From: Neoechinorhynchus agilis
Taxonomy: Eukaryota; Animalia; Acanthocephala
NCBI GenBank assembly: GCA_051530055.1
Contig: CM121342.1
Location: forward strand, 6,447,489-6,511,488
DNA: 64,000 nucleotides
Direction of reading: 5' to 3'
The notes beneath the pieces were generated by a model. That model did not search any database. It was not told where the DNA came from and saw only the letters and a list, made by a program, of their open reading frames with translations. Shown here piece by piece: positions 1 through 64,000 of the stretch; within the stretch, counting starts at the first letter, position 1, and every line of letters starts with the position of its first letter. The translations under genes and the position numbers were made by a program.

Positions 1-68
1 TGATCTGAATTCACTGGTCATTGTTTGTACCTTTTTGGACGTTAATTTTTATTTTAAATCCGTTTTTC

Positions 69-290
69 AAAGTCTTCATCCGCGGTAAATAACTTTTCTT
101 TTAAAATTAAAGACGTTCTGAGAATCTCGTCGTCTTCCATGATCAGTTTGTTTTTTAACAAACTAATAAACTGATCATGGAAGCCAACTAGATTCTCAGA
201 ACTTTTTTTAATCGAAAAAAAGGGTTATTTACACTTTAATCGAAAAAAAGGGTTATTTACACGGTTCAAGACTTCAAAATAACACCTCTA
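69..290. repeat. Fold-back (imperfect palindrome) at the left end of satellite A
   Basis: CTTCCATGATCAGTTT (134-149) pairs with AAACTGATCATGGAAG (168-183), and GTTCTGAGAATCT pairs with AGATTCTCAGAAC (190-202). The left arm 69-127 is an inverted, diverged part of the satellite unit. Confidence 0.85.
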
Positions 291-3200
291 AAAAATATTG
301 AGATATTTCGAAAGAGGAAAAGGTTTTAGTTGATTTTTTATCCGGACGAATTTAACCCTATTCTTCCAAATTGATTTTCTCTTAAATAAAATTTTAGAAT
401 TGTTGATTTACTTTAATTCTAAACTGACAAGAAACTCCAAGACACTTTTTACAAACTAACGATGAACCCGAGGAGATTCTGAGAACGTTTTTAATCGAAA
501 AAAAAGAGTTATTTACCCGGTTAAAGACTTCAAAATAACACCTATAAAAATATTAAGATATTTCGAAAGAGAAAAAGGTTTTAGTTTATTTTAGTTGATT
601 TTTTATCCGGACGAATTTAACCCTATTCTTCCAAATTGATTTTCTCTTAAATAAAATTTTGGAATTGTTGATTTACTTTAATTCTAAACTGACAAGAAAC
701 TCAAGAAACTTTTTACAAACTAACGATGAACCTGAGGAGATTCTCAGAACTTTTAATCGAAAAAAAGGGTTATTTACCCGGTTCGAACTTCAAAATAACA
801 CCTCTAAAAAATATTGAGATATTTCGAAAGACGAAAAGGTTTTAGTTTATTTTTTATCCGGACGAATTTAACCCTATTCTTCCAAATTGATTTTCTCTTA
901 AATAAAATTTTAGAATTGTTGATTTACTTTAATTCTAAACTGACAAGAAACTCAAGACACTTTTTACAAACTGACGATGAACCCGAGGAGATTCTGAGAA
1001 CTTTTTTAATCGAAAAAAGAGTTATTTACCCGGTTCAAGACTTCAAAATAACACCTATAAAAAATATTGAGATATTTCGAAAGAGGAAAAGGTTTTAGTT
1101 TATTTTTTATCCGGACGAATTTAACCCTATTCTTCCAAATTGATTTTCTCTTAAATAAAATTTTAGATTGTTGATTTACTTTAATTCTAAACTGACAAGA
1201 AACTCCAAGACACTTTTTACAAACTAACGATGAACCTGAGGAGATTCTCAGAACGTTTTTAATCGAAAAAAAGAGTTATTTACCCGGTTCAAGACTTCTA
1301 AATAACACCTCTAAAAAATATTGAGATATTTCGAAAGAGGAAAAGGTTTTAGTTGATTTTTTATCCGGACGAATTTAACCCTATTCTTCCAAATTGATTT
1401 TCTCTTAAATAAAATTTTAGAATTGTTGATTTACTTTAATTCTAAACTGACAAGAAACTCCAAGACACTTTTTACAAACTAACGATGAACCTGAGGAGAT
1501 TCTCAGAACGTTTTAATCGAAAAAACCAATTACCCAGTTCAAGACTTCTAAATAACACCTCTAAAAAATATTGAGATATTTCGAAGAGGAAAAGGTTTTA
1601 GTTGATTTTTTATCCGGACGAATTTAACCCTATTCTTCCAAATTGATTTTCTCTTAAATAATATTTTAGAATTGTTAATTTACTTTTAATTCTAAACTGA
1701 CAAGAAACTCCAAGAAACTTTTTACAAACTAACGATGAACCTGAGGAGATTCTCAGAACTTTTTTTAATCGAAAAAAAGGGTTATTTACACGGTTCAAGA
1801 CTTCAAAATAACACCTATAAAAAATATTGAGATATTTCGAAAGAGGAAAAGGTTTTAGTTGATTTTTTATCCGGACGAATTTAACCCTATTCTTCCAAAT
1901 TGATTTTCTCTTAAATAAAATTTTAGAATTGTTGATTTACTTTAATTCTAAACTGACAAGAAACTCCAAGAAACTTTTTACAAACTAACGATGAATCTGA
2001 GGAGATTCGCAGAACGTTTTTTAATCGAAAAAGTTTGCCGCAAGATTGAATTGTTTATACTAAATAACACCTCTAAAAAATATTGAGATATTTCGAAAAG
2101 AGGAAAAGGTTTTAGTTGATTTTTTATCCGGACGAATTTAACCCTATTCTTTAAAATTGATTTTCTCTTAAATAATATTTTAGAATTGTTGATTTACTTT
2201 AATTCTAAACTGACAAGAAACTCCAAGACACTTTTTACAAACTAACAGTAGACGAGGAGATTCTCAGAACTTTTTTTAATCGAAAAAAAGGGTTATTTAC
2301 CCGGTTCAAGACTTCAAAATAACACCTCTAAAAAATATTGAGATATTTCCGAAAGAGGAAAAGGTTTTAGTTGATTTTTATCCGGACGAATTTAACCCCT
2401 ATTCTTCCAAATTGATTTTCTCTTAAATAATATTTTAGAATTGTTGATTTACTTTAATTCTAAACTGACAAGAAACTCCAAGACACTTTTTACAAACTAA
2501 CGATGAACCCGAGGAGATTCTCAGAACTTTTTTTAATCGAAAAAAAGGGTTATTTACCCGGTTCAAGACTTCAAAATAACACCTCTAAAAAATATTGAGA
2601 TATTTCGAAAGAGGAAAAGGGTTTAGTTGATTTTTTATCCGGACGAATTTAACCCTATTCTTCCAAATTGATTTTCTCTTAAATAATATTTTAGAATTGT
2701 TGATTTACTTTAATTCTAAACTGACAAGAAACTCCAAGACACTTTTTACAAACTAACGATGAACCCGAGGAGATTCTCAGAACTTTTAATCGAAAAAAAG
2801 GGTTATTTACCCGGTTCAAGACTTCAAAATAACACCTCTAAAAAATATTGAGATATTTCGAAAGAGGAAAAAGGTTTTAGTTGATTTTTTATCCGGACGA
2901 ATTTAACCCTATTCTTCCAAATTGATTTTCTCTTAAATAATATTTTAGAATTGTTGATTTACTTTAATTCTAAACTGACAAGAAACTCCAAGACACTTTT
3001 TACAAACTAACGATGAACCCGAGGAGATTCTCAGAACTTTTTTTAATCGAAAAAAAGGGTTATTTACCCGGTTCAAGACTTCAAAATAACACCTCTAAAA
3101 AATATTGAGATATTTCGAAAGAGGAAAAGGGTTTAGTTGATTTTTTATCCGGACGAATTTAACCCTATTCTTCCAAATTGATTTTTCTCTTAAATAAAAT

Positions 3201-5867
3201 TTCAGAATTGTTGATTTACTTTAATTCTAAACTGACAAGAAACTCCAAGACACTTTTTACAAACTAACGATGAACCTGGGAGATTCTCAGAACTTTAATC
3301 GAAAAAAAGGGTTATTTACCCGGTTCAAGACTTCAAAATAACACCTCTAAAAATATTGAGATATTTCGAAGAGGAAAAGGGGTTTAGTTGATTTTTTTAT
3401 CCGGACGAATTTAACCCTATTCTTCCAAATTGATTTTCTCTTAAATAAAATTTTAGAATTGTTGATTTACTTTAATTCTAAACTGACAAGAAACTCCAAG
3501 ACACTTTTTACAAATGACGATACAAGGAGATTCTCAGAACTTTTTTTAATCGAAAAAAGGGTTATTTACCCGGTTCAAGACTTCAAAATAACACCTATAA
3601 AAAATATTGAGATATTTCGAAAGACGAAAAGGTTTTAGTTTATTTTTTATCCGGACGAATTTAACCCTATTCTTCCAAATTGATTTTCTCTTAAATAAAA
3701 TTTTAGAATTGTTGATTTACTTTAATTCTAAACTGACAAGAAACTCCAAGACACTTTTTACAAACTAACGATGAACCTGAGGAGATTCTCAGAACTTTTT
3801 TAATCGAAAAAAAGGGTTATTTACCCGGTTCAAGACTTCAAAATAACACCTCTAAAAAATATTGAGATATTTCGAAAGAGGAAAAGGTTTTAGTTGATTT
3901 TTTATCCGGACGAATTTAACCCTATTCTTCCAAATTGATTTTCTCTTAAATAATATTTTAGAATTGTTGATTTACTTTAATTCTAAACTGACAAGAAACT
4001 CCAAGAAACTTTTTACAAACTAACGATGAACCTGAGGAGATTCTCAGAACGTTTTTAATCGAAAAAAAGAGTTATTTACCCGGTTCAAGACTTCTAAATA
4101 ACACCTCTAAAAAATATTGAGATATTTCGAAAGAGGAAAAGGTTTTTAGATTGATTTTATCCGGACGAATTTAACCCTATTCTCCCAAATTGATTTTCTC
4201 TTAAATAATATTTTAGAATTGTTGATTTACTTTAATTCTAAACTGACAAGAAACTCCAAGACACTTTTTACAAACTAACGATGAACCCGAGGAGATTCTC
4301 ATAACGTTTTTAATCGAAAAAAAGAGTTATTTACCCGGTTCAAGACTTCAAAATAACACCTATAAAAATATTGAGATATTTCGAAAGAGGAAAAGGGTTT
4401 AGTTGATTTTTTATCCGGACGAATTTAACCCTATTCTTCCAAATTGATTTTCTCTTAAATAATATTTTAGAATTGTTGATTTACTTTAATTCTAAACTGA
4501 CAAGAAACTCCAAGACACTTTTTACAAACTAACGATGAACCTGAGGAGATTCTCAGAACTTTTTTTAATCGAAAAAAAAGAGTTATTTACCCGGTTCAAG
4601 ACTTCAAAATAACACCTATAAAAATATTGAGATATTTCGAAAGAGGAAAAGGTTTTAGTTGATTTTTTATCCGGACGAATTTAACCCTATTCTTCCAAAT
4701 TGATTTCTCTTAAATAATATTTTAGAATTGTTGATTTACTTTAATTCTAAACTGACAAAGAAACTCAAGACACTTTTTACAAACTAACGATGAACCCGAG
4801 GAGATTCTCAGAACTTTTTTTAATCGAAAAAAAGGGTTATTTACCCGGTTCAAGACTTCAAAATAACACCTCTAAAAAATATTGAGATATTTCGAAAGAG
4901 GAAAAGGGTTTAGTTGATTTTTTATCCGGACGAATTTAACCTATTCTTCAAATTGATTTTCTCTTAAATAATATTTTAGAATTGTTGATTTACTTTAATT
5001 CTAAACTGACAAGAAACTCCAAGACACTTTTTACAAACTAACGATGAACCTGAGGAGATTCTCAGAACGTTTTTAATCGAAAAAAAGAGTTATTTACCCG
5101 GTTCAAGACTTCAAAATAACACCTCTAAAAAATATTGAGATATTTCGAAAGACGAAAAGGTTTTAGTTGATTTTTTATCCGGACGAATTTAACCCTATTC
5201 TTCCAAATTGATTTTCTCTTGAATAAAATTTTAGAATTGTTGATTTACTTTAATTCTAAACTGACAAGAAACTCCAAGACACTTTTTACAAACTAACGAT
5301 GAACCCGAGGAGATTCTCAGAACGTTTTTAATCGAAAAAAAGGGATATTTACCCGGTTAAAGACTTCTAAATAACACCTATAAAAAATATTGAGATATTT
5401 CGAAAGACGAAAAGGTTTTAGTTGATTTTTTATCCGGACGAATTTAACCCTATTCTTCCAAATTGATTTTCTCTTAAATAATATTTTAGAATTGTTGATT
5501 TACTTTAATTCTAAACTGACAAGAAACTCCAAGACACTTTTTACAAACTGACGATGAACCCGAGGAGATTCTGAGAACTTTTTTAATCGAAAAAAAGGGT
5601 TATTTACCCGGTTCAAGACTTCAAAATAACACCTATAAAAAATATTGAGATATTTCGAAAGAGGAAAAGGTTTTAGTTGATTTTTTATCCGGACGAATTT
5701 AACCCTATTCTTCCAAATTGATTTTCTCTTAAATAAAATTTCAGAATTGTTGATTTACTTTAATTCTAAACTGACAAGAAACTCCAAGACACTTTTTACA
5801 AACTAACGATGAACCTGAGGAGATTCTCAGAACTTTTTTAATCGAAAAAAGAGTTATTTACCCGGTT
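190..5867 (+). repeat. Tandem satellite A, ~253-bp unit, ~22 copies
   Basis: The motif ATCCGGACGAATTTAACCCTATTCTTCCAAATTG recurs about every 253 bp (e.g. GGACG at 2641, 2895, 3151). Copies differ mainly in homopolymer length. Confidence 0.97.
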
Positions 5868-5874
5868 TGTCCAA

Positions 5875-6170
5875 GCATTCGTGAAGGTCAAAGTGGTGCA
5901 GTATATAGAATACCTTTCTCGGATTGTGATCGCTGCTATATTCGCCAGGCAAATAACTTTGAGGAGGATGAGGGAACATCGCTAATCACTGAAGAAACAG
6001 GACACGAACTCCGCTGTGGTTTCCGACTACGGGCCATAAGATCGATATTAACGATGGATATTTGTCGGTAGTTGAAAGCGTTATTATCGAGGCCATGTTC
6101 ATTCAGGGAACCAATACTTTCGAGGGATCCGGCAAATTCGAGTGTTCACGGGAACCCAAAGAAACATGGG
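5875..6170 (+). mobile_element. Decayed GIY-YIG endonuclease fragment of a Penelope-like retroelement
   Basis: Hand translation gives QSGAVYRIPFSDCDRCYIRQ, then (frameshift) TLRRMREHR, then ESVIIEAMFIQGTN. This matches the PLE pattern VY.IPC..C...YIG.T.R.L..R..EH...LEA..I. Confidence 0.7.
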
Positions 6171-8131
6171 CCCTTTTCTCGTGAATGCGCTTTAGACATT
6201 TTTATCTGTCGAAGATCATTAAATTGTATTTTAAGATAATGAGTAATTTACGAATACGCAAAACTTTCCATACTTTTGAGAAGTCTATATATTTGAAACG
6301 ACTGGAATGTTAATGAATTCACTACAATATATTTTATAGCTCGAATGAACAACGGGAAATACAGAGTTTTTGTGTTTTCTTTCAAAAAATCGGATTCAGT
6401 TTCGGTAATATAATTAAAAAAATGATCAAAATGCAATAACGCTGACAGGAAATTAAAATTTGTCCTAATCTTCAATAGAAATCGGAGATTGAGACTCTGT
6501 GAATCGATCGCTTTATTCCATTCGTGGAAATCTTTTACAAAAATATTAATTCCGATCTCTAATGAACAACGGGAAATACAGAGTTTTTGTGTTTTCTTTC
6601 AAAAAATCATATTCAGTTTCGTAAAGTTAACAAAGCTTAACTTTGGTATTCAATAAAAACTGATTAATATGCGAATCTTTTTTATCGTATTGCTAATTTC
6701 TGGCTTTGAAAAAATTGAAATTTGTCCGAATCTTCATTTGAAAACTCACAGTAAACATCGACAAATCTTCTGTATAGAATTAACTAAAAACAAAAACTAC
6801 TAACAAATTGTTTGATTTTGTGTTTAAACAAAAAGCGTCTATTGAAACATTCAAAATAAAGAAGAAATGCTTTAGTTTAAAACACGTTGTCTTTTGTCCT
6901 AAAGTCAGTTCGACTATTACCAACGATGGCAATAAAAGACATTTTGTTTAATGCTTTTATACTCGTAATCTAAATAGTGGACATTATTCGCTGATTCTAA
7001 GCAACGCTTTCACCATAAAACACAGAAGCGACCTAAAAATACGCTGTATGCCGTTTGTGGCATTTTTTTCATTATTATCGGCATAATGAATAAACATGGA
7101 GGAATTTCGTACAAAAAAACATTCATATATTCTGGCGATCACCAATTTTTCATTATCAATATGCAATCAAAAACTTTTTCTTTTTTAGTGAAACAAAACT
7201 GAGATAAATTCTAAAAAAAGAAGGTTGCATGCCATCGAATTGGCGTTCAATTGACGCTTAAAAATAATGTCAAATTTTTTGCCGTCCTCCTCTCGAGATC
7301 TTTTGAATAAGTTTTATTTATTGTAATGACAAAAAGAAAATCTTAATTTCCGTGTGCTTTCGCTGTCTTACGACTTCCTAAGGAATTTCGTGAAAGTTTT
7401 CTAACATCCTGAGCGATTGAGAAAATGAAAATATTTCAAAATTCATCGATAGAGAAAATCCTTCGGGTTAGTCAGAGTATCATTTGGGTGAAAATACTCC
7501 CAGATATTTAGAAGGAGGTAACCTTGCATCCGCCATTTATCGATTTATTTGGTGAAATGCGTTAATGTCCTCGATGTCTGACTCAAGCAGATAAATAAAG
7601 ATTATGAATTTAGGGTTGCTAATTTTCTTTATAAGTTGTAGCAATCAATATCTTCCCGATCCTAGGGGAGGAAATTCTATCATCCCGTAAAATTTGGTCT
7701 TAAGCTCGGAGTCCACAATGGATGATTTTCAAATACTACAAAAATTAGACATATTGTTTAGACAATCTTAGAAGCAACGAAATAAACATGTGAGAAATCG
7801 GTATAGCAAATGGGTTAGGGTGCCAAAAAGAGAAGTATAACAATAACGCTTCGGTAAAGTGTTTCTTGCAGTTCGGATTTCCGATTATACACATCTCAGC
7901 CAATAGTTTCGGGATCTCTTTTAGAACAATCGTGACTGCAAGGGATAAAAAAATTGATTTTTTAAGGAAAAACGTTTGTAAGACCAATAATTGAAATTTG
8001 TTTTCGGTATAATGTAACAATTTTTTTGTTAAAACATAGATTGAACATTAAATTGTTTATGGCATAAAAATTAAACCGTTTGAAGATTGAATTGTTTATA
8101 TTGGTTGTTTTATGGCGTAGAAATCAAATGA

Positions 8132-8434
8132 TAATTTTATTTTTAAACTGCAGATTGTTTTCAGGGGCACAATCTTGTACGTCTTTTCATCTGAACTTTC
8201 TTTTTTGTTTCATTGGTTGTTCACTAGCAAACTTGTCTTTTTAGTGTTAAAACTTGTCAGTTAGCAAACAATTTCATTAGGTCGACATCGTGGCTTTTCC
8301 AATTTTATCATCGATTTGTTTAATATCAAAAGTGGTTGTTTTATTGGGAAGAAAATGATTTTAAAACAACGTCGACAAAAGACCTATAAGATTGTGCCTC
8401 TGAAATCAGTCGGGTTTTAAAAATAAAATCATTT
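8132..8434. mobile_element. Small inverted-repeat element (MITE-like), ~60-bp imperfect arms
   Basis: TTTCAGGGGCACAATCTT (~8159-8176) pairs with AAGATTGTGCCTCTGAAA (~8388-8405) with one mismatch. Pairing extends outward to ATTTTATTTTTAAA/TTTAAAAATAAAAT. Confidence 0.55.
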
Positions 8435-8705
8435 TCGTCCCTATAAAATAATCAATAAAAATTTAAATTAATTTATTAAAAAATGATTGTTTTCGAAGGC
8501 GCAACCAAAATTTCTTTAATTTTTACGCCATAAACATGAAAACGCACAAGAAATGCCTAAAAAACAGAAACTTTTAAGAATCTTTTTTTGAATGTAAAGT
8601 AGCATTTAATAAATTAGTTTGAATTGTGGTAAATGTGCCTCATTAGATTTCATCAAAACAATTCTCGCTTTTAATATCATATCGACTTTTAAAAGTTCTC
8701 TATGA

Positions 8706-11315
8706 TGTTAAATATAATTTTGGACTTTATTGAATTATTATGTGATCGATCAGACGCTTTTTTTCATTTATTAAGCGTTAAATCTATGGAAAAAATGAAT
8801 TTTTATTTTTTGGCATAAAGCGAATCCGCAAAAAAATGTTAAATATAATTTTGGACTTTATTGAATTATTATGTGATCGATCCAAGGTTTTTTTCATTAA
8901 TTTATTAAGCGTTAAATCTATGGAAAAAATTAATCTTTATTTTTTGGCATAAAGCGAATCCGCGAAAAAATGTTAAATATAATTTTGGACTTTATTGAAT
9001 TATTATGTGATCGATCCGCCGCTTTTTTTTCATTTACTATTAAGCGTTAAATCTATGGAAAAAATGAATTTTTTTTCTGGCATAAAGCGAATCCGCAAAA
9101 AATTTTAAATATAATTTAGGACTTTATTGAATTATTATGTGATCGATCAGACGCTTTTTTCATTCATTAATAAGCGTTAAATCTATGGAAAAAATGAATT
9201 TTTATTTTTTGGCATAAAGCGAATCCGCGAAAAATGTTAAATATAATTTTGGACTTTATTGAATTATTATGTGATCGATCAGACGCTTTTTTCATTCATT
9301 AATAAGCGTTAAATCTATGGAAAAAATGAATTTATTTTTTTGGCATAAAGCGAATCCGCAAAAAATTTTAAATATAATTTTGGACTTTATTGAATTATTA
9401 TGTGATCGATCGAGTTTTCATATTAATAAGCGTTAAATCTATGGAAAAAATAATTTTTGGCATAAAGCGAATCCGCAAAAAATTTAAAAAAGACTATTAA
9501 TTATTATGTGATCGATCCAAGGTTTTTCATTCATTAATAAGCGTTAAATCTATGGAAAAAATGGCGTTAAATCTATGGAAAAAATGAATTTTTATTTTTT
9601 GGCATAAAGCGAATCCGCGAAAAATGTTAAATATAATTTTGGACTTTATTGAATTATTATGTGATCGATCAGACGCTTTTTTTCATTTATTAAGCGTTAA
9701 ATCTATGGAAAAAATGAATTTTTATTTTTTGGCATAAAGCGAATCCGCAAAAAAATGTTAAATATAATTTTGGACTTTATTGAATTATTATGTGATCGAT
9801 CAGACGCTTTTTTCATTCATTAATAAGCGTTAAATCTATGGAAAAAATGAATTTTTATTTTTTGGCATAAAGCGAATCCGCGAAAAAATGTTAAATATAA
9901 TTTTGGACTTTATTGAATTATTATGTGATCGATCAGACGCTTTTTTCATTCATTAATAAGCGTTAAATCTATGGAAAAAATGAATTTTTTTGGCATAAAG
10001 CGAATCCGCAAAAAATTTTAAATATAATTTTGGACTTTATTGAATTATTATGTGATCGATCCAAGGTTTTTTCATTCATTAATAAGCGTTAAATCTATGG
10101 AAAAAATATTTTGGCAGCTGAAAATTTTGGACTTTATTGAATTATTATGTGATCGATCAGACGCTTTTTCATTCATTAATAAGCGTTAAATCTATGGAAA
10201 AAATGAATTTTTATTTTTTGGCATAAAGCGAATCCGCAAAAAATGTTAAATATAATTTTGGACTTTATTGAATTATTATGTGATCGATCAGACGCTTTTT
10301 TCATTCATTAATAAGCGTTAAATCTATGGAAAAAATGAATTTTTTATTTTTTGGCATAAAGCGAATCCGCAAAAAATGTTAAATATAATTTTGGACTTTA
10401 TTGAATTATTATGTGATCGATCAGACGCTTTTTTCATTCATTAATAAGCGTTAAATCTATGGAAAAAATGAATTTTTATTTTTTGGCATAAAGCGAATCC
10501 GCAAAAAATGTTAAATATAATTTTGGACTTTATTGAATTATTATGTGATCGATCAGACGCTTTTTTTCATTCATTATTAAGCGTTAAATCTATGGAAAAA
10601 ATGAATTTTTATTTTTTGGCATAAAGCGAATCCGCAAAAAATGTTAAATATAATTTTGGACTTTATTGAATTATTATGTGATCGATCAGACGCTTTTTTC
10701 ATTCATTAATAAGCGTTAAATCTATGGAAAAAATGAATTTTTATTTTTTGGCATAAAGCGAATCCGCGAAAAAATGTTAAATATAATTTTGGACTTTATT
10801 GAATTATTATGTGATCGATCAGACGCTTTTTTTTCATTTACTATTAAGCGTTAAATCTATGGAAAAAATGAATTTTTATTTTTTGGCATAAAGCGAATCC
10901 GCGAAAAAATGTTAAATATAATTTTGGACTTTATTGAATTATTATGTGATCGATCAGACGCTTTTTTCATTCATAAATTACTATTAAGCGTTAAATCTAT
11001 GGAAAAAATGAATTTTTATTTTCTGGCATAAAGCGAATCCGCAAAAAATTTTAAATATAATTTTGGACTTTATTGAATTATTATGTGATCGATCAGACGC
11101 TTTTTTTCATTCATTAATAAGCGTTAAATCTATGGAAAAAATGAATTTTTATATTTTGGATTAAAACGAATCCGCGAAAAAATGTTAAATAGAATTTTGG
11201 ACTTTATTGAATTATTATGTGATCGACCCAAGGTTTTTTTCATTAATTTATTAAGCGTTAAATCTATGGAAAAAATTAATCTTGATTTTTTGGCATAAAG
11301 CGAATCCGCAAAAAA
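8706..11315 (+). repeat. Tandem satellite B, ~132-bp unit, ~20 copies
   Basis: GACTTTATTGAATTATTATGTGATCGATC recurs at 10261, 10394, 10526 and onward. Confidence 0.97.
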
Positions 11316-11459
11316 ACACCTTTAAAATGAGTTTGTGACTTTTATTTTTCTTTAGATGGGCACGGAAAACCCGGAATGGCCTAACCTACTGATTCATATG
11401 GGTGTATTTCTCTTTCTTTTTTTCTGAATCATTAGACTAAACCGTTCAAACAAAGTCTT

Positions 11460-11960
11460 TTGGCATCAATCATAGAATATAGTCCTGTGACCGCCCGTAG
11501 ACCCATTTGTAATGTTCTCATAAAAGAGACAATTGAGAGCTTTACCGGCAAAAATGTGCCGATGAGTATTTTAAAACAAAGCATCAGCTCGTTCAAAAAT
11601 GGATTAAAAATCACGGAGTCTCGGCGTACAGTAAAATATGTCGTGGATTCGGAAGGACGTGTTATTCCTAAGGAGAACGAGTACAAAGCAAAGATGGCTG
11701 AATTGAACGTAAAAAACGATCGACAATTTCGATTAAATAACTTAAATGATGAGATTGATGAACGTCTCGAAAATATGCCCAGCAGTGCAATGCAACAAGC
11801 TCTTAAATTACATGATTCACTGTTGAAAAAACCAGCGAACAATACCTGCGACTCATTGATTCTAGGGACGAAGACCAGCGATAATCTTTATCAACCGAAT
11901 GTCGCTTCGAAAAAAGAGTTCGAAGATCTATTGAATCAATCAAACAAAAAGATCAACTGA
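11460..11960 (+). CDS. Unassigned 166-aa ORF (possibly TE-derived or an orphan exon)
   Basis: Open frame with protein-like composition in AT-rich DNA, but a TTG start and no recognisable motif. Confidence 0.25.
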   Translation: MASIIEYSPVTARRPICNVLIKETIESFTGKNVPMSILKQSISSFKNGLKITESRRTVKYVVDSEGRVIPKENEYKAKMAELNVKNDRQFRLNNLNDEIDERLENMPSSAMQQALKLHDSLLKKPANNTCDSLILGTKTSDNLYQPNVASKKEFEDLLNQSNKKIN

Positions 11961-12074
11961 AACAGTAACGGCAAAGAAAAATCGTCGATAGTAAAAAAAA
12001 TCGCTTATCTAGACGGAGATCTCAACGTGTAAAAATAAAAACAACTTTCCAAACTGAATTTGAAATACCAGCAC

Positions 12075-12181
12075 AAAATCATTTCTCGGCGAACCTGGTC
12101 AATGGTATCGTTAAAAGTTTTAAAAATCCATCTTTGGAAACATTTAATTTTTGAACAGCGATTGAATGGACGACTATGCGA
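12075..12181 (-). pseudogene. Truncated duplicate of the groucho-like 5' end and its upstream sequence
   Basis: Near-identical to ~32913-33018. It encodes FKTFNDTIDQVRREMI versus FKTLNDTIDQVRREMI in the full gene. Confidence 0.85.
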
Positions 12182-13334
12182 TCCGAGTTTCACTGCAATT
12201 CGATCGTTTTGAACGAATGCGTGCAAATTTTGGTTCGCAAATTTGCGCTGACAATTGTTAGGATCATTTAAGACGCCCGGATCCTCCAGACGGACCGAAG
12301 GTAGAAATTTGTTAGATATAATTCCGGTTTTGATGGAGCTCTGGGTTCATCGCTTCCCATAATATCTCCGGGTTTGATGGAGATTTGGGAGCATCGTTGA
12401 AAAATAGGTATAATCTCCGACCAGTTAAAAAGGAGGACTATATTTTTGTCATTAAAAATGAAGATCTGCTCAAAAAAGAAATTGGAATAAAAAATATCGC
12501 CAAAGCTAATCCGAAAAATTCTAAGATTTTCAAAAGAATATTTCAATATTCCCATAAAATTGTCCTTGATTTCCTGAAATATCTATCTACCATTCCCTAC
12601 TCAGATTTCTCCAGGAAATGCAACATCTTGATGCTAAAAGATAAAAATATTTTTAAAATAAGCCAAATGCAATGTTGGGACAGAAATTGACGATGCATGT
12701 CGAAGGGACGGACTGTCGATCGGATTACTTGGTTTTAAAGTCACCTTCGCAGTATTCAAGAATGAGATGGATGATTTTATACTCATATCAATACAGAAAA
12801 TGTCATGTTTTTCCCCGGTTTGGCGAAATTTATTAAATTATTTAAAGGGTCAATATTTCGACTCGCTAGGACGTTGCTTGTAAGTTTTCAAATATTCGAG
12901 TTCGAGCAACGTCCTGAAGAAGACTCACAAGCGAGTCGAAATATCGACCCTTTAAATAATTTAATAAATTTCGCCAAATCGGGGAAAAATGCAGAAAATG
13001 TCAGGGGCACATGGCATACAAATGCGATAAAAATGCAGCTGGCACTCACTGCAGTGGGGAGCACCTGTCCAGTAATTGCAAAAAACAAATGCTGTAGAAA
13101 ATGTGTTAACTGCATTTTGAACCATAAGGCATACGATACCAGATGCGAGGAAGCAAAAAAGTATTTGAATTTTTTCATTAACAGTGGCGAGAGTAGGATA
13201 ATGGAGACAAGGGATCAGTAAAATATATTTCTCAAAATCCTCATCAAGAGCCAGATTTGAAGTCCATCAAATTTTGATTCACTAAAGAAAATGAGGGCTT
13301 GAAAGAGGCGTTCAAAGTTTTTCAAAATATTACG

Positions 13335-13470
13335 TTTTGTTGAAAAGATAATTCATTGTTATTTGTCGATAGGAGAGATAAATGAAATTAAGATTTTATC
13401 TTCAGCAGAGATAGTGGATCGAAATATCCAATAAATTCTTAATTTCATTTATCTCTCCTATCGACAAATA
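13335..13470. mobile_element. Short TIR element (MITE-like), copy 1
   Basis: 33-bp inverted repeat ATTTGTCGATAGGAGAGATAAATGAAATTAAGA (13361-13393) pairs with ~13437-13469. The same family occurs in opposite orientation at 53976-54124. Confidence 0.8.
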
Positions 13471-15466
13471 AAAAATCAAAATATTACAAAAGGGCTTGAA
13501 GCTATTAGAAATGAGAATAAGGAATTGAAAAGTTCCTTAAAAAGCTTAATTAAAACCTTAAAAAAGGTTAGAATGGGAGGGGGCGACGTTGAAGGTCAGC
13601 CTGGAAGCTACCAAACCCGATTCGGAACCGACCAAGAAGGTATATTCAAACAGATAGTGTTCGTTTTTTTACATGTAATATTGGAAAATCCAAAAACTTA
13701 GATAATGATTTGTTTGGTGGGTTTTTACAAGAAACAGGGACCTTCCATCATTTGGCTTACCTATTTATGAATGTTCTTTAACTAAGCCAATCTACCCATC
13801 AAATAGCAAAAACTACTCCGGTGGTTTACAATCATTTTTGAGAAAAGATATTCAACCGAAAATGATCCGTGAAATTCATACGAATGAGCACGTTATTCAG
13901 ATAATATCATCCCTGAATCCTTTTCTAAATAAGGAAGCTTATTGCGGGCTCCTTAAAATAATTTGGGTGAATTTCTACCGCAATCCAAAGTGTAACATTA
14001 GAAAATCATTAGAGGTCATGAAAGAGCTCTTAGAAGTTTGGAAGCCTGATATCATGACTGGTGACATCAATAATAATCACCTGAATGCCTTTAGAAGCTT
14101 ATTCTCATCTAACTATACCACCATTATCTCTCAAGAACCCTCGTTCCACAATTGGTCGCAGATGGATCAATAGTAAGTAAAGATTTAAATGCTTTATTCA
14201 CCTTGGAAATCCAAATGAGAATGAGCTGGCGTCTGGGTCATGATGCTTTGTTCTTCACAAGCACTGGCCGAGTCTCTGAAAAAGCGTATAAAATTAACAC
14301 CAAATCTATTTTGGTTTTTAATAAAATTTTATTGGAACGAATTGCCGCAATTGTTAGCTGTGCTGCTTAGGTTCAGAGTTGATCTTAAAACAAACTAGAA
14401 ACGCAGGCTTTAGGCGTCAAGATCACAATTTGGGATTTCTTATAAAATTAGACAAATTGAATCTAGAAAAAGCGAACATCACTCAATTGCCCAAGTATTT
14501 AAAAAAAATACTTCTCTTCTATTGGAAGGATATTAAAAAAGAGAGGAAAAATCTATTGAAATGTGCAGCTTTCTCTAAAAAATGGCGGAATATAATTTTA
14601 AATGAGAAATTTGTGGACTGGAAGTCCAAAGCAGGTCCATGGATAGGGTGCTCTTCCTATCCTGAAGCAGTTAAATCAATTTTAAACTATTGTATGGGTA
14701 AAATCAGACCCGAGCCATATTTAAGACCAATTAATTTCAACGATAACTTGGAGGAGAGTGACTATTTTCCTAGAGGTGCTGATTTTATAAAGGCCTCGTT
14801 GGTGGGTCACTCATGGGCTCATAATACGTTCTCGCCTCCATCGGCAATATTTAAACTAATAAGCGAAGAGGTTAAGTCTGTGATGATTTCGAAAATATTT
14901 TTTTATTTAAGAATTTATCAAATAATGGAGATTAATAAAGTCAAACGTATTTTGATTCCCAAAAATAATTGCAAAAAGATCGCGGAGGTCAAGGAACTGA
15001 GGCCCATTTCCATTGAAAGAGCGGCAACATGGAAGCTCTTAGATTTCGTTCAAGATAATCATTTAATTCCGCCTCCACAGTCTGATTGAACAATTAGTGG
15101 ATTTATCTAGAAAAAGACAACGATATGTCAACGTGTTGCTACAATTGGACATATCGAAAGCATTCGATGAAATTGATCGCTCTTTTATCTCTAAGACTTT
15201 AAGATTTTTGAAAGTGCCTAAAAAACTTATCGACTATACTATGATCCCATTAGAGACAAAGGGGGCATTTTTCGAACTTGATAAGGATAAGAGAATTTTC
15301 CATCCTGTTCACGGAGTCACCTTTATCACCAATCTTGTTTGTGGTAGCTATGTTTTTTTATTCAAAAACTTCAAGTTTAAAAATGGATCTGAAATTTTAG
15401 TTTACGCGGACGATATTTCCTTTTTTTTAATAGTAAGGTTTTAATAGTTTAAAATTTTTAATGTCA

Positions 15467-18400
15467 GCATTTCAGATTCAATCTTTGAGTTTTCATTATA
15501 TCCCTCATTCCGCGCCACTCCATTGGGCCGTTGCTATCATGTTTGCCGTGTCAGAGAGGTTTCTGAGAAATATCCGAGAGGCAATTAAAAGTTGCCTGTG
15601 TGGCGGCAACGACTACACATTCTGATGACATCAGAGGTCTGTCAGGTGCGTTGGTATGTATATAACCAGAGGTGTGGGTCGACGCGTTCGTTTTTAAAAA
15701 AGAATCTGTTATAGTGGGCATGATGTCGCCATGCCATCGATCAGGTGATAAACAGTAGTAACTGCATGTGGTTACTGAGAGGAAATGTACTTGCCAGTTT
15801 GGACGATATATCAATACGAACAGTGAGCCTTAAATTGCCCACATTCTGAGTTCAGCAACCTCGTGTGTGTGGTTTGCACAGGCCGAGGCTCAATTTACCT
15901 TGCGAAAGATTGTCGAAGATGACACCAAGTTCTATTATATCACCGCAGCCCTCGATCAAGATACCGATGGGCGTGTGATTGATATTTTAGAGTGTCCACC
16001 TCAAGCGAACAAATACAGACGCCTATTGGACGCATTCTCGCTCTCTGAGTCCGACCAGCCGCATTCTGCACATCGATTTTCTCGGGGATTCTGAACTATC
16101 GGAGTTGATGGACAAGATGCAAGGCCATCTCGGGAAGCACCCATCGTGTTTCCAATTCATTCAAATCTTACCCGAGGATATTCGATCGGTCCTAGTACAC
16201 GGCAAGATAACCGATCCTCGAAAATTAGCACAAGCGGCCGACGAACTATGGAAGGCTAAGCAGCTCACCACATCTTCGATACGGCGGTCCAGCAAGAAAC
16301 AAGGTGGAATATGTTTTTACCATCAGCGATATGGTGCGAAGGCTAAACGATACAGATCTCCCTTTTCGATGAGAAATAATTCCGCGAATAAAGCCGAGGA
16401 AATAAATAGTTTATTCTACGCCTGTGATCAGCGTACTGGACGACGTTTTCTCGTAGATACGGGCGCCGAAGTTAGTGTAATTCCCGCAACGATATCCGAT
16501 AAATCAACAACCACTCATAATCGGACACTCACGGCTGCTAATGGTTCATCCACTAATACATTTGGAAGCAAAATGGTAGTGCTAAAACTCGGAGATAATA
16601 CGATAAATTGGAAGTTCCTGATTGCACCAGTGCGGCAACCTATATTGGGTGCGGACTTTCTCGGACATTCCGAACTTCTCGTCGATGTGCGTGGGAAACG
16701 GTCAATATGCCCGGAAACGAATAGAATAACGAACATTTCGTCGGCAACAATCAGACCCGGAGTAAAGATTTCTGAGACAACAATTCCAGATGAGTCACTT
16801 TGCACCAATATTCGGAACGAATTCCCAAACGTCATCAATCGTGTGCAGCACTACATCCAAACTAGTTGTGCTCCTATCCATGCTCGCTCAAGACGTCTCC
16901 CTTCTGAAAAGTAGCGATCGCTCAAACCGAGTTCCACAAATTGGAATCGCTCGGAGCCGGTCGAACAGTCGGTGGAGATGAATGGAACTTTTGAAAGCGC
17001 GAAGCAAGCATTAGCTGACGCCACAATGCTCACGCATCCGGCAATAGATGCGCCAATAGCAATAACAACGGACGCTTCTGATTACGCTGTTGGAGCAATC
17101 CTACAACAGAGGATTTCAGGAGATTGGAAGCCATTGGCTTTCTTCAGTCGTCAACTACGAAAGCCAAAGCAAAGCTAGCAATTTACTTGGCAATCAGACA
17201 CTTCCGCTATACAGTAGAGGGACGACCATTAACCGTTTTCACAGATCATCGGTCACTGATTTTTGCTCTCGACAACAAAGACATTTGAGCTACATCTCAG
17301 AATACACCACGAACATTGAGCATGTGAGTGGGCGCAGCAATCAAGTCGTCGATACGCTTTCGGGGGCTATTCTAGCCAACGTTAACGAAGGTATCTCTTT
17401 TGAAGCGATGCCTCAAGATCAACAAGAAGATCCCGAAACACAGGCATTACGGATAGCGAAATCAGCACTGCGTCTCCGAAACGTTCCCATCGGTAACGAA
17501 GGATTAACACTTCTCTGTGACATTTCATCCGGAACACAAAGACCGATAGTACCAACATCGTGGCGCAGAAGTGTATTCGACGCGGTTCACGAGCTGGCAC
17601 ACCCCGGAATAAGAGCGACCCGCAAGCTAATCACAAGGAAATTCGTCTGGCCTGGTATGGAAAAAAGATGTCGGCAATTGGGCTAAAACATGCATTACTT
17701 GCCAAAAAGTGAAAATTCAACGCCACGTGAAATCACCATTAGAAAAGTTTAAATTACCTTCCGAAAGGTTCGATCATATACACGTTGACCTGGTAGGACC
17801 TCTTCCACCTTCTCAGAGATTTACCCACTTGTTGACAATAGTTGATCGATTTATCCGCTGGCCAGAGGCCATTCCACTCAACCAGACAGATTCACTTTCA
17901 TGCGCCCTTGCCTTAATCAGCAACTGGATCTCCCGTTTTGGGGTCCCGAGTGATATTACCTCCGATCCACTTCGCGAATATGGGCCGATATGTCTCAATT
18001 ATTCGGCACAAAGCTATACCAAACAACATCTTATCAACCACAGGCAAACGGCATCGTCGAGAGGATGCATAGACACTTGAAGGCATCCCTGAAAGCTCGT
18101 TGGAAAAGTCCGAACTGGATGGACGAACTCCCATGGGTGATGTTGGGTTTGAGGACCTGCCCGAAAGTCGATCTGGAAACATCTTCTGCGGAACAAGTTT
18201 ATGGCAGTCCACTCAAAGTGCCAGGCGATTTTGTATACCATACGAAGGAAACAAGCGATCCAAAGAAACACTTTTGAAGAACTTCGCGAAAAGATCCGTT
18301 CCCTAGTATGATTCCAGACACCGAACCGTACCAGTTCATGTACCGAAAGTACTGGCAGATGCCCAGTATGTATTCGTAAGACGGGAACAACCCGGAGGTA

Positions 18401-18590
18401 AACTCCTGCCACTGTACAAAGGACCATATAAAGTGATCGATCGGGCGATAAATTTTTTAAGATTGATTACGGTGGTCGCTCCGAAACAATCTCAATCGAC
18501 CGACTCAAACCGGCACACGTCCACTACGATAGAAATTGCAACTCTCTCTCTACACCTGCAGAAAATAGGAACACTACTGGGGAAAGCTGA
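15467..18590 (+). mobile_element. Decayed Ty3/gypsy LTR retrotransposon (CsRn1-like gag), RT core deleted
   Basis: gag SLKLPTF*VQQP/WFAQAEAQF; protease FLVDTGAEVSVIP and ILGADFL; RNase H TDASDYAVGAILQQ; integrase HELAHPG...CITCQK, HIHVDLVGPLP, ITSD and QANGIVERMHR; C-terminal SIDRLKP. I found no paired LTRs, so the boundaries are approximate. Confidence 0.9.
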
Positions 18591-19825
18591 TCTGTAGATA
18601 AATCTCCAAAAATGTCTTATTATCCCTAACAACCAGACCAGAGCAACTAATCTTAGAACTTCAACACATTTATCAAATTTTAGAGAGTTGCCGAAGGTTT
18701 CGAAAAATAGCAAGTTATTAGGACTTAAGGTCCCGTTATTTGGATACCCGATTTGCGAGTTGGGAAGGATTCGAAATATGTTTTATAAAGCTAAACTCAT
18801 AATGAAAAAAGGGAAACGTTTAAGTCTAAATGATAAAATGGTGATAAATATAATTAAAACCCTTATTTTTGGTACAATTTGTTTTTTATAAGAGGCAGAC
18901 CACCAGAACAACGACTAATGATCTTTTTTAAAATCCTCCCGATTGTTAAAAAGATCAAGTTCTTATCAGCGGAATCAAATAAGGACTTGAATAAAGATCT
19001 GGCGATTTTATTTTTATCCAAAATATGGTTTTATAGCTGTAAATATAAATTGGCAAAACTTGTTTTTAATACACATAATCAAATGTGCCTGCAACTAATG
19101 AAAGCAAAGTTTGATTCAACTAATTTTAAATAAATTATAATCCGAGACTTTCTTAAGAAAAACCTTGATCATTTTTTAGAATCATTTGTATTCCCCTTCA
19201 CAAACGGTGAGTTACCTTAACAAATCTTAGGACCATTTATAGGAAATGGAAATATTCGAAACCAAACACGGCTAAATGCGATTATTCTTTGTTTTGATAA
19301 TTGCGCAGAGACACAAAAGAGTGCGCAATAACGACTAAATCTCAAACAATTGTAGAAAAGGATTGTAATGGAGGTTCTTAGAAAATGAATGATTGTAACC
19401 AGTATGAGTTAATAAATAAATAAATTTTTGAACAACGCATTGAACGTTTGATAATACAACAAAAATCATTTCCACATGAAGTTAATTGAAAAAAGATGAA
19501 TTTAATTCTGAGAGAAATTCCAATTCTTAAATGCGTCGACTTTTTTAAGAATCCTGCAAAGTCAGCAATTCTTAAGCATTTTAACTTTTTGTTTTGTCTT
19601 CTACTTATCATAGAGATTTTGAAACCAAAATGAATTTGAAAAAGTTGAAAAACTGCACAAATCATATCGAAAAGACGTGAAAAATCAACGATTATATAAA
19701 GACATAAATCGAAGTTGAATAAAATGCACGGAAATAAACTTAAAGTACAGAAACTAAGCGACGTTCACAAAATAAATTTAAGCTTATGAACAACATTTCG
19801 CGACATGTTTACAAAACTCCTTGGG

Positions 19826-19832
19826 TATAAAA
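19826..19832 (+). promoter_or_regulatory. TATA box of secreted repeat gene copy 1 (identical at 26749-26755 and 36868-36874)
   Basis: GGGTATAAAAGGGGG lies 63 bp upstream of the ATG in all three paralogues. AATAAA lies about 20 bp after each stop (e.g. 20771-20776). Confidence 0.65.
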
Positions 19833-19888
19833 GGGGGCAGATCGAGTCGATTAATCATTGATCATCAATTGCAAACTCGTGAACTCAA

Positions 19889-20752
19889 ATGAACTTCAAC
19901 GCTCTCTTTTTTGCTTGCGCTTTAATCGCCATTGCATCCTGCTACGGAGACTGCTGTTCTCCAGCAGAATGTAGACAAGAACCAATCTGCGCTGCTGAAC
20001 CAGCTAAAAATATCGTTAAAACATTCAAAGTTGTGGTCCAACGAGCACCAAACAGTCCCGAAATGGCAGCTTGTAAACCGGAACCTGCCCATAGAATGAA
20101 AGCGCAAAAAGCACCAATCTGTGAACCAGCACAATTCGACGAACCGGAACCAGTTTGTCAAAGTTGTTCTCAAAGGACTTCAGCGTTCAGTCCGAAGTCA
20201 GTTTGTGAACCGAAGGAAGTCTGCGAATCGGAACCAGTTTATAAAAGATATTCTCAAAGGACATCAGGGTTTAGGCAGCAGCCAGTTTGTCAACCGGAGT
20301 CAGTTTGTGAGCCAGCACAATTCTATGAACCGCAGGAAGTTTGTCAACCGGAGTCAGTTTGTGAGCCAGCACAATTCTATGAACCGGAGTCAGTTTGTCA
20401 ACCGGAGTCAGTTTGTGAGCCAGCACAATTCTATGAACCGCAGGAAGTTTGTGAACCGGAGTCAGTTCGTGAGCCATCGGTGAAAAGCTCGTCCTCGGCG
20501 CCAGCCGTTGCGATTCCAGCGATTCGAATAACATTCATCCAACCAAAATCGGAGATCGTGCAAAGTTCAATCCAGGAAAGTCGCGAGGACACTGTACGGA
20601 AACCGATTTGTCAGGAAAGAAGTTCCAAAATCTGTTCAAGCGGCCAAAAGCAGGGGAACGTCATTCGTAAACCAATTTCGGCTCCCTTACGTTCTTGTTA
20701 CAAGAACGCTGCTGAAAACGTTTGCAATAAGTGCAACGCTTGCCGTTGTTGA
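19889..20752 (+). CDS. Secreted Cys-rich hexapeptide-repeat protein, paralogue 1 (287 aa)
   Basis: Intact ATG-TGA single-exon ORF with signal-peptide-like MNFNALFFACALIAIASCYG, repeats EPAQFY/EPQEVC/QPESVC, Cys-rich termini, a TATA box and a polyA signal. Confidence 0.85.
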   Translation: MNFNALFFACALIAIASCYGDCCSPAECRQEPICAAEPAKNIVKTFKVVVQRAPNSPEMAACKPEPAHRMKAQKAPICEPAQFDEPEPVCQSCSQRTSAFSPKSVCEPKEVCESEPVYKRYSQRTSGFRQQPVCQPESVCEPAQFYEPQEVCQPESVCEPAQFYEPESVCQPESVCEPAQFYEPQEVCEPESVREPSVKSSSSAPAVAIPAIRITFIQPKSEIVQSSIQESREDTVRKPICQERSSKICSSGQKQGNVIRKPISAPLRSCYKNAAENVCNKCNACRC

Positions 20753-21574
20753 TCTTAGAATTTTAGACTTAATAAAACTTAGTTGGCAAGTCGTGAATGT
20801 CGGGTACGCAAGTAAAATGCTATTTTTGATCTGTTTCCTTTCCAATTTTACCGAAGAACGATAAATGTTTAAAAAATTTCAATTGTGCATAATTTTCATG
20901 ATCTAATTTTCAAAAAGATGCCATTATTTTTATCCGCGACAAATTTAGATTGCAGTTTCTACTTCTTAAACTGGGCTTTTTAAAAATTAACGTTTTTCCG
21001 GCAACATTCAGCTTCTACAACCACGTTCTCCGCGGAGCTCGGATATTGCATAATTTTGAAGCGTAAACTGCTGAAATGTTCCCTAATTCCTACCTTTCAA
21101 ATTCCGAATAAGTCCAAACGCTAATTTATAAACGTCTTGTGATTGGCTCTTTACATTTAATAATTTAAACTTTCGTTTAAAAATTGCAATAATGGATCAC
21201 ACCTTTTTTTACACGTTTGCTAAACGAAAAACAAATCGGTTCTATAAAAAGGTTCACTTCTAATAATTTTCTTTTATACTTTATTTTAATACTCTGATGG
21301 CGTCAATCATTTGAATAACATTTTAGTTTGAAAAAAGAAAATGCTGCAGCTATGGATTGCTCGTTATATTGTCAAAAATGTTGAAGTTCGATGAACAAAT
21401 CTTGAGAAAAGTTGCTTTTACGGCATTGAAAGCGACGACTAAAGTTAATGGCATTCTTCTTTATGATGTGGAAAACTGTCCATTCCGCTTAAAATCCGCC
21501 GCCTAAAGAAAGTGTTTTTTGAATGGTTTTTGTGATATCCACTATGCAATCACAATTGTCCGCCAAATTAGAGC

Positions 21575-22320
21575 TTCTCTCCATCCTTGGCTGTCGCTAT
21601 CACGTTAGCAGCAATGCCTCGTTGTACTGCGAGCGAGATATTTTGCCGCAGGAATACACCTGCTCGTTCGTCGCCTGTGGTTTCTCTGAATTTCCTTGAG
21701 AGATCTGGGCCCTTGCTAAATCCCTATATTTTCGTACCTTCCTCCCTTCCGCTGCACTGGCGGCACCTCCATCGATTTCGAGAAAGTAGGAAATGTTGCT
21801 TACTGCGATGGACGTTGCGTCCTAGAGAAGGCGTTCGCCCTCCCGCAACGGAAAGGTCGGAATTCAGTCAGGTCGACGACCGTCTAGTCGACAAAGATTT
21901 CCGGGTTCCAAGATGTTGGGGAAGTTCGCCGTTCTCAACGCCCGAGAAATTGATCTCAGAATGGCATGAGAACCTTCCTCCTGACTTTCGGCAAACGAGA
22001 CCGTGTCGACCGAAAGCATCAACCAAAGACCCACATCGACAGCGGCGTGTATATCGGGAGACCAAGCCTTAAGGACACTGCGATTCTCGTTACCTCATCA
22101 GTGAGAAGAGTTCCCACAGATGCCAAAGCAACAGCCTCCAACCACGCCCCCGATTCTCGTGAACAATCGAGCTCGGACGACCCCATCGCGAGAACCTGAA
22201 AGTAGAGAGCTGTGAGCTCTCGCAGCGGGAGGTCCGTCCCAGCTCGACTGTCTGAGGCCATTCACGGGAACATGGTTAACGCCTGTCCGCTGGCACCATT
22301 CTTCAACTGCCACCACAAAG
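21575..22320 (-). mobile_element. 3' fragment of a CRE-like (RLE-type) non-LTR retrotransposon
   Basis: QSSWDGP...RARL, ESGAWLEA, CRCGSLVDAFGRHGLVCRKSGGRFS (CCHC), EPGNLCRLDGRRPD (RLE) and AGVFLRQNISLAVQRG. Confidence 0.8.
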
Positions 22321-22356
22321 TCTTAGTCAAGACAAAACTTTTTCCTCAGAATTTTC

Positions 22357-22733
22357 GTCGCTTGTAAACGTCGCTTAGTTTCTGTACTTTAAGTTTATTT
22401 CCGTGCATTTTATTTAACTTCGATTTATGGCTTTATATAATCGTTGATTTTTCACGTCTTTACGGTATGATTTGTGCAGTTTTTCAACTTTTTCAAATTC
22501 ATTTTGGTTTCAAAGTCTTTATGATAAGTAGAAGATAAAACAAAAAGTTAAAATGCTTAAGGTTTGCTGACTTTGTAGGAATCCTAAAAAAAGTCGAGAC
22601 ATTTAATAATTATAATTTTTCTCGGATTTAAATGCATCTTTTTTCAATCAACTTCATGTAGAAATTATTTTTGTGGTATTTTCAAACGTTCAATGCGTTG
22701 TTCACATAGTCGCCCATTCAATCGCTGTTCAAC
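22357..22733 (-). repeat. Inverted copy of the ~370-bp upstream region of the secreted gene, containing the uninterrupted (empty) LINE target site
   Basis: The reverse complement matches 19430-19767 and 36473-36810 and extends to GAACAGCGATTGAATGGGCGACTATGTGAACAACGCATTGAACGTTTG with no insert. Confidence 0.88.
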
Positions 22734-23169
22734 ATAAACAGCAGTCAGCAGTCCTAGACGTCAAATAAAATCACATGATTTGAAGCCTCGCGATCCTCCT
22801 GATAAACGCAAAACTAATCCGATGGTCAATGACAAGATTAGTTTGGAGGGTCTCAGGGATGGGAATGTTGGTATTCCTCCCAATTTGGTTTTGAGTAAGT
22901 CCTGCCCCCCGACAGTTTTTCCTAAATAATCATTGGGTTTCCCGCCCCCACATGCAAGTTGTTTTTGGTTTTAGACATGGAAGGGTTAAACTCTTCCAAT
23001 GTTCCAAGGTATGAAAACATACAAAGTTTAACTAAGGTTTCAAATAAAAATGACTCCTCATTCATTCGAGATTTTCATCCAACGGAAAATGGGTGTTTTT
23101 TTATTTCTTACCTCAAATTTTCGATGCCTTGCGTCTTCGTCAGGGAGCTTCCCTTCGGTGATCTGAAAA

Positions 23170-24660
23170 GGATCAGAGGAGGGCAACGCTGTCCTCTGCC
23201 TCGCTGTGTCTGCTCGCAACCAATCCAACAACTCCCCCACGATTAACGCCTCGGCAATCGAGAGATCCACAGGATCGGATGCCCTGTGTATCACCTCAAT
23301 CTGGAAGGCTGGCACCAACGTGAGAGGTAGCGAAATGGGTAGCTCATTGTGCCGATCGGTATGATTGCCCGTCCTTGGATAGCCGGCACAACATCCTATA
23401 TACCACGCATATTGATTGGCAAGACGGTCTGAGGAATTGTCCTTCTTCTTTCCTTGAAGGGCTGCAATGGGAGCACATCAGACATGACCTCGGACAATCA
23501 TTTTGATCCTCGTGGTGCTCGGTCTGCGTCAAAATCTGTCCAAGTGATGGCTCTGTCCTGTGGACGACTCGCGTTTTTAACTTGCATTGCCGCAACGCTT
23601 TCTTGACTTCGGTCGTGAATCTTTCATCGACGAATGGCACTTTTGGAACTGGTAGACTTTCCTCGGCTAGTCTACTTCGTCGATCGAATCTTTTCTCTTT
23701 TTTCATCGCACCAGCCGTCAACCTGGTAATGTCCTTGCTAGAATACCCATTACCAGCGAACAGTTGCTTAATCCGTTTATCCGCCTCGTGTTTTCCATGC
23801 TCCGTCGAAGCACATATCCTTGCTGTTTTCCACATTTCTGTGAAGATAGATTGTTTGATTATCCAGAGATGGTGCAACTCACAGAGGTTCAGGAACGGTA
23901 GATAGTCACTTGGTTTATCCCGAGTAACCTTGATGCGACCTGCTAAATCCATTGAATTTAACTGATCTTCGATTGTGTCGACCTCACTATTCTCGTGGTA
24001 GGTTAGCAGCACATCATCCACATATCGGAGATGGATTTGATTCGACGAAAGATGTGGAAAACTGTGCTGCCCCTCTAAGCCATCGAGGAATAGATTAGCC
24101 AAGACTGTTACCCATCGAGAGACCACGGACTTGACGATACAGTTGATTTCGGAATCGAAAAAGGTTGTATTGTAGGACCAGGCGTGTGAGCATCAACACA
24201 TCAGAAGGTTCCATTCCGAACAGGTTTGTCCGACGTTCTTGCAACTTCCTGGCCAATGTATCAATTGCGGCTTCAGTGTCGACATTCGTATATAAGCTTT
24301 GGAAATCGAAGGACATCACTTTAGATCATTGCAGGATATCTTGCCTCGATTCCAATGTTTCTGTTAGCCCGCGCGTATTTTTAATGTATGCTGGTCCATC
24401 TCCAACCAAAGGAGCCAACATCTTGGCTAGCAGTTTGGATATCCTATATGCTGGTCCATTTATTGTAGATACAATTGGTCTGCATTTGAGCCGGTCTCCT
24501 CGCAATAAGACCTCCGGCATCTTGTGGGTCTTTACCATCGCATATAGAACTGGGGTACCTAAGGGCCCTTGGGTAAATTCGTGCATTTTCGTAAGGTTCC
24601 TACTCGCGACTATCCTGCGAGAGGGTGTTGGGAAAAGAGGCTTTCCATAATATTACTCCT
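23170..24660 (-). mobile_element. Decayed Penelope-like retroelement (RT plus GIY-YIG)
   Basis: LYAMVKTHK, RPIVSTINGP, SFDFQSLYTNV, YRQVRGLSMGN, LRYVDD, LPFLNL, F..NGYS and VPFV, followed by a Cys-rich linker and a VVYRMLC GIY-YIG start. Several frameshifts. Confidence 0.88.
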
Positions 24661-24799
24661 CATTCAATTCTAAAGTCTCAGTTGATATCCACCAGGAGTT
24701 TATGCCGAAACTCCCGAGCTCCGTATTTAAAAGGAAAATTTAAAAAATGCCTCTCTAAACGTGGTGTTTAAACATTACCTTACTAATTGGTTATTATTA

Positions 24800-25400
24800 A
24801 AAAAAATGGGAAAGTGTGAAGATTTATCAGATCAAAAAATATTTATCAACAAAATGGGCTCACTTAATCGCATTCGTGAGCTTTAAAGGGCGTTTTTTCT
24901 AAAAAAAGATTGTCAGGTGGATTTTGCGGATATTTCGCGTAAAGCTCCGCTGCTTGTTTTCAATATTCCAAATATGAATCATAAGAACCTTTCTATGCTT
25001 CAATAAAAATTCCAAGTTAAAACTATTAAATTTCTCTTCAATAATCCGGATAAACTCCCTTATGCTCTACTAGTAAAAGGTTCATCTAACATAATTGATA
25101 AATTAAAAGGCACTTCGACGGGTTTTCTGGCCCATTGGATAAACTTTTCTTTCCCTGGAAAGAACTCGATTTATGATTATATTTTGACACCTTTTTCACA
25201 ATTCAAAAGTGATCCAAAATGTGGCACCTGTGCCGAAAATCATCTTTCTTCATCATACCAAAGCAGTAGAATATGTTGCTGCAATTGTGGTGGAAATCAT
25301 AAAGCCTTTAAAAGGTTCTGCCCGCAGCAGTAAAATACTTCAAATCATATGAAAACTCTAACGGTTATAAATCCAATGCCTGGGTAAACAGAAGCAACCC
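24800..25400 (+). mobile_element. Relic of a LINE gag/ORF1 (zinc knuckles)
   Basis: Hand translation at ~25205-25330 gives KSDPKCGTCAENHLSSSYQSSRICCCNCGGNHKAFKRFCP (CX2CX3H and CX2CX3HX6C knuckles). Confidence 0.6.
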
Positions 25401-25874
25401 TTCGCGCTCCTCTTCTCACAATACTTCATTTAGCCAAGCATATGATAGACAGTTTTTGGAATCCTTAGTGGGTCAAATTCGCTCCCTGCAAGACTAAGGC
25501 AAAGTTCTTTACAAAAAAATGAAGAAAAAGACGTAATAATAAATTCGCTAAAAAAATCACTAGACAAGAACGGTGTCTCGGTAAGCTGTGAGTCGGAAGA
25601 GATTGGGATGGTTGATAATATGGAGGATATCGCAATGGAAGGTCCGGTGGAAGCGATGACTATGGATCAATCTCCTTCCTTTAATCCTTATAAAAGAAAA
25701 ACGGAAAATAAGTTAGACAATAATGATTCTAAAATCTTTATAAGGGAAGAGAACAACTCTTCGCCTTTTCATTATGATGAATAATAGAAGGATTTTATCC
25801 TATAATATTTAGAGAGGTAGTACAATCTCGAATCATATATTAAATCAAATCAATATCCTGGATGCAGATGTACT

Positions 25875-26475
25875 CTGTTTCCAGGAATTGGGAATTTCCA
25901 ACAATTAGATTTACGAAGGAGTTATCGAGTAGACTCCAGACCAAGACAGGAAAGTGGAGACTCTTGGTGCGCTCGGTAGCTCGGCACTTCGATTTACGAG
26001 GAAGCAATCTAGTAGACTCCAGACCAAGACAGGAAAGTAGAGACTCTTGGTGCGCTCCGTAGCTCGGCACTTCGATTTACGAGGAAGCAATCTAGTAGAC
26101 TCCAGACCAAGACAGGAAAGTAGAGAATCTTGGTGCGCTCCGTAGCTCGGCATTTAGATTTACGAAGGAGTTATCGAGTAGACTCCAGATCTTGGTGCGC
26201 TCCGTAGCTCGGCATTTAGATTTACGAAGGAGTTATCGAGTAGACTCCAGGCCAAGAAAGTGGAGACTTTTGGGGCGCTCGGTAGCTCGGCACTTAGATT
26301 TACGAGGAAGCAATCTAGTAGACTCCAGACCAAGAAAGTGGAGACTCTCTTGGCTCCAGGCCAAGACAGGAAATACAAGGACTGGTGCCTTCCTGCGGCA
26401 AACCATTGGTCTCGTGATCCAAAGAGGAAAAGCAGCGAGTGTGGTCACGACCACTGAGCGTGGACGGCAGTGATT
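25875..26475 (+). mobile_element. CRE-like 3' end with ~5 copies of the 83-bp repeat
   Basis: Repeats of GAGACTCTTGGTGCGCTCGGTAGCTCGGCAC...AGTAGACTCCAG followed by TGAFLRQTIGLVIQRGKAASV. Same family as 59880-61720. Confidence 0.85.
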
Positions 26476-26811
26476 GTTTAAACGTTTTGTTGTTGTGTGA
26501 AAATGAAAAAATATGATTCGTTTAAAAAAATCATTTATTCAAATGGTTCGTATAAATTGCTTGCTATATTTTTAAAAGAGTCAAGATCAATTTTAATAGT
26601 GTGAATAAAAAGCCTGAGACGTGTCTTAGATGTATAATAAAATAAACTGTAAAAAAAGAAAATTAAAGTACAGAAACTAAGCGACGTTCACAAAATAAAT
26701 TTAAGCTTATGAACAACATTTCGCGACATGTTTACAAAACTCCTTGGGTATAAAAGGGGGCAGATCGAGTCGATTAATCATTGATCATCAATTGCAAACT
26801 CGTGAACTCAA

Positions 26812-27783
26812 ATGAACTTCAACGCTCTCTTTTTTGCTTGCGCTTTAATCGCCATTGCATCCTGCTACGGAGACTGCTGTTCTCCAGCAGAATGTAGACA
26901 AAAACCAATCTGCGCTGATGAACCAGCTAAAAATATCGTTAAAACATTCAAAGTTGTGGTCCAACGAGCACCAAACAGTCCCGAAATGGCAGCTTGTAAA
27001 CCGGAACCTGCCCATAGAATGAAAGCGCAAAAAGCACCAATCTGTGAACCAGCACAATTCGACGAACCGGAACCAGTTTGTCAAAGTTGTTCTCAAAGGA
27101 CTTCAGCGTTCAGTCCGAAGTCAGTTTGTGAACCGAAGGAAGTCTGCGAATCGGAACCAGTTTATAAAAGATATTCTCAAAGGACATCAGGGTTTAGGCA
27201 GCAGCCAGTTTGTCAACCGGAGTCAGTTTGTGAGCCAGCACAATTCTATGAACCGCAGGAAGTTTGTCAACCGGAGTCAGTTTGTGAGCCAGCACAATTC
27301 TATGAACCGCAGGAAGTTTGTCAACCGGAGTCAGTTTGTGAGCCAGCACAATTCTATGAACCGGAGTCAGTTTGTCAACCGGAGTCAGTTTGTGAGCCAG
27401 CACAATTCTATGAACAGAAGTCAGTTTGTCAACCGGAGTCAGTTTGTGAGCCAGCACAATTCTATGAACCGGAGTCAGTTTGTCAACCGGAGTCAGTTCG
27501 TGAGCCATCGGTGAAAAGCTCGTCCTCGGCGCCAGCCGTTGCGATTCCAGCGATTCGAATAACATTCATCCAACCAAAATCGGAGATCGTGCAAAGTTCA
27601 ATCCAGGAAAGTCGCGAGGACACTGTACGGAAACCGATTTGTCAGGAAAGAAGTTCCAAAATCTGTTCAAGCGGCCAAAAGCAGGGGAACGTCATTCGTA
27701 AACCAATTTCGGCTCCCTTACGTTCTTGTTACAAGAACGCTGCTGAAAACGTTTGCAATAAGTGCAACGCTTGCCGTTGTTGA
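26812..27783 (+). CDS. Secreted Cys-rich hexapeptide-repeat protein, paralogue 2 (323 aa)
   Basis: Near-identical to paralogue 1 but with 36 more aa (six extra hexapeptides). It sits in a near-identical duplication, ~26663-29035 versus ~19739-22003. Confidence 0.85.
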   Translation: MNFNALFFACALIAIASCYGDCCSPAECRQKPICADEPAKNIVKTFKVVVQRAPNSPEMAACKPEPAHRMKAQKAPICEPAQFDEPEPVCQSCSQRTSAFSPKSVCEPKEVCESEPVYKRYSQRTSGFRQQPVCQPESVCEPAQFYEPQEVCQPESVCEPAQFYEPQEVCQPESVCEPAQFYEPESVCQPESVCEPAQFYEQKSVCQPESVCEPAQFYEPESVCQPESVREPSVKSSSSAPAVAIPAIRITFIQPKSEIVQSSIQESREDTVRKPICQERSSKICSSGQKQGNVIRKPISAPLRSCYKNAAENVCNKCNACRC

Positions 27784-28604
27784 TCTTAGAATTTTAGACT
27801 TAATAAAACTTAGTTGGCAAGTCGTGAATGTCGGGTACGCAAGTAAAATGCTATTTTTGATCTGTTTCCTTTCCAATTTTACCGAAGAACGATAAATGTT
27901 TAAAAAATTTCAATTGTGCATAATTTTCATGATCTAATTTTCAAAAAGATGCCATTATTTTTATCCGCGACAAATTTAGATTGCAGTTTCTACTTCTTAA
28001 ACTGGGCTTTTTAAAAATTAACGTTTTTCCGGCAACATTCAGCTTCTACAACCACGTTCTCCGCGGAGCTCGGATATTGCATAATTTTGAAGCGTAAACT
28101 GCTGAAATGTTCCCTAATTCCTACCTTTCAAATTTCGAATAAGTCCAAACGCTAATTTATAAACGTCTTGTGATTGGCTCTTTACATTTAATAATTTAAA
28201 CTTTCGTTTAAAAATTGCAATAATGGATCACACCTTTTTTTTACACGTTTGCTAAACGAAAAACAAATCGGTTCTATAAAAAGGTTCACTTCTAATAATT
28301 TTCTTTTATACTTTATTTTAATACTCTGATGGCGTCAATCATTTGAATAACATTTTAGTTTGAAAAAAGAAAATGCTGCAGCTATGGATTGCTCGTTATA
28401 TTGTCAAAAATGTTGAAGTTCGATGAACAAATCTTGAGAAAAGTTGCTTTTACGGCATTGAAAGCGACGACTAAAGTTAATGGCATTCTTCTTTATGATG
28501 TGGAAAACTGTCCATTCCGCTTAAAATCCGCCGCCTAAAGAAAGTGTTTTTTGAATGGTTTTTGTGATATCCACTATGCAATCACAATTGTCCGCCAAAT
28601 TAGA

Positions 28605-30840
28605 GCTTCTCTCCTTCCTTGGCTGTCGCTATCACGTTAGCAGCAATGCCTCGTTGTACTGCGAGCGAGATATTTTGCCGCAGGAATACACCTGCTCGTT
28701 CGTCGCCTGTGGTTTCTCTGAATTTCCTTGAGAGATCTGGGCCCTTGCTAATTCCCTATATTTTCGTACCTTCCTCCCTTCCGCTGCACTGGCGGCACCT
28801 CCATCGATTTCGAGAAAGTAGGAAATGTTGCTTACTGCGATGGACGTTGCGTCCTAGAGAAGGCGTTCGCCCTCCCGCAACGGAAAGGTCGGAATTCAGT
28901 CAGGTCGACGACCGTCTAGTCGACAAAGATTTCCGGGTTCCAAGATGTTGGGGAAGTTCGCCGTTCTCAACGCCCGAGAAATTGATCTCAGAATGGCATG
29001 AGAACCTTCCTCCTGACTTTCGGCAAACGAGACCTTGTCGCCCGAAAGCATCAACCAAAGACCCACATCGAAAGCGATGGGCGAGGTCTTAAGGACACTG
29101 CGATCCTCGTTACCTCATCAGTAAGAAGAGTTCCCACTGATGCCAGAGGAACAGCCTCCAACCACGCCCCAGATTCTCTTGTTGAAACTGCCAACAGTCC
29201 AGCTCGGACGACCCCATCGCGAGAACCGGAAAGTAGAGGGCTGCCCATCTTCGAGGTCTCCCTAATCAGCGTCTCCAAATCGCGCAGTACAACGGAGGGA
29301 TCACCTCCCAGCGTAGCGTCAACCAAGTACCAAGCATTGAAGCTGGAATGGAGAGAGCGTGCTATTGGATTTACTGTTAGGGAGAATGCGATTGGACCGA
29401 GGGGATCTCCTTGCTGCACTCCTATTTCGGACCAAATGAGGAGGTCTTCGAAAAGTAAAGGAGTCGCCGCCCCGTAAGCATTGAGAAAATACTGGAAGGC
29501 TTCTGGTGCGTGATCCCTAATTGCGCAGAACATGATTTCTCTATTGAGAGAGTTAAAGGCATTCTGAAAATCACACTTAAGAATCACGCACGGCTCTGAG
29601 CTTCTCGTAGCAAAGTTTCGGAGCGAGTGGACAATAGCTTCCGCCCCGCAAGATGTGCAGCAGCCCAGTTGGACTGGACGAAGTTGCTGCCCGGTTTTCT
29701 CTGTAATACGTTTGCAGAGAATTTTTCCTGCAAGTCGGCGTATCGTCGAAGATACGGCGATGGGACGAATCCCACCTTCTTTTTTTGTGAGGGCATATAA
29801 TGATGCTCCGAAAAATAGGTCTTTTCCAACGCGATTCAAATCCTCTCCAGTCAGGCGGTCGACTATTCGAGAAAGCGCACTTCCTAGAGAGAGCTGCTTC
29901 ACCAGTTGAAAAGGACACCATGTCCTTTAGGTGCTGAGGCCTTAGTCCGTCAAGCCCGTGACCCGAACCATTTGCAAAAGTTGAGATGGCCTTTTTAACT
30001 CTGAAATTTGAGTGGGCGTCCTGTCTTGTATGGGAGGAGATGGAATTTCAAAACTTCCGCTACTGCATGGGTGCTTTGACCGGAGTATTTGCTGTGTCCC
30101 GTTGTCTCCTTGTGCAAAACTGTTGGAGGATGACAATAACCGAACAGCCCCTCGAACATCTCCGTCCGCAAGCTTCGAAGAGACACGCTCAGTCAGTGAT
30201 CGTTTTGAAAAACGGCAGCGAAACTCTTCCTTCGTGCGTCCCTTACGAACCTCGCGGAGAATCCTTTCAAAATTGTTAAATATTTGTTCAAAGGAGGCGA
30301 ACTTTTCCTTGATTATTGATGTCAAAGACACCTTAGAATCATCACTGGTGCAAAGGACTAAGCGCGGGGCGCACAGTTCGTTTGGAAGCAATCGTTGACC
30401 AATCCCGTAAATGCTTTGGCGACCTGATATCGTGTGCCCTTTGGGATCCGTTTCGGGACGTTCCTGGGCAGAAACCGCACGATGTCAGGTATCGAAATAG
30501 AATCAGTGGTGATCTGAGAGGTCCCAGGCATAAACAGATCGGTTGATTGTGGTGGAGAACCAGATCCGCTACAGCGGAGATTCCGGGGACGATGGGCAAA
30601 CAAAAACCCCAAATTGGTTAATTGAAAAGACTTATCGCAAACCGGACACACCAGTAGAAACGCGTAGGAGCCCGGCAACGTTGGTCTTCTCAGGTTGAGC
30701 GCGGTTTGCGTCAGTGATTTGATGAACAGAATTTCGGCCTGGTGTCCCGATAGCGTTGGGCGTTTCCTCTTTCTTTTCACTTGGCTCATTTTGGGCGGGC
30801 AAGTTTCCGTCTTCATATTGTTGTCTAGCATCCAGGTTCC
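28605..30840 (-). mobile_element. CRE-like RLE non-LTR retrotransposon, near full length, internally deleted and frameshifted
   Basis: N-terminal CPVCDK zinc finger and PKRIPKG; RT KKEGGIRPIAV, QLG, GAEAIVH, DFQNAFNS, GVQQGDPLGP and WYLVD; then a jump to RAGLLAVSTRESGAWL, the RLE and FLRQNISLAVQRG. Confidence 0.85.
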
Positions 30841-31049
30841 GAGCGAGGAGGCGGCATCGGTGTCGTCGGCTACTCTTCGTTCAAATTAAGTTTACCTATT
30901 GAACCTTCTACGAATCTGATTTGTTGCTTTAAGCTCAAAGACCTATAAAATAACTTCTATCGAAGCCCAGATGGCACAATTTGATACGTTTTAAATTTAG
31001 CTGAGACACTAAGAGTTTAATAGGCTATTAAAGTGGGCCAAAATCAATG

Positions 31050-32980
31050 TTAGACTTTACAAATCACAGCCATTCGATCCACAGTGCCTACAATTAAATA
31101 TTTGCCGTCTTTGCTAATTTCACAAGACAAAGCAGCTCTTGGCAAATCGAGTTGGAAAATCTGGCATAATCCTTTAGTCTTCCAACCTTTTACTGCTCCA
31201 TCAGACCCACATGAAACGAAATATCGACCTGTCGGGGAATAGGCAACCGACAAAGCACAACCTTCATGTCGTCCAATTTTGTGCCGTTTTCCCTCGATGG
31301 CGATCGATACAACATCAACGGTTCCATCGGCTAAGCAGGCAACAAAGTGATCATTCTTTGGTCCGATCTGGACGCCGAGGACATCGCTGTTGAACGAATA
31401 ATCTTTAACAGGTCGATCGAAACGGCGTTCGTCCCATTCAAGAACGAGTTGATCCAGGCCGCCAGTAAAGACACTGTAGTTGTTTATTGAAGTATCCACA
31501 CAAGTAGCTCCGTTCTGGTGAACTGAGATCTCATAAAGTGTCTTTTGCTCTGCAATGTTCCATACTTCGAGTTTACCACGTTCATACAATGAGAATCCTC
31601 GACGTGAATCAACGGAAACAGCAAGTGAAGCGCATGCTGGTGAGTTGGTTGTATAAAATCCAATGGTTCGAGTCGAAGGGCCCTTTAGTTCAACTTGCGC
31701 AATTTTGGAATCACATCCACCGATTAACATGGCCGAAGAACAATTAAACATCTTTGCCGCTTTTATTAGGACGCTTTCACCAAGACAATCAATAGTGGCA
31801 ACGTATTCTCCGGTTCTTAGTGTCGGATTTTGATCGCTTAAAATTGACGACAATGACCAAAGTTTCAATGAAGGTCCACCCAGCGAATAGGCGTAATCGA
31901 TAGACAGATTTACCGAACGCAATTGGACAACAAAAACAACAACTAAAATTTACAAAAGCATTTAAAAACAATTATAAATGACACATTGGAATTTGTGCAC
32001 CGGTATCCATTTTTAAAAATGAAAAATATTTTACGAAAAAATATCACGTTTAACCCGAAGAAACATTAGCAATGGGGGCGGAGAAATGGGTTTAAAAATC
32101 ATAAAAATACAATAAAATATTCGGTTAATTTTTTTGTAAAGAAAAAAGTGCATTCAGCGAACCTACCGTTTAGAGCAGGTGAGAAAGCAACGGCATTCAC
32201 GCATCTCTCATGATTGAGATTGATTATCTTAACGAGTTTCTTAACATCACAAGTTTGATCCTTTTGTGGATGCAGGCAGTCGGTAGTCGATTTGACAGAG
32301 TAATCCAAAGCTAATCCGCCATCTTCTTTATTATCCGCTTCTACACTTTTTCCTTCCTCCCGAACTTGTCTCAATTGATCGACGTAACTGAAAAACCGTT
32401 GGCTCGGTACAAAATCAGATTTGGTTTGTTCAATATTCGGTGCACTTTCACACTTGATTTTGCTACCGAGTTTACGTCCTTGATTACGCTGAGGTCGCAA
32501 TTGATTAACAAAATGTTCATTCGAAGGAAACCTTGCACGTTGATCGGTGCGGATTGTTGATGGAATATTTGAAGATCCTTGATTGCTGGAGGTCAGTTGA
32601 CCACTATTTGGTGCCGACGGATTATTACATGAAGTGTTATGTTGCATTGCAATTAAATTGTCTCGTCTTGAATGAATTAAGTCTGTATCGAGGACACGTT
32701 TACACAAATCAACTTCCTTTTCTACTTGATCTATCATTTCATTCGGCAAATTGGACTTTATATCTTCACAAAGTTTAAGAAGATTGCTCGTAGTTGCTCG
32801 CCTAATCACCAGCGCTTGTGAAAGCTTATCCGAAACACCTTTATAAGTAAAGACGTCTTTAGCCATCCTTTCATTTTTGGATCGTAAATCATTGCAATAC
32901 TGAGACAAAATAATCATTTCTCGGCGAACCTGGTCAATGGTATCGTTCAAAGTTTTAAAAAAATCCATTTTTGAAAACAT
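31050..32980 (-). CDS. gro: Divergent Groucho/TLE-family WD40 co-repressor (two segments, probable intron ~31943-32160)
   Basis: N-terminal Q-domain-like FKTLNDTIDQVRREM. WD40 motifs align by eye with TLE: HQNGATCVD...VFTGGLDQLVLEWD (HTDGASCID...WTGGLDNTVRSWD), RHEGCALSVAYSPTGRYFVSCGSD (HESCVLSL...GKWFVSTGKD), and LSCEISKDGKYLIVGT (LSCDIS.DDKYIVTG). The exact splice junction is uncertain. Confidence 0.8.
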
Positions 32981-33030
32981 TTAATTTTTGAACAGCGATT
33001 GAATGGACGACTATGCGAACAACGCATTGA

Positions 33031-36000
33031 CGACCATTGGAGTTATGTGTGCGAAACAGGCTGTTGTGCGGCGGAGGGTGGCGAACGAGAATTCCCGTGC
33101 CTCCGGACATTCGGAATCAACTTCTCAGCGATCAAAACAGTAAGCACTTCGTGGAGGTGCCTTCAAAAAGATGGCCCAATACGATAAGAATCGAAGCAAA
33201 TCCAATACAACCCAGAGAAGAGCTACACAGACGTTATCTGGCTCCGTGGCTCAAATCCTTTAAGGATGATATCCATCGTATTTCATCCATCAGCTATTTC
33301 GGAGGAATATTGAAAATCAGGTTTATAGCAGCGGATTTTATGAAGGCTTTTCTGGCCTTCACCAAGGAAAACTGCAACCTTGCAGGTGTGGCAATTTCGA
33401 ACACAAGTTATGAATCAACCTTTATCGTTTCTGGGCTATCTCCAGATATTGATGATGCAGATAAGATAACGTTCGAGGAAAAATTCGGAGTCAAATTGCT
33501 CTTTTTCCTGAAGTCATTAAGAACGGGGAAGTTTATTCCCAAAGCTATTGTTAAAGCAGCGGTCGAACGGAGGGACGCACTTTGCACTGAGCGATCCTTC
33601 TTTTAAATCAATGGAGGTTAAATTTACTTCAAACGGGATTTCGCGTTACGACGACTATTACTTTCCTCGGTGCAGTGGGTGTCAATGTTGGGGACATTGG
33701 GAGCAGAGGTGCCCGTCCAAGGTCACGCGATGCGCTTTTTGTGGCCAAGACCACCACAGTACCAAATTTGAGAAAAAGAAAAGCCACTGCTCAAACTGCG
33801 ATCGAGATGGACATTGTGCGTTCTCGACGAATTGTGAAGCATTTAAGGAATATGTTGGGTGGGCGAGACTGCTTGGATCCAAGGGAAATAATTCATCCGA
33901 CAAGTTGGAATACGACAAAGGACAAACCCATAAGAGGATCTGCCACAACCAATACAACCATAGAAACATACCCAAGGCAACAACTGGGTACATCCAAAGA
34001 TGTTAATAATCTACGAACGACTTATGATGACACCTTGGAAAAGAAGTTGCCTGATTTCTCCGCTAAAATCCTCGACATGGTCGATCTACGAATCACCGCG
34101 GCCATTCAGGGTCTTGAGAGGAGACTGTCTGCCCAGTTAAACGGTCTCATCGAAACTCTCTCGACAGAATTCATAGATATTCAGATCGCGACCGGGGTAG
34201 CTCCAGCACCCTGCAAACGCAGTCGAGCACTGGTTTCAAGTAGCAACGGTGTAGACGATGTGAATATGTGCGAGGCCGAGGAGTTCGTAACATCATAAGC
34301 GACTGGCGGGGTCCAAAATCTCATCAAGGGTAGGTCTCAATGGAATTGAGAATTGCGCAGTGGAACGCAGGCGGGCTTCTGGGTACGATTTTTCTTTGCA
34401 GATGACCCATCAAGGTCTATATTCTATCAATCCAAAGGGGTTCCTCAAGGCTCACCTTTATCACCCATACTTTTTTGCTTGGCAACTCAATTTTTGATTA
34501 AAAATTGTAAGATTTGTCGTAGCGTCACTATGCACGCCGATGACCTTACTGTAGTTATCAAAGAGTTAAATTATTTGAGAGCACGTGCGAAACTGGCTGC
34601 CGTGCTGAACTTTTTAAAATCTCACCTACCTCATATGGGTCTCTCTTTGAATCAAGACGAAATTTTTAATCAAATCTAAATCTCGAGTGGGTAAGAAGAA
34701 CATCCGCGATTATATCAAGGATTTCTTTTGGGTTAGATTTCGACCCTGCTTATAAGAAACTTGATATTTTAGGTTATACTTTCACTAATAACCTTTCGCC
34801 CGCCTCCGATATACACAAGATGGAAAAACTTTTAAGGACAGCCAGAGTTAAGGCGAGACGCGCCGCTCGTATTAGGCTCAGCGCCAAGATATGCAAAGTA
34901 ATATGGTGCTCTTGGGCTATTTCAGGCCTAGTTTTTTATTCCAGAGGAAGGCCTCCAGAACAACGCCTAAAATTCCGCTGTGTATTCTTGAAAACCCTGT
35001 CGAGACTACCCTTTGAGTGGATTTCCTCAGCAGACTGGGCCAATAAATCCATGCAGTGGATCGGATTATGACTTCCAAAAACGGATAGTAACTAGTATAG
35101 AATGTTGCTTCAGTTATTCAGCGACAACGGTCGATCCATGGTTTGCCTTTGCGAATAATTTTTTTAATATTTTTGGGTTAGATTTCGACCCTGCTTATAA
35201 GAAGCTTGATATTTTAGGTTATACTTTCACTAATAACCTTTCGCCCGCCTCCGATATACACAAGATGAAAAAACTTTTAAAGACAGCCAGAGTTAAGGCG
35301 AGACGGCCGCTCGTATTAGGCTTAGCGCCAAGATATGCAAAGTAATATGGTGCTCTTGGGCTATTTCAGGCCTAGTTTTTTATTCCAGAGGAAGGCCTCC
35401 AGAACAACGCCTAAAATTCCGCTGTGTATTCTTGAAAATCCTGTCGAGACTACCCTTTGAGTGGATTTCCTCAGCAGACTGGGCCAATAAATCCATGCAG
35501 TGGATCGGATTATGACTTCCAAAAACGGATAGTAACTATAGAATGTTGCTTCAGTTATTCAGCGACAGCGTTCGATCCATGGTTTGCCTTTGCGAATAAT
35601 TTTTTTAATGGATTTTTGGGTTAGATTTCGACCCTGCTTATAAGAAGCTTGATATTTTAGGTTATACTTTCACTAATAACCTTCGCCCGCCTCCGATATA
35701 CACAAGATGAAAAAACTTTTAAAGACAGCCAGAGTTAAGGCGAGACGGCCGCTCGTATTGGCTAGCGCCAAGATATGCAAAGTAATATGGTGCTCTTGGG
35801 CTATTTCAGGCCTAGTTTTTTATTCCAGAGGAAGGCCTCCAGAACAACGCCTAAAATTCCGCTGTGTATTCTTGAAAATCCTGTCGAGACTACCCTTTGA
35901 GTGGATTTCCTCAGCAGACTGGGCCAAAAATCCATGCAGTGGATCGGATTATGACTTCCAAAAACGGATAGTAACTAGTAGAATGTTGCTTCAGTTATTC

Positions 36001-36472
36001 AGCGACAGCGTCGATCCATGTTTGCCTTTGGAATAATTTTTTTAATATTTTTGGGTTAGATTTCACCCGCTTATAAAAGCTTGATATTTTAGGTTATACT
36101 TTCACTAATAACCTTCGCCCGCCTCCGATATACACAAGATGAAAAAACTTTTAAAGACAGCCAGAGTTAAGGCGAGACGGCCGCTCGTATTGGCTAGCGC
36201 CAAGATATGCAAAGTAATATGGTGCTCTTGGGCTATTTCAGGCCTAGTTTTTTATTCCAGAGGAAGGCCTCCAGAACAACGCCTAAAATTCCGCTGTGTA
36301 TTCTTGAAAATCCTGTCGAGATCCCTTTGAGTGATTTCCTCAGCAGACTGGGCCAAAAATCCATGCAGTGGATCGGATTTGACTCAAAAACGGATATAAC
36401 TATAGAATGTTGCTTGGTTATTCAGCGACAACGTTCGATCCATGGTTTGCCTTTGACGAATAAATTTTTTTT
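33031..36472 (+). mobile_element. APE-clade-like non-LTR retrotransposon (LINE-B), internally deleted, flanked by a 13-14-bp target-site duplication
   Basis: gag with three knuckles CSGCQCWGHWEQRC, CAFCGQDH and CSNCDRDGHCAFSTNC; RT palm KGVPQGSPLSPILF...HADD; LDILGYTF; RGRPPEQRL shared with LINE-A. Flanks are GAACAACGCATTGA (33017-33030) and GAAAACGCATTGA (36473-36485). Confidence 0.82.
34722..36472 (+). repeat. Tandem amplification (~4 copies, ~440 bp) of the 3' terminal part of LINE-B
   Basis: GGGTTAGATTTCGACCCTGCTTATAAG recurs at ~34730, 35175, 35617 and 36053, and the MKKLLKTARVKARR ORFs repeat. Confidence 0.92.
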
Positions 36473-36930
36473 GAAAACGCATTGAACGTTTGATAATACC
36501 ACAAAAATAATTTCTACATGAAGTTGATTGAAAAAAGATGCATTTAAATCTGAGAGAAATTCCAATTCTTAAATGCGTCGACTTTTTTAAGAATCCTGCA
36601 AAGTCAGCAATTCTTAAGCATTTTAACTTTTTGTTTTGTCTTCTACTTATCATAGAGATTTTGAAACCAAAATGAATTTGAAAAAGTTGAAAAACTGCAC
36701 AAATCATATCGAAAAGACGTGAAAAATCAACGATTATATAAAGCCATAAATCGAAGTTAAATAAAATGCACGGAAATAAACTTAAAGTACAGAAACTAAG
36801 CGGCGTTTACAAAATAAATTTAAGCTTATGAACAACATTTCGCGACATGTTTACAAAACTCCTTGGGTATAAAAGGGGGCAGATCGAGTCGATTAATAAT
36901 TGATCATCAATTGCAAACTCGTGAACTCAA

Positions 36931-38910
36931 ATGAACTTCAACGCTCTCTTTTTTGCTTCCGCTTTAATCGCCATTGCATCCTGCTACGGAGACTGCTGTT
37001 CTCCAGCAGAATGTAGACAAAAACCAATCTGCGCTGATGAACCAGCTAAAAACATCATCGGAACAATAAACGTTGTAGTCAAATTAAAACCAAACCGTCC
37101 CGAAATGGCAGCTTGTAAACCGGAACCTGCCCATAGAATGAAAGCGCAAAATGCACCAGTCTGCGAACCAGCACAATTCGACGAATCGGAGCCAGTTTAT
37201 AAAAGATGTTCTCAAAGGACATCAAGGTTTAGGCAGCAGCCAGCCTACGAACCGGATCCAGTATACGATCGGGAGGAAATCTGCGAACCAGCAAAATTCG
37301 ACGAATCGGAGCCAGTTTATAAAAGATGTTCTCAAAGGACATCAAGGTTTAGGCAGCAGCCAGCCTACGAACCGGATCCAGTATATGATCGGGAGGAAAT
37401 CTGCGAACCAGCAAAATTCGACGAATCGGAGCCAGTGTACGATACGGAGGAAGTCTGCGAACCAGCGCAATTTGACGAACCGGATCCAGTATACGATCCG
37501 GAGGAAGTCTACGAACCGGAGCAAATATACGATCCCGAGGACGCCTGCGAACCAGCACAATTCGACGAACCGGAGCCAGTTTATAAAAGATGTTCTCAAA
37601 GGACATCAAGGTTTAGGCAGCAGCCAGCCTACGAACCGGATCCAGTATACGATCGGGAGGAAATCTGCGAACCAGCAAAATTCGACGAATCGGAGCCAGT
37701 TTATAAAAGATGTTCTCAAAGGACATCAAGGTTTAGGCAGCAGCCAGCCTACGAACCGGATCCAGTATATGATCGGGAGGAAATCTGCGAACCAGCAAAA
37801 TTCGACGAATCGGAGCCAGTTTATAAAAGATGTTCTCAAAGGACATCAAGGTTTAGGCAGCAGCCAGCCTACGAACCGGATCCAGTATATGATCGGGAGG
37901 AAATCTGCGAACCAGCAAAATTCGACGAATCGGAGCCAGTGTACGATACGGAGGAAGTCTGCGAACCAGCGCAATTTGACGAACCGGATCCAGTATACGA
38001 TCCGGAGGAAGTCTACGAACCGGAGCAAATATACGATCCCGAGGACGCCTGCGAACCAGCACAATTCGACGAACCGGAGCCAGTTTATAAAAGATGTTCT
38101 CAAAGGACATCAAGATTTAGGCAGCAGCCAGCCTACGAACCGGATCCAGTATATGATCGGGAGGAAATCTGCGAACCAGCAAAATTCGACGAATCGGAGC
38201 CAGTGTACGATACGGAGGAAGTCTGCGAACCAGCGCAATTTGACGAACCGGATCCAGTATACGATCCGGAGGAAGTCTACGAACCGGCACAATTTGACGA
38301 ACCGGAGCAAATATACGATCCCGAGGACGCCTGCGAACCAGCACAATTCGACGAATCGGAGCAAGTTTGTCAAAGTTGTTCTCAAAGGACTTCAGCATTC
38401 AGTATGAAGTCAGTTTGTGAACCGAAGGAAGTCTGCGAATCGGAACCAGTTTATAAAAGATATTCTCAAAGGACATCAGGGTTTAGGCAGCAGCCAGTTT
38501 TTCAACCGGAATCAGTTTGTGAGCCAGCACAATTCTATGAACAGAAGTCAGTTTGTGAACCGGAACCAGTTTGCGAACAAGAACAATTCTATGAACCGCA
38601 GGAAGTTTGTGAACCGGAGTCAGTTCGTGAGCCATCGGTGAAAAGCTCGTCCTCGGCGCCAGCCGTTGCGATTCCAGCGATTCGAATAACATTCATCCAA
38701 CCAAAATCGGAGATCGTGCAAAGTTCAATCCAGGAAAGTCGCGAGGACACTGTACGGAAACCGATTTGTCAGGAAAGAAGTTCCAAAATCTGTTCAAGCG
38801 GCCAAAAGCAGGGGAACGTCATTCGTAAACCAATTTCGGCTCCCTTACGTTCTTGTTACAAGAACGCTGCTGAAAACGTTTGCAATAAGTGCAACGCTTG
38901 CCGTTGTTGA
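36931..38910 (+). CDS. Secreted Cys/Tyr/Asp/Glu-rich hexapeptide-repeat protein, paralogue 3 (659 aa)
   Basis: Intact ORF with the same signal peptide and the same C-terminal ~90 aa as paralogues 1 and 2. It has an expanded central array of 40-aa (A) and 48-aa (B) modules. Confidence 0.88.
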   Translation: MNFNALFFASALIAIASCYGDCCSPAECRQKPICADEPAKNIIGTINVVVKLKPNRPEMAACKPEPAHRMKAQNAPVCEPAQFDESEPVYKRCSQRTSRFRQQPAYEPDPVYDREEICEPAKFDESEPVYKRCSQRTSRFRQQPAYEPDPVYDREEICEPAKFDESEPVYDTEEVCEPAQFDEPDPVYDPEEVYEPEQIYDPEDACEPAQFDEPEPVYKRCSQRTSRFRQQPAYEPDPVYDREEICEPAKFDESEPVYKRCSQRTSRFRQQPAYEPDPVYDREEICEPAKFDESEPVYKRCSQRTSRFRQQPAYEPDPVYDREEICEPAKFDESEPVYDTEEVCEPAQFDEPDPVYDPEEVYEPEQIYDPEDACEPAQFDEPEPVYKRCSQRTSRFRQQPAYEPDPVYDREEICEPAKFDESEPVYDTEEVCEPAQFDEPDPVYDPEEVYEPAQFDEPEQIYDPEDACEPAQFDESEQVCQSCSQRTSAFSMKSVCEPKEVCESEPVYKRYSQRTSGFRQQPVFQPESVCEPAQFYEQKSVCEPEPVCEQEQFYEPQEVCEPESVREPSVKSSSSAPAVAIPAIRITFIQPKSEIVQSSIQESREDTVRKPICQERSSKICSSGQKQGNVIRKPISAPLRSCYKNAAENVCNKCNACRC

Positions 38911-39261
38911 TCTTAGAATTTTAGACTTAATAAAACTTAGTTGGCAAGTCGTGAATGTCGGGTACGCAAGTAAAATGCTATTTTTGATCTGTTTCTTTTT
39001 ATCACAAATTTGATCGGCGTTCATTTTTTCCTTTGCTATTAATTTTCATTTTTGCAAATTTAAGCGATATGTAACTTTTAGTTTTAGATTATTTAATAAC
39101 AGATTTCTGCCTAAAAATATTTTTAAGGGTCGATATGTGATGACTTCACCCGGTAAAGAATATTTTAAAGGCGTTTCGAATACCGTCGTGTTCATAATCA
39201 CTTAAACGTCTATATTAACAAGGTTTTTTACCGGTTGAAGACTTCTAAATGACACCTTGGC

Positions 39262-40050
39262 TAAAATAAGTGATTTTTAAAAACGACAAAAATTCATACA
39301 CTATTTTTAAATTTCTTTAATACTTACGTTCAACGAGGGCTAAAAATTAAAAGCAAACATTAATTTCTTTAATATCTACGTTCAACAAGGGCCACAAATA
39401 AAAGGCGAATATTTTTTATTTTTAAAAGCTCCGCATTATTTCTATTGGTAGAAATGACATTTTTCTAAAGGTCTTAAATTCTAGCAAAAAATCAAAGCTG
39501 CTCGTTTGGGTTAAATAAGTGATTTTTAAAAACGACAAAAATTCATACACTATTTTTAAATTTCTTTAATACCTACGTTCAACGAGGGCTAAAAATTAAA
39601 AGCAAACATTAATTTCTTTAATATCTACGTTCAACAAGGGCCAAAATAAAAGGCGAACTTTTTTATTTTTAAAAGCTCCGCATTATTTCTATTGGTAGAA
39701 ATGACATTTTTCTAAAGGTCTTAAATTCTAGCAAAAAATCAAAGCTGCTCGTTTGGGTTAAATAAGTGATTTTTAAAAACGACAAAAATTCATACACTAC
39801 TTTTAAATTTCTTTATACTACGTTCAACGAGGGCTAAAAATTAAAAGCAAACATTAATTTCTTTTAAAAGCTCCGCATTATTTCTATTGGTAGAAATGAC
39901 ATTTTTCTAAAGGTCTTAAATTCTAGCAAAAAATCAAAGCTGCTCGTTAGGGTTAAATAAGTGATTTTTAAAAACGACAAAAATTCATACACTACTTTTA
40001 AATTTCTTTAATACCTACGTTCAACGAGGGCTAAAAATTAAAAGCAAACA
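39262..40050 (+). repeat. Tandem array, ~247-bp unit, ~3 copies, preceded by a hairpin (~39135-39260)
   Basis: AAATAAGTGATTTTTAAAAACGAC at ~39265, 39513, 39760 and 39955. Upstream, CTTCACCCGGTAAA pairs with TTTACCGGTTGAAG. Confidence 0.9.
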
Positions 40051-40174
40051 TGTTTTCATTTTTAGAAAAGACCGATCTGCATGAGTTTTTCTAAACAAAA
40101 AATCTTCCAATTAAAAATTTTATTCGATTTACAAAGATATAATAAAGCACAAAACGTGTAATCATCACCGTCCG

Positions 40175-40297
40175 CAAAATTGGAGCTTCTCTCCTTCCTC
40201 GGGCCTCGTTGTACTGCCAGCGAGATATTTTGTCGAAGGAATACACCTGCTCGTGCGTCGCCGGTCGTTTCTCTCCATTTCTTCGAGAGATCTTGGA
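40175..40297 (-). mobile_element. Short CRE-like 3'-terminal fragment
   Basis: Encodes SKKWRETTGDARAGVFLRQNISLAVQRG and is homologous to 21600-21710. Confidence 0.8.
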
Positions 40298-43200
40298 GCA
40301 GTGAACGATTTTTTAAACAGACTTTGAGAAACATCAATGGTCGGGATAATTCGAAGCTTGCATTTTTGTTTGCAAAGCAAGGCATTTGTTTGACTGCAAA
40401 TCAATGTATGACGTAGTGATTGGTCGAATTTTAAACACGGAAGAATTCTAGCTTACGATTATGGTCATTATCGGATTTGATGATGTTTGTGTCAAAAATG
40501 ATCCGTGACTTGACAGAAGCGTTATCGTCGCTTTCGAGTGACCTTAACAAATGCTTGGACCACGTTCAACATTGGGTATGAAAGCTATTTTTTTAATAAA
40601 ATTTTAAAAATTCCACTAGTACAATGAGGAGTCTAACCAAGTTCCTGCATCAGCTTTAAATTGCCTCGTTAAATTAATCTATAGCCTTGGAAAACAGTTT
40701 GCGAGTCGATCGATTAACTCGGACGATTATTTGATTGGTTCAAAGGTAACAAAAAAAGATTTTTTTATGTAAAAAAACCCTTCAATAGATTTGCCTGATT
40801 GCTTTGAAGCTGTTAAATCGAGTCGATCACAAAATATGGCTTCCTCAAATTCAATCAAGTTGTTGCGTCGTTGCCTGTGAATGCCTCCGATCTGCCCGTC
40901 CAAAAAACTCACTGAAAATAATCTCAAATTTATTTAAACACCACATCCTCTCAAATTCTTTATGTGAGACTTGCATTGCTTATCTTGCAAACTACCATAA
41001 AGACATTAACGAACAATATTCATTCGACTTTATCCAAGCTTATATCCTTTGTTGGACTTTTCAATCAGAAATGCAAATAAACTTTCTACAACTAAATAAT
41101 GTATTTAATTCGAATAATAATTGGTCAATGGACGTTGTCGTCGGTGCTAAGAAAGCGCTTAGTCGAATTCCAGTCGGTTTAAAAAGACTCGCTTGTCTGA
41201 GAATTCTCACGATGGCTGATTGTGAATTTTGGACTAATAACCATTTTGTCGACGATGATAAACTATTTAACGATGCTGTTTCAAATAAGAGTGATTTAAA
41301 AGTCCTTGTTAATCATTTCAATGAGGATGAAAATTATGCGGATTTACAGCCAGAAGTATATGGATTTTTTTCCAAACATATGAAGAGCTCAAGACGAACA
41401 ATCATTTTCTTTTTGTTCACAAATTCCTCCTTTTCTTTTACAATTCCGCAACTATGATTGTTCGGCAGCTTCCTTGATGACCGCTGATTCGCTGCATCAG
41501 GTAGCTGCTGGAGGTTATATTTTGCAATAATTTTGTTTCAAATAAGAGTGATTTAAAAGTCCTTGTTAATCATTTCAATGAGGATGAAAATTATGCGGAT
41601 TTACAGCCAGAAGTATATGGATTTTTTCCAAACATATGAAGAGCTCAAGACGAACAATCATTTTCTTTTTGTTCAAATTCCTCCTTTTCTTTTACAATTC
41701 CGCAACTATGATTGTTCGGCAGCTTCCTTGATGACCGCTGATTGCTGCATCAGGTAGCTGCTGGAGGTTATATTTTGCAATAATTTTGTTTCAAATAAGA
41801 GTGATTTAAAAGTCCTTGTTAATCATTTCAATGAGGATGAAAATTATGCGGATTTACAGCCAGAAGTATATGGATTTTTTTCCAAACATATGAAGAGCTC
41901 AAGACGAACAATCATTTTCTTTTTGTTCACAAATTCTGATTCGCTGCATCAGGTAGCTGTGGGGTTTTTTTTTTTTGTTTCAAATAAGAGATTTAAAAGT
42001 CCTGTTAATCATTTATGAGGATGAAATTATGCGGTTACAGCAGAAGTATATGGATTTTTCCAAACATATGAAGAGCTCAAGACGAACAATCTTTTTTTTG
42101 TTGTTGGGTTTTGTGTGATTGCGCTGGCTGCTGGATTATTTTGCATAATTTTGTTTCAAATAGAGTATTTAAAAGTCCTGTTAATCATTTCAATGAGGAT
42201 GAATTATGGATTTACAGCCAGAAGTATATGGATTTTTTCCAAACATATGAAGAGCTCAAGACGAACAATCATTTTCTTTTGTTCACAAATTCCTCCTTTT
42301 CTTTTACAATTCCGCAACTATGATGTTCGGCAGCTTCCTTGATGACCGCTGATTCGCTGCATCAGGTAGCTGCTGGAGGTTATATTTTGCAATAATTTTG
42401 TTTCAAATAAGAGTGATTTAAAAGTCCTTGTTAATCATTTCAATGAGGATGAAAATTATGCGGATTTACAGCCAGAAGTATATGGATTTTTTTCCAAACA
42501 TATGAAGAGCTCAAGACGAACAATCATTTTCTTTTTGTTCACAAATTCCTCCTTTTCTTTTACAATTCCGCAACTATGATTGTTCGGCAGCTTCCTTGAT
42601 GACCGCTGATTCGCTGCATCAGGTAGCTGCTGGAGGTTATATTTTGCAATAATTTTGACTTGTGGTTTCCTCTCTTTCGAAATATTTCGCGAACAATGGA
42701 TTTTCTCTCGATATGATTTTGCAATAAATTCGCATTTTGGACTTTTTTGTTGTTGCTGTAATGATCCTAAACACAATCCTTCTACTTCTGCAATAATCAA
42801 ACAAGCCATTCTTCAATGGATCATAAATAACCCACAAAAATACTTTGGGCGAATTAAATTTAATAAGTCAATAGTGTCTCTGCTGAAAAGGATCCAGCCA
42901 AAGAAACAACCTGGTCTTTTCTTCAACGCCCTTATTTTATATATCAGAAACGAGCCATGGCTTACAGGAGACTTTGGCAATACTGAATTTATTCGGGAAC
43001 TTGCCCACACTTATAATTCAATTGCAAAATTGTTTTTAATAGCGACTTCAGACAAAATTCGAATGGCAGGAGTATCTACAATTGGTATGCATTGTAAACA
43101 TGTAACTTTGCAATTAACGGTTCTTTTAGCTTTTTTGGATAGCTCCGTTGAGAGGAAGTTGATTGGTGAGAATGAAAGTAATGAATCCGTTATTGAATTT

Positions 43201-46200
43201 TTATCTACTACGCTTGAAAATGCTTGCCTTCCACATTCGAAGGAGTGGTGCGATGTAAGTAATAAAAAGCTTTTTGAAACTTTAATTACAAATTAATCTT
43301 TAGCATTTTTCAATGAAATTCGACCATTTTCTCAAATATTGTGTGCTTCGAAACCGGTTTGATCTTGTGAAGAAAACAGCGTTCTTTTTTGGGCAGGAAT
43401 GTTGCTTCGAACGCCGGTTGAAAGCAATTGTAAAATTAAAGAAATTTGCAATTGAAAAGAAAAGTGAAAATGAACCTTGGGAATCGAGGTATTGTTTTAC
43501 AGTTTGTCTCCAAAAGCGAATGGTTTCGACTTTGACGTTATCTTTAGATTTTAGTACTAAAATTAAAGTAGTCTATATATTTATTCGAAATTCTAATTTG
43601 ATAAGAGGACAATTTAATTTTAATCCTATTCGCTACTTAGTAATTTTTGCGGCGAATGAGAGTCGTGTCACATTTGATCAGATATTTTCGACTGAATTTG
43701 ACTGGGTTGCGAAAATTAACTAAAATTTTAACGGCCGGTTTTCGAATGCAACACAATCTTTTTTCTTCCAATTTAGAATTCTATTTGGTTCGATGACCAA
43801 CAATCTTGTCCATCTCGAGGAAGAAATAATTGAATACCGGGAAAATCTGTGAGTATTTTTATTATCTCTATTCATTATCGTATTGTGAGTAGGCCGTTAT
43901 TCTCAAACGAGTTGTCATTGGCATGCAAAGAATATTCATACAAATCCTCGATTGGAAAAGCGTTGCATACTATCTATTCATCCGGATTAAGATTCTCGCC
44001 CATTCATTCTGCCACAGTATCGTCCTTTTGTCATCAAATTATTGAACAATTGCAAAATATAGTAAATGATTTTGAAGAGCCAGAATTGAGTTTCGTTCAA
44101 GGACATTTAATGTCGATAAAATACTTAAAAGCCATGGATGACGCATTGAAGTGCGAGAAACTGTACCATTGTCTAGAACTTGACAATTCCCTAAAATTGT
44201 CCGTATCTGGTCAACTTTGTGAAGGATGCTTTGATGCTGCTGAAATTGTTCAAGAGCTGATTGAAACATTTCTTCTCATCGGCGATATATTTTTTGTAGG
44301 ATTAATTTTCTTTAACGTTGAAAATCTATAAAAGTTCCGATGGGACTTAGAAACGTCTTTATCTTCTATTGCCTTGAATATATGGCGTTTGCAATTTATT
44401 GTTATTATAAATCTTCCGATTGCAGTTTTTATTCACTTAAAGACACGATCTTTCAATTCCTAATTTAGCTGTGAACGTTTTATTCTGTCATCTCATCAAT
44501 TTCCACCGATCTTTACGTTTTATGGTGAATATTTTAAATGATTTGAGTAGGTTCTACCGTTGCTTGTTTTGGATCGTTCAAGTCTTCTCCACTCTTAAAG
44601 TACCTAAGATCTTAGTATTCATCATGATAAAGTTAATTCCTTTGAGCTTTGACGAGATGAAATGCATTAATAGTCACAAACAAATGCTAAATTTCGTACA
44701 GTCATCTATTGAATGTTTTGAGAAAGGTGCTTATGAGTGCGATGATCAGTCTAAAAGATTATTCGATTGTTCTTATATGCTGGATCGCCTTTACGAATCA
44801 AAAATGTTTATCCTTAAAGACACTAAAATTCCAAAATATCTTTCGACGTCCACTAGATTACTTCTCAGTCAGATTAATCACTCAAGCACAATCGAGCACG
44901 GAGACGGCGATGAATATTTTAAATGGCTCAAAAAGTTTATAAACTTGAGACATGATCTTCGGACGGGCAAAACGCAATCAGTGATTGATGAATTAGATGA
45001 ATTTCAGAAGTATATAAAATCTCAACAAATACTCCGATCATTTCAATGTTCAGTCCTCAATTGTTTTCATCTTTTTCTAAGATGGCGATGTAGTCTTAGT
45101 GCCTCGTTCAATGGCGAAATGATAAAACCTCATCCAGGAACCTATCTCGACTTTAGTAGATGTCTTGGTAAACAATTAGTGGAAAGGAAGTTTGAATCAG
45201 TGAGTATAATGAACACAGTGATTTTAAAGGCGATCTATGAGTTATCGGAAATGTTTCTAAGATGTCTTGTACTTCGATATGGAAAGTTTTATTTAAATGA
45301 AGGCCTAAAGATCGCTAAAATGACGTGCGCATTTGAATGGTACATTCGGTTTCTTTGGTTATCAGCACGTTTTCAAATTATTGGCAATTGCGAGGAATAT
45401 GTTAAAACTCTTGAACTTACTGCGAATCTATGTCGATTAAGAAAAGGATCTTTATCGAAATATTTTATTTATTTGAGGGAAATCGTGGTTGCCATAATTA
45501 ATGGAAGTGAAATTGTTTTCCCTAAGATCGAAGAATGCGAAGAAGATGAAGACTTGGCATCTTTGTTTGCTGTTGATGTAATCGAATTGATGGACAATGG
45601 AATCCTTCTTAGAAATAATGATTATCGTTTAAGAAATTTCAAAGATTCCTTAATTGAAGCGGGCACTTATTTGCCTTTCTTCAATTGGTCTATTGGAATG
45701 CAAACAAATATACAAAGCGAAATCGACGAATGCACCAAAAGTTTCGCATCGCCAATCAAATTTAAAAGTCTCTTAAATCGATTCATATCATTACCGATCA
45801 AACAACCTACACGGAAAAATATTGACGACAAATCAGTTGAAAAAAATCGTTTGTTGTCGGCGTATCTTTTAGGTCTAGAATTTTCGAATTTTATCTCTGT
45901 CAGAAATTCTTCACGTACACGCTCAAGCACTTGGATATCGACATTTCGCTCAATTCGTCTGTGGAATCCAATCTTCATTGGATCGCTCCGAAAATTACTG
46001 CCATGACTTTGTTACATCACTTGAGAAATCTTTATCTTTTGGACGGAGCGCTTTAGATGAGCTGGATTATTGGATTAAATCTCTAGATGATCATTCGTTA
46101 TTGATTGCCATTAACACTTTTGCTTATAGCGACCATGAAATATGTGTCTATGTTACGCGAGTTTCAAAAAATCAAGCCATCAGTCTTCGACTCAATGTAC

Positions 46201-49064
46201 AAACCAAAACGTTCGATTCATTTGACGAAGTTATTAGAAATCATTGCAAGAATTTGAATGATGGTGGTGAAGTTGGTGAATCAGTGATTGCTACTCCAAG
46301 GCCCCATGTGGATCTTGGGCACCGGAAGCAAATAGACGATCGTCTCCGTAAATATCTTTGCACTATTGATGAAAAGTTCATTTCAATTGTGGCTCCATTG
46401 TTTTTAGTAGACGATGCAGAATGTATGAAGGAGTTTACAACTGATATGAAGAGAAGACGGGTTAGCTTTAGTGAGTATCAGAAGGTTTTGATTGGTTTTT
46501 TGTTGAAGTATTGGAAGGAATATGGAGGAATGGAATTAAGACGTGAAGTAGTTCCTTTTATAGGTATTGAGTTTTTTCTCGTTCTTTGAACGTCAATGGA
46601 AAAATACTTTGCACTTGAATTATAATTTTTTTTGTAATTTCTGTTGTTATCACTTTTATAAATTTGGATTTCTTTTTTTCATTGATAGAAAATCGTTCAG
46701 GTCGCCTCATCAGCATTGTAAAAGTGTTTAATTCACACTTAAACTATTTCTTTTATTGTTTGAATATGAAAATTTTTTATGTTTACTTATTAAAAGTCAT
46801 TGGATTACTTTCAGACAATCTTGATAAAGGCTCTGGATTGAGCCTAGATATCAATTCAATAAATTTACATAATTTTGTCGCCACTACACAACAATTGGAT
46901 TAATTACTTTTACAATGACTGAGAGGTGAAATTACTTCGTATGCCCGAGATTATTTATTCTTTTATCGTTTGAATATTAGAAAAGTTTTATGTTTGTTTA
47001 TTAAAAATCATTGGATTAACCACTTTTACAATGATTGAGAGGTGAAATTACTTCGTATGCCCGAGATTATTTATTCTTTTATCGTTTGAATATTAGAAAA
47101 GTTTTATGTTTGTTTATTAAAAGTCCTTGGATTAACCACTTTTACAATGATTGAGAGGTGAAATTACTTCGTATGCCCGAGATTATTTATTCTTTTATCG
47201 TTTGAATATTAGAAAAGTTTTATGTTTGTTTATTAAAAATCCTTGGATTAACCACTTTTACAATGATTGAGAGGTGAAATTACTTCGTATGCCCGAGATT
47301 ATTTATTCTTTTATCGTTTGAATATTAGAAAAGTTTTATGTTTGTTTATTAAAAATCCTTGGATTAACCACTTTTACAATGATTGAGGTGAAATTACTTC
47401 GTATGCCCGAGATTATTTATTCTTTTATCGTTTGAATATTAGAAAAGTTTTATGTTTGTTTATTAAAAATCCTTGGATTAACCACTTTTACAATGATTGA
47501 GAGGTGAAATTACTTCGTATGCCCGAGATTATTTATTCTTTTATCGTTTGAATATTAGAAAAGTTTTATGTTTGTTTATTAAAAGTCCTTGGATTAACCA
47601 CTTTTACAATGATTGAGAGGTGAAATTACTTCGTATGCCCGAGATTATTTATTCTTTTATCGTTTGAATATTAGAAAAGTTTTATGTTTGTTTATTAAAA
47701 ATCATTGGATTAACCACTTTTACAATGATTGAGAGGTGAAATTACTTCGTATGCCCGAGATTATTTATTCTTTTATCGTTTGAATATTAGAAAAGTTTTG
47801 TTTTGTTTATGGTGGAAAATTTAAAAGAATTTTATTAATCCACAAGTGCCGAAATATAGAACTTGATAAAATTCCTCCATTTAATTTTATCCATATTTCG
47901 TTTAGTAAGAAAAAACATTGTCCATTTAGAGTTAACTTGCGTTCTATTTCCACACGCGCATTGAAATAAAGATAATCGGCAATACTGTACACTGAAACTG
48001 TGGGGATGTTGGCTCAAACATCATAAATTTCTCGAAAATGTAATAAAAAAAGGTGATTTTAGATTTCGTCGTTCATACCGTTTCGTAGAAGTTTGCTAAA
48101 ATGTGTAAAATGATTGTGTTAGATTTTTAAGTTTTTAAAGCGTTTTTAAAAAGGTACTATTGTCTCCTTAGATTCAATGCGGACATTTCTAAATTCCATT
48201 GGTCATCATGAGAATCAAACGGATCGCGGCTGGTCATCTATATGCGAAAAAGTGATCGCTTACTTTTCTGGATTAGATAAATCAACAAAATCTCACGACG
48301 AGAACACAATATATTTACTGATTGACTCGCGGCTATCTCGGATTCCGTTTGAGTCATGCCGGATTCTCTCAGAAGCTATGCGATCGAATCAAATTTTCAT
48401 TACTCGGATGCACTCGCTTGCGTTTTTGAACGCTTATCTGAAAGCTCAAAAATTCGTAGTTCAATCGCCCGTGATCGAGAGCGGAGTTGATTGTGACAAT
48501 GGTGGATATTTGATCGACGTTATTGTTGAAGACCGTAAAGCGGTGCTAATGAAGTTTTTTGAACAAAAACTTAACTGGTTCGGTTGTGTTGCGAGAGAAG
48601 AAGACTGCGAAGGCGAGCTCAGGTACCATCGATCGTATGCTGACATGCTCATTAGTAAAGACGTCGTTGTTTACGCCGGACATGGATGTGGTGCTCATTA
48701 TATGAGTTTTGATATGCTTCGACGACTTCTGATTCGATCTGGAGTTCTTCTGATGGGTTGTTCGAGTGTTGAGCACAAATATACCGGGATTTTCGAGGGA
48801 TACGGCGCTCCTTGTGCTTATTTGTTAAGTGGATGTCCATTCGTGATTGGAACTCTTTGGGATGTTACCGATGTCGATACTGATCGATTCACTGCTTGTG
48901 TATTGGATAAATGGGCTAAGATTGCCGCTAACATTGACTATTGTAGAAGTGTCGGATCAATGATGGTCACTGCTAAAAAGAAATGCGTTCTAAAGTACGC
49001 AAACGGTGCAGCTTTTGTCACCTATGGACTCCCGGTACGTTTAAAACGAAGAAACAATCTCTAA
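40298..49064 (+). CDS. ESP1: Separase (peptidase C50), multi-exon, 5' start uncertain
   Basis: The final exon 48177-49064 has LSRIPFES, ITRMHSL, VYAGHG (catalytic His), LLMGCSS (catalytic Cys) and GCPFVIGTLWDVTDVDTDRF. The pseudo-protease-like RKQIDDRLRKYL is at 45978-46589. Upstream exons are joined by tiny GT-AG introns (e.g. 40577-40619, 40747-40788). Assigning the 40.3-46 kb exons to this gene is inference. Confidence 0.85.
41278..42657 (+). repeat. Tandem array, ~257-bp unit, ~5.4 copies, inside the separase locus
   Basis: TCAAATAAGAGTGATTTAAAAGTCC at 41281, 41538, ... 42403. The middle copies are noisy. Confidence 0.93.
46905..47810 (+). repeat. Tandem array, ~116-bp unit, ~8 copies, in a separase intron
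   Basis: GGTGAAATTACTTCGTATGCCCGAG at 47041, 47157 and onward. Confidence 0.95.
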
Positions 49065-49240
49065 AAGTAACACGAAATTCTTTATATAACGATGTAAAAC
49101 AATGTGTTCTTCTTTTTCAAAAGGGAAGATAGGATTTTTTATAAGCCTTTTGGTTTGATAAACGTAAATTTATTGACCGAACACTAACATTCATAAAATG
49201 AGGTTTGAATCTAGCCTCATATGTGTATCGATTTTCTTGT

Positions 49241-52139
49241 TTACTCCACGGTCCTATAGACGGATCGACCTCTGATTAGAGTCATGGTTACGGTTTCTGC
49301 TCTATCCTCAGCATCGCCAAGTTCCCTTTCAAGCCTCCTCGATCGTGTCAAATTCTGAGCTGCAACGGTCTCTGCAGTCTCAATCTGAGTCTTATAAGCT
49401 CGCAATCTGTCTTGATATTTATTGATTGAATCAGTCAAGGTTAACGTCTTTGTCTGCTCCTCATCTATGTGGCACAGCAACTCCTTGTTTCTCTTCTCCT
49501 GCCTTCGTAACTCCTTTAATAACTCCTGATACCTTCCACGTTCAAGATCCAACTCACTCTCCATTTGTGAGAGACGACCTTCAAACCGAGTCGCTATACG
49601 TCTTGATTCAGCCCTGGCATAAGCTTCGGCCTCATCGATTTTCTCTTGCATATCTCTCATCTGTTGTTCAATGGCCTTCTTACTTGCATCTGCCTCCATG
49701 CATCGTTCACGTTCATGCCGGACTTCCTCGTCTCGAATAACAAGCTCAGACGCTAATTTACGAGACTGTGAAAAATCGATTAAAGTCCAAAAAAAAAGGA
49801 TACACGTGAAAAACTTACCCTTTCTTCACAACGTTTCATCTCGTCTTTAAGGTCCAAAATCTCGGTGGTCATTTGTACGCAATCAGCTTCGAACTTCTTC
49901 TTTTCAGCCGATAAGCGATTTATGACGCTTTGCATATCGATAATCCTTGACTCAGCGTCATGTAACTCAAGCTCTGTAGTCTTACGAGCTTTTTCGGACT
50001 AAATTAATTTGACCTTCAAAAAACGGTAAGAGTTCACTTTGTAAATACCGACCCTCTCAAACATTGCACGGAGGTCTTCAAGATCAAGTCTCAGTGCATT
50101 GGCCTTCTTTTCTATGGACATTAATTCGCCTCTTGTAATTTCATGACAATGGATTTCCTCTGATAGTGAATCTTGAACTTCCTTTGTTTCGAATTTTTTT
50201 TTATTAAATTACAAATGCACACATACATTAAAAAAGATAATACCTTAAGAGTCGCTTGTAGTTTCCTGTTTGCTTGCTCAATCTCAACTTTTATCTTCCT
50301 CAATTGTTCGTACTTTCGTTGATGTTCTTCAATATCAGCTTGAAATTTAGTCTTTAATCTCGTTATCTCATTCTTAGCCCGGGTCTCAATATCATCGATC
50401 TCCAATTGATATTGTTCAATTTGTCTTCGATGGGCAACCTTCAGCGATTCCATCTCATCCTCCTTCTCTTGAAGTCTACGCTCGAGATCAATTTTGACTT
50501 GCTCAAGCTGAATGCTGACTGCTTGTAGCTTACGGTTCTCTTCGACTAATTCTTCTTTTAGATCATCGATATGGGATATTAAAGAAACTCTCTCTGCTTC
50601 CAATGATTTTCTAATCCGTTCTTGTTCTACAATCCTCAGTCTTAACTCTTCAATCTGAGACAAAGTTATGTCAAGCTCTTCTTGAATTCTTCGTTTGTCT
50701 CTTTGGCTGATCTCTACTTGATCGTTCAATTGGTTCACAAGGTCTTTTAACTTTGTCAATTCGAGTTGGTAGTTTCGATTGGCTTGCAATGACGCTTCCA
50801 ATTCGGCGCTGGCTTCGTCGTATCTGGCTTTCACTTCCTCAAAATCGCTTTCCACAACACGAAGTCGGCGCGTAAGTTCATCCGATCGCTTCCGATACTA
50901 AAATAAATCAATACACACGAGATTTTTGATTTTTTGTACAACAAACCGTCTCAACGTCAACCAAAAGTGTGTCGACTTGAGTTTGAAGACGGAGTTTCGC
51001 TTTTTCAGAATTACTCAATTTCGCTAATGCATCTGTGAGCTGATCTTGAAGCTCAATAATTCTCATATTCAACTTTTTCCTTCATATTTTTTAAAGATGA
51101 TTACGATGTCGGCCAAATAAACGAACCTCAAATCCTCAATTTCTTCAATTCGTGCGTCCAACTCTCGCTGGAACTCTTCCTTACTTAACGTAAGTTCCTC
51201 TTGCGCTTTTATCAATTGCTTCTGAACTTCATTTTTAGCTTCCATTTCATCTTCTAAAGAAAGGCGAGTTGACTCAAGATCCATTTGGGTATTCTTCAGA
51301 TTTGATTGTAGAGTCCTTGACGTCTAAATCACGCATAATACGTTGCAAAAATGTAACACCACTCACGATTATTTCAGCTTCAAGACTATTTCGAGTATCT
51401 TCCAATTCTTGTTGAGTTCTCTTGAAAACACTTTTTGTCTGAGTCAACTCAAATTCTGTGGTATCCAAACGACGTGAGTATTCCTGATTTTGATCCGTCA
51501 GACGACGTTTAACCTCGGTTGCCTCATTGAGTTGAACGATTACGTCGTCTAGTTTTCGTTGGCACTCCTCATGCCTACTCTCCATTTCTTTATAAAGAGT
51601 TATAGCTTGGTTTTTGGCTTTACTAACGGAATCGATCTCATTTCGCAGATCTTCGATCTCCATCAAGAACTGCTTAGACTCTTTTTCGAGCCTTGAACGA
51701 GCTTTGATACTGGCTTCCAATTGTGAAGTAAGATCGGAAGTTTGGTCTTGGTATCGTCGTCTAATTGAAGTCACTGACTCTTCATGTTCCATTGTCATAA
51801 CTTCGATTTTGTTCCGAAGGTCGTGGATCTCTTGCTTTAACCTCTTAGAGTTCTCCACTTCACGTTCCTTCGCTTGAGCAGTGTCCTCATACTGACGATC
51901 TAGTTCATCGATATCGATTTTCAAACTAGTCAACTCTTTCTCTTGCTAAACAACCCCAAGTCTCATTGGATACAAAAAATTGTTCCTTATAGAAAGAGAA
52001 AACGCACCCTAAATCGAACATCCCGTTCGCTCCTTAACTCATCTTCCAAATCAGTTAATCTGGTCTAAATTTCACCAACAAGAAAAAAGTCAATTCTGTT
52101 GAATTTGAAATACCATACCGCTAATATTGACTCAGTCAT
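49241..52139 (-). CDS. Prm: Paramyosin (myosin-tail coiled coil without a motor head), multi-exon
   Basis: Continuous heptad coiled coil of roughly paramyosin size. N-terminal RLTDLEDELRSERDVRFR and C-terminal YKTQIETAETVAAQNLTRSRRLERELGDAEDRAE. Short GT-AG introns (e.g. 52065-52118). The start ATG at 52139 is tentative and no myosin head is seen upstream. Confidence 0.8.
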
Positions 52140-52597
52140 CTTTTGCAAAACGGTCCGTAGTAAATCCGAGGAGAGAGAAACTATTCTCGTAAGGAAAGGT
52201 TTGGGTGTATTATACTGAATGTCGCTTACTAAGAATTTATGTGCCGAAAAATAGTTGTGCAAGTGATGGGAAGAGGTTGCGCTATCAATATCACTCTTTC
52301 TCTGTGGTGGTGGTGGTGGTAACACACTAAGCGGTGTTGCTGCTGCCAGGAGAAACGAAGACACAAATACGGATTGTGTAGCTCTTCCTCGACGGTAGGA
52401 GGTGGTTATTTTGGTAAAGGCGTAAATCTCGCATAAGCAGTAGTGCTCATGTTGGTGATGATAATATTGCGCTTTCTTTTCGTTGTTTTGAATTGAAAAA
52501 AGGGTTTTTTTTCCATTTTTTTGACAATGATTGATAAGGTGAGGAGGTTTCCTTTCTGTCGAAATATTTCGAGAAAACAATATAATGATCTTTAACA

Positions 52598-53289
52598 CAC
52601 AAGTCAAAATTTACCATTCTTTTCTAGGCTTCGGTCTGAATCAAGAAACCAGGTTTACCAGTAACATTTTAAACGGGTTTGTGAAATTTTTTTAATCCGC
52701 CCGTCTGAATTTTGTGGATAAAACAAATTATGAAGTTAACCGAATTTTTATTACTCATTCTAAAAAAATAAATCGCATTTTTTAGGAAGTAACAAAAGGG
52801 GTTTTTTAATAAATATTTCTAATTATGATTTAAAATGAAGAGGTTGCTCCACCATTTCCAATAACAATCTTTGACTGATTTCTTTTTAATAGAAGATCCA
52901 CACCTCAGGGTAGCAATCGTTAACTAGATCAAATTGTTTAAAGAGTCGTCGTTTTGAAGTATTTATTAAAATCATAGACAAAAAACTTTTAAGATTTGTG
53001 TGAATTGTTTTTAATTTAATGATCGAATAAGTCATTAGAATTTCTTTGGTAGATTGATATATTTGACAGGTAAGGAAATGTCTTTTTTATCTGGATGTTG
53101 GTTGTGGAATTGCGCAACAATTGCCCATTTTCCACGAACAGAGATTTTTTTAACTTAAGCAGAGATTGTTTCTTAGAAATCGTCTTGGTTTTTTTCTCAG
53201 GGCAAGTTATTTGTGTAGGCCAACCGCCGGAATACTCGGCGTACAAAGTTTATGAAATTCCATAACGCGATGGTAAATTTTGACTTGTG
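52598..53289. mobile_element. Possible TIR element with 20-bp perfect inverted ends; extra hairpin at 53247-53355
   Basis: CACAAGTCAAAATTTACCAT (52598-52617) and ATGGTAAATTTTGACTTGTG (53270-53289). A third partial copy lies at ~53330-53348. Confidence 0.45.
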
Positions 53290-53975
53290 GTGAAGATAAT
53301 CACCCGGTTAGGCGAGGTTTAATCGCGATCACCACAAGTCCAAATTTATGGAATTGTTTTTCTGTAGTTTGAACTTTGCAGTGAAACCGAAAATAGGAAC
53401 CTTTAACCAATAACCTGAATTTGTGGCTTGAAAAAAAAGCAATTTAATTGGTGAGCGACGAATCACGCGCCTCGCAAACGAGAGATTTTTATTTGCACTT
53501 TAAAAACCGGCGGTCTTCTCTAAACGTTGTAAATCTACCGGTCGCGTTCGATCCAAATTTGAATTTAAAAGTTTTTTAGCATCCTCTCCAACAAACTTTT
53601 TTGGTGTACTTTATCCAGATATTTCGAAATAGGAAGCCTTGCTTCATGAGTCTCTATGATTAAAGTGCTCCATTTTTGAACCATTCGGATAATGATTTTT
53701 AGAATGGATTCATCGGATTAGTAAAGATGCTACTAAAAAATTCAGCGTCATTTCTGATTTATATTTCGAAACTAAATTCCATAAAAATAATGTTTAATTT
53801 TTCAAAAATAAAATGACGGGAAAAGAATAGAACGCTTAAAGAATTTTCAGGCTAGAAAAGCGAGCGCGAAAAGGTATTTAATTTTTTGCTAATAAATAGC
53901 GTCCTATATTAACCTTTGAATTTAACCTTTTTTTTATTGTGGGTTTGCCACAAAAATAAGTATACACTTAATCGT

Positions 53976-54124
53976 TTATTTGTCGATAGGAGAGATAAAT
54001 GAAATTAAGAATTTATTTGATATTTCGATCCACAATCTCGGATTTTCTTCAGCGATTGTTTGTTCTTAATTTCATTTATCTCTCCTGTCGACAAATAACA
54101 ATGAATTATCGTTTCAACAAAACA
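53976..54124. mobile_element. Short TIR element (MITE-like), copy 2
   Basis: 33-bp TIR as at 13361, plus the same ~25-bp one-sided extension AACAATGAATTATC.TTTCAACAA. Confidence 0.8.
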
Positions 54125-54159
54125 ACACTTAATCTTTGGACTGCAAGCTCATAAATTAA

Positions 54160-54465
54160 GCACAGCAACATCCGCCACTCCCTCGAAATCGCCGGTGGTG
54201 CCGCCAGTGCAGCGGAAGGGAGGAAGGTACGAAAATATATTCAGTTATCGAGGGCTCACTATTTTTTCCCCTTCGGAGAAGAGACGTATGGAGCGCTTGG
54301 CAGCTCGGCACTCTGCTCCCGGATCTCTCGAAGAAATTGAGAGAAACGACCGGAGACTCAAGAGCAGGCGTATTCCTTCGACAAAATATCTCGCTGGCAG
54401 TACAACGGGGCAATGCTGCCAGCGTGATGGCGACGGTCGAGGAAGGACAAAAGCTGGAATTCGGC
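54160..54465 (+). mobile_element. CRE-like RLE C-terminal fragment
   Basis: Reverse-complement homologue of ~21590-21800. It encodes TGDSRAGVFLRQNISLAVQRGNAASV. Confidence 0.8.
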
Positions 54466-54959
54466 GGGAGGTGGTGAGTGTGTTAATTGTCGAGAGTTGA
54501 AGATTGATTGAATTTCAAAAATTATACTTATTTTTTTTAACAAAAGGACTGATTTTCCTTTCATTTCTGGAAATTTGCTGCGAATATTTGCTGAGTGCAG
54601 ATTTTTTCGGTTAGGTCGACAACGTTTATGAATATCTTTTGTACCACATTAGAAAAGTGATCCTTCTCTTTGGTTCTTAAACCTGTAAAAAAAGTGAAAG
54701 TGGTCAAATTCGAATTTCAACTCAAAATAACGACATTTTAAGAAGACTGGCCAGCCGGTAACTTTTTTTTATTTAGGTGTCAATGTGCGGCCATTTTACA
54801 CGGCTGATTATTTTCTCTGTGGGCACACATCTCACCGATCTGGTCCAGGGAAGCGCATAAAATCACTTTATATCCCGCTGAACCATACGGTCATGAGTTT
54901 GAACGCATCCCTCCGGATTCTCAGATACCTCACGAGAAGGCAGGACTCATCAATGAGTT

Positions 54960-55570
54960 TCCTCCGTTCAGCGGTAGATACTTAATAACGGCATTTGTTT
55001 AAAAACAAGGTCGCATCCTCGTTCCAGCCCTCTTTTCGATCTATATCGCAACGATCCTGTTTAACACGATAAGACACTCAAATCCGGGAGGTCTTTTTAA
55101 CCGCCTAAATAAAGAAAACCTTCGGACTGGAGATCTCGTCAAAGTGGAACGAGTATTGAATAACTCCAATCGATACAAAGTCCCAATTTGTCAACTTTGC
55201 TGTACAGGACTCAGAAATTTGATCCGCTGAACGAAAGCATATCAAGATGCCCCGACAAATCCTTCCCTAATCAGATGAGAAGATTATGTGACTAACAGCA
55301 AAGTCCTTGAGATATCAAAATTCCCGCCTGCTTCGCTGACTTAGACATCTAGAGAGAATAAGACACAGAACTCGAAATTATCGTCCTCCAAGTCTAGCAA
55401 GACGAGATCAAAAAGGAACATCGAAACCAAAACCTTGATGAACTGAGAAAAACAAATGAGACAAGAGAAAAAGACCATCCACGAAACCGCTGGGAACAAT
55501 CCAGTGCTTTTCCGGATGTCTGAGGACGTTTCGATCCAAAATTGGATCGCTCTCCCATTCCTCGTCAATT
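54960..55570 (+). mobile_element. Decayed RTE-clade LINE fragment
   Basis: Hand translation gives KQGRILVPALFSIYI...GGLFNRL (RTE GVKQGC.LAP.LFS.Y), HIKMPDKSFP and a C-terminal finger relic GCLRTFRSKIGSLSH. Confidence 0.6.
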
Positions 55571-55671
55571 CTCAATCCTGTGCCGATCTCAAACGTGGAT
55601 ATTTTGTAAAATAGATAAAATAAGTGGCACATCACATGCAATACCCGACTTTGAGTAAGACAATCAAAAGT

Positions 55672-58600
55672 TTACTGAAATTTGCTAGTTGGAAAGTCAT
55701 AGAACAAAGTGCGAAGTGCGGACTTATACAATTCGTCCAATTGCTTCGTGCTTTGTAGTTTTGCGAACTCATTGTCCTGCTTCATAGAACTCGAATTCGC
55801 ATCTCGGCTCTTATCGACTGATAACTCAGAACTGCTCTTTCCTATTTTATTCATAATAGATCTGTTTTTCCTTTTCCATATCAAATTCGACGTATCTATG
55901 GCCGTTCTCAAGGCTCCCGTAAAAATTAAATTCTTTTCGTTCATCAACGCAATTTTTGCGAAATTATTTTTTTCAGATTGAGAGTAAGTCAATAATCGAT
56001 TCCAATGTTCAAAACTTCTATTATACTGCCATACCCTTAAAAGACCATTCCACACAAGCTCCCTCAGACTCCATTGATGAGATGAATCTTTCTATTTTAA
56101 ATTTATGAAATATTGTGAAAAATGGTACAATCCAAGGACTATCATTTCCCTCTTTAAAAAAGATTTAAAGGTGATTCTGGAACAAAACGTTTTGTTCTCC
56201 AACTTCTTGATGGCTTTTTAAAAGGCTCAAATCGAAAAAAGAACTTTCATGAGATGAATCCATTTTAAATTTATGAAATATTGTGAAAAAAGGTATTTCC
56301 CTCTTTAAAAAAGATTTAAAGGTGATTCTGGATTAACTAAATGTGGCTTTTTAATAGAGCAAATCGAAAAAAGAACTTTCATGAGATGAATCCATTTTGA
56401 ATTTATGAAATATTGTGAAAAAAGGTGATTTCCCTCTTTAAAAAAAGATTTAAAGGTGATTCTGGAACAAAAAAAATTGTTCTCAAACTTCTTGATGGCT
56501 TTTTAAAAGGCTCAAATCGAAAAAAGAACTTTCATGAGATGAATCCATTTTGAATTTATGAAATATTGTGAAAAAAGGTGATTTCCCTCTTTAAAAAAAG
56601 ATTTAAAGGTGATTCTGGAACAAAAAAAATTGTTCTCAAATTTCTTGATGGCTTTTTAAAAGGCTCAAATCGAAAAAAGAACTTTCATGAGATGAATCCA
56701 TTTTGAATTTATGAAATATTGTGAAAAATGGTGATTTCCCTCTTTAAAAAAGATTTAAAGGTGATTCTGGAACAAAAAAATTGTTCTCAAACTTCTTGAT
56801 GGCTTTTTAAAGGGCTCAAATCGAAAAAAGAACTTTCATGAGATGAATCCATTTTGAATTTATGAAATATTGTGAAAAATGGTGATTTCCCTCTTTAAAA
56901 AAGATTTAAAGGTGATTCTGGAACAAAAAGTTTTGTTCTCAAACTTCTTGATGGCTTTTTAATAGGCTCAAATCGAAAAAAAGGTAACTTACTTGAAAAT
57001 TATCGATCCAAAACCATCTATAAGTCGGAGCGAATTCCATTGCTGCAGGATACATGAGTGTAAAATAATAGTCGAAGTCAAGAGGTGGATCATCTGATAA
57101 ATCGATCGATGAGTATTGCTCGCACTTCCTATTAACAAAATTTCTTAGCACAATTTCCATCAAAGCAGAGATTCGTGTAGTGTCGGAAAATGATACATTT
57201 GTTTTCTATACAAAAGTTTTAAAAGGCGATATATAATTTTTAGAATTTCTCACATATTCTTGCTCTTTAGTTTCAGATACTTCCAACGCTTGTAATGGTA
57301 GCATAATTGCTCTCAATTGAATGATGCTGTTATCTATAGTATTCATTTGTGGAATATGACCGAACAAAACATCGTCAACGGTAGGCTCTTTACCAAATAA
57401 AGAATCCTAAAAACATAAAGAAAATTTAATCTATAGTTTTGCGGGGTCAACTCGCGATAACAAAATATTGTCTTTCATTAAATGAAATATTTTTAAAATT
57501 CTGCTTTTATTTAAAAAAAGTTAGAGAATAAATGTTTTTCCGTTATTTCTGAAAGATTTTTTTAATTTAAAACGCTTGAAAGGGAAACTGATGATGTTTA
57601 GGCAGCAGACAATGCGATTGAGAGATTGTGCTCAATAGGAGCGACGAATTTTCCGCTTCAATGTCTCCAGGCGCCTTTGTAGATTCCTAAGGAAGATGGC
57701 GAAAGTTGTCGAAAAAAAAGATTTTCTTTTTGTCATTACAATCAAAACTGTGTTTGCATTGTCTCACCTCTTTATTCATTAATTTGGCATGTTCATAATT
57801 GGTATAAATCTCGTTAATTAATTCAACATCTTCATTTTTTTCATTTTTCATTAGTTTTTGATACATTTTGAGAACTTGGATGATACTGTTCGTATCGGGC
57901 ACAAACACGGTTTTTTCTTTTTTTAATTCGACGTTTTCCAAAGTAATCTGAAGACGTTTCCGAAGAGCCTCAAAATAATGAGTTCTATTTTTTTCGATAT
58001 CGAACGTCCGTAGCAGGCTGAAAATAACTGCATTCACCTGAGGAAAGTCCGTAACACATCGCTTCAAAGCAGCGATCTCTATTTTGAGGAATTCACTATA
58101 CAAGTGAATTTCGAGAACGTCTTTCTTAAAAACCCTTACTTTTCTTTAGCAACGTAGTATCTCCATTCCCTATTTTCAATAAATCGGCAGCCACGCAAAG
58201 AATACTCTTTATCCAACGTAGAAAGCTTGAAAAAAGCTTTGCTCCAATCGTCGTAAGCTCTTTCACAGGCAATAATTATCTCCAGGAGTGTATAAGTCAA
58301 ATTGGCGCAAGAAAACTGTGTTTAGCTTTATCAAAGGTCACGATTAAACTCTCTTACATTATCAAACTTTTCAAATATACGTATATTCTTCATTTTTGAT
58401 GTTTTCATTCTTAACTCTTTAGCCATCGCAGCGTGTAATTTGTTGCAATCAAACCATTCTTTATAGGCCTACTACACAAAAAGTATAAATTTGAAAACCC
58501 AACAATAAAAGACTCACGGATTTCTTAGTAGTCGCATTGATTTGTTCTTGTTCGTTAATCATTGCTTGAATGTTTTTAATTTTAGTAACGATGGCAGCCA

Positions 58601-58811
58601 TTTCGGATCTTTGATCTTCATTCAACTGACTCAAAATAATCTTTCGAGCAAGGTAAAGGTTTCTCTGAGCCGTGAAAAGAAGAGACATTCTTCTTTGCAT
58701 TACTGCTTTACGGAACACTTTATTGCTCTTCGCAACAGAAATCATTGCCCTTTTCGTTTTCTGAATTCGATTCCTGTAAAATAAAAGTTCTTTCCTAATG
58801 TCTCTGTTCAA
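55672..58811 (-). CDS. Unidentified multi-exon protein; weak PIN-like motif (VFVPDTN)
   Basis: Several collinear minus-strand ORF pieces (58461-58811, 57687-58103, 56939-57163, 55672-56055) with protein-like sequence and intron-like gaps. No confident family. Confidence 0.5.
56078..56985 (+). repeat. Tandem array, ~152-bp unit, ~6 copies, apparently intronic
   Basis: ATGAGATGAATCCATTTT at ~56381, 56534, 56687 and 56838. Confidence 0.93.
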
Positions 58812-59499
58812 GTCTCCAATTAAGCTCCTAGCTGTAGAGTTGTAGGATTTTCCACTGAAAGTAAACTAAAGCGATACCGGATTAAGTTTTCATTTCAAAA
58901 AGAACAACCAATAGACACCCACGGTTCGTCGTTTAGGTTGAAAATATACACACATCTTCTCGAGTACCGCATTGGAGGCCAAAACGCGCTGAACATCCGA
59001 CATTAACTAACAAATCTCAGCGCTTATAAAAGTCTAACTTGTGTTTCCATGGTTTCATCAGGACACTTAAATTCATTGAGTTTTTTTAGAACAAAACAAC
59101 AATAATAATAACAATTGTGATCAGATCGAATCCAGTTTTACACCAGCGATCCAGCAGTTTAGTAAATCAGAATCGAGATGTTGTTCTTTGGAACGAAAGC
59201 TACGAGCGAACGCTCATTTATAAACTGAGCAAGCTGAGTTTTGGGTCAATCCAATGTTCAAAATACTACGCTAAAGAATTGATCAATTCGATCAGTACAG
59301 GGCGATTCCCAACGTTCGATCTAAGTGTTCAATTGCTCGACAATGGCATCAATGTACTTGGCTTTCTGTTTAGCGGACGAATTTCTAGTAGCGGTCCAGG
59401 AATCGTGGGAGAAGATGGGTTACAACCAAGTTCATGTGAATAAAGCAGTCTATCTTGGATAAACCTTTAGTCGCCCGAGCTCATAGTTCTCTAATTTCA

Positions 59500-61720
59500 G
59501 GCTCTGGCGACGAGGTCAGCCGGGCTAGATTGCTGGCAGTCTTTACAAGAGAATCGGGAGTCTCCTCGTAGACGAAGCAGTTCGGATCGGACAGTTCCTC
59601 AGATTTGGTCTATCGATTTGTGTCGAACATCGTTGCCGGTGTGGAATGATCGTGGATCCACTGGGGAAACATGGTTTTGTTTGCAACAAATCAGGGGGTC
59701 GTTTCTCGAATGTCCCAAAATATTTTAAAGCCAAACAACCTGTGCCGACTCGATGGTCGTCGTCCGGATGGTGCAGTCCCCAGTGGGAGCGGTTACAGCC
59801 GCGGAGGACCGAAAGGTGGCGAAACATAAAGAATTAAGTAGGTCTCACGTTGTTGTACCCTTTGGAGTGGACTCTTGGTCTGCTCAGTAGCTCAGCACTT
59901 GGATTTACGAAGGAGTTATCGAGTAGACTCTGGGCCAAGACAGGAAAGTGGAGACTCTTGGTGAACTCGGTAGCTCGGCATTTAGATTAACGAGGAAGCT
60001 ATCGATTAGACTCTGGGCCAAGACAGGAAAGTGGAGACTCTTGGTGAACTCGGTAGCTCGGCATTTAGATTAACGAGGAAGCTATCGAGTAGACTCCAGG
60101 CCAAGACAGGAAAGTGGAGACTCTTGGTGAACTCGGTAGCTCGGCATTTAGATTACGAGGAAGCTATCGAGTAGACTCTGGGCCAAGACAGGAAAGTGGA
60201 GACTCTTGGTGCACTCGGTAGCTCGGCACTTAGATTTACGAGGAAGCTATCGAGTAGACTCCCGGCCAAGACAGGAAAGTGGAGACTCTTGGTGCACTCG
60301 GTAGCTCGGCACTTAGATTTACGAAGGAGTTATCGAGTAGACTCCCGGCCAAGACAGGAAAGTGGAGACTCTTGGTGCACTCGGTAGCTCGGCACTTAGA
60401 TTTACGAGGAAGCTATCGAGTAGACTCCAGGCCAAGACAGGAAAGTGGAGACTCTTGGTGCACTCGGTAGCTCGGCACTTAGATTTACGAGGAAGTTATC
60501 GAGTAGACTCCCGGCCAAGACAGGAAAGTGGAGACTCTTGGTGCACTCGTAGCTCGGCACTTAGATTTACGAGGAGTTATCGAGTAGACTCCAGGCCAAA
60601 ACAGAAAGTGGAGACTCTTGGTGCACTCGGTAGCTCGGCACTTAGATTTACGAAGGAGTTATCGAGTAGACTCCAGGCCAAAACAGGAAAGTGGAGACTC
60701 TTGGTGCACTCGGTAGCTCGGCACTTAGATTTACGAGGAAGCTATCGAGTAGACTCCGGGCCAAGACAGGAAAGTGGAGACTCTTGGTGCACTCGGTAGC
60801 TCGGCACTTAGATTTACGAGGAAGTTATCGAGTAGACTCTGGGCCAAGACAGGAAAGTGGAGACTCTTGGTGCACTCGGTAGCTCGGCACTTAGATTTAC
60901 GAAGGAGTTATCGAGTAGACTCCGGGCCAAGACAGGAAAGTGGAGACTCTTGGTGCACTCGGTAGCTCGGCACTTAGATTTACGAAGGAGTTATCGAGTA
61001 GACTCCAGGCCAAAACAGGAAAGTGGAGACTCTTGGTGCACTCGGTAGCTCGGCACTTAGATTTACGAGGAAGCTATCGAGTAGACTCCCGGCCAAAACG
61101 AAAGTGAGACTCTTGGTGCACTCAGTAGCTCGGCACTTAGATTTACGAAGGAGTTATCGAGTAGACTCCAGGCCAAAACAGGAAAGTGGAGACTCTTGGT
61201 GCACTCGGTAGCTCGGCACTTAGATTTACGAGGGAGTTATCGAGTAGACTCCGGGCCAAGACAGGAAAGTGGAGACTCTTGGTGCACTCGGTAGCTCGGC
61301 ACTTAGATTTACGAGGAAGCTATCGAGTAGACTCCAGGGCCAAGACAGGAAAGTGGAGACTCTTGGTGCACTCGGTAGCTCGGCACTTAGATTAACGAGG
61401 AAGCTATCGAGTAGACTCCAGACCAAACAGGAAAGTGGAGACTCTTGGTGCGCTCGGTAGCTCGGCATTTAGATTTACGAGGAAGTTATCGAGTAGACTC
61501 CAGGCCAAGACAGGAAAGTGGAGACTCTTGGTGAACTCGGTAGCTCGGCATTTAGATTAACGAGGAAGCTATCGAGTAGACTCTGGGCCAAGACAGGAAA
61601 TACAAGGGCTGGTGCCTTCCTACGCCAAAACATTGGTCTCCCGATAGAAAAGCGGGAAAAGCAGCGAGTGTGGTCGCGACCACTGAGGGAAGCTCTTCTC
61701 CGTGGACGGCGGTGATTGTT
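59500..61720 (+). mobile_element. CRE-like 3' half carrying an internal 83-bp satellite
   Basis: SRARLLAVFTRESG and CRCGMIVDPLGKHGFVCNKSGGRFS precede the array. NTRAGAFLRQNIGL follows it. Confidence 0.85.
59880..61590 (+). repeat. 83-bp tandem satellite, ~20 copies
   Basis: The unit GTGGAGACTCTTGGTGCACTCGGTAGCTCGGCACTTAGATTTACGAGGAAGCTATCGAGTAGACTCCAGGCCAAGACAGGAAA recurs at 60196, 60279 and 60362 (83-bp steps). Confidence 0.97.
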
Positions 61721-62391
61721 GAAACGTTTTGTTGTTGTGTGTGTAAATGAAAGAGTTGCTTTCGAAAAAAATAATAATCGATGACCTGTGATTCTCTTCG
61801 ATACAGAACGGATTTCCGTTTTCATTGATCCAAAAATGTCTTTTGTTCTTCGTTCAATCATAGAATCAGCACAAATGATTAAATTTTAAGATTTTAAAGA
61901 CGAAAAAAACGTTCGTTAAATTTAAAATATTAAAATACACAAGGGAATAATTGCGATTTAAGCGTTTTAAATTAAAACATAAAAGCAAGATCACTACAAA
62001 AATCGCCTTAGACAAAATGGTAAAAAGTTCGTTTAAAAAAATTAGAAATGAGTGGGTCGTTTATTAAATTTAGACTTTTTCCAGACCGTTCCGCTTTTTT
62101 GTGGGCCTTTTTTTAAATGAGATCGATTCAATTGCCGATATTAGAATAAATCACCAATATACGTTCTTAGATTTACCAATTAAAAATCCAACGAATCAAC
62201 GGAAGGAATGGATGAATTTGAAAGTTAGAATGGAACTTCACTTTTCAAAAAAAAGGATTTAAAATAATTTCTTTATTTTAATTGGCGATATTGATCCAAT
62301 TAACCGATCGGGAGAGAACCTACACAGCGAAAGAAACTCTGAGAATCTCTACTCTTTTTCGCTCATTTCTCCTACCTTCTAACGAATTGAA

Positions 62392-62758
62392 ATGGTTTTG
62401 GCGTGTAGATTCTACAAGCAAAAGTATCCTTTAGTGGACGAAGTGGTAATGGTCAGTGTAAAGTCCATTGCTCAAATGGGTGCCTATGTGGAACTTCTGG
62501 AGTACAATGGAATCGAAGGTGAGTTTCCTTTTATTCCGCCCCAAGGAAACAGTTTTATCCTCTGCAGGGATGATCCTTCTTAGTGAACTTTCTCGGCGCC
62601 GGATTCGATCAATAAACAAACTTATTCGAGTTGGTCGCAATGAATGCGTTCAAGTGATTCGAGTCGATCAGGATAAAGGATATATCGATTTGTCCAAACG
62701 ACGAGTTGCTCCAGAGGAAATTCTCGCCTGTGAAGAGAAATTCGCCAGGGGTAAAACG
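62392..62758 (+). CDS. EIF2S1: Translation initiation factor eIF2-alpha, exons 1-2 (62392-62518, 62568-62758); gene continues beyond the window
   Basis: CRFYKQKYP...[25 protein letters not shown]|[47 protein letters not shown]. The ELS phospho-site (Ser51 equivalent) is intact and the GT-AG intron is 49 bp. Confidence 0.97.
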
Positions 62759-62825
62759 GTATGCATCTTTCTGGTTAATTCTTTTCAAAGGGTGACTTGG
62801 GGATTTTTGATAGATTTAAAAGGAT

Positions 62826-64000
62826 TTAAACGCTAAACGATTTTTTAATCGTTTGAATTAAAGTTTTTTTATAGAAAATCGGGAAAGATTTCATTTTCAA
62901 TGTTTTTCCGATATTTCGGATCCGTTGCAATGTGCGCAGAAATGGTTTTCTACTGAAAAAATCCTTTGAATTCGTGGATGATTTATTTTTTTTGCCAATT
63001 CGGGCATTTTTATTCAAAAAATATTTTTAAAAAGTTCACGATTTGAACGCTAAACGATTTTTTAATCGTTTGAATTAAGGTTTTTTTTATAGAAAATCAG
63101 GAAAGATTTCATTTTCAATGTTTTTCCGATATTTCGGATCCGTTGCAATGTGCGCAGGAAATGGTTTTCTACTAAAAAAATCCTTTTAATTCATGGAGAG
63201 TTTTTATTTTTTTTGCCAATTCGGGCATTTTTATTCAAATATATTTTTAAAAAGTTCACGATTTGAACGCTAAACGATTTTTTAATCGTTTGAATTAAAG
63301 TTTTTTATAGAAAATCAGGAAAGATTTTATTTTCAATGTTTTTCCGATATTTCGGATCCGTTGCAATGTGCGCAGGAAATGGTTTTCTACTAAAAAAATC
63401 CTTTTAATTCGTGGAGATTTATTTTTTGCCAATTCGGGCATTTTTATTCAAAAAATATTTTTAAAAAGTTCACGATTTGAACGCTAAACGATTTTTTAAT
63501 CGTTTGAATTAAGGTTTTTTTATAGAAAATCAGGAAAGATTTTATTTTCAATGTTTTTCCGATATTTCGGATCCGTTGCAATGTGCGCAGGAAATGGTTT
63601 TCTACTAAAAAAATCCTTTGAATTCGTGGATGATTTATTTTTTGCCAATTCGGGCATTTTTATTCAAAAAATATTTTTAAAAAGTTCAAGATTTGAACGC
63701 TAAACGATTATTTTAATCGTTTGAATTAAAGTTTTTTTATAGAAAATCAGGAAAGATTTTATTTTCAATGTTTTTCCGATATTTCGGATCCGTTGCAATG
63801 TGCGCAGGAAATGGTTTTCTACTGAAAAAATCCTTTGAATTCGTGGATGATTTATTTTTTTACCAATTCGGGCATTTTTATTCAAAAAATATTTTTAAAA
63901 AGTTCACGATTTGAACGCTAAACGATTTTTTAATCGTTTGAATTAATTTTTTTATAGAAAATCAGGAAAGATTTTATTTTCAATGTTTTTCCGATATTTC
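62826..64000 (+). repeat. Tandem array, ~217-bp unit, >5 copies, in eIF2-alpha intron 2
   Basis: GAACGCTAAACGATT at ~63045, 63266, 63480, 63696 and 63914; runs to the window end. Confidence 0.95.

Follow-up and report, generated by a model that had tools for sequence, protein, structure and literature searches.

A duplicated divergent promoter with clustered insertions of dispersed LINEs in Neoechinorhynchus agilis: a candidate local insertion hotspot

The locus and its paralogous copies

The window (the whole stretch of DNA analysed, 64,000 nt of contig CM121342.1) is rich in TEs and satellites and contains a set of paralogous units, W1 to W4, together with a groucho-like gene and repeat-protein ORFs arranged around a divergent promoter. 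Apart from two LINE insertions listed further below, the features are as follows.

12077-12181, plus strand: remnant of the W1 left flank, whose final GA is the start of the target; 95% identical to 32912-33018
19430-22212, plus strand: right unit of W1, delimited by self-comparison, the ORF list and the right-flank alignment
22362-22740, minus strand: W3, an empty site copy in inverted orientation, with the double motif at 22730-22683
22741-24650, minus strand: Penelope-like retroelement, its 3' side adjoining the first half-motif of W3, GAACAGCG
26641-29243, plus strand: W4, a further unit copy, 97.8% identical to 19718-20476
31050-32980, minus strand: groucho-like gene, consisting of an N-terminal ORF and a C-terminal ORF of WD40 type, with Pfam WD40 and beta-propeller matches on 31050-31922
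36931-38910, plus strand: repeat-protein ORF downstream of W2 (659 aa), its ATG 458 bp from the site

The target segment of ~45 bp lies in the divergent promoter, 36 bp from the first ATG of the groucho-like gene (at 32980) and 458 bp from that of the repeat-protein ORF, for which no Pfam family was found. Its sequence is TTTTTGAACAGCGATTGAATGGACGACTATGC/GAACAACGCATTGAACG, in which GAACA(R)CG(C)ATTGAA is directly but imperfectly repeated, and the flank alignment shows GAACA to be common to both half-motifs. A search of the 46.2-Mb genome found six copies of the right motif and eight of the left; the whole target is present in 7-8 copies, five of which (W3, C3a, C3b, C3c and C1x) are empty and read tatgc/GAACAACG. 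All sequences quoted in the initial annotation were found at their window coordinates by direct reading, including the empty site, which is present on the minus strand at 22730-22683.

The right unit of W1 comprises the target motif (19430-19450), the promoter region and a repeat-protein ORF (19889-20752), while W4 begins 289 bp downstream of the site and therefore lacks the site itself. W1 and W2 are the closest pair among the site-bearing copies. Their left flanks are 95% identical over 105 bp and their right flanks 96.5% over the first 345 bp, higher than the earlier estimate by eye of about 90%; with the repeat-rich coding region taken in, right-flank identity drops to 86% over 1 kb. The left flank of W1 was also aligned with those of W2, C3b, C1x and C31. 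Identity to the empty copies is 91-93%, including W3 against both W1 and W2. In the phylogeny, W1, W4 and W2 group together in a single local clade (support 84/88, and 80/80 in the other tree), in which W4 is the sister and closest relative of W1 (95/92). Both filled copies in the window, W1 and W2, thus fall inside this clade, 20 kb apart.

LINE-A and LINE-B at the shared junction

LINE-A in W1 and LINE-B in W2 have a common 3' junction, both elements stopping immediately before GAA(C)AACGCATTGAACGTTTG. LINE-A ends ...taaataaataaaTTTTT (to 19429) and is followed by GAACAACGCATTGAACGTTTG from 19430; LINE-B ends ...cgaataaaTTTTTTTT (to 36472) and is followed by GAAAACGCATTGAACGTTTG from 36473. 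As had been described, both elements thus adjoin the same nucleotide in paralogues of a multicopy sequence that precedes the repeat-protein gene.

12182-15427, plus strand: LINE-A 5' part, comprising a 5' UTR, CCHC knuckles in an ORF1-like region, a putative endonuclease region and the RT as far as the YADD box
15428-18556, plus strand: nested LTR-retroelement fragment foreign to LINE-A (Pfam gag-asp_proteas, RVP, Integrase_H2C2 and rve)
18557-19424, plus strand: LINE-A 3' part, ending in a (TAAA)n tail
19425-19429, plus strand: TTTTT separating the LINE-A tail from the target
33017-33030, plus strand: left copy of the LINE-B target-site duplication (TSD), GAACAACGCATTGA
33031-33044, plus strand: 14 additional bases at the 5' junction of LINE-B, unshared with other copies of the family
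33045-34725, plus strand: LINE-B body, with a short fragment of the RT and an ORF1-like region bearing three CCHC knuckles
34726-36472, plus strand: LINE-B 3'-end tandem array of four units of ~440 bp each, ending gaataa(a)T6-8
36473-36485, plus strand: right copy of the LINE-B TSD, GAAAACGCATTGA, with one C lost

The initial annotation had taken the whole of 12182-19429 as LINE-A. The junctions stand but the extent does not: the true LINE-A is ~4.1 kb long, and the nested fragment encodes an aspartyl protease and the zinc finger and core of an integrase. The 5' part is collinear with 11545-14964 of contig C31 (96.9% ungapped identity), which holds a copy of the same LINE-A insertion without the nested fragment. 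Family 5' ends are present at 10 other loci, and a 530-nt 3' probe has at least 12 full-length matches at other loci with 89-95% identity. The copy at 12182-15427 is degenerate; its Pfam RVT_1 match (15097-15444, E=1.6e-6, 28.4 bits) falls just under the curated cut-off of 29.6 bits. Endonuclease profile searches gave a faint Exo_endo_phos_2 match in the C31 copy (E=0.14) and none in the other ORF pieces, all copies being frameshifted. The junction in W1 is atypical for the family: the overlap with the target is GA only (12180-12181), against the usual TSD of 7-13 bp, and the additional TTTTT occurs at 0 of 11 other distinct LINE-A junctions and is absent from the empty sites.

LINE-B, on the other hand, inserted cleanly into W2 with a 14-bp TSD (14 and 13 nt in the left and right copies), and the difference between the two 5' junctions is as initially reported. 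An empty paralogue (L004, C3) matches the W2 left flank at 92% over 1500 bp, carries the motif once and is collinear with W2 for 1.5 kb leftward and beyond 350 bp rightward. Family 5' ends start at ATGTGTGCG, which corresponds to 33045 in the W2 copy. The body lacks the endonuclease and most of the RT, i.e. the element is internally deleted, and its RVT_1 match (34353-34679, E=7.5e-12) is above the curated cut-off. The array makes up the last 1.75 kb; its units are 94-97% identical in self-comparison. They are transposed as arrays: in a unit tree, the types at terminal and at internal positions stay the same from locus to locus. No copy of the TSD was found between the tandem units. A double insertion at one site, with the TSD regenerating the target, has been described (McGurk and Barbash 2018, PMC5932611). 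That system resembles the present one in the repeated use of one locus and in its tail-to-internal LINE tandems and TE-derived arrays, comparable to the LINE-B 3' arrays; it differs in that the LINE-B units have no TSD between them and that LINE-A and LINE-B are not in mutual tandem.

LINE-A and LINE-B are different families that are related only at the protein level, in line with the initial impression. Their DNA aligns only over coding motifs of 40 nt and 26 nt, and their protein identity is 14/23 around RGRPPEQRL, 31% around the YADD box and 31-61% over short stretches. One LINE insertion carried along by segmental duplication, with later divergence of both copies, had been offered at the outset as an alternative, and the filled copies are indeed sister units 20 kb apart. 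It is ruled out by the absence of A/B DNA alignment beyond the two short motifs between flanks that are 95-96.5% identical; moreover, the two elements have separate multi-copy families, with 89-95% (LINE-A) and 90-93% (LINE-B) identity to other loci.

Family dispersal and further insertions in the segment

In a genome-wide comparison of flanks, LINE-A has at least 11 other distinct 3' junctions and LINE-B at least 24, and 0/35 of these lie at the target motif. TSDs elsewhere are unrelated in sequence, being 7-13 bp long for LINE-A (CATATAACTGCCG, TGAACGCAGT, CAAATAA) and 9-15 bp for LINE-B (GAGGGG(G)TTCAAAAA and AGATACGTT, compared with GAACAACGCATTGA at W2). No convincing target consensus is shared among the other LINE-A/LINE-B junctions; GAAC/GTTC occurs within the first 15 nt in 7/35 flanks versus a 9.1% background (P=0.035, post hoc). 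Both are ordinary dispersed non-LTR retrotransposons: they have an RT domain and lack LTRs, their 3' ends are defined and carry a simple tail ((TAAA)n for LINE-A, T6-8 for LINE-B; in a third family, LINE-C, it is (TAA)n), their 5' starts vary and their TSDs are 7-15 bp long.

These data bear directly on the claim of the initial annotation that the locus is a candidate for a new site-specific retrotransposon target. R1, Tx1, SART1 and TRAS1 are site-specific APE-type LINEs, and LINE-A and LINE-B resemble them in a fixed 3' junction, varying 5' junctions and a multicopy target (7-8 copies). The related LINE-C at the sister half-motif is a further point in favour of the claim. Unlike in those systems, nearly all other LINE-A and LINE-B copies are at unrelated sequences and the target copies are mostly empty (5/8); neither a concentration of copies at one target, nor a constant TSD sequence, nor an abundant and largely occupied target was found. 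LINE-C alone has at least 25 young dispersed copies against eight target copies. The check proposed at the outset, a genome search for the motif and the LINE 3' ends, placed the majority of family copies at unrelated sites and refutes the claim; we consider endonuclease-bearing LINEs dedicated to a motif upstream of this multicopy gene family very improbable. A LINE specific for a gene promoter would have added a new class of target to those of site-specific retrotransposons. What remains is a small, well-documented case of non-random LINE integration, with a small local insertion hotspot rather than a site-specific target suggested by the scattering of both families over unrelated sites.

LINE-C was found in contig C31, in reverse orientation, 27 bp left of the A/B junction and with the TSD GAACAGCGAT, which belongs to the sister half-motif. 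Its RVT_1 match (E=3.4e-15) is above the curated cut-off, and its dispersed copies are 97-99% identical. Taken over the paralogous copies, LINE-B (W2), LINE-A (W1/C31) and LINE-C (C31) entered within 27-37 bp of each other, all three belonging to families dispersed elsewhere, and two of these LINE events occupy the exact A/B junction position among the 7-8 target copies. The ~100 detected 3' ends of the three families in 46 Mb give an expectation of <0.001 insertions in 8 x 45 bp, where three were observed, though clustering by chance is to be expected more often in a window so rich in TEs and satellites.

Other breakpoints fall in the same segment. The homology boundary of W3 lies exactly at GAACAGCG, beside the Penelope-like element, which has five other genomic copies (~80% identity over the 3' 307 nt) and whose ORF at 23344-24126, read by eye, shows a YVDD box as in RTs and a C-terminus resembling GIY-YIG, without a Pfam match. 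In C3a and C3c the boundary is at -20, beside a ~180-bp repeat with three other copies. Some of these W3 and C3a/C3c breakpoints are rearrangement borders and not simple insertions.

Origin of the clustering

We propose, with a probability of about 55%, that the ~45-bp segment of the divergent promoter is a local insertion hotspot entered by dispersed, non-specific LINEs, and that this accounts for the shared A/B junction. LINE-A, LINE-B and LINE-C would be three families of one divergent lineage, characterised by a CCHC-knuckle ORF1, an RT and A/T-rich or T-run tails, which integrate via staggered target cleavage and so leave 7-15-bp duplications at many unrelated sequences. Different elements would have broken and entered the segment independently in different paralogues: LINE-B in W2 with its clean 14-bp TSD, LINE-A in the W1/C31 lineage with an atypical junction, and LINE-C in C31 in reverse orientation, with the Penelope-like element and the ~180-bp repeat abutting the segment in W3 and in C3a/C3c. 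We infer that the LINE-A and LINE-B insertions were independent events, and that the clustering is due to local DNA or chromatin features rather than to sequence-specific recognition. A hairpin, ATGCG-N5-CGCAT, spans the junction, but it is small and non-significant (z = -1.9).

Non-specific L1 and Alu insertions in NF1 reuse identical nucleotides and form clusters within 1.5 kb (Wimmer et al. 2011, PMC3219598). As would be the case at the present locus, dispersed endonuclease-dependent elements there reuse the same positions in a short region without dedicated target recognition. Unlike in NF1, the insertions described here are fixed, lie in paralogues of a promoter segment that has been duplicated and stem from three LINE families, and the same-nucleotide pair is only plausibly independent.

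Of the two parts of the initial proposal that two families independently hit the same nucleotide, the identity of the nucleotide holds and the independence is plausible only, as the filled copies form part of one clade, which makes a single ancestral occupancy possible, and as TTTTT may be what is left of a LINE-B tail. LINE-B may have inserted once into the ancestor of W1, W4 and W2; after duplication, LINE-A would have entered the A/T-rich LINE-B tail in W1, and that or a later event would have deleted the LINE-B body together with 12 nt of the left TSD, leaving five T's before GAACAACG. The same nucleotide would thus have been inherited, with no re-targeting. We regard this course of events as possible, if somewhat doubtful. 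In its favour are the close relationship of W1 and W2, the TTTTT behind LINE-A in W1 only, where every LINE-B copy ends in T6-8, and the missing usual TSD of LINE-A, as expected of an insertion with target deletion. The LINE-B end branches (0-0.026) are also similar in magnitude to the branch of the W2 flank (0.008), so that LINE-B could predate the W1/W2 split. However, nothing of LINE-B survives in W1 except the T's, the deletion must have stopped precisely 2 nt inside the former left TSD, itself an unlikely coincidence, and LINE-C and the other breakpoints within the same 45 bp are left unexplained.

The TTTTT and the GA junction may also have arisen without LINE-B, the identity of the junctions then being only apparent. 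The priming nick of LINE-A would have been at the first half-motif, left of TTTTTGAACAGCG, and the top-strand cut 34 nt downstream (GA/ACAACG); the fill-in end TTTTTGA(ACA) would have joined the downstream GAACA repeat via microhomology, skipping 27 nt, with TTTTTGAACAACG right and ...CTATGCGA left of LINE-A as the outcome. Consistent with this, TTTTTGAACA is found both at 12147-12156 in the left flank and at 19425-19434 right behind LINE-A, and GAACA is common to the half-motifs. We nevertheless hold this to be improbable, as it needs a 34-nt stagger, far beyond the 7-13-bp TSDs of the family, plus a slippage step.

A broader version of the hotspot, in which the double segment GAACA(R)CG(C)ATTGAA is a true integration hotspot for the whole acanthocephalan LINE lineage, guided for instance by a factor bound to the promoter, by open chromatin or by a structure prone to nicking, without sequence specificity of the endonuclease, seems unlikely to us. 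Such a hotspot would be of the same kind as the promoter-tethered targeting known for Ty and Tf1 elements, which to our knowledge is not established for endonuclease-bearing LINEs. On the local hotspot reading that we prefer, the 45 bp of this duplicated promoter are where three dispersed LINE families meet with a Penelope-like element, all within a compact genome of 46 Mb, and such a site may offer a handle on what renders DNA vulnerable to LINE endonucleases. Retroelement junctions held in common are not always homoplasy-free markers.

Copies of the target site and the two 3' junctions

LINE-A (12182-19429) and LINE-B (33031-36472) end before the same base of a duplicated unit, within a ~45-bp site composed of a left and a right half-motif. 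This site sits in a compact divergent promoter region: the first ATG of the groucho-like gene (minus strand, WD40) is 36 bp away, and that of the repeat-protein ORF 458 bp. The 46.2-Mb assembly, where the window corresponds to C2:6447489-6511488, has six instances of the right motif and eight of the left, in the following copies:

W1: filled by LINE-A
W2: filled by LINE-B
C31: 31-kb contig, paralogue or haplotig of W1, with the same LINE-A 5' junction
Five empty copies: W3 (22362..22740, minus strand, inverted); three on contig C3; a diverged copy at C1:733144

Ungapped identity between C31 and W1 is 97.5-98.4% in the flanks and 94.5-96.9% in LINE-A. One of the empty C3 copies (L004) runs collinear with W2 on both sides (on the left over 1.5 kb, at 92% identity), and therefore represents a proper empty site for LINE-B. 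In the one public run covering the region (short Logan unitigs), loose ends came from the W3 empty site and from sequence flanking other copies of the families.

LINE-A terminates at 19429 in ...gttaataaataaataaaTTTTT, directly before GAACAACGCATTGAACGTTTG, and LINE-B at 36472 in ...cgaataaaTTTTTTTT, directly before GAAAACGCATTGAACGTTTG. The inverted empty copy reads, on the minus strand (22730-22683), GAACAGCGATTGAATGGGCGACTATGT and then directly GAACAACGCATTGAACGTTTG. LINE-B is flanked by a duplication of 14/13 nt (GAACAACGCATTGA at 33017-33030 versus 36473-36485, one C missing from the latter), and GA (12180-12181) is all that LINE-A has in common with the target, a duplication of only 2 nt. 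All of these sequences are present as quoted in the initial annotation. The TTTTT after LINE-A is found at 0 of 11 other LINE-A junctions and in no empty site, and LINE-B copies all end in six to eight T's. With its 2-nt duplication and TTTTT, the LINE-A junction is atypical for the LINE-A family.

Structure and dispersal of the LINE families

The two elements in the window are organized as follows:

12182-15427 and 18557-19424: LINE-A proper, ~4.1 kb
15428-18556: nested LTR-retroelement fragment (aspartyl protease, integrase zinc finger and integrase core by Pfam)
33031-33044: 14 extra 5' bases of LINE-B
from 33045: LINE-B body, with an ORF1-like region, three CCHC knuckles and a short RT fragment (RVT_1, E=7.5e-12)
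34726-36472: four tandem units of ~440 bp each, copies of LINE-B's own 3' end

The nested LTR fragment is absent from the C31 copy of the same LINE-A insertion. Frameshifts occur throughout LINE-A, as in every readable copy of the family, and its RT-like stretch falls just under the curated cut-off of Pfam RVT_1 (E=1.6e-6). LINE-B has no endonuclease and lacks most of the RT. A clear APE domain was not found by Pfam in any element (best match Exo_endo_phos_2, E=0.14), and PDB searches for clade assignment gave only weak matches to group-II-intron and retron RTs.

At the DNA level LINE-A and LINE-B align only over coding motifs of 40 nt and 26 nt. Their proteins share short stretches, with 14 of 23 residues identical around RGRPPEQRL and 31% identity around the YADD box. 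The two are different families, matching mainly in protein as the initial annotation had perceived, and the short DNA alignment excludes a single insertion followed by segmental duplication.

Arrays of the ~440-bp LINE-B 3' end, of up to at least nine units, occur at many loci (window 34726-36472, C2:7429388-7433377, C28:9416-10552, C1:10336982-10368972). In a tree of units, the last one of the window array clusters with terminal units from elsewhere in the genome (97/91 support), and the array's internal units fall outside this group, among internal units of other loci. Given this grouping and no TSD between tandem units, LINE-B arrays seem to have been retrotransposed as arrays rather than assembled by successive insertions.

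Both families are widely dispersed. The LINE-A 3' end has at least 17 genomic matches, at least 12 of which span the whole 530-nt 3' probe at 89-95% identity, and the LINE-B 3' unit has at least 60. Once duplicates and junctions inside tandem arrays are discounted, LINE-A is left with 11 further distinct 3' flanks and LINE-B with 24, none of them like the motif. Copies elsewhere with both ends readable have TSDs of unrelated sequence (9-15 bp for LINE-B, 7-13 bp for LINE-A). We therefore reject the proposal, made in the initial annotation, of a new site-specific retrotransposon target: LINE-A and LINE-B are not site-specific, and most copies lie at unrelated sites, the outcome named there beforehand as counting against the idea. 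GAAC/GTTC near the junction (7/35 independent 3' flanks against a 9.1% background, P=0.035, post hoc) is too weakly enriched to be called a preference, and a target-sequence preference was likewise rejected. The users of the site are ordinary dispersed LINEs from a poorly characterised acanthocephalan lineage.

Four LINE-A copies (C89:4563-5085, C6:71336-71815, C6:77064-77591 and C22:20958-21485; L014, L019, L018 and L017) have one flank and the TSD TGAACGCAGT in common, indicating one insertion multiplied by duplication of its surroundings. Their flank, TGAACGCAG, seemed 5.8S-like, and an rDNA target was considered for LINE-A and discarded, as Rfam identified no RNA family or gene there. Two further LINE-A copies, at C1:10675073 (L020) and C1:9285515 (L026), adjoin the same repeated (TT)GGCCCTGAACTTCGGGTTTTGCGATC at most 2 nt apart; they are 90% and 95% identical to the window LINE-A, and may reflect either an old duplication or a second instance in which a junction was reused.

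Kinship of the filled copies

W1 and W2 share 96.5% identity over the right flank (345 bp), versus 91-93% to the empty copies, and they group together in the corresponding tree (80/80 support). A 700-nt tree that includes W4 (26641..29243), the copy without a site, gives (W2,(W1,W4)) with 84/88 support and places W3 with the C3 copies (96/94). Judging from these flanks, the filled copies W1 and W2 are relatives. The LINE-B insertion and the W1/W2 split cannot be put in order, since the branch lengths are similar in magnitude (0-0.026 for LINE-B unit ends, 0.008 for the W2 flank). Seven of the 12 differences between W1 and W2 in the right flank lie within the first 80 nt beside the LINE-A junction (19430-19510); all seven are W1-specific substitutions and form a local cluster.

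This kinship fits a scenario in which LINE-B inserted in the W1/W2 ancestor, LINE-A later entered the T tail of LINE-B, and LINE-B was then lost from W1. Such a history would also fit the T's and the absent LINE-A TSD. It requires a deletion whose endpoint falls exactly 2 nt inside the former TSD, and no further LINE-B remnant is left in W1. We regard it as rather unlikely, though the more credible of two alternatives to independent insertion. In the other, the identity of the junctions is only apparent: the first half-motif, to the left of TTTTTGAACAGCG, would have served to prime LINE-A, and a joining event at GAACA microhomology would have skipped 27 nt. The presence of TTTTTGAACA at 12147-12156 and once more at 19425-19434 would explain both TTTTT and GA, but a 34-nt stagger is needed, which is unusually long, and we hold this course of events to be improbable.

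Further breakpoints within the 45 bp and the surrounding sequence

Other elements are found at or beside copies of the same site:

C31 7488-11535, minus strand: LINE-C, a third family, 4-kb LINE with a (TAA)n tail, triple CCHC ORF1 and RT
22741-24650, minus strand: Penelope-like element, YVDD-type RT ORF with GIY-YIG-like C-terminus, no Pfam match

LINE-C has at least 25 dispersed genomic copies at 97-99% identity and is thus a young, recently active family; in the C31 copy its ORFs are split across frames, and a homologue search with its RT ORF came back blank. It sits in C31 in reverse orientation, flanked by a clean 10-bp duplication, GAACAGCGAT. This sequence lies 27 bp to the left of the LINE-A/LINE-B junction, as the sister half in an imperfect repeat (GAACAGCGATTGAA / GAACAACGCATTGAA). 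Homology of W3 stops exactly before GAACAGCG, facing the Penelope-like element (five other copies, ~80% identical), whose final bases (gttgaa) overlap the start of the GAACAGCG half-motif by microhomology. In two C3 copies homology stops at -20, and the end of a ~180-bp repeat present at three other loci is 12 nt away.

With ~100 detected 3' ends in 46 Mb, fewer than 0.001 insertions of LINE-A, LINE-B or LINE-C are expected in 8 x 45 bp, and ~0.02 if local TE enrichment is 20-30-fold, as in this window; three LINE insertions were observed. We favour independent insertions at a local hotspot (probability roughly 0.55), which accounts for LINE-C and the other breakpoints. The TTTTT would then represent untemplated A's on the primer strand, or tail variation. 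A precedent for such a hotspot is the NF1 gene, in which non-specific L1/Alu insertions clustered within 1.5 kb and hit three nucleotide positions twice each (PMC3219598). No cause of the hotspot was found, a hairpin (ATGCG-N5-CGCAT) across the junction being not significant (fold z=-1.9). In sum, the duplicated divergent promoter holds either a small, real insertion hotspot or an artefact of sequential occupancy.

The 9-mer GTTCAAAAA occupies positions +7 to +15 in the 3' flanks of both LINE-C in C31 (7478-7487 region) and an unrelated LINE-B insertion at C2:15075360 (L047; 15.07 Mb), a match that may be coincidental or may hint at a weak target feature common to the two. C31 (31127 bp; L083, L085, L084, L086), a paralogue or haplotig of window 6340-19226, is palindromic, with a left arm at 4243-7487 and an inverted arm at 15631-20069, and its LINE-A copy breaks off at the palindrome junction (15630/15631). 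This could be a true inverted duplication or a misassembly.

The window is crowded with tandem satellites (periods ~255, 132, 83, 116 and 217 bp), placing the gene cluster in a repeat-rich region, and holds an additional RT-bearing ORF:

235-5867, 8705-11342, 25900-26500, 41277-42657, 46894-47810, 56074-56981, 59870-61600, 62823-64000: satellite stretches
29051-29902, minus strand: RT-bearing ORF (Pfam RVT_1, E=1.7e-12), between the W4 unit and the groucho-like gene

Follow-up and report, generated by a model that had tools for sequence, protein, structure and literature searches.

A Candidate Orphan Family of Secreted, Cross-Linkable Repeat Proteins Restricted to the Acanthocephalan Neoechinorhynchus agilis

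Introduction

Molecular knowledge of the materials made by acanthocephalans, i.e., environment-resistant egg envelopes and the cement cap that plays a part in sperm competition, is almost nil. A stretch of 64,000 nt of the Neoechinorhynchus agilis genome, here called the window, carries three uninterrupted open reading frames (ORFs) of 287, 323 and 659 amino acids, all on the forward strand. What sort of proteins do these genes specify, to which family do they belong, and which material could they build?

Results

The three ORFs, which a first-pass annotation made from the sequence alone had reported as intact, are confirmed as single-exon, intronless genes (Table 1). They align with identical ends, and the differences between them are confined to the centre; the units that carry genes 1 and 2 are 97–98% identical. 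Both of these genes are represented in GenBank as hypothetical proteins, and gene 3 is missing from the public protein set. Retroelement pieces nearby are fragmentary (e.g., an RVT_1 fragment). An 83-bp satellite is found a few hundred bases upstream of gene 2.

Table 1. Coordinates of the family genes and associated features in the window.
Feature	Position	Strand	Remarks
Upstream block (342 bp), gene 1	19429..19770	+	about -460 to -120; within the unit duplicated in the family
Core promoter, gene 1	19823..19844	+	GGGTATAAAAGGGGGCAGATCG; TATA box at 19826
Gene 1, 287-aa secreted repeat protein	19889..20752	+	3.6 copies of 54-nt unit; GenBank hypothetical protein P0002
3'UTR motif (33 nt), gene 1	20756..20788	+	contains AATAAA 20771-20776
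Inverted orphan upstream block, without gene	22362..22704	-	92% identical to 19429-19770
Unit of gene 2	26640..29243		97–98% identical to 19732-22212 (gene 1)
Core promoter, gene 2	26746..26767	+	motif match; TATA box at 26749
Gene 2, 323-aa protein	26812..27783	+	5.7 copies of 54-nt unit; GenBank hypothetical protein P0001
3'UTR motif with AATAAA, gene 2	27787..27819	+	motif match; AATAAA at 27802
RVT_1 fragment	29051..29902		retroelement piece
Upstream block, gene 3	36472..36812	+	97% identical to 19429-19770
Core promoter, gene 3	36865..36886	+	motif match; TATA box at 36868
Gene 3, 659-aa acidic Tyr-rich variant	36931..38910	+	120-, 264-, 384-nt higher-order repeats
3'UTR motif with AATAAA, gene 3	38914..38946	+	motif match; AATAAA at 38929

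The core of each gene was analysed with TRF. The hexapeptide periodicity of the first-pass annotation stands as a base period of 18 nt, but the well-conserved units are longer (54 and 84 nt, with 120, 264 and 384 nt in the long gene), and 16-residue basic spacers of the form KR[CY]SQRTS.F.. shift or break the hexad register. The arrays are nested and in frame, with 0 to 6% indels (none at all in the 54-, 84- and 120-nt arrays), and they space Pro and Cys/Tyr regularly. The 54-nt unit (94–96% matches) is present in more copies in the 323-aa than in the 287-aa gene, and differing unit copy number accounts for the three protein lengths. The family is thereby a clean case in which the gain and loss of units alter length while ends, promoter and UTRs stay fixed.

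All three proteins begin with a signal-peptide-like leader of 20 residues, MNFNALFFA[C/S]ALIAIASCYG, which is retained in all eight intact copies in the genome. Its 13-residue hydrophobic core has a mean Kyte–Doolittle value of 2.3–2.5 over residues 5–17, with Cys at -3 and Gly at -1. Outside the leader, no second hydrophobic segment or membrane anchor was detected (maximum of a 19-residue Kyte–Doolittle window, 1.0), and the proteins lack N-glycosylation sequons. The signal peptide proposed earlier is thus borne out by its hydrophobic core, the small residues at -1 and -3 and the lack of a further membrane segment; by this predicted, cleavable-looking leader, the family is one of putative cargo of the classical secretory pathway. 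The Cys-rich ends also hold in all three genes (DCCSPAEC... and ...CNKCNACRC). Cys makes up 9–11% of the mature chain and is the dominant residue, with Gly at about 1–3% (up to 9 residues). Between the two subfamilies described below, three Cys of the N-terminal domain (38 residues) and six of the C-terminal domain (93 residues) are invariant; the C-terminal tail has the pattern C-x2-C-x2-C-x-C. Only the 659-aa copy is rich in Tyr: Cys is often replaced there by Tyr in an acidic setting, giving 35 Tyr and 39 Cys at a net charge of -70, and 13 of the 35 Tyr lie in acidic, non-basic contexts.

A solenoid fold, considered at first, is not supported by AlphaFold, with a mean pLDDT of 35.6 for a seven-sequence alignment and 41.7 for a single sequence of subfamily B, although the small number of sequences makes this weak evidence against it. 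The leader (residues 3–16) forms the only helix; there is no other confident element and there are no strands. As modelled, the proteins appear to be intrinsically disordered.

The TATA box and polyadenylation signal noted earlier recur at fixed distances in all three genes: TATAAAAGG lies 63 nt 5' of each ATG and AATAAA 19 nt 3' of each stop codon. The core promoter motif occurs exactly nine times in 46.2 Mb, at family loci only, and never in the reversed control; the 33-nt 3'UTR motif likewise has exactly nine genomic copies at up to three mismatches, again only at family loci. Further upstream, a 342-bp block is found at only eight places in the genome, each adjoining a family gene, with 83–100% identity; gene 2 retains just 53 bp of it. 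The block recurs in inverted orientation downstream of gene 1, where the genome-wide scan found no adjoining promoter motif. We considered that it might be a transposon end and rejected this: it occurs only beside family genes and, therefore, is part of the family's upstream region. A retrogene origin was also rejected, because every copy shares the same promoter upstream of the transcript.

Genome-wide, the family comprises nine loci on three big contigs, in two subfamilies of about 50% identity; a further copy has decayed. A frameshift disrupts one copy on contig 1, and one on contig 2 carries stop codons. For six of the nine loci GenBank has a gene model, an annotation that by itself is no proof of transcription. 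In eight copies, the non-repetitive ends have stayed open and purifying selection acts on them, the terminal domains having dN/dS ratios of 0.26–0.58 (Fisher p 0.0004–0.02 for the deeper pairs). Between the subfamilies, positions -75 to -1 and the first 50 nt of the 3'UTR are 80–87% identical, as compared to about 70% at synonymous sites and 36–53% in the further flanks; promoter and UTR conservation thus exceeds the synonymous rate. Selection had originally been argued from the decay of the surrounding transposable elements, and these data back it independently. The nine loci, all single-exon copies under near-identical control by a strong TATA promoter, share a promoter and a 3'UTR motif private to them, as would be expected if a single cell type made the protein in bulk.

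No relative was found outside the species. With hmmscan (E ≤ 1), none of the three proteins reached the gathering score of any Pfam family, including Keratin_B2, Cornifin, trematode eggshell synthesis, chorion and metallothionein; the sole hit, QueC, scored 15–17 bits against a cut-off of 22, on the Cys-rich tail. A profile of the C-terminal domain retrieved from the PDB sequences, at best, ribosomal protein S29 (E 0.16), a coincidence of Cys motifs, and the ESM Atlas gave no lead (top score 0.82, at a recognition level much too low to be useful). A word-indexed search of 5.8 billion proteins with the 323- and 659-aa queries and an exhaustive HMMER profile search of 1.84 billion representatives with the C-terminal domain yielded only family members from N. 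agilis, apart from two matches that we rejected: P0005, the sole non-family match of the word search, is a compositional EP-repeat match, and P0008, an additional HMMER hit, is an unrelated protein in which an eight-fold repeat sums weak scores. A scan of JGI metagenomes was blank, and an exact-sequence look-up matched the family proteins to the genome record alone. Other acanthocephalans and rotifers gave no homologue among the databases searched, from which their proteomes may be missing. Our literature search retrieved the N. agilis genome paper and general biology, with no description of these proteins. The family that went unrecognised at first thus has no Pfam, PDB or database homologue outside N. 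agilis, and we read it as a putative new orphan family, restricted to this species, of cross-linkable structural secreted proteins.

Disulfide or dityrosine/DOPA cross-linking had been proposed from residue spacing. The means for the first two are encoded in the genome, which has two loci for haem peroxidase as well as genes for Erv1/ALR sulfhydryl oxidases. DOPA/quinone tanning is weakened as an option: tyrosinase (PF00264) had no match in the 46.2-Mb assembly, in a search without positive control, the control genomes being equally blank. A transglutaminase core gave only a weak match (26.6 bits). The peroxidases have no link to the family proteins beyond presence in the same genome.

Discussion

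The family probably provides a cross-linked structural secretion of some kind. On composition, the earlier suggestions of metal binding and of a role in egg shell, cement or cuticle are plausible. Its genes would give rise to bulk-produced, secreted, intrinsically disordered matrix proteins, which after export would be locked by covalent cross-links into an insoluble extracellular material. The Cys-rich ends would serve as "clasps" that join chains by disulfides, the repeat Cys would link them laterally, and in the long variant, haem peroxidase could add dityrosine links. The most likely product would be a disulfide-rich egg envelope laid round each acanthor, an assignment that we make tentatively. 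Older histochemistry ascribes keratin-like S–S stabilisation to acanthocephalan shells. Females make very many shelled eggs (PMC7310846), and PMC6960238, with reference to Peters et al. on the eggshells of acanthocephalans, gives chitin, sclerotin and/or keratin as the materials of helminth egg coats. If the family were central to the shell, the lack of an acanthocephalan or rotifer homologue would be somewhat unexpected, unless their proteomes are absent from the databases, and it counts against that role.

Fast evolution and variation in repeat number suit a male reproductive protein no less than an egg envelope. The family could instead make up the bulk of the copulatory cap, the seal on the female tract. 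The syncytial cement gland would secrete it, and disulfide or Gln–Lys cross-links would harden it in the manner of the repeat-rich plug proteins of rodents, flies and nematodes, with which it shares a secreted, repetitive, disordered, Cys/Gln/Lys-rich design. A 23-kDa cement protein exists in Pomphorhynchus. The upper dN/dS values, the varying repeat and copy number and the lack of an orthologue seen elsewhere are all common features of male reproductive proteins. In N. agilis, making cement is recognised as costly for males, and genes with male bias are enriched for the metabolism of sulfur compounds (PMC12690905). The weakness of the transglutaminase-core match speaks against cement, which we regard as somewhat unlikely. 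The general traits of a secreted cross-linkable repeat protein would also suit another extracellular matrix, such as a tegument surface coat, hook or proboscis material, or ligament or envelope layers. This is unlikely: nine copies under common control point to a single, highly productive cell type, and the syndermatan intracytoplasmic lamina is intracellular, where a signal peptide would be needless.

Binding rather than building is a further reading, either as a polyanionic, thiol-rich metal sink or, for the long form, by sulfated tyrosines that attach, in the gut, to host proteins. The Cys-rich tail pattern and overall Cys content, together with the charge and the acidic Tyr contexts of the 659-aa protein, are in its favour. 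Acanthocephalans hyper-accumulate Pb and Cd, and their egg shells have been proposed as sites of metal sequestration (PMC5428946). Against it, Pfam gave no metallothionein or other metal-binding match, Cys spaced by six with Pro form no known chelating motif, secreted Cys are usually oxidised, and a shell protein could bind metal incidentally; we consider it quite unlikely. A combined version, in which the family is the basis of the "keratin-like" egg shell and its thiol-rich, polyanionic chains sequester lead and cadmium there, is improbable; if true, it would tie an orphan family to metal hyper-accumulation and explain the higher burdens in females. That the ORFs have stayed open by chance because the repeat is poor in stop codons, or belong to a recently dead family, is most improbable. 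A second frame is likewise open through the repeats (ORFs of 156 and 418 aa) and two copies are disrupted, but the constraint on the non-repetitive ends of eight copies and on promoter and UTRs argues against it, and the frameshifted copy shows how decay looks.

As a nine-copy, species-restricted family with a private promoter, these genes are a concrete candidate for egg envelope or cement and provide a handle on gland- or embryo-specific transcription in Syndermata. Should they encode shell proteins, they might serve fish aquaculture as a marker or target specific to the parasite and would offer a lead to metal sequestration.

Several known systems resemble the family in design. Plug proteins (rodent SVS2/semenogelins and the C. 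elegans mucin PLG-1) are secreted, repetitive and fast-evolving, with varying repeat number, as here; they have no sequence relation to the family, are cross-linked by transglutaminase or are mucins, and their hardening into a plug after mating is a likeness to the putative cement role only. Eggshell and chorion proteins (schistosome p14/p48, Fasciola vitelline proteins, insect chorion) are also multi-copy, repetitive, secreted precursors, highly expressed and covalently hardened in a manner akin to the proposed role, and insect chorion contains peroxidase-made dityrosine, as suggested here for the long variant. However, they are rich in Gly/Tyr or DOPA, and those of flatworms are tanned by tyrosinase, whereas our family is dominated by Cys and low in Gly; the trematode eggshell and chorion families did not match it. 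SPRR/cornifin proteins share head and tail domains around a Pro-rich short repeat containing E-P-C and, as proposed here, are cross-linked into an insoluble envelope. Unlike the family, they are cytosolic, have repeats of 8–9 residues and are joined by transglutaminase, for which the match here is weak; Cornifin was unmatched. Mammalian keratin-associated proteins (KRTAPs) differ in the C-C-x-P-x pentad of their repeat and in acting without a signal peptide inside cornifying cells, and Pfam gave no sequence match. Like the family, they are specified by small single-exon genes in tandem clusters, have short Cys-rich, Pro-containing repeats and vary in length by unit number, and they serve as a disulfide-cross-linked matrix, the very role that we propose for the N. 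agilis proteins.

Gene Structure and Genomic Family

In the N. agilis assembly (G000; 46.2 Mb, 102 contigs, of which C1 and C2 are contigs 1 and 2), the window occupies G000:C2:6447489-6511488. The first-pass annotation had described three intact repeat-protein ORFs, each with a signal-peptide-like leader, a TATA box and a polyadenylation signal, and all of these elements are confirmed. All three proteins open with the leader MNFNALFFA[C/S]ALIAIASCYG, and DCCSPAEC comes next. Hydrophobic over a 13-residue core, with Cys at -3 and Gly at -1, this leader is the sole helix in the AlphaFold model. A sequence scan of the window proteins found neither a second hydrophobic segment nor an N-glycosylation sequon. 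In all three genes, the TATA box GGGTATAAAAGG lies 63 nt upstream of the ATG and AATAAA 19 nt downstream of the stop. The aligned proteins are gap-free over the first ~77 and the last 93 residues, all length differences being central, and their C-terminal domains do not differ, even at the DNA level.

Other family members were located by a six-frame genome search. The broken contig-1 copy, which keeps the promoter (one mismatch) and the 3′UTR motif, is either a young pseudogene or the result of long-read indel errors. GenBank holds six family copies, while the 659-aa and 393-aa genes are missing from the public protein set. Two array regions ~1.2 Mb upstream of the window are probably another, unrelated repetitive coding region.

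Features of the family loci and their surroundings (window positions unless prefixed)
Feature	Position	Strand	Description
Gene 1	19889-20752	+	uninterrupted ORF, 287 aa
Gene 2	26812-27783	+	uninterrupted ORF, 323 aa
Gene 3	36931-38910	+	uninterrupted ORF, 659 aa
Second open frame across repeat array	27044-27514	+	156-aa ORF reading NRSQFV...
Second open frame across repeat array	37151-38407	+	418-aa ORF reading NRSQFV...
Gene 1 plus flank	19732-22212
Gene 2 plus flank	26655-29243
Three copies	contig 3		259, 259, 247 aa
Two divergent copies	contig 1		297, 393 aa; ~50% identical; 48-nt/16-residue unit VCEPEPVCQQCSQRTA
Broken copy	G000:C1:731099-732684	-	several switches between coding frame and second open frame
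Remnant	near end of contig 2		with stop codons
Long arrays	G000:C2:5219276-5229091, 5437596-5439285		many weak matches (15-22% identity) to repeat core
Inverted 342-bp block	22362-22704	-	gene-less; 1.6 kb downstream of gene 1
83-bp satellite	25899-26348		few hundred bases upstream of gene 2
Large array	59870-61600		80-87% identity with the 83-bp satellite
432-bp unit, x4	34726-36471		96% matches; adjoins upstream block of gene 3
Tandem array	233-5867		period ~255 bp
Tandem array	8705-11316		period ~132 bp
Tandem array	46894-47810		period ~116 bp
Tandem array	62823-64000		period ~217 bp
WD40 beta-propeller gene	31050-32980	-	between genes 2 and 3
Non-LTR retrotransposon fragment	23344-24126	-	among family genes
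Non-LTR retrotransposon fragment	29051-29902	-	among family genes
Non-LTR retrotransposon fragment	33037-34298	+	among family genes

Gene 1 with its flank is 97-98% identical to the gene 2 unit, and the identity of either to gene 3 is 92-97%; the window genes are DNA-level segmental duplicates. A retrocopy origin was rejected, as every copy has the same promoter upstream of the transcript.

The satellite content of the window is unusually high. One non-LTR fragment (29051-29902) matches RVT_1; ORFs bearing CCHC-like knuckles, which have no Pfam match, make up the rest. The WD40 gene probably has two exons: a 290-aa ORF, which carries the WD40 matches, and, upstream of it, a 293-aa ORF.

The earlier failure to recognise any known family holds outside N. 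agilis. The only match in Pfam at E<=1 was QueC, below threshold and on the Cys tail, and a word search of 5.8 billion proteins returned only paralogues and one compositional match (with the 659-aa protein as query, no relative). Run exhaustively over 1.84 billion representatives, HMMER with a C-terminal-domain profile (no length limit) found only the family and one spurious repeat protein; PDB sequences gave no match, the ESM Atlas no credible neighbour and a metagenome scan no relative. The nearest database proteins are N. agilis GenBank “hypothetical proteins”, and an exact-sequence look-up found family proteins in the genome record only. The family would thus be species-restricted, meaning that it has no relative in the collections searched, where coverage of other acanthocephalan proteomes is unconfirmed.

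Repeat Architecture and Predicted Chemistry

Of the hexapeptide core proposed earlier, the 18-nt period is present, but TRF detects it weakly (55-64% matches) and the well-kept units are longer. A 54-nt unit codes EPAQFY-EP(E/Q)(S/E)VC-QPESVC (94-96% matches); its 3.6 copies in gene 1 versus 5.7 in gene 2 account exactly for the 36-residue gap between the two. TRF also reports a well-kept 84-nt unit and, for gene 3, units of higher order (120, 264 and 384 nt). Indels across the arrays range from 0 (the 54-, 84- and 120-nt units) to 6%, without closing the frame anywhere. The hexads are broken up by basic 16-residue spacers (KR[CY]SQRTS.F..), which displace the hexad register. The mature proteins contain 9-11% Cys, 11-13% Pro, 11-13% Glu, 1-9 Gly residues (~1-3%) and no Trp. 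Gene 3 departs from the others by many sixth-position Cys to Tyr and many Gln/Ser to Asp replacements, totalling 35 Tyr, 39 Cys and a net charge of -70.

The suggested solenoid fold found no support in AlphaFold2, where mean pLDDT was 35.6 (seven-member alignment) and 41.7 (393-aa protein of the divergent subfamily B alone) with nothing above 70, the shallow alignment making this weak evidence; on the same weak evidence, the proteins appear to be intrinsically disordered before cross-linking. The genome has two animal haem peroxidase loci, three Erv1/ALR-type sulfhydryl oxidase matches, a weak transglutaminase-core match (26.6 bits) and zero tyrosinase matches in a search run without a positive control. 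Disulfide and dityrosine cross-linking are therefore plausible, DOPA/quinone tanning less so.

Constraint and Shared Regulatory Motifs

The selection first suspected from the open frames is borne out by dN/dS of 0.26-0.58 in the non-repetitive N- and C-terminal parts. Between subfamilies, dS is ~0.4 and dN ~0.22 (Fisher p = 0.02); for the two contig-1 genes, p = 0.0004. Three Cys of the N-domain and six of the C-domain are invariant. Identity between subfamilies is 80-87% from -75 to -1 and 84-86% in the first 50 nt past the stop, against ~70% at synonymous sites and 36-53% in the outer flanks. Hence the regulatory and UTR segments are kept above what neutrality would predict, evidence in favour of genuine, transcribed genes.

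The motif GGGTATAAARGNNGGCAGATCG has exactly nine genomic copies, as has a 33-nt 3′UTR motif, at family loci only (reversed controls: 0). Genome-wide, a 342-bp block farther upstream adjoins family genes only, and the family upstream region carries two putative forkhead-like (TGTTTAC-type) sites. All nine genes of the family are single-exon and have strong core promoters, and they are predicted to be co-regulated. Of the 342-bp block, gene 2 keeps no more than 53 bp; the inverted copy downstream of gene 1 may be a remnant of a lost, oppositely oriented family copy.

Possible Function

What the family encodes is a secreted, probably disordered repeat protein, rich in Cys, whose Cys-rich end domains are conserved. 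In the adult acanthocephalan, two sources provide such material in quantity: the embryos, which deposit several envelopes, and the male cement gland. Females shed huge egg numbers (PMC7310846), whose shells, in a passage of PMC6960238 citing Peters et al., are said to hold chitin and keratin-type protein; the cement gland seals the female post-mating (PMC12690905). A reproductive protein, of one sex or the other, is somewhat favoured by the fast evolution and the changes in repeat number. An egg envelope component is our tentative first choice, with a male cement component a lesser possibility. Another matrix of the worm seems unlikely.

A binding role, for metal or a host ligand, is slightly less likely still; acanthocephalan egg shells have been proposed as a metal sequestration site (PMC5428946), and given that proposal, a thiol- and carboxylate-rich shell protein is an attractive candidate link to metal accumulation. 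That the ORFs are non-functional is very improbable beside the constraint on their terminal parts.

As an egg envelope component or otherwise, the family is a real, previously undescribed orphan with unusually clean anatomy and regulation, and it belongs to an ordinary kind, the secreted repeat proteins that can be cross-linked. Since every sequence membership test failed, the likeness to known structural secretions is one of design only: without sequence relation, the family shares the design of bulk structural secretion with keratin-associated proteins, cornified-envelope precursors, chorion and eggshell proteins, and mating-plug proteins.
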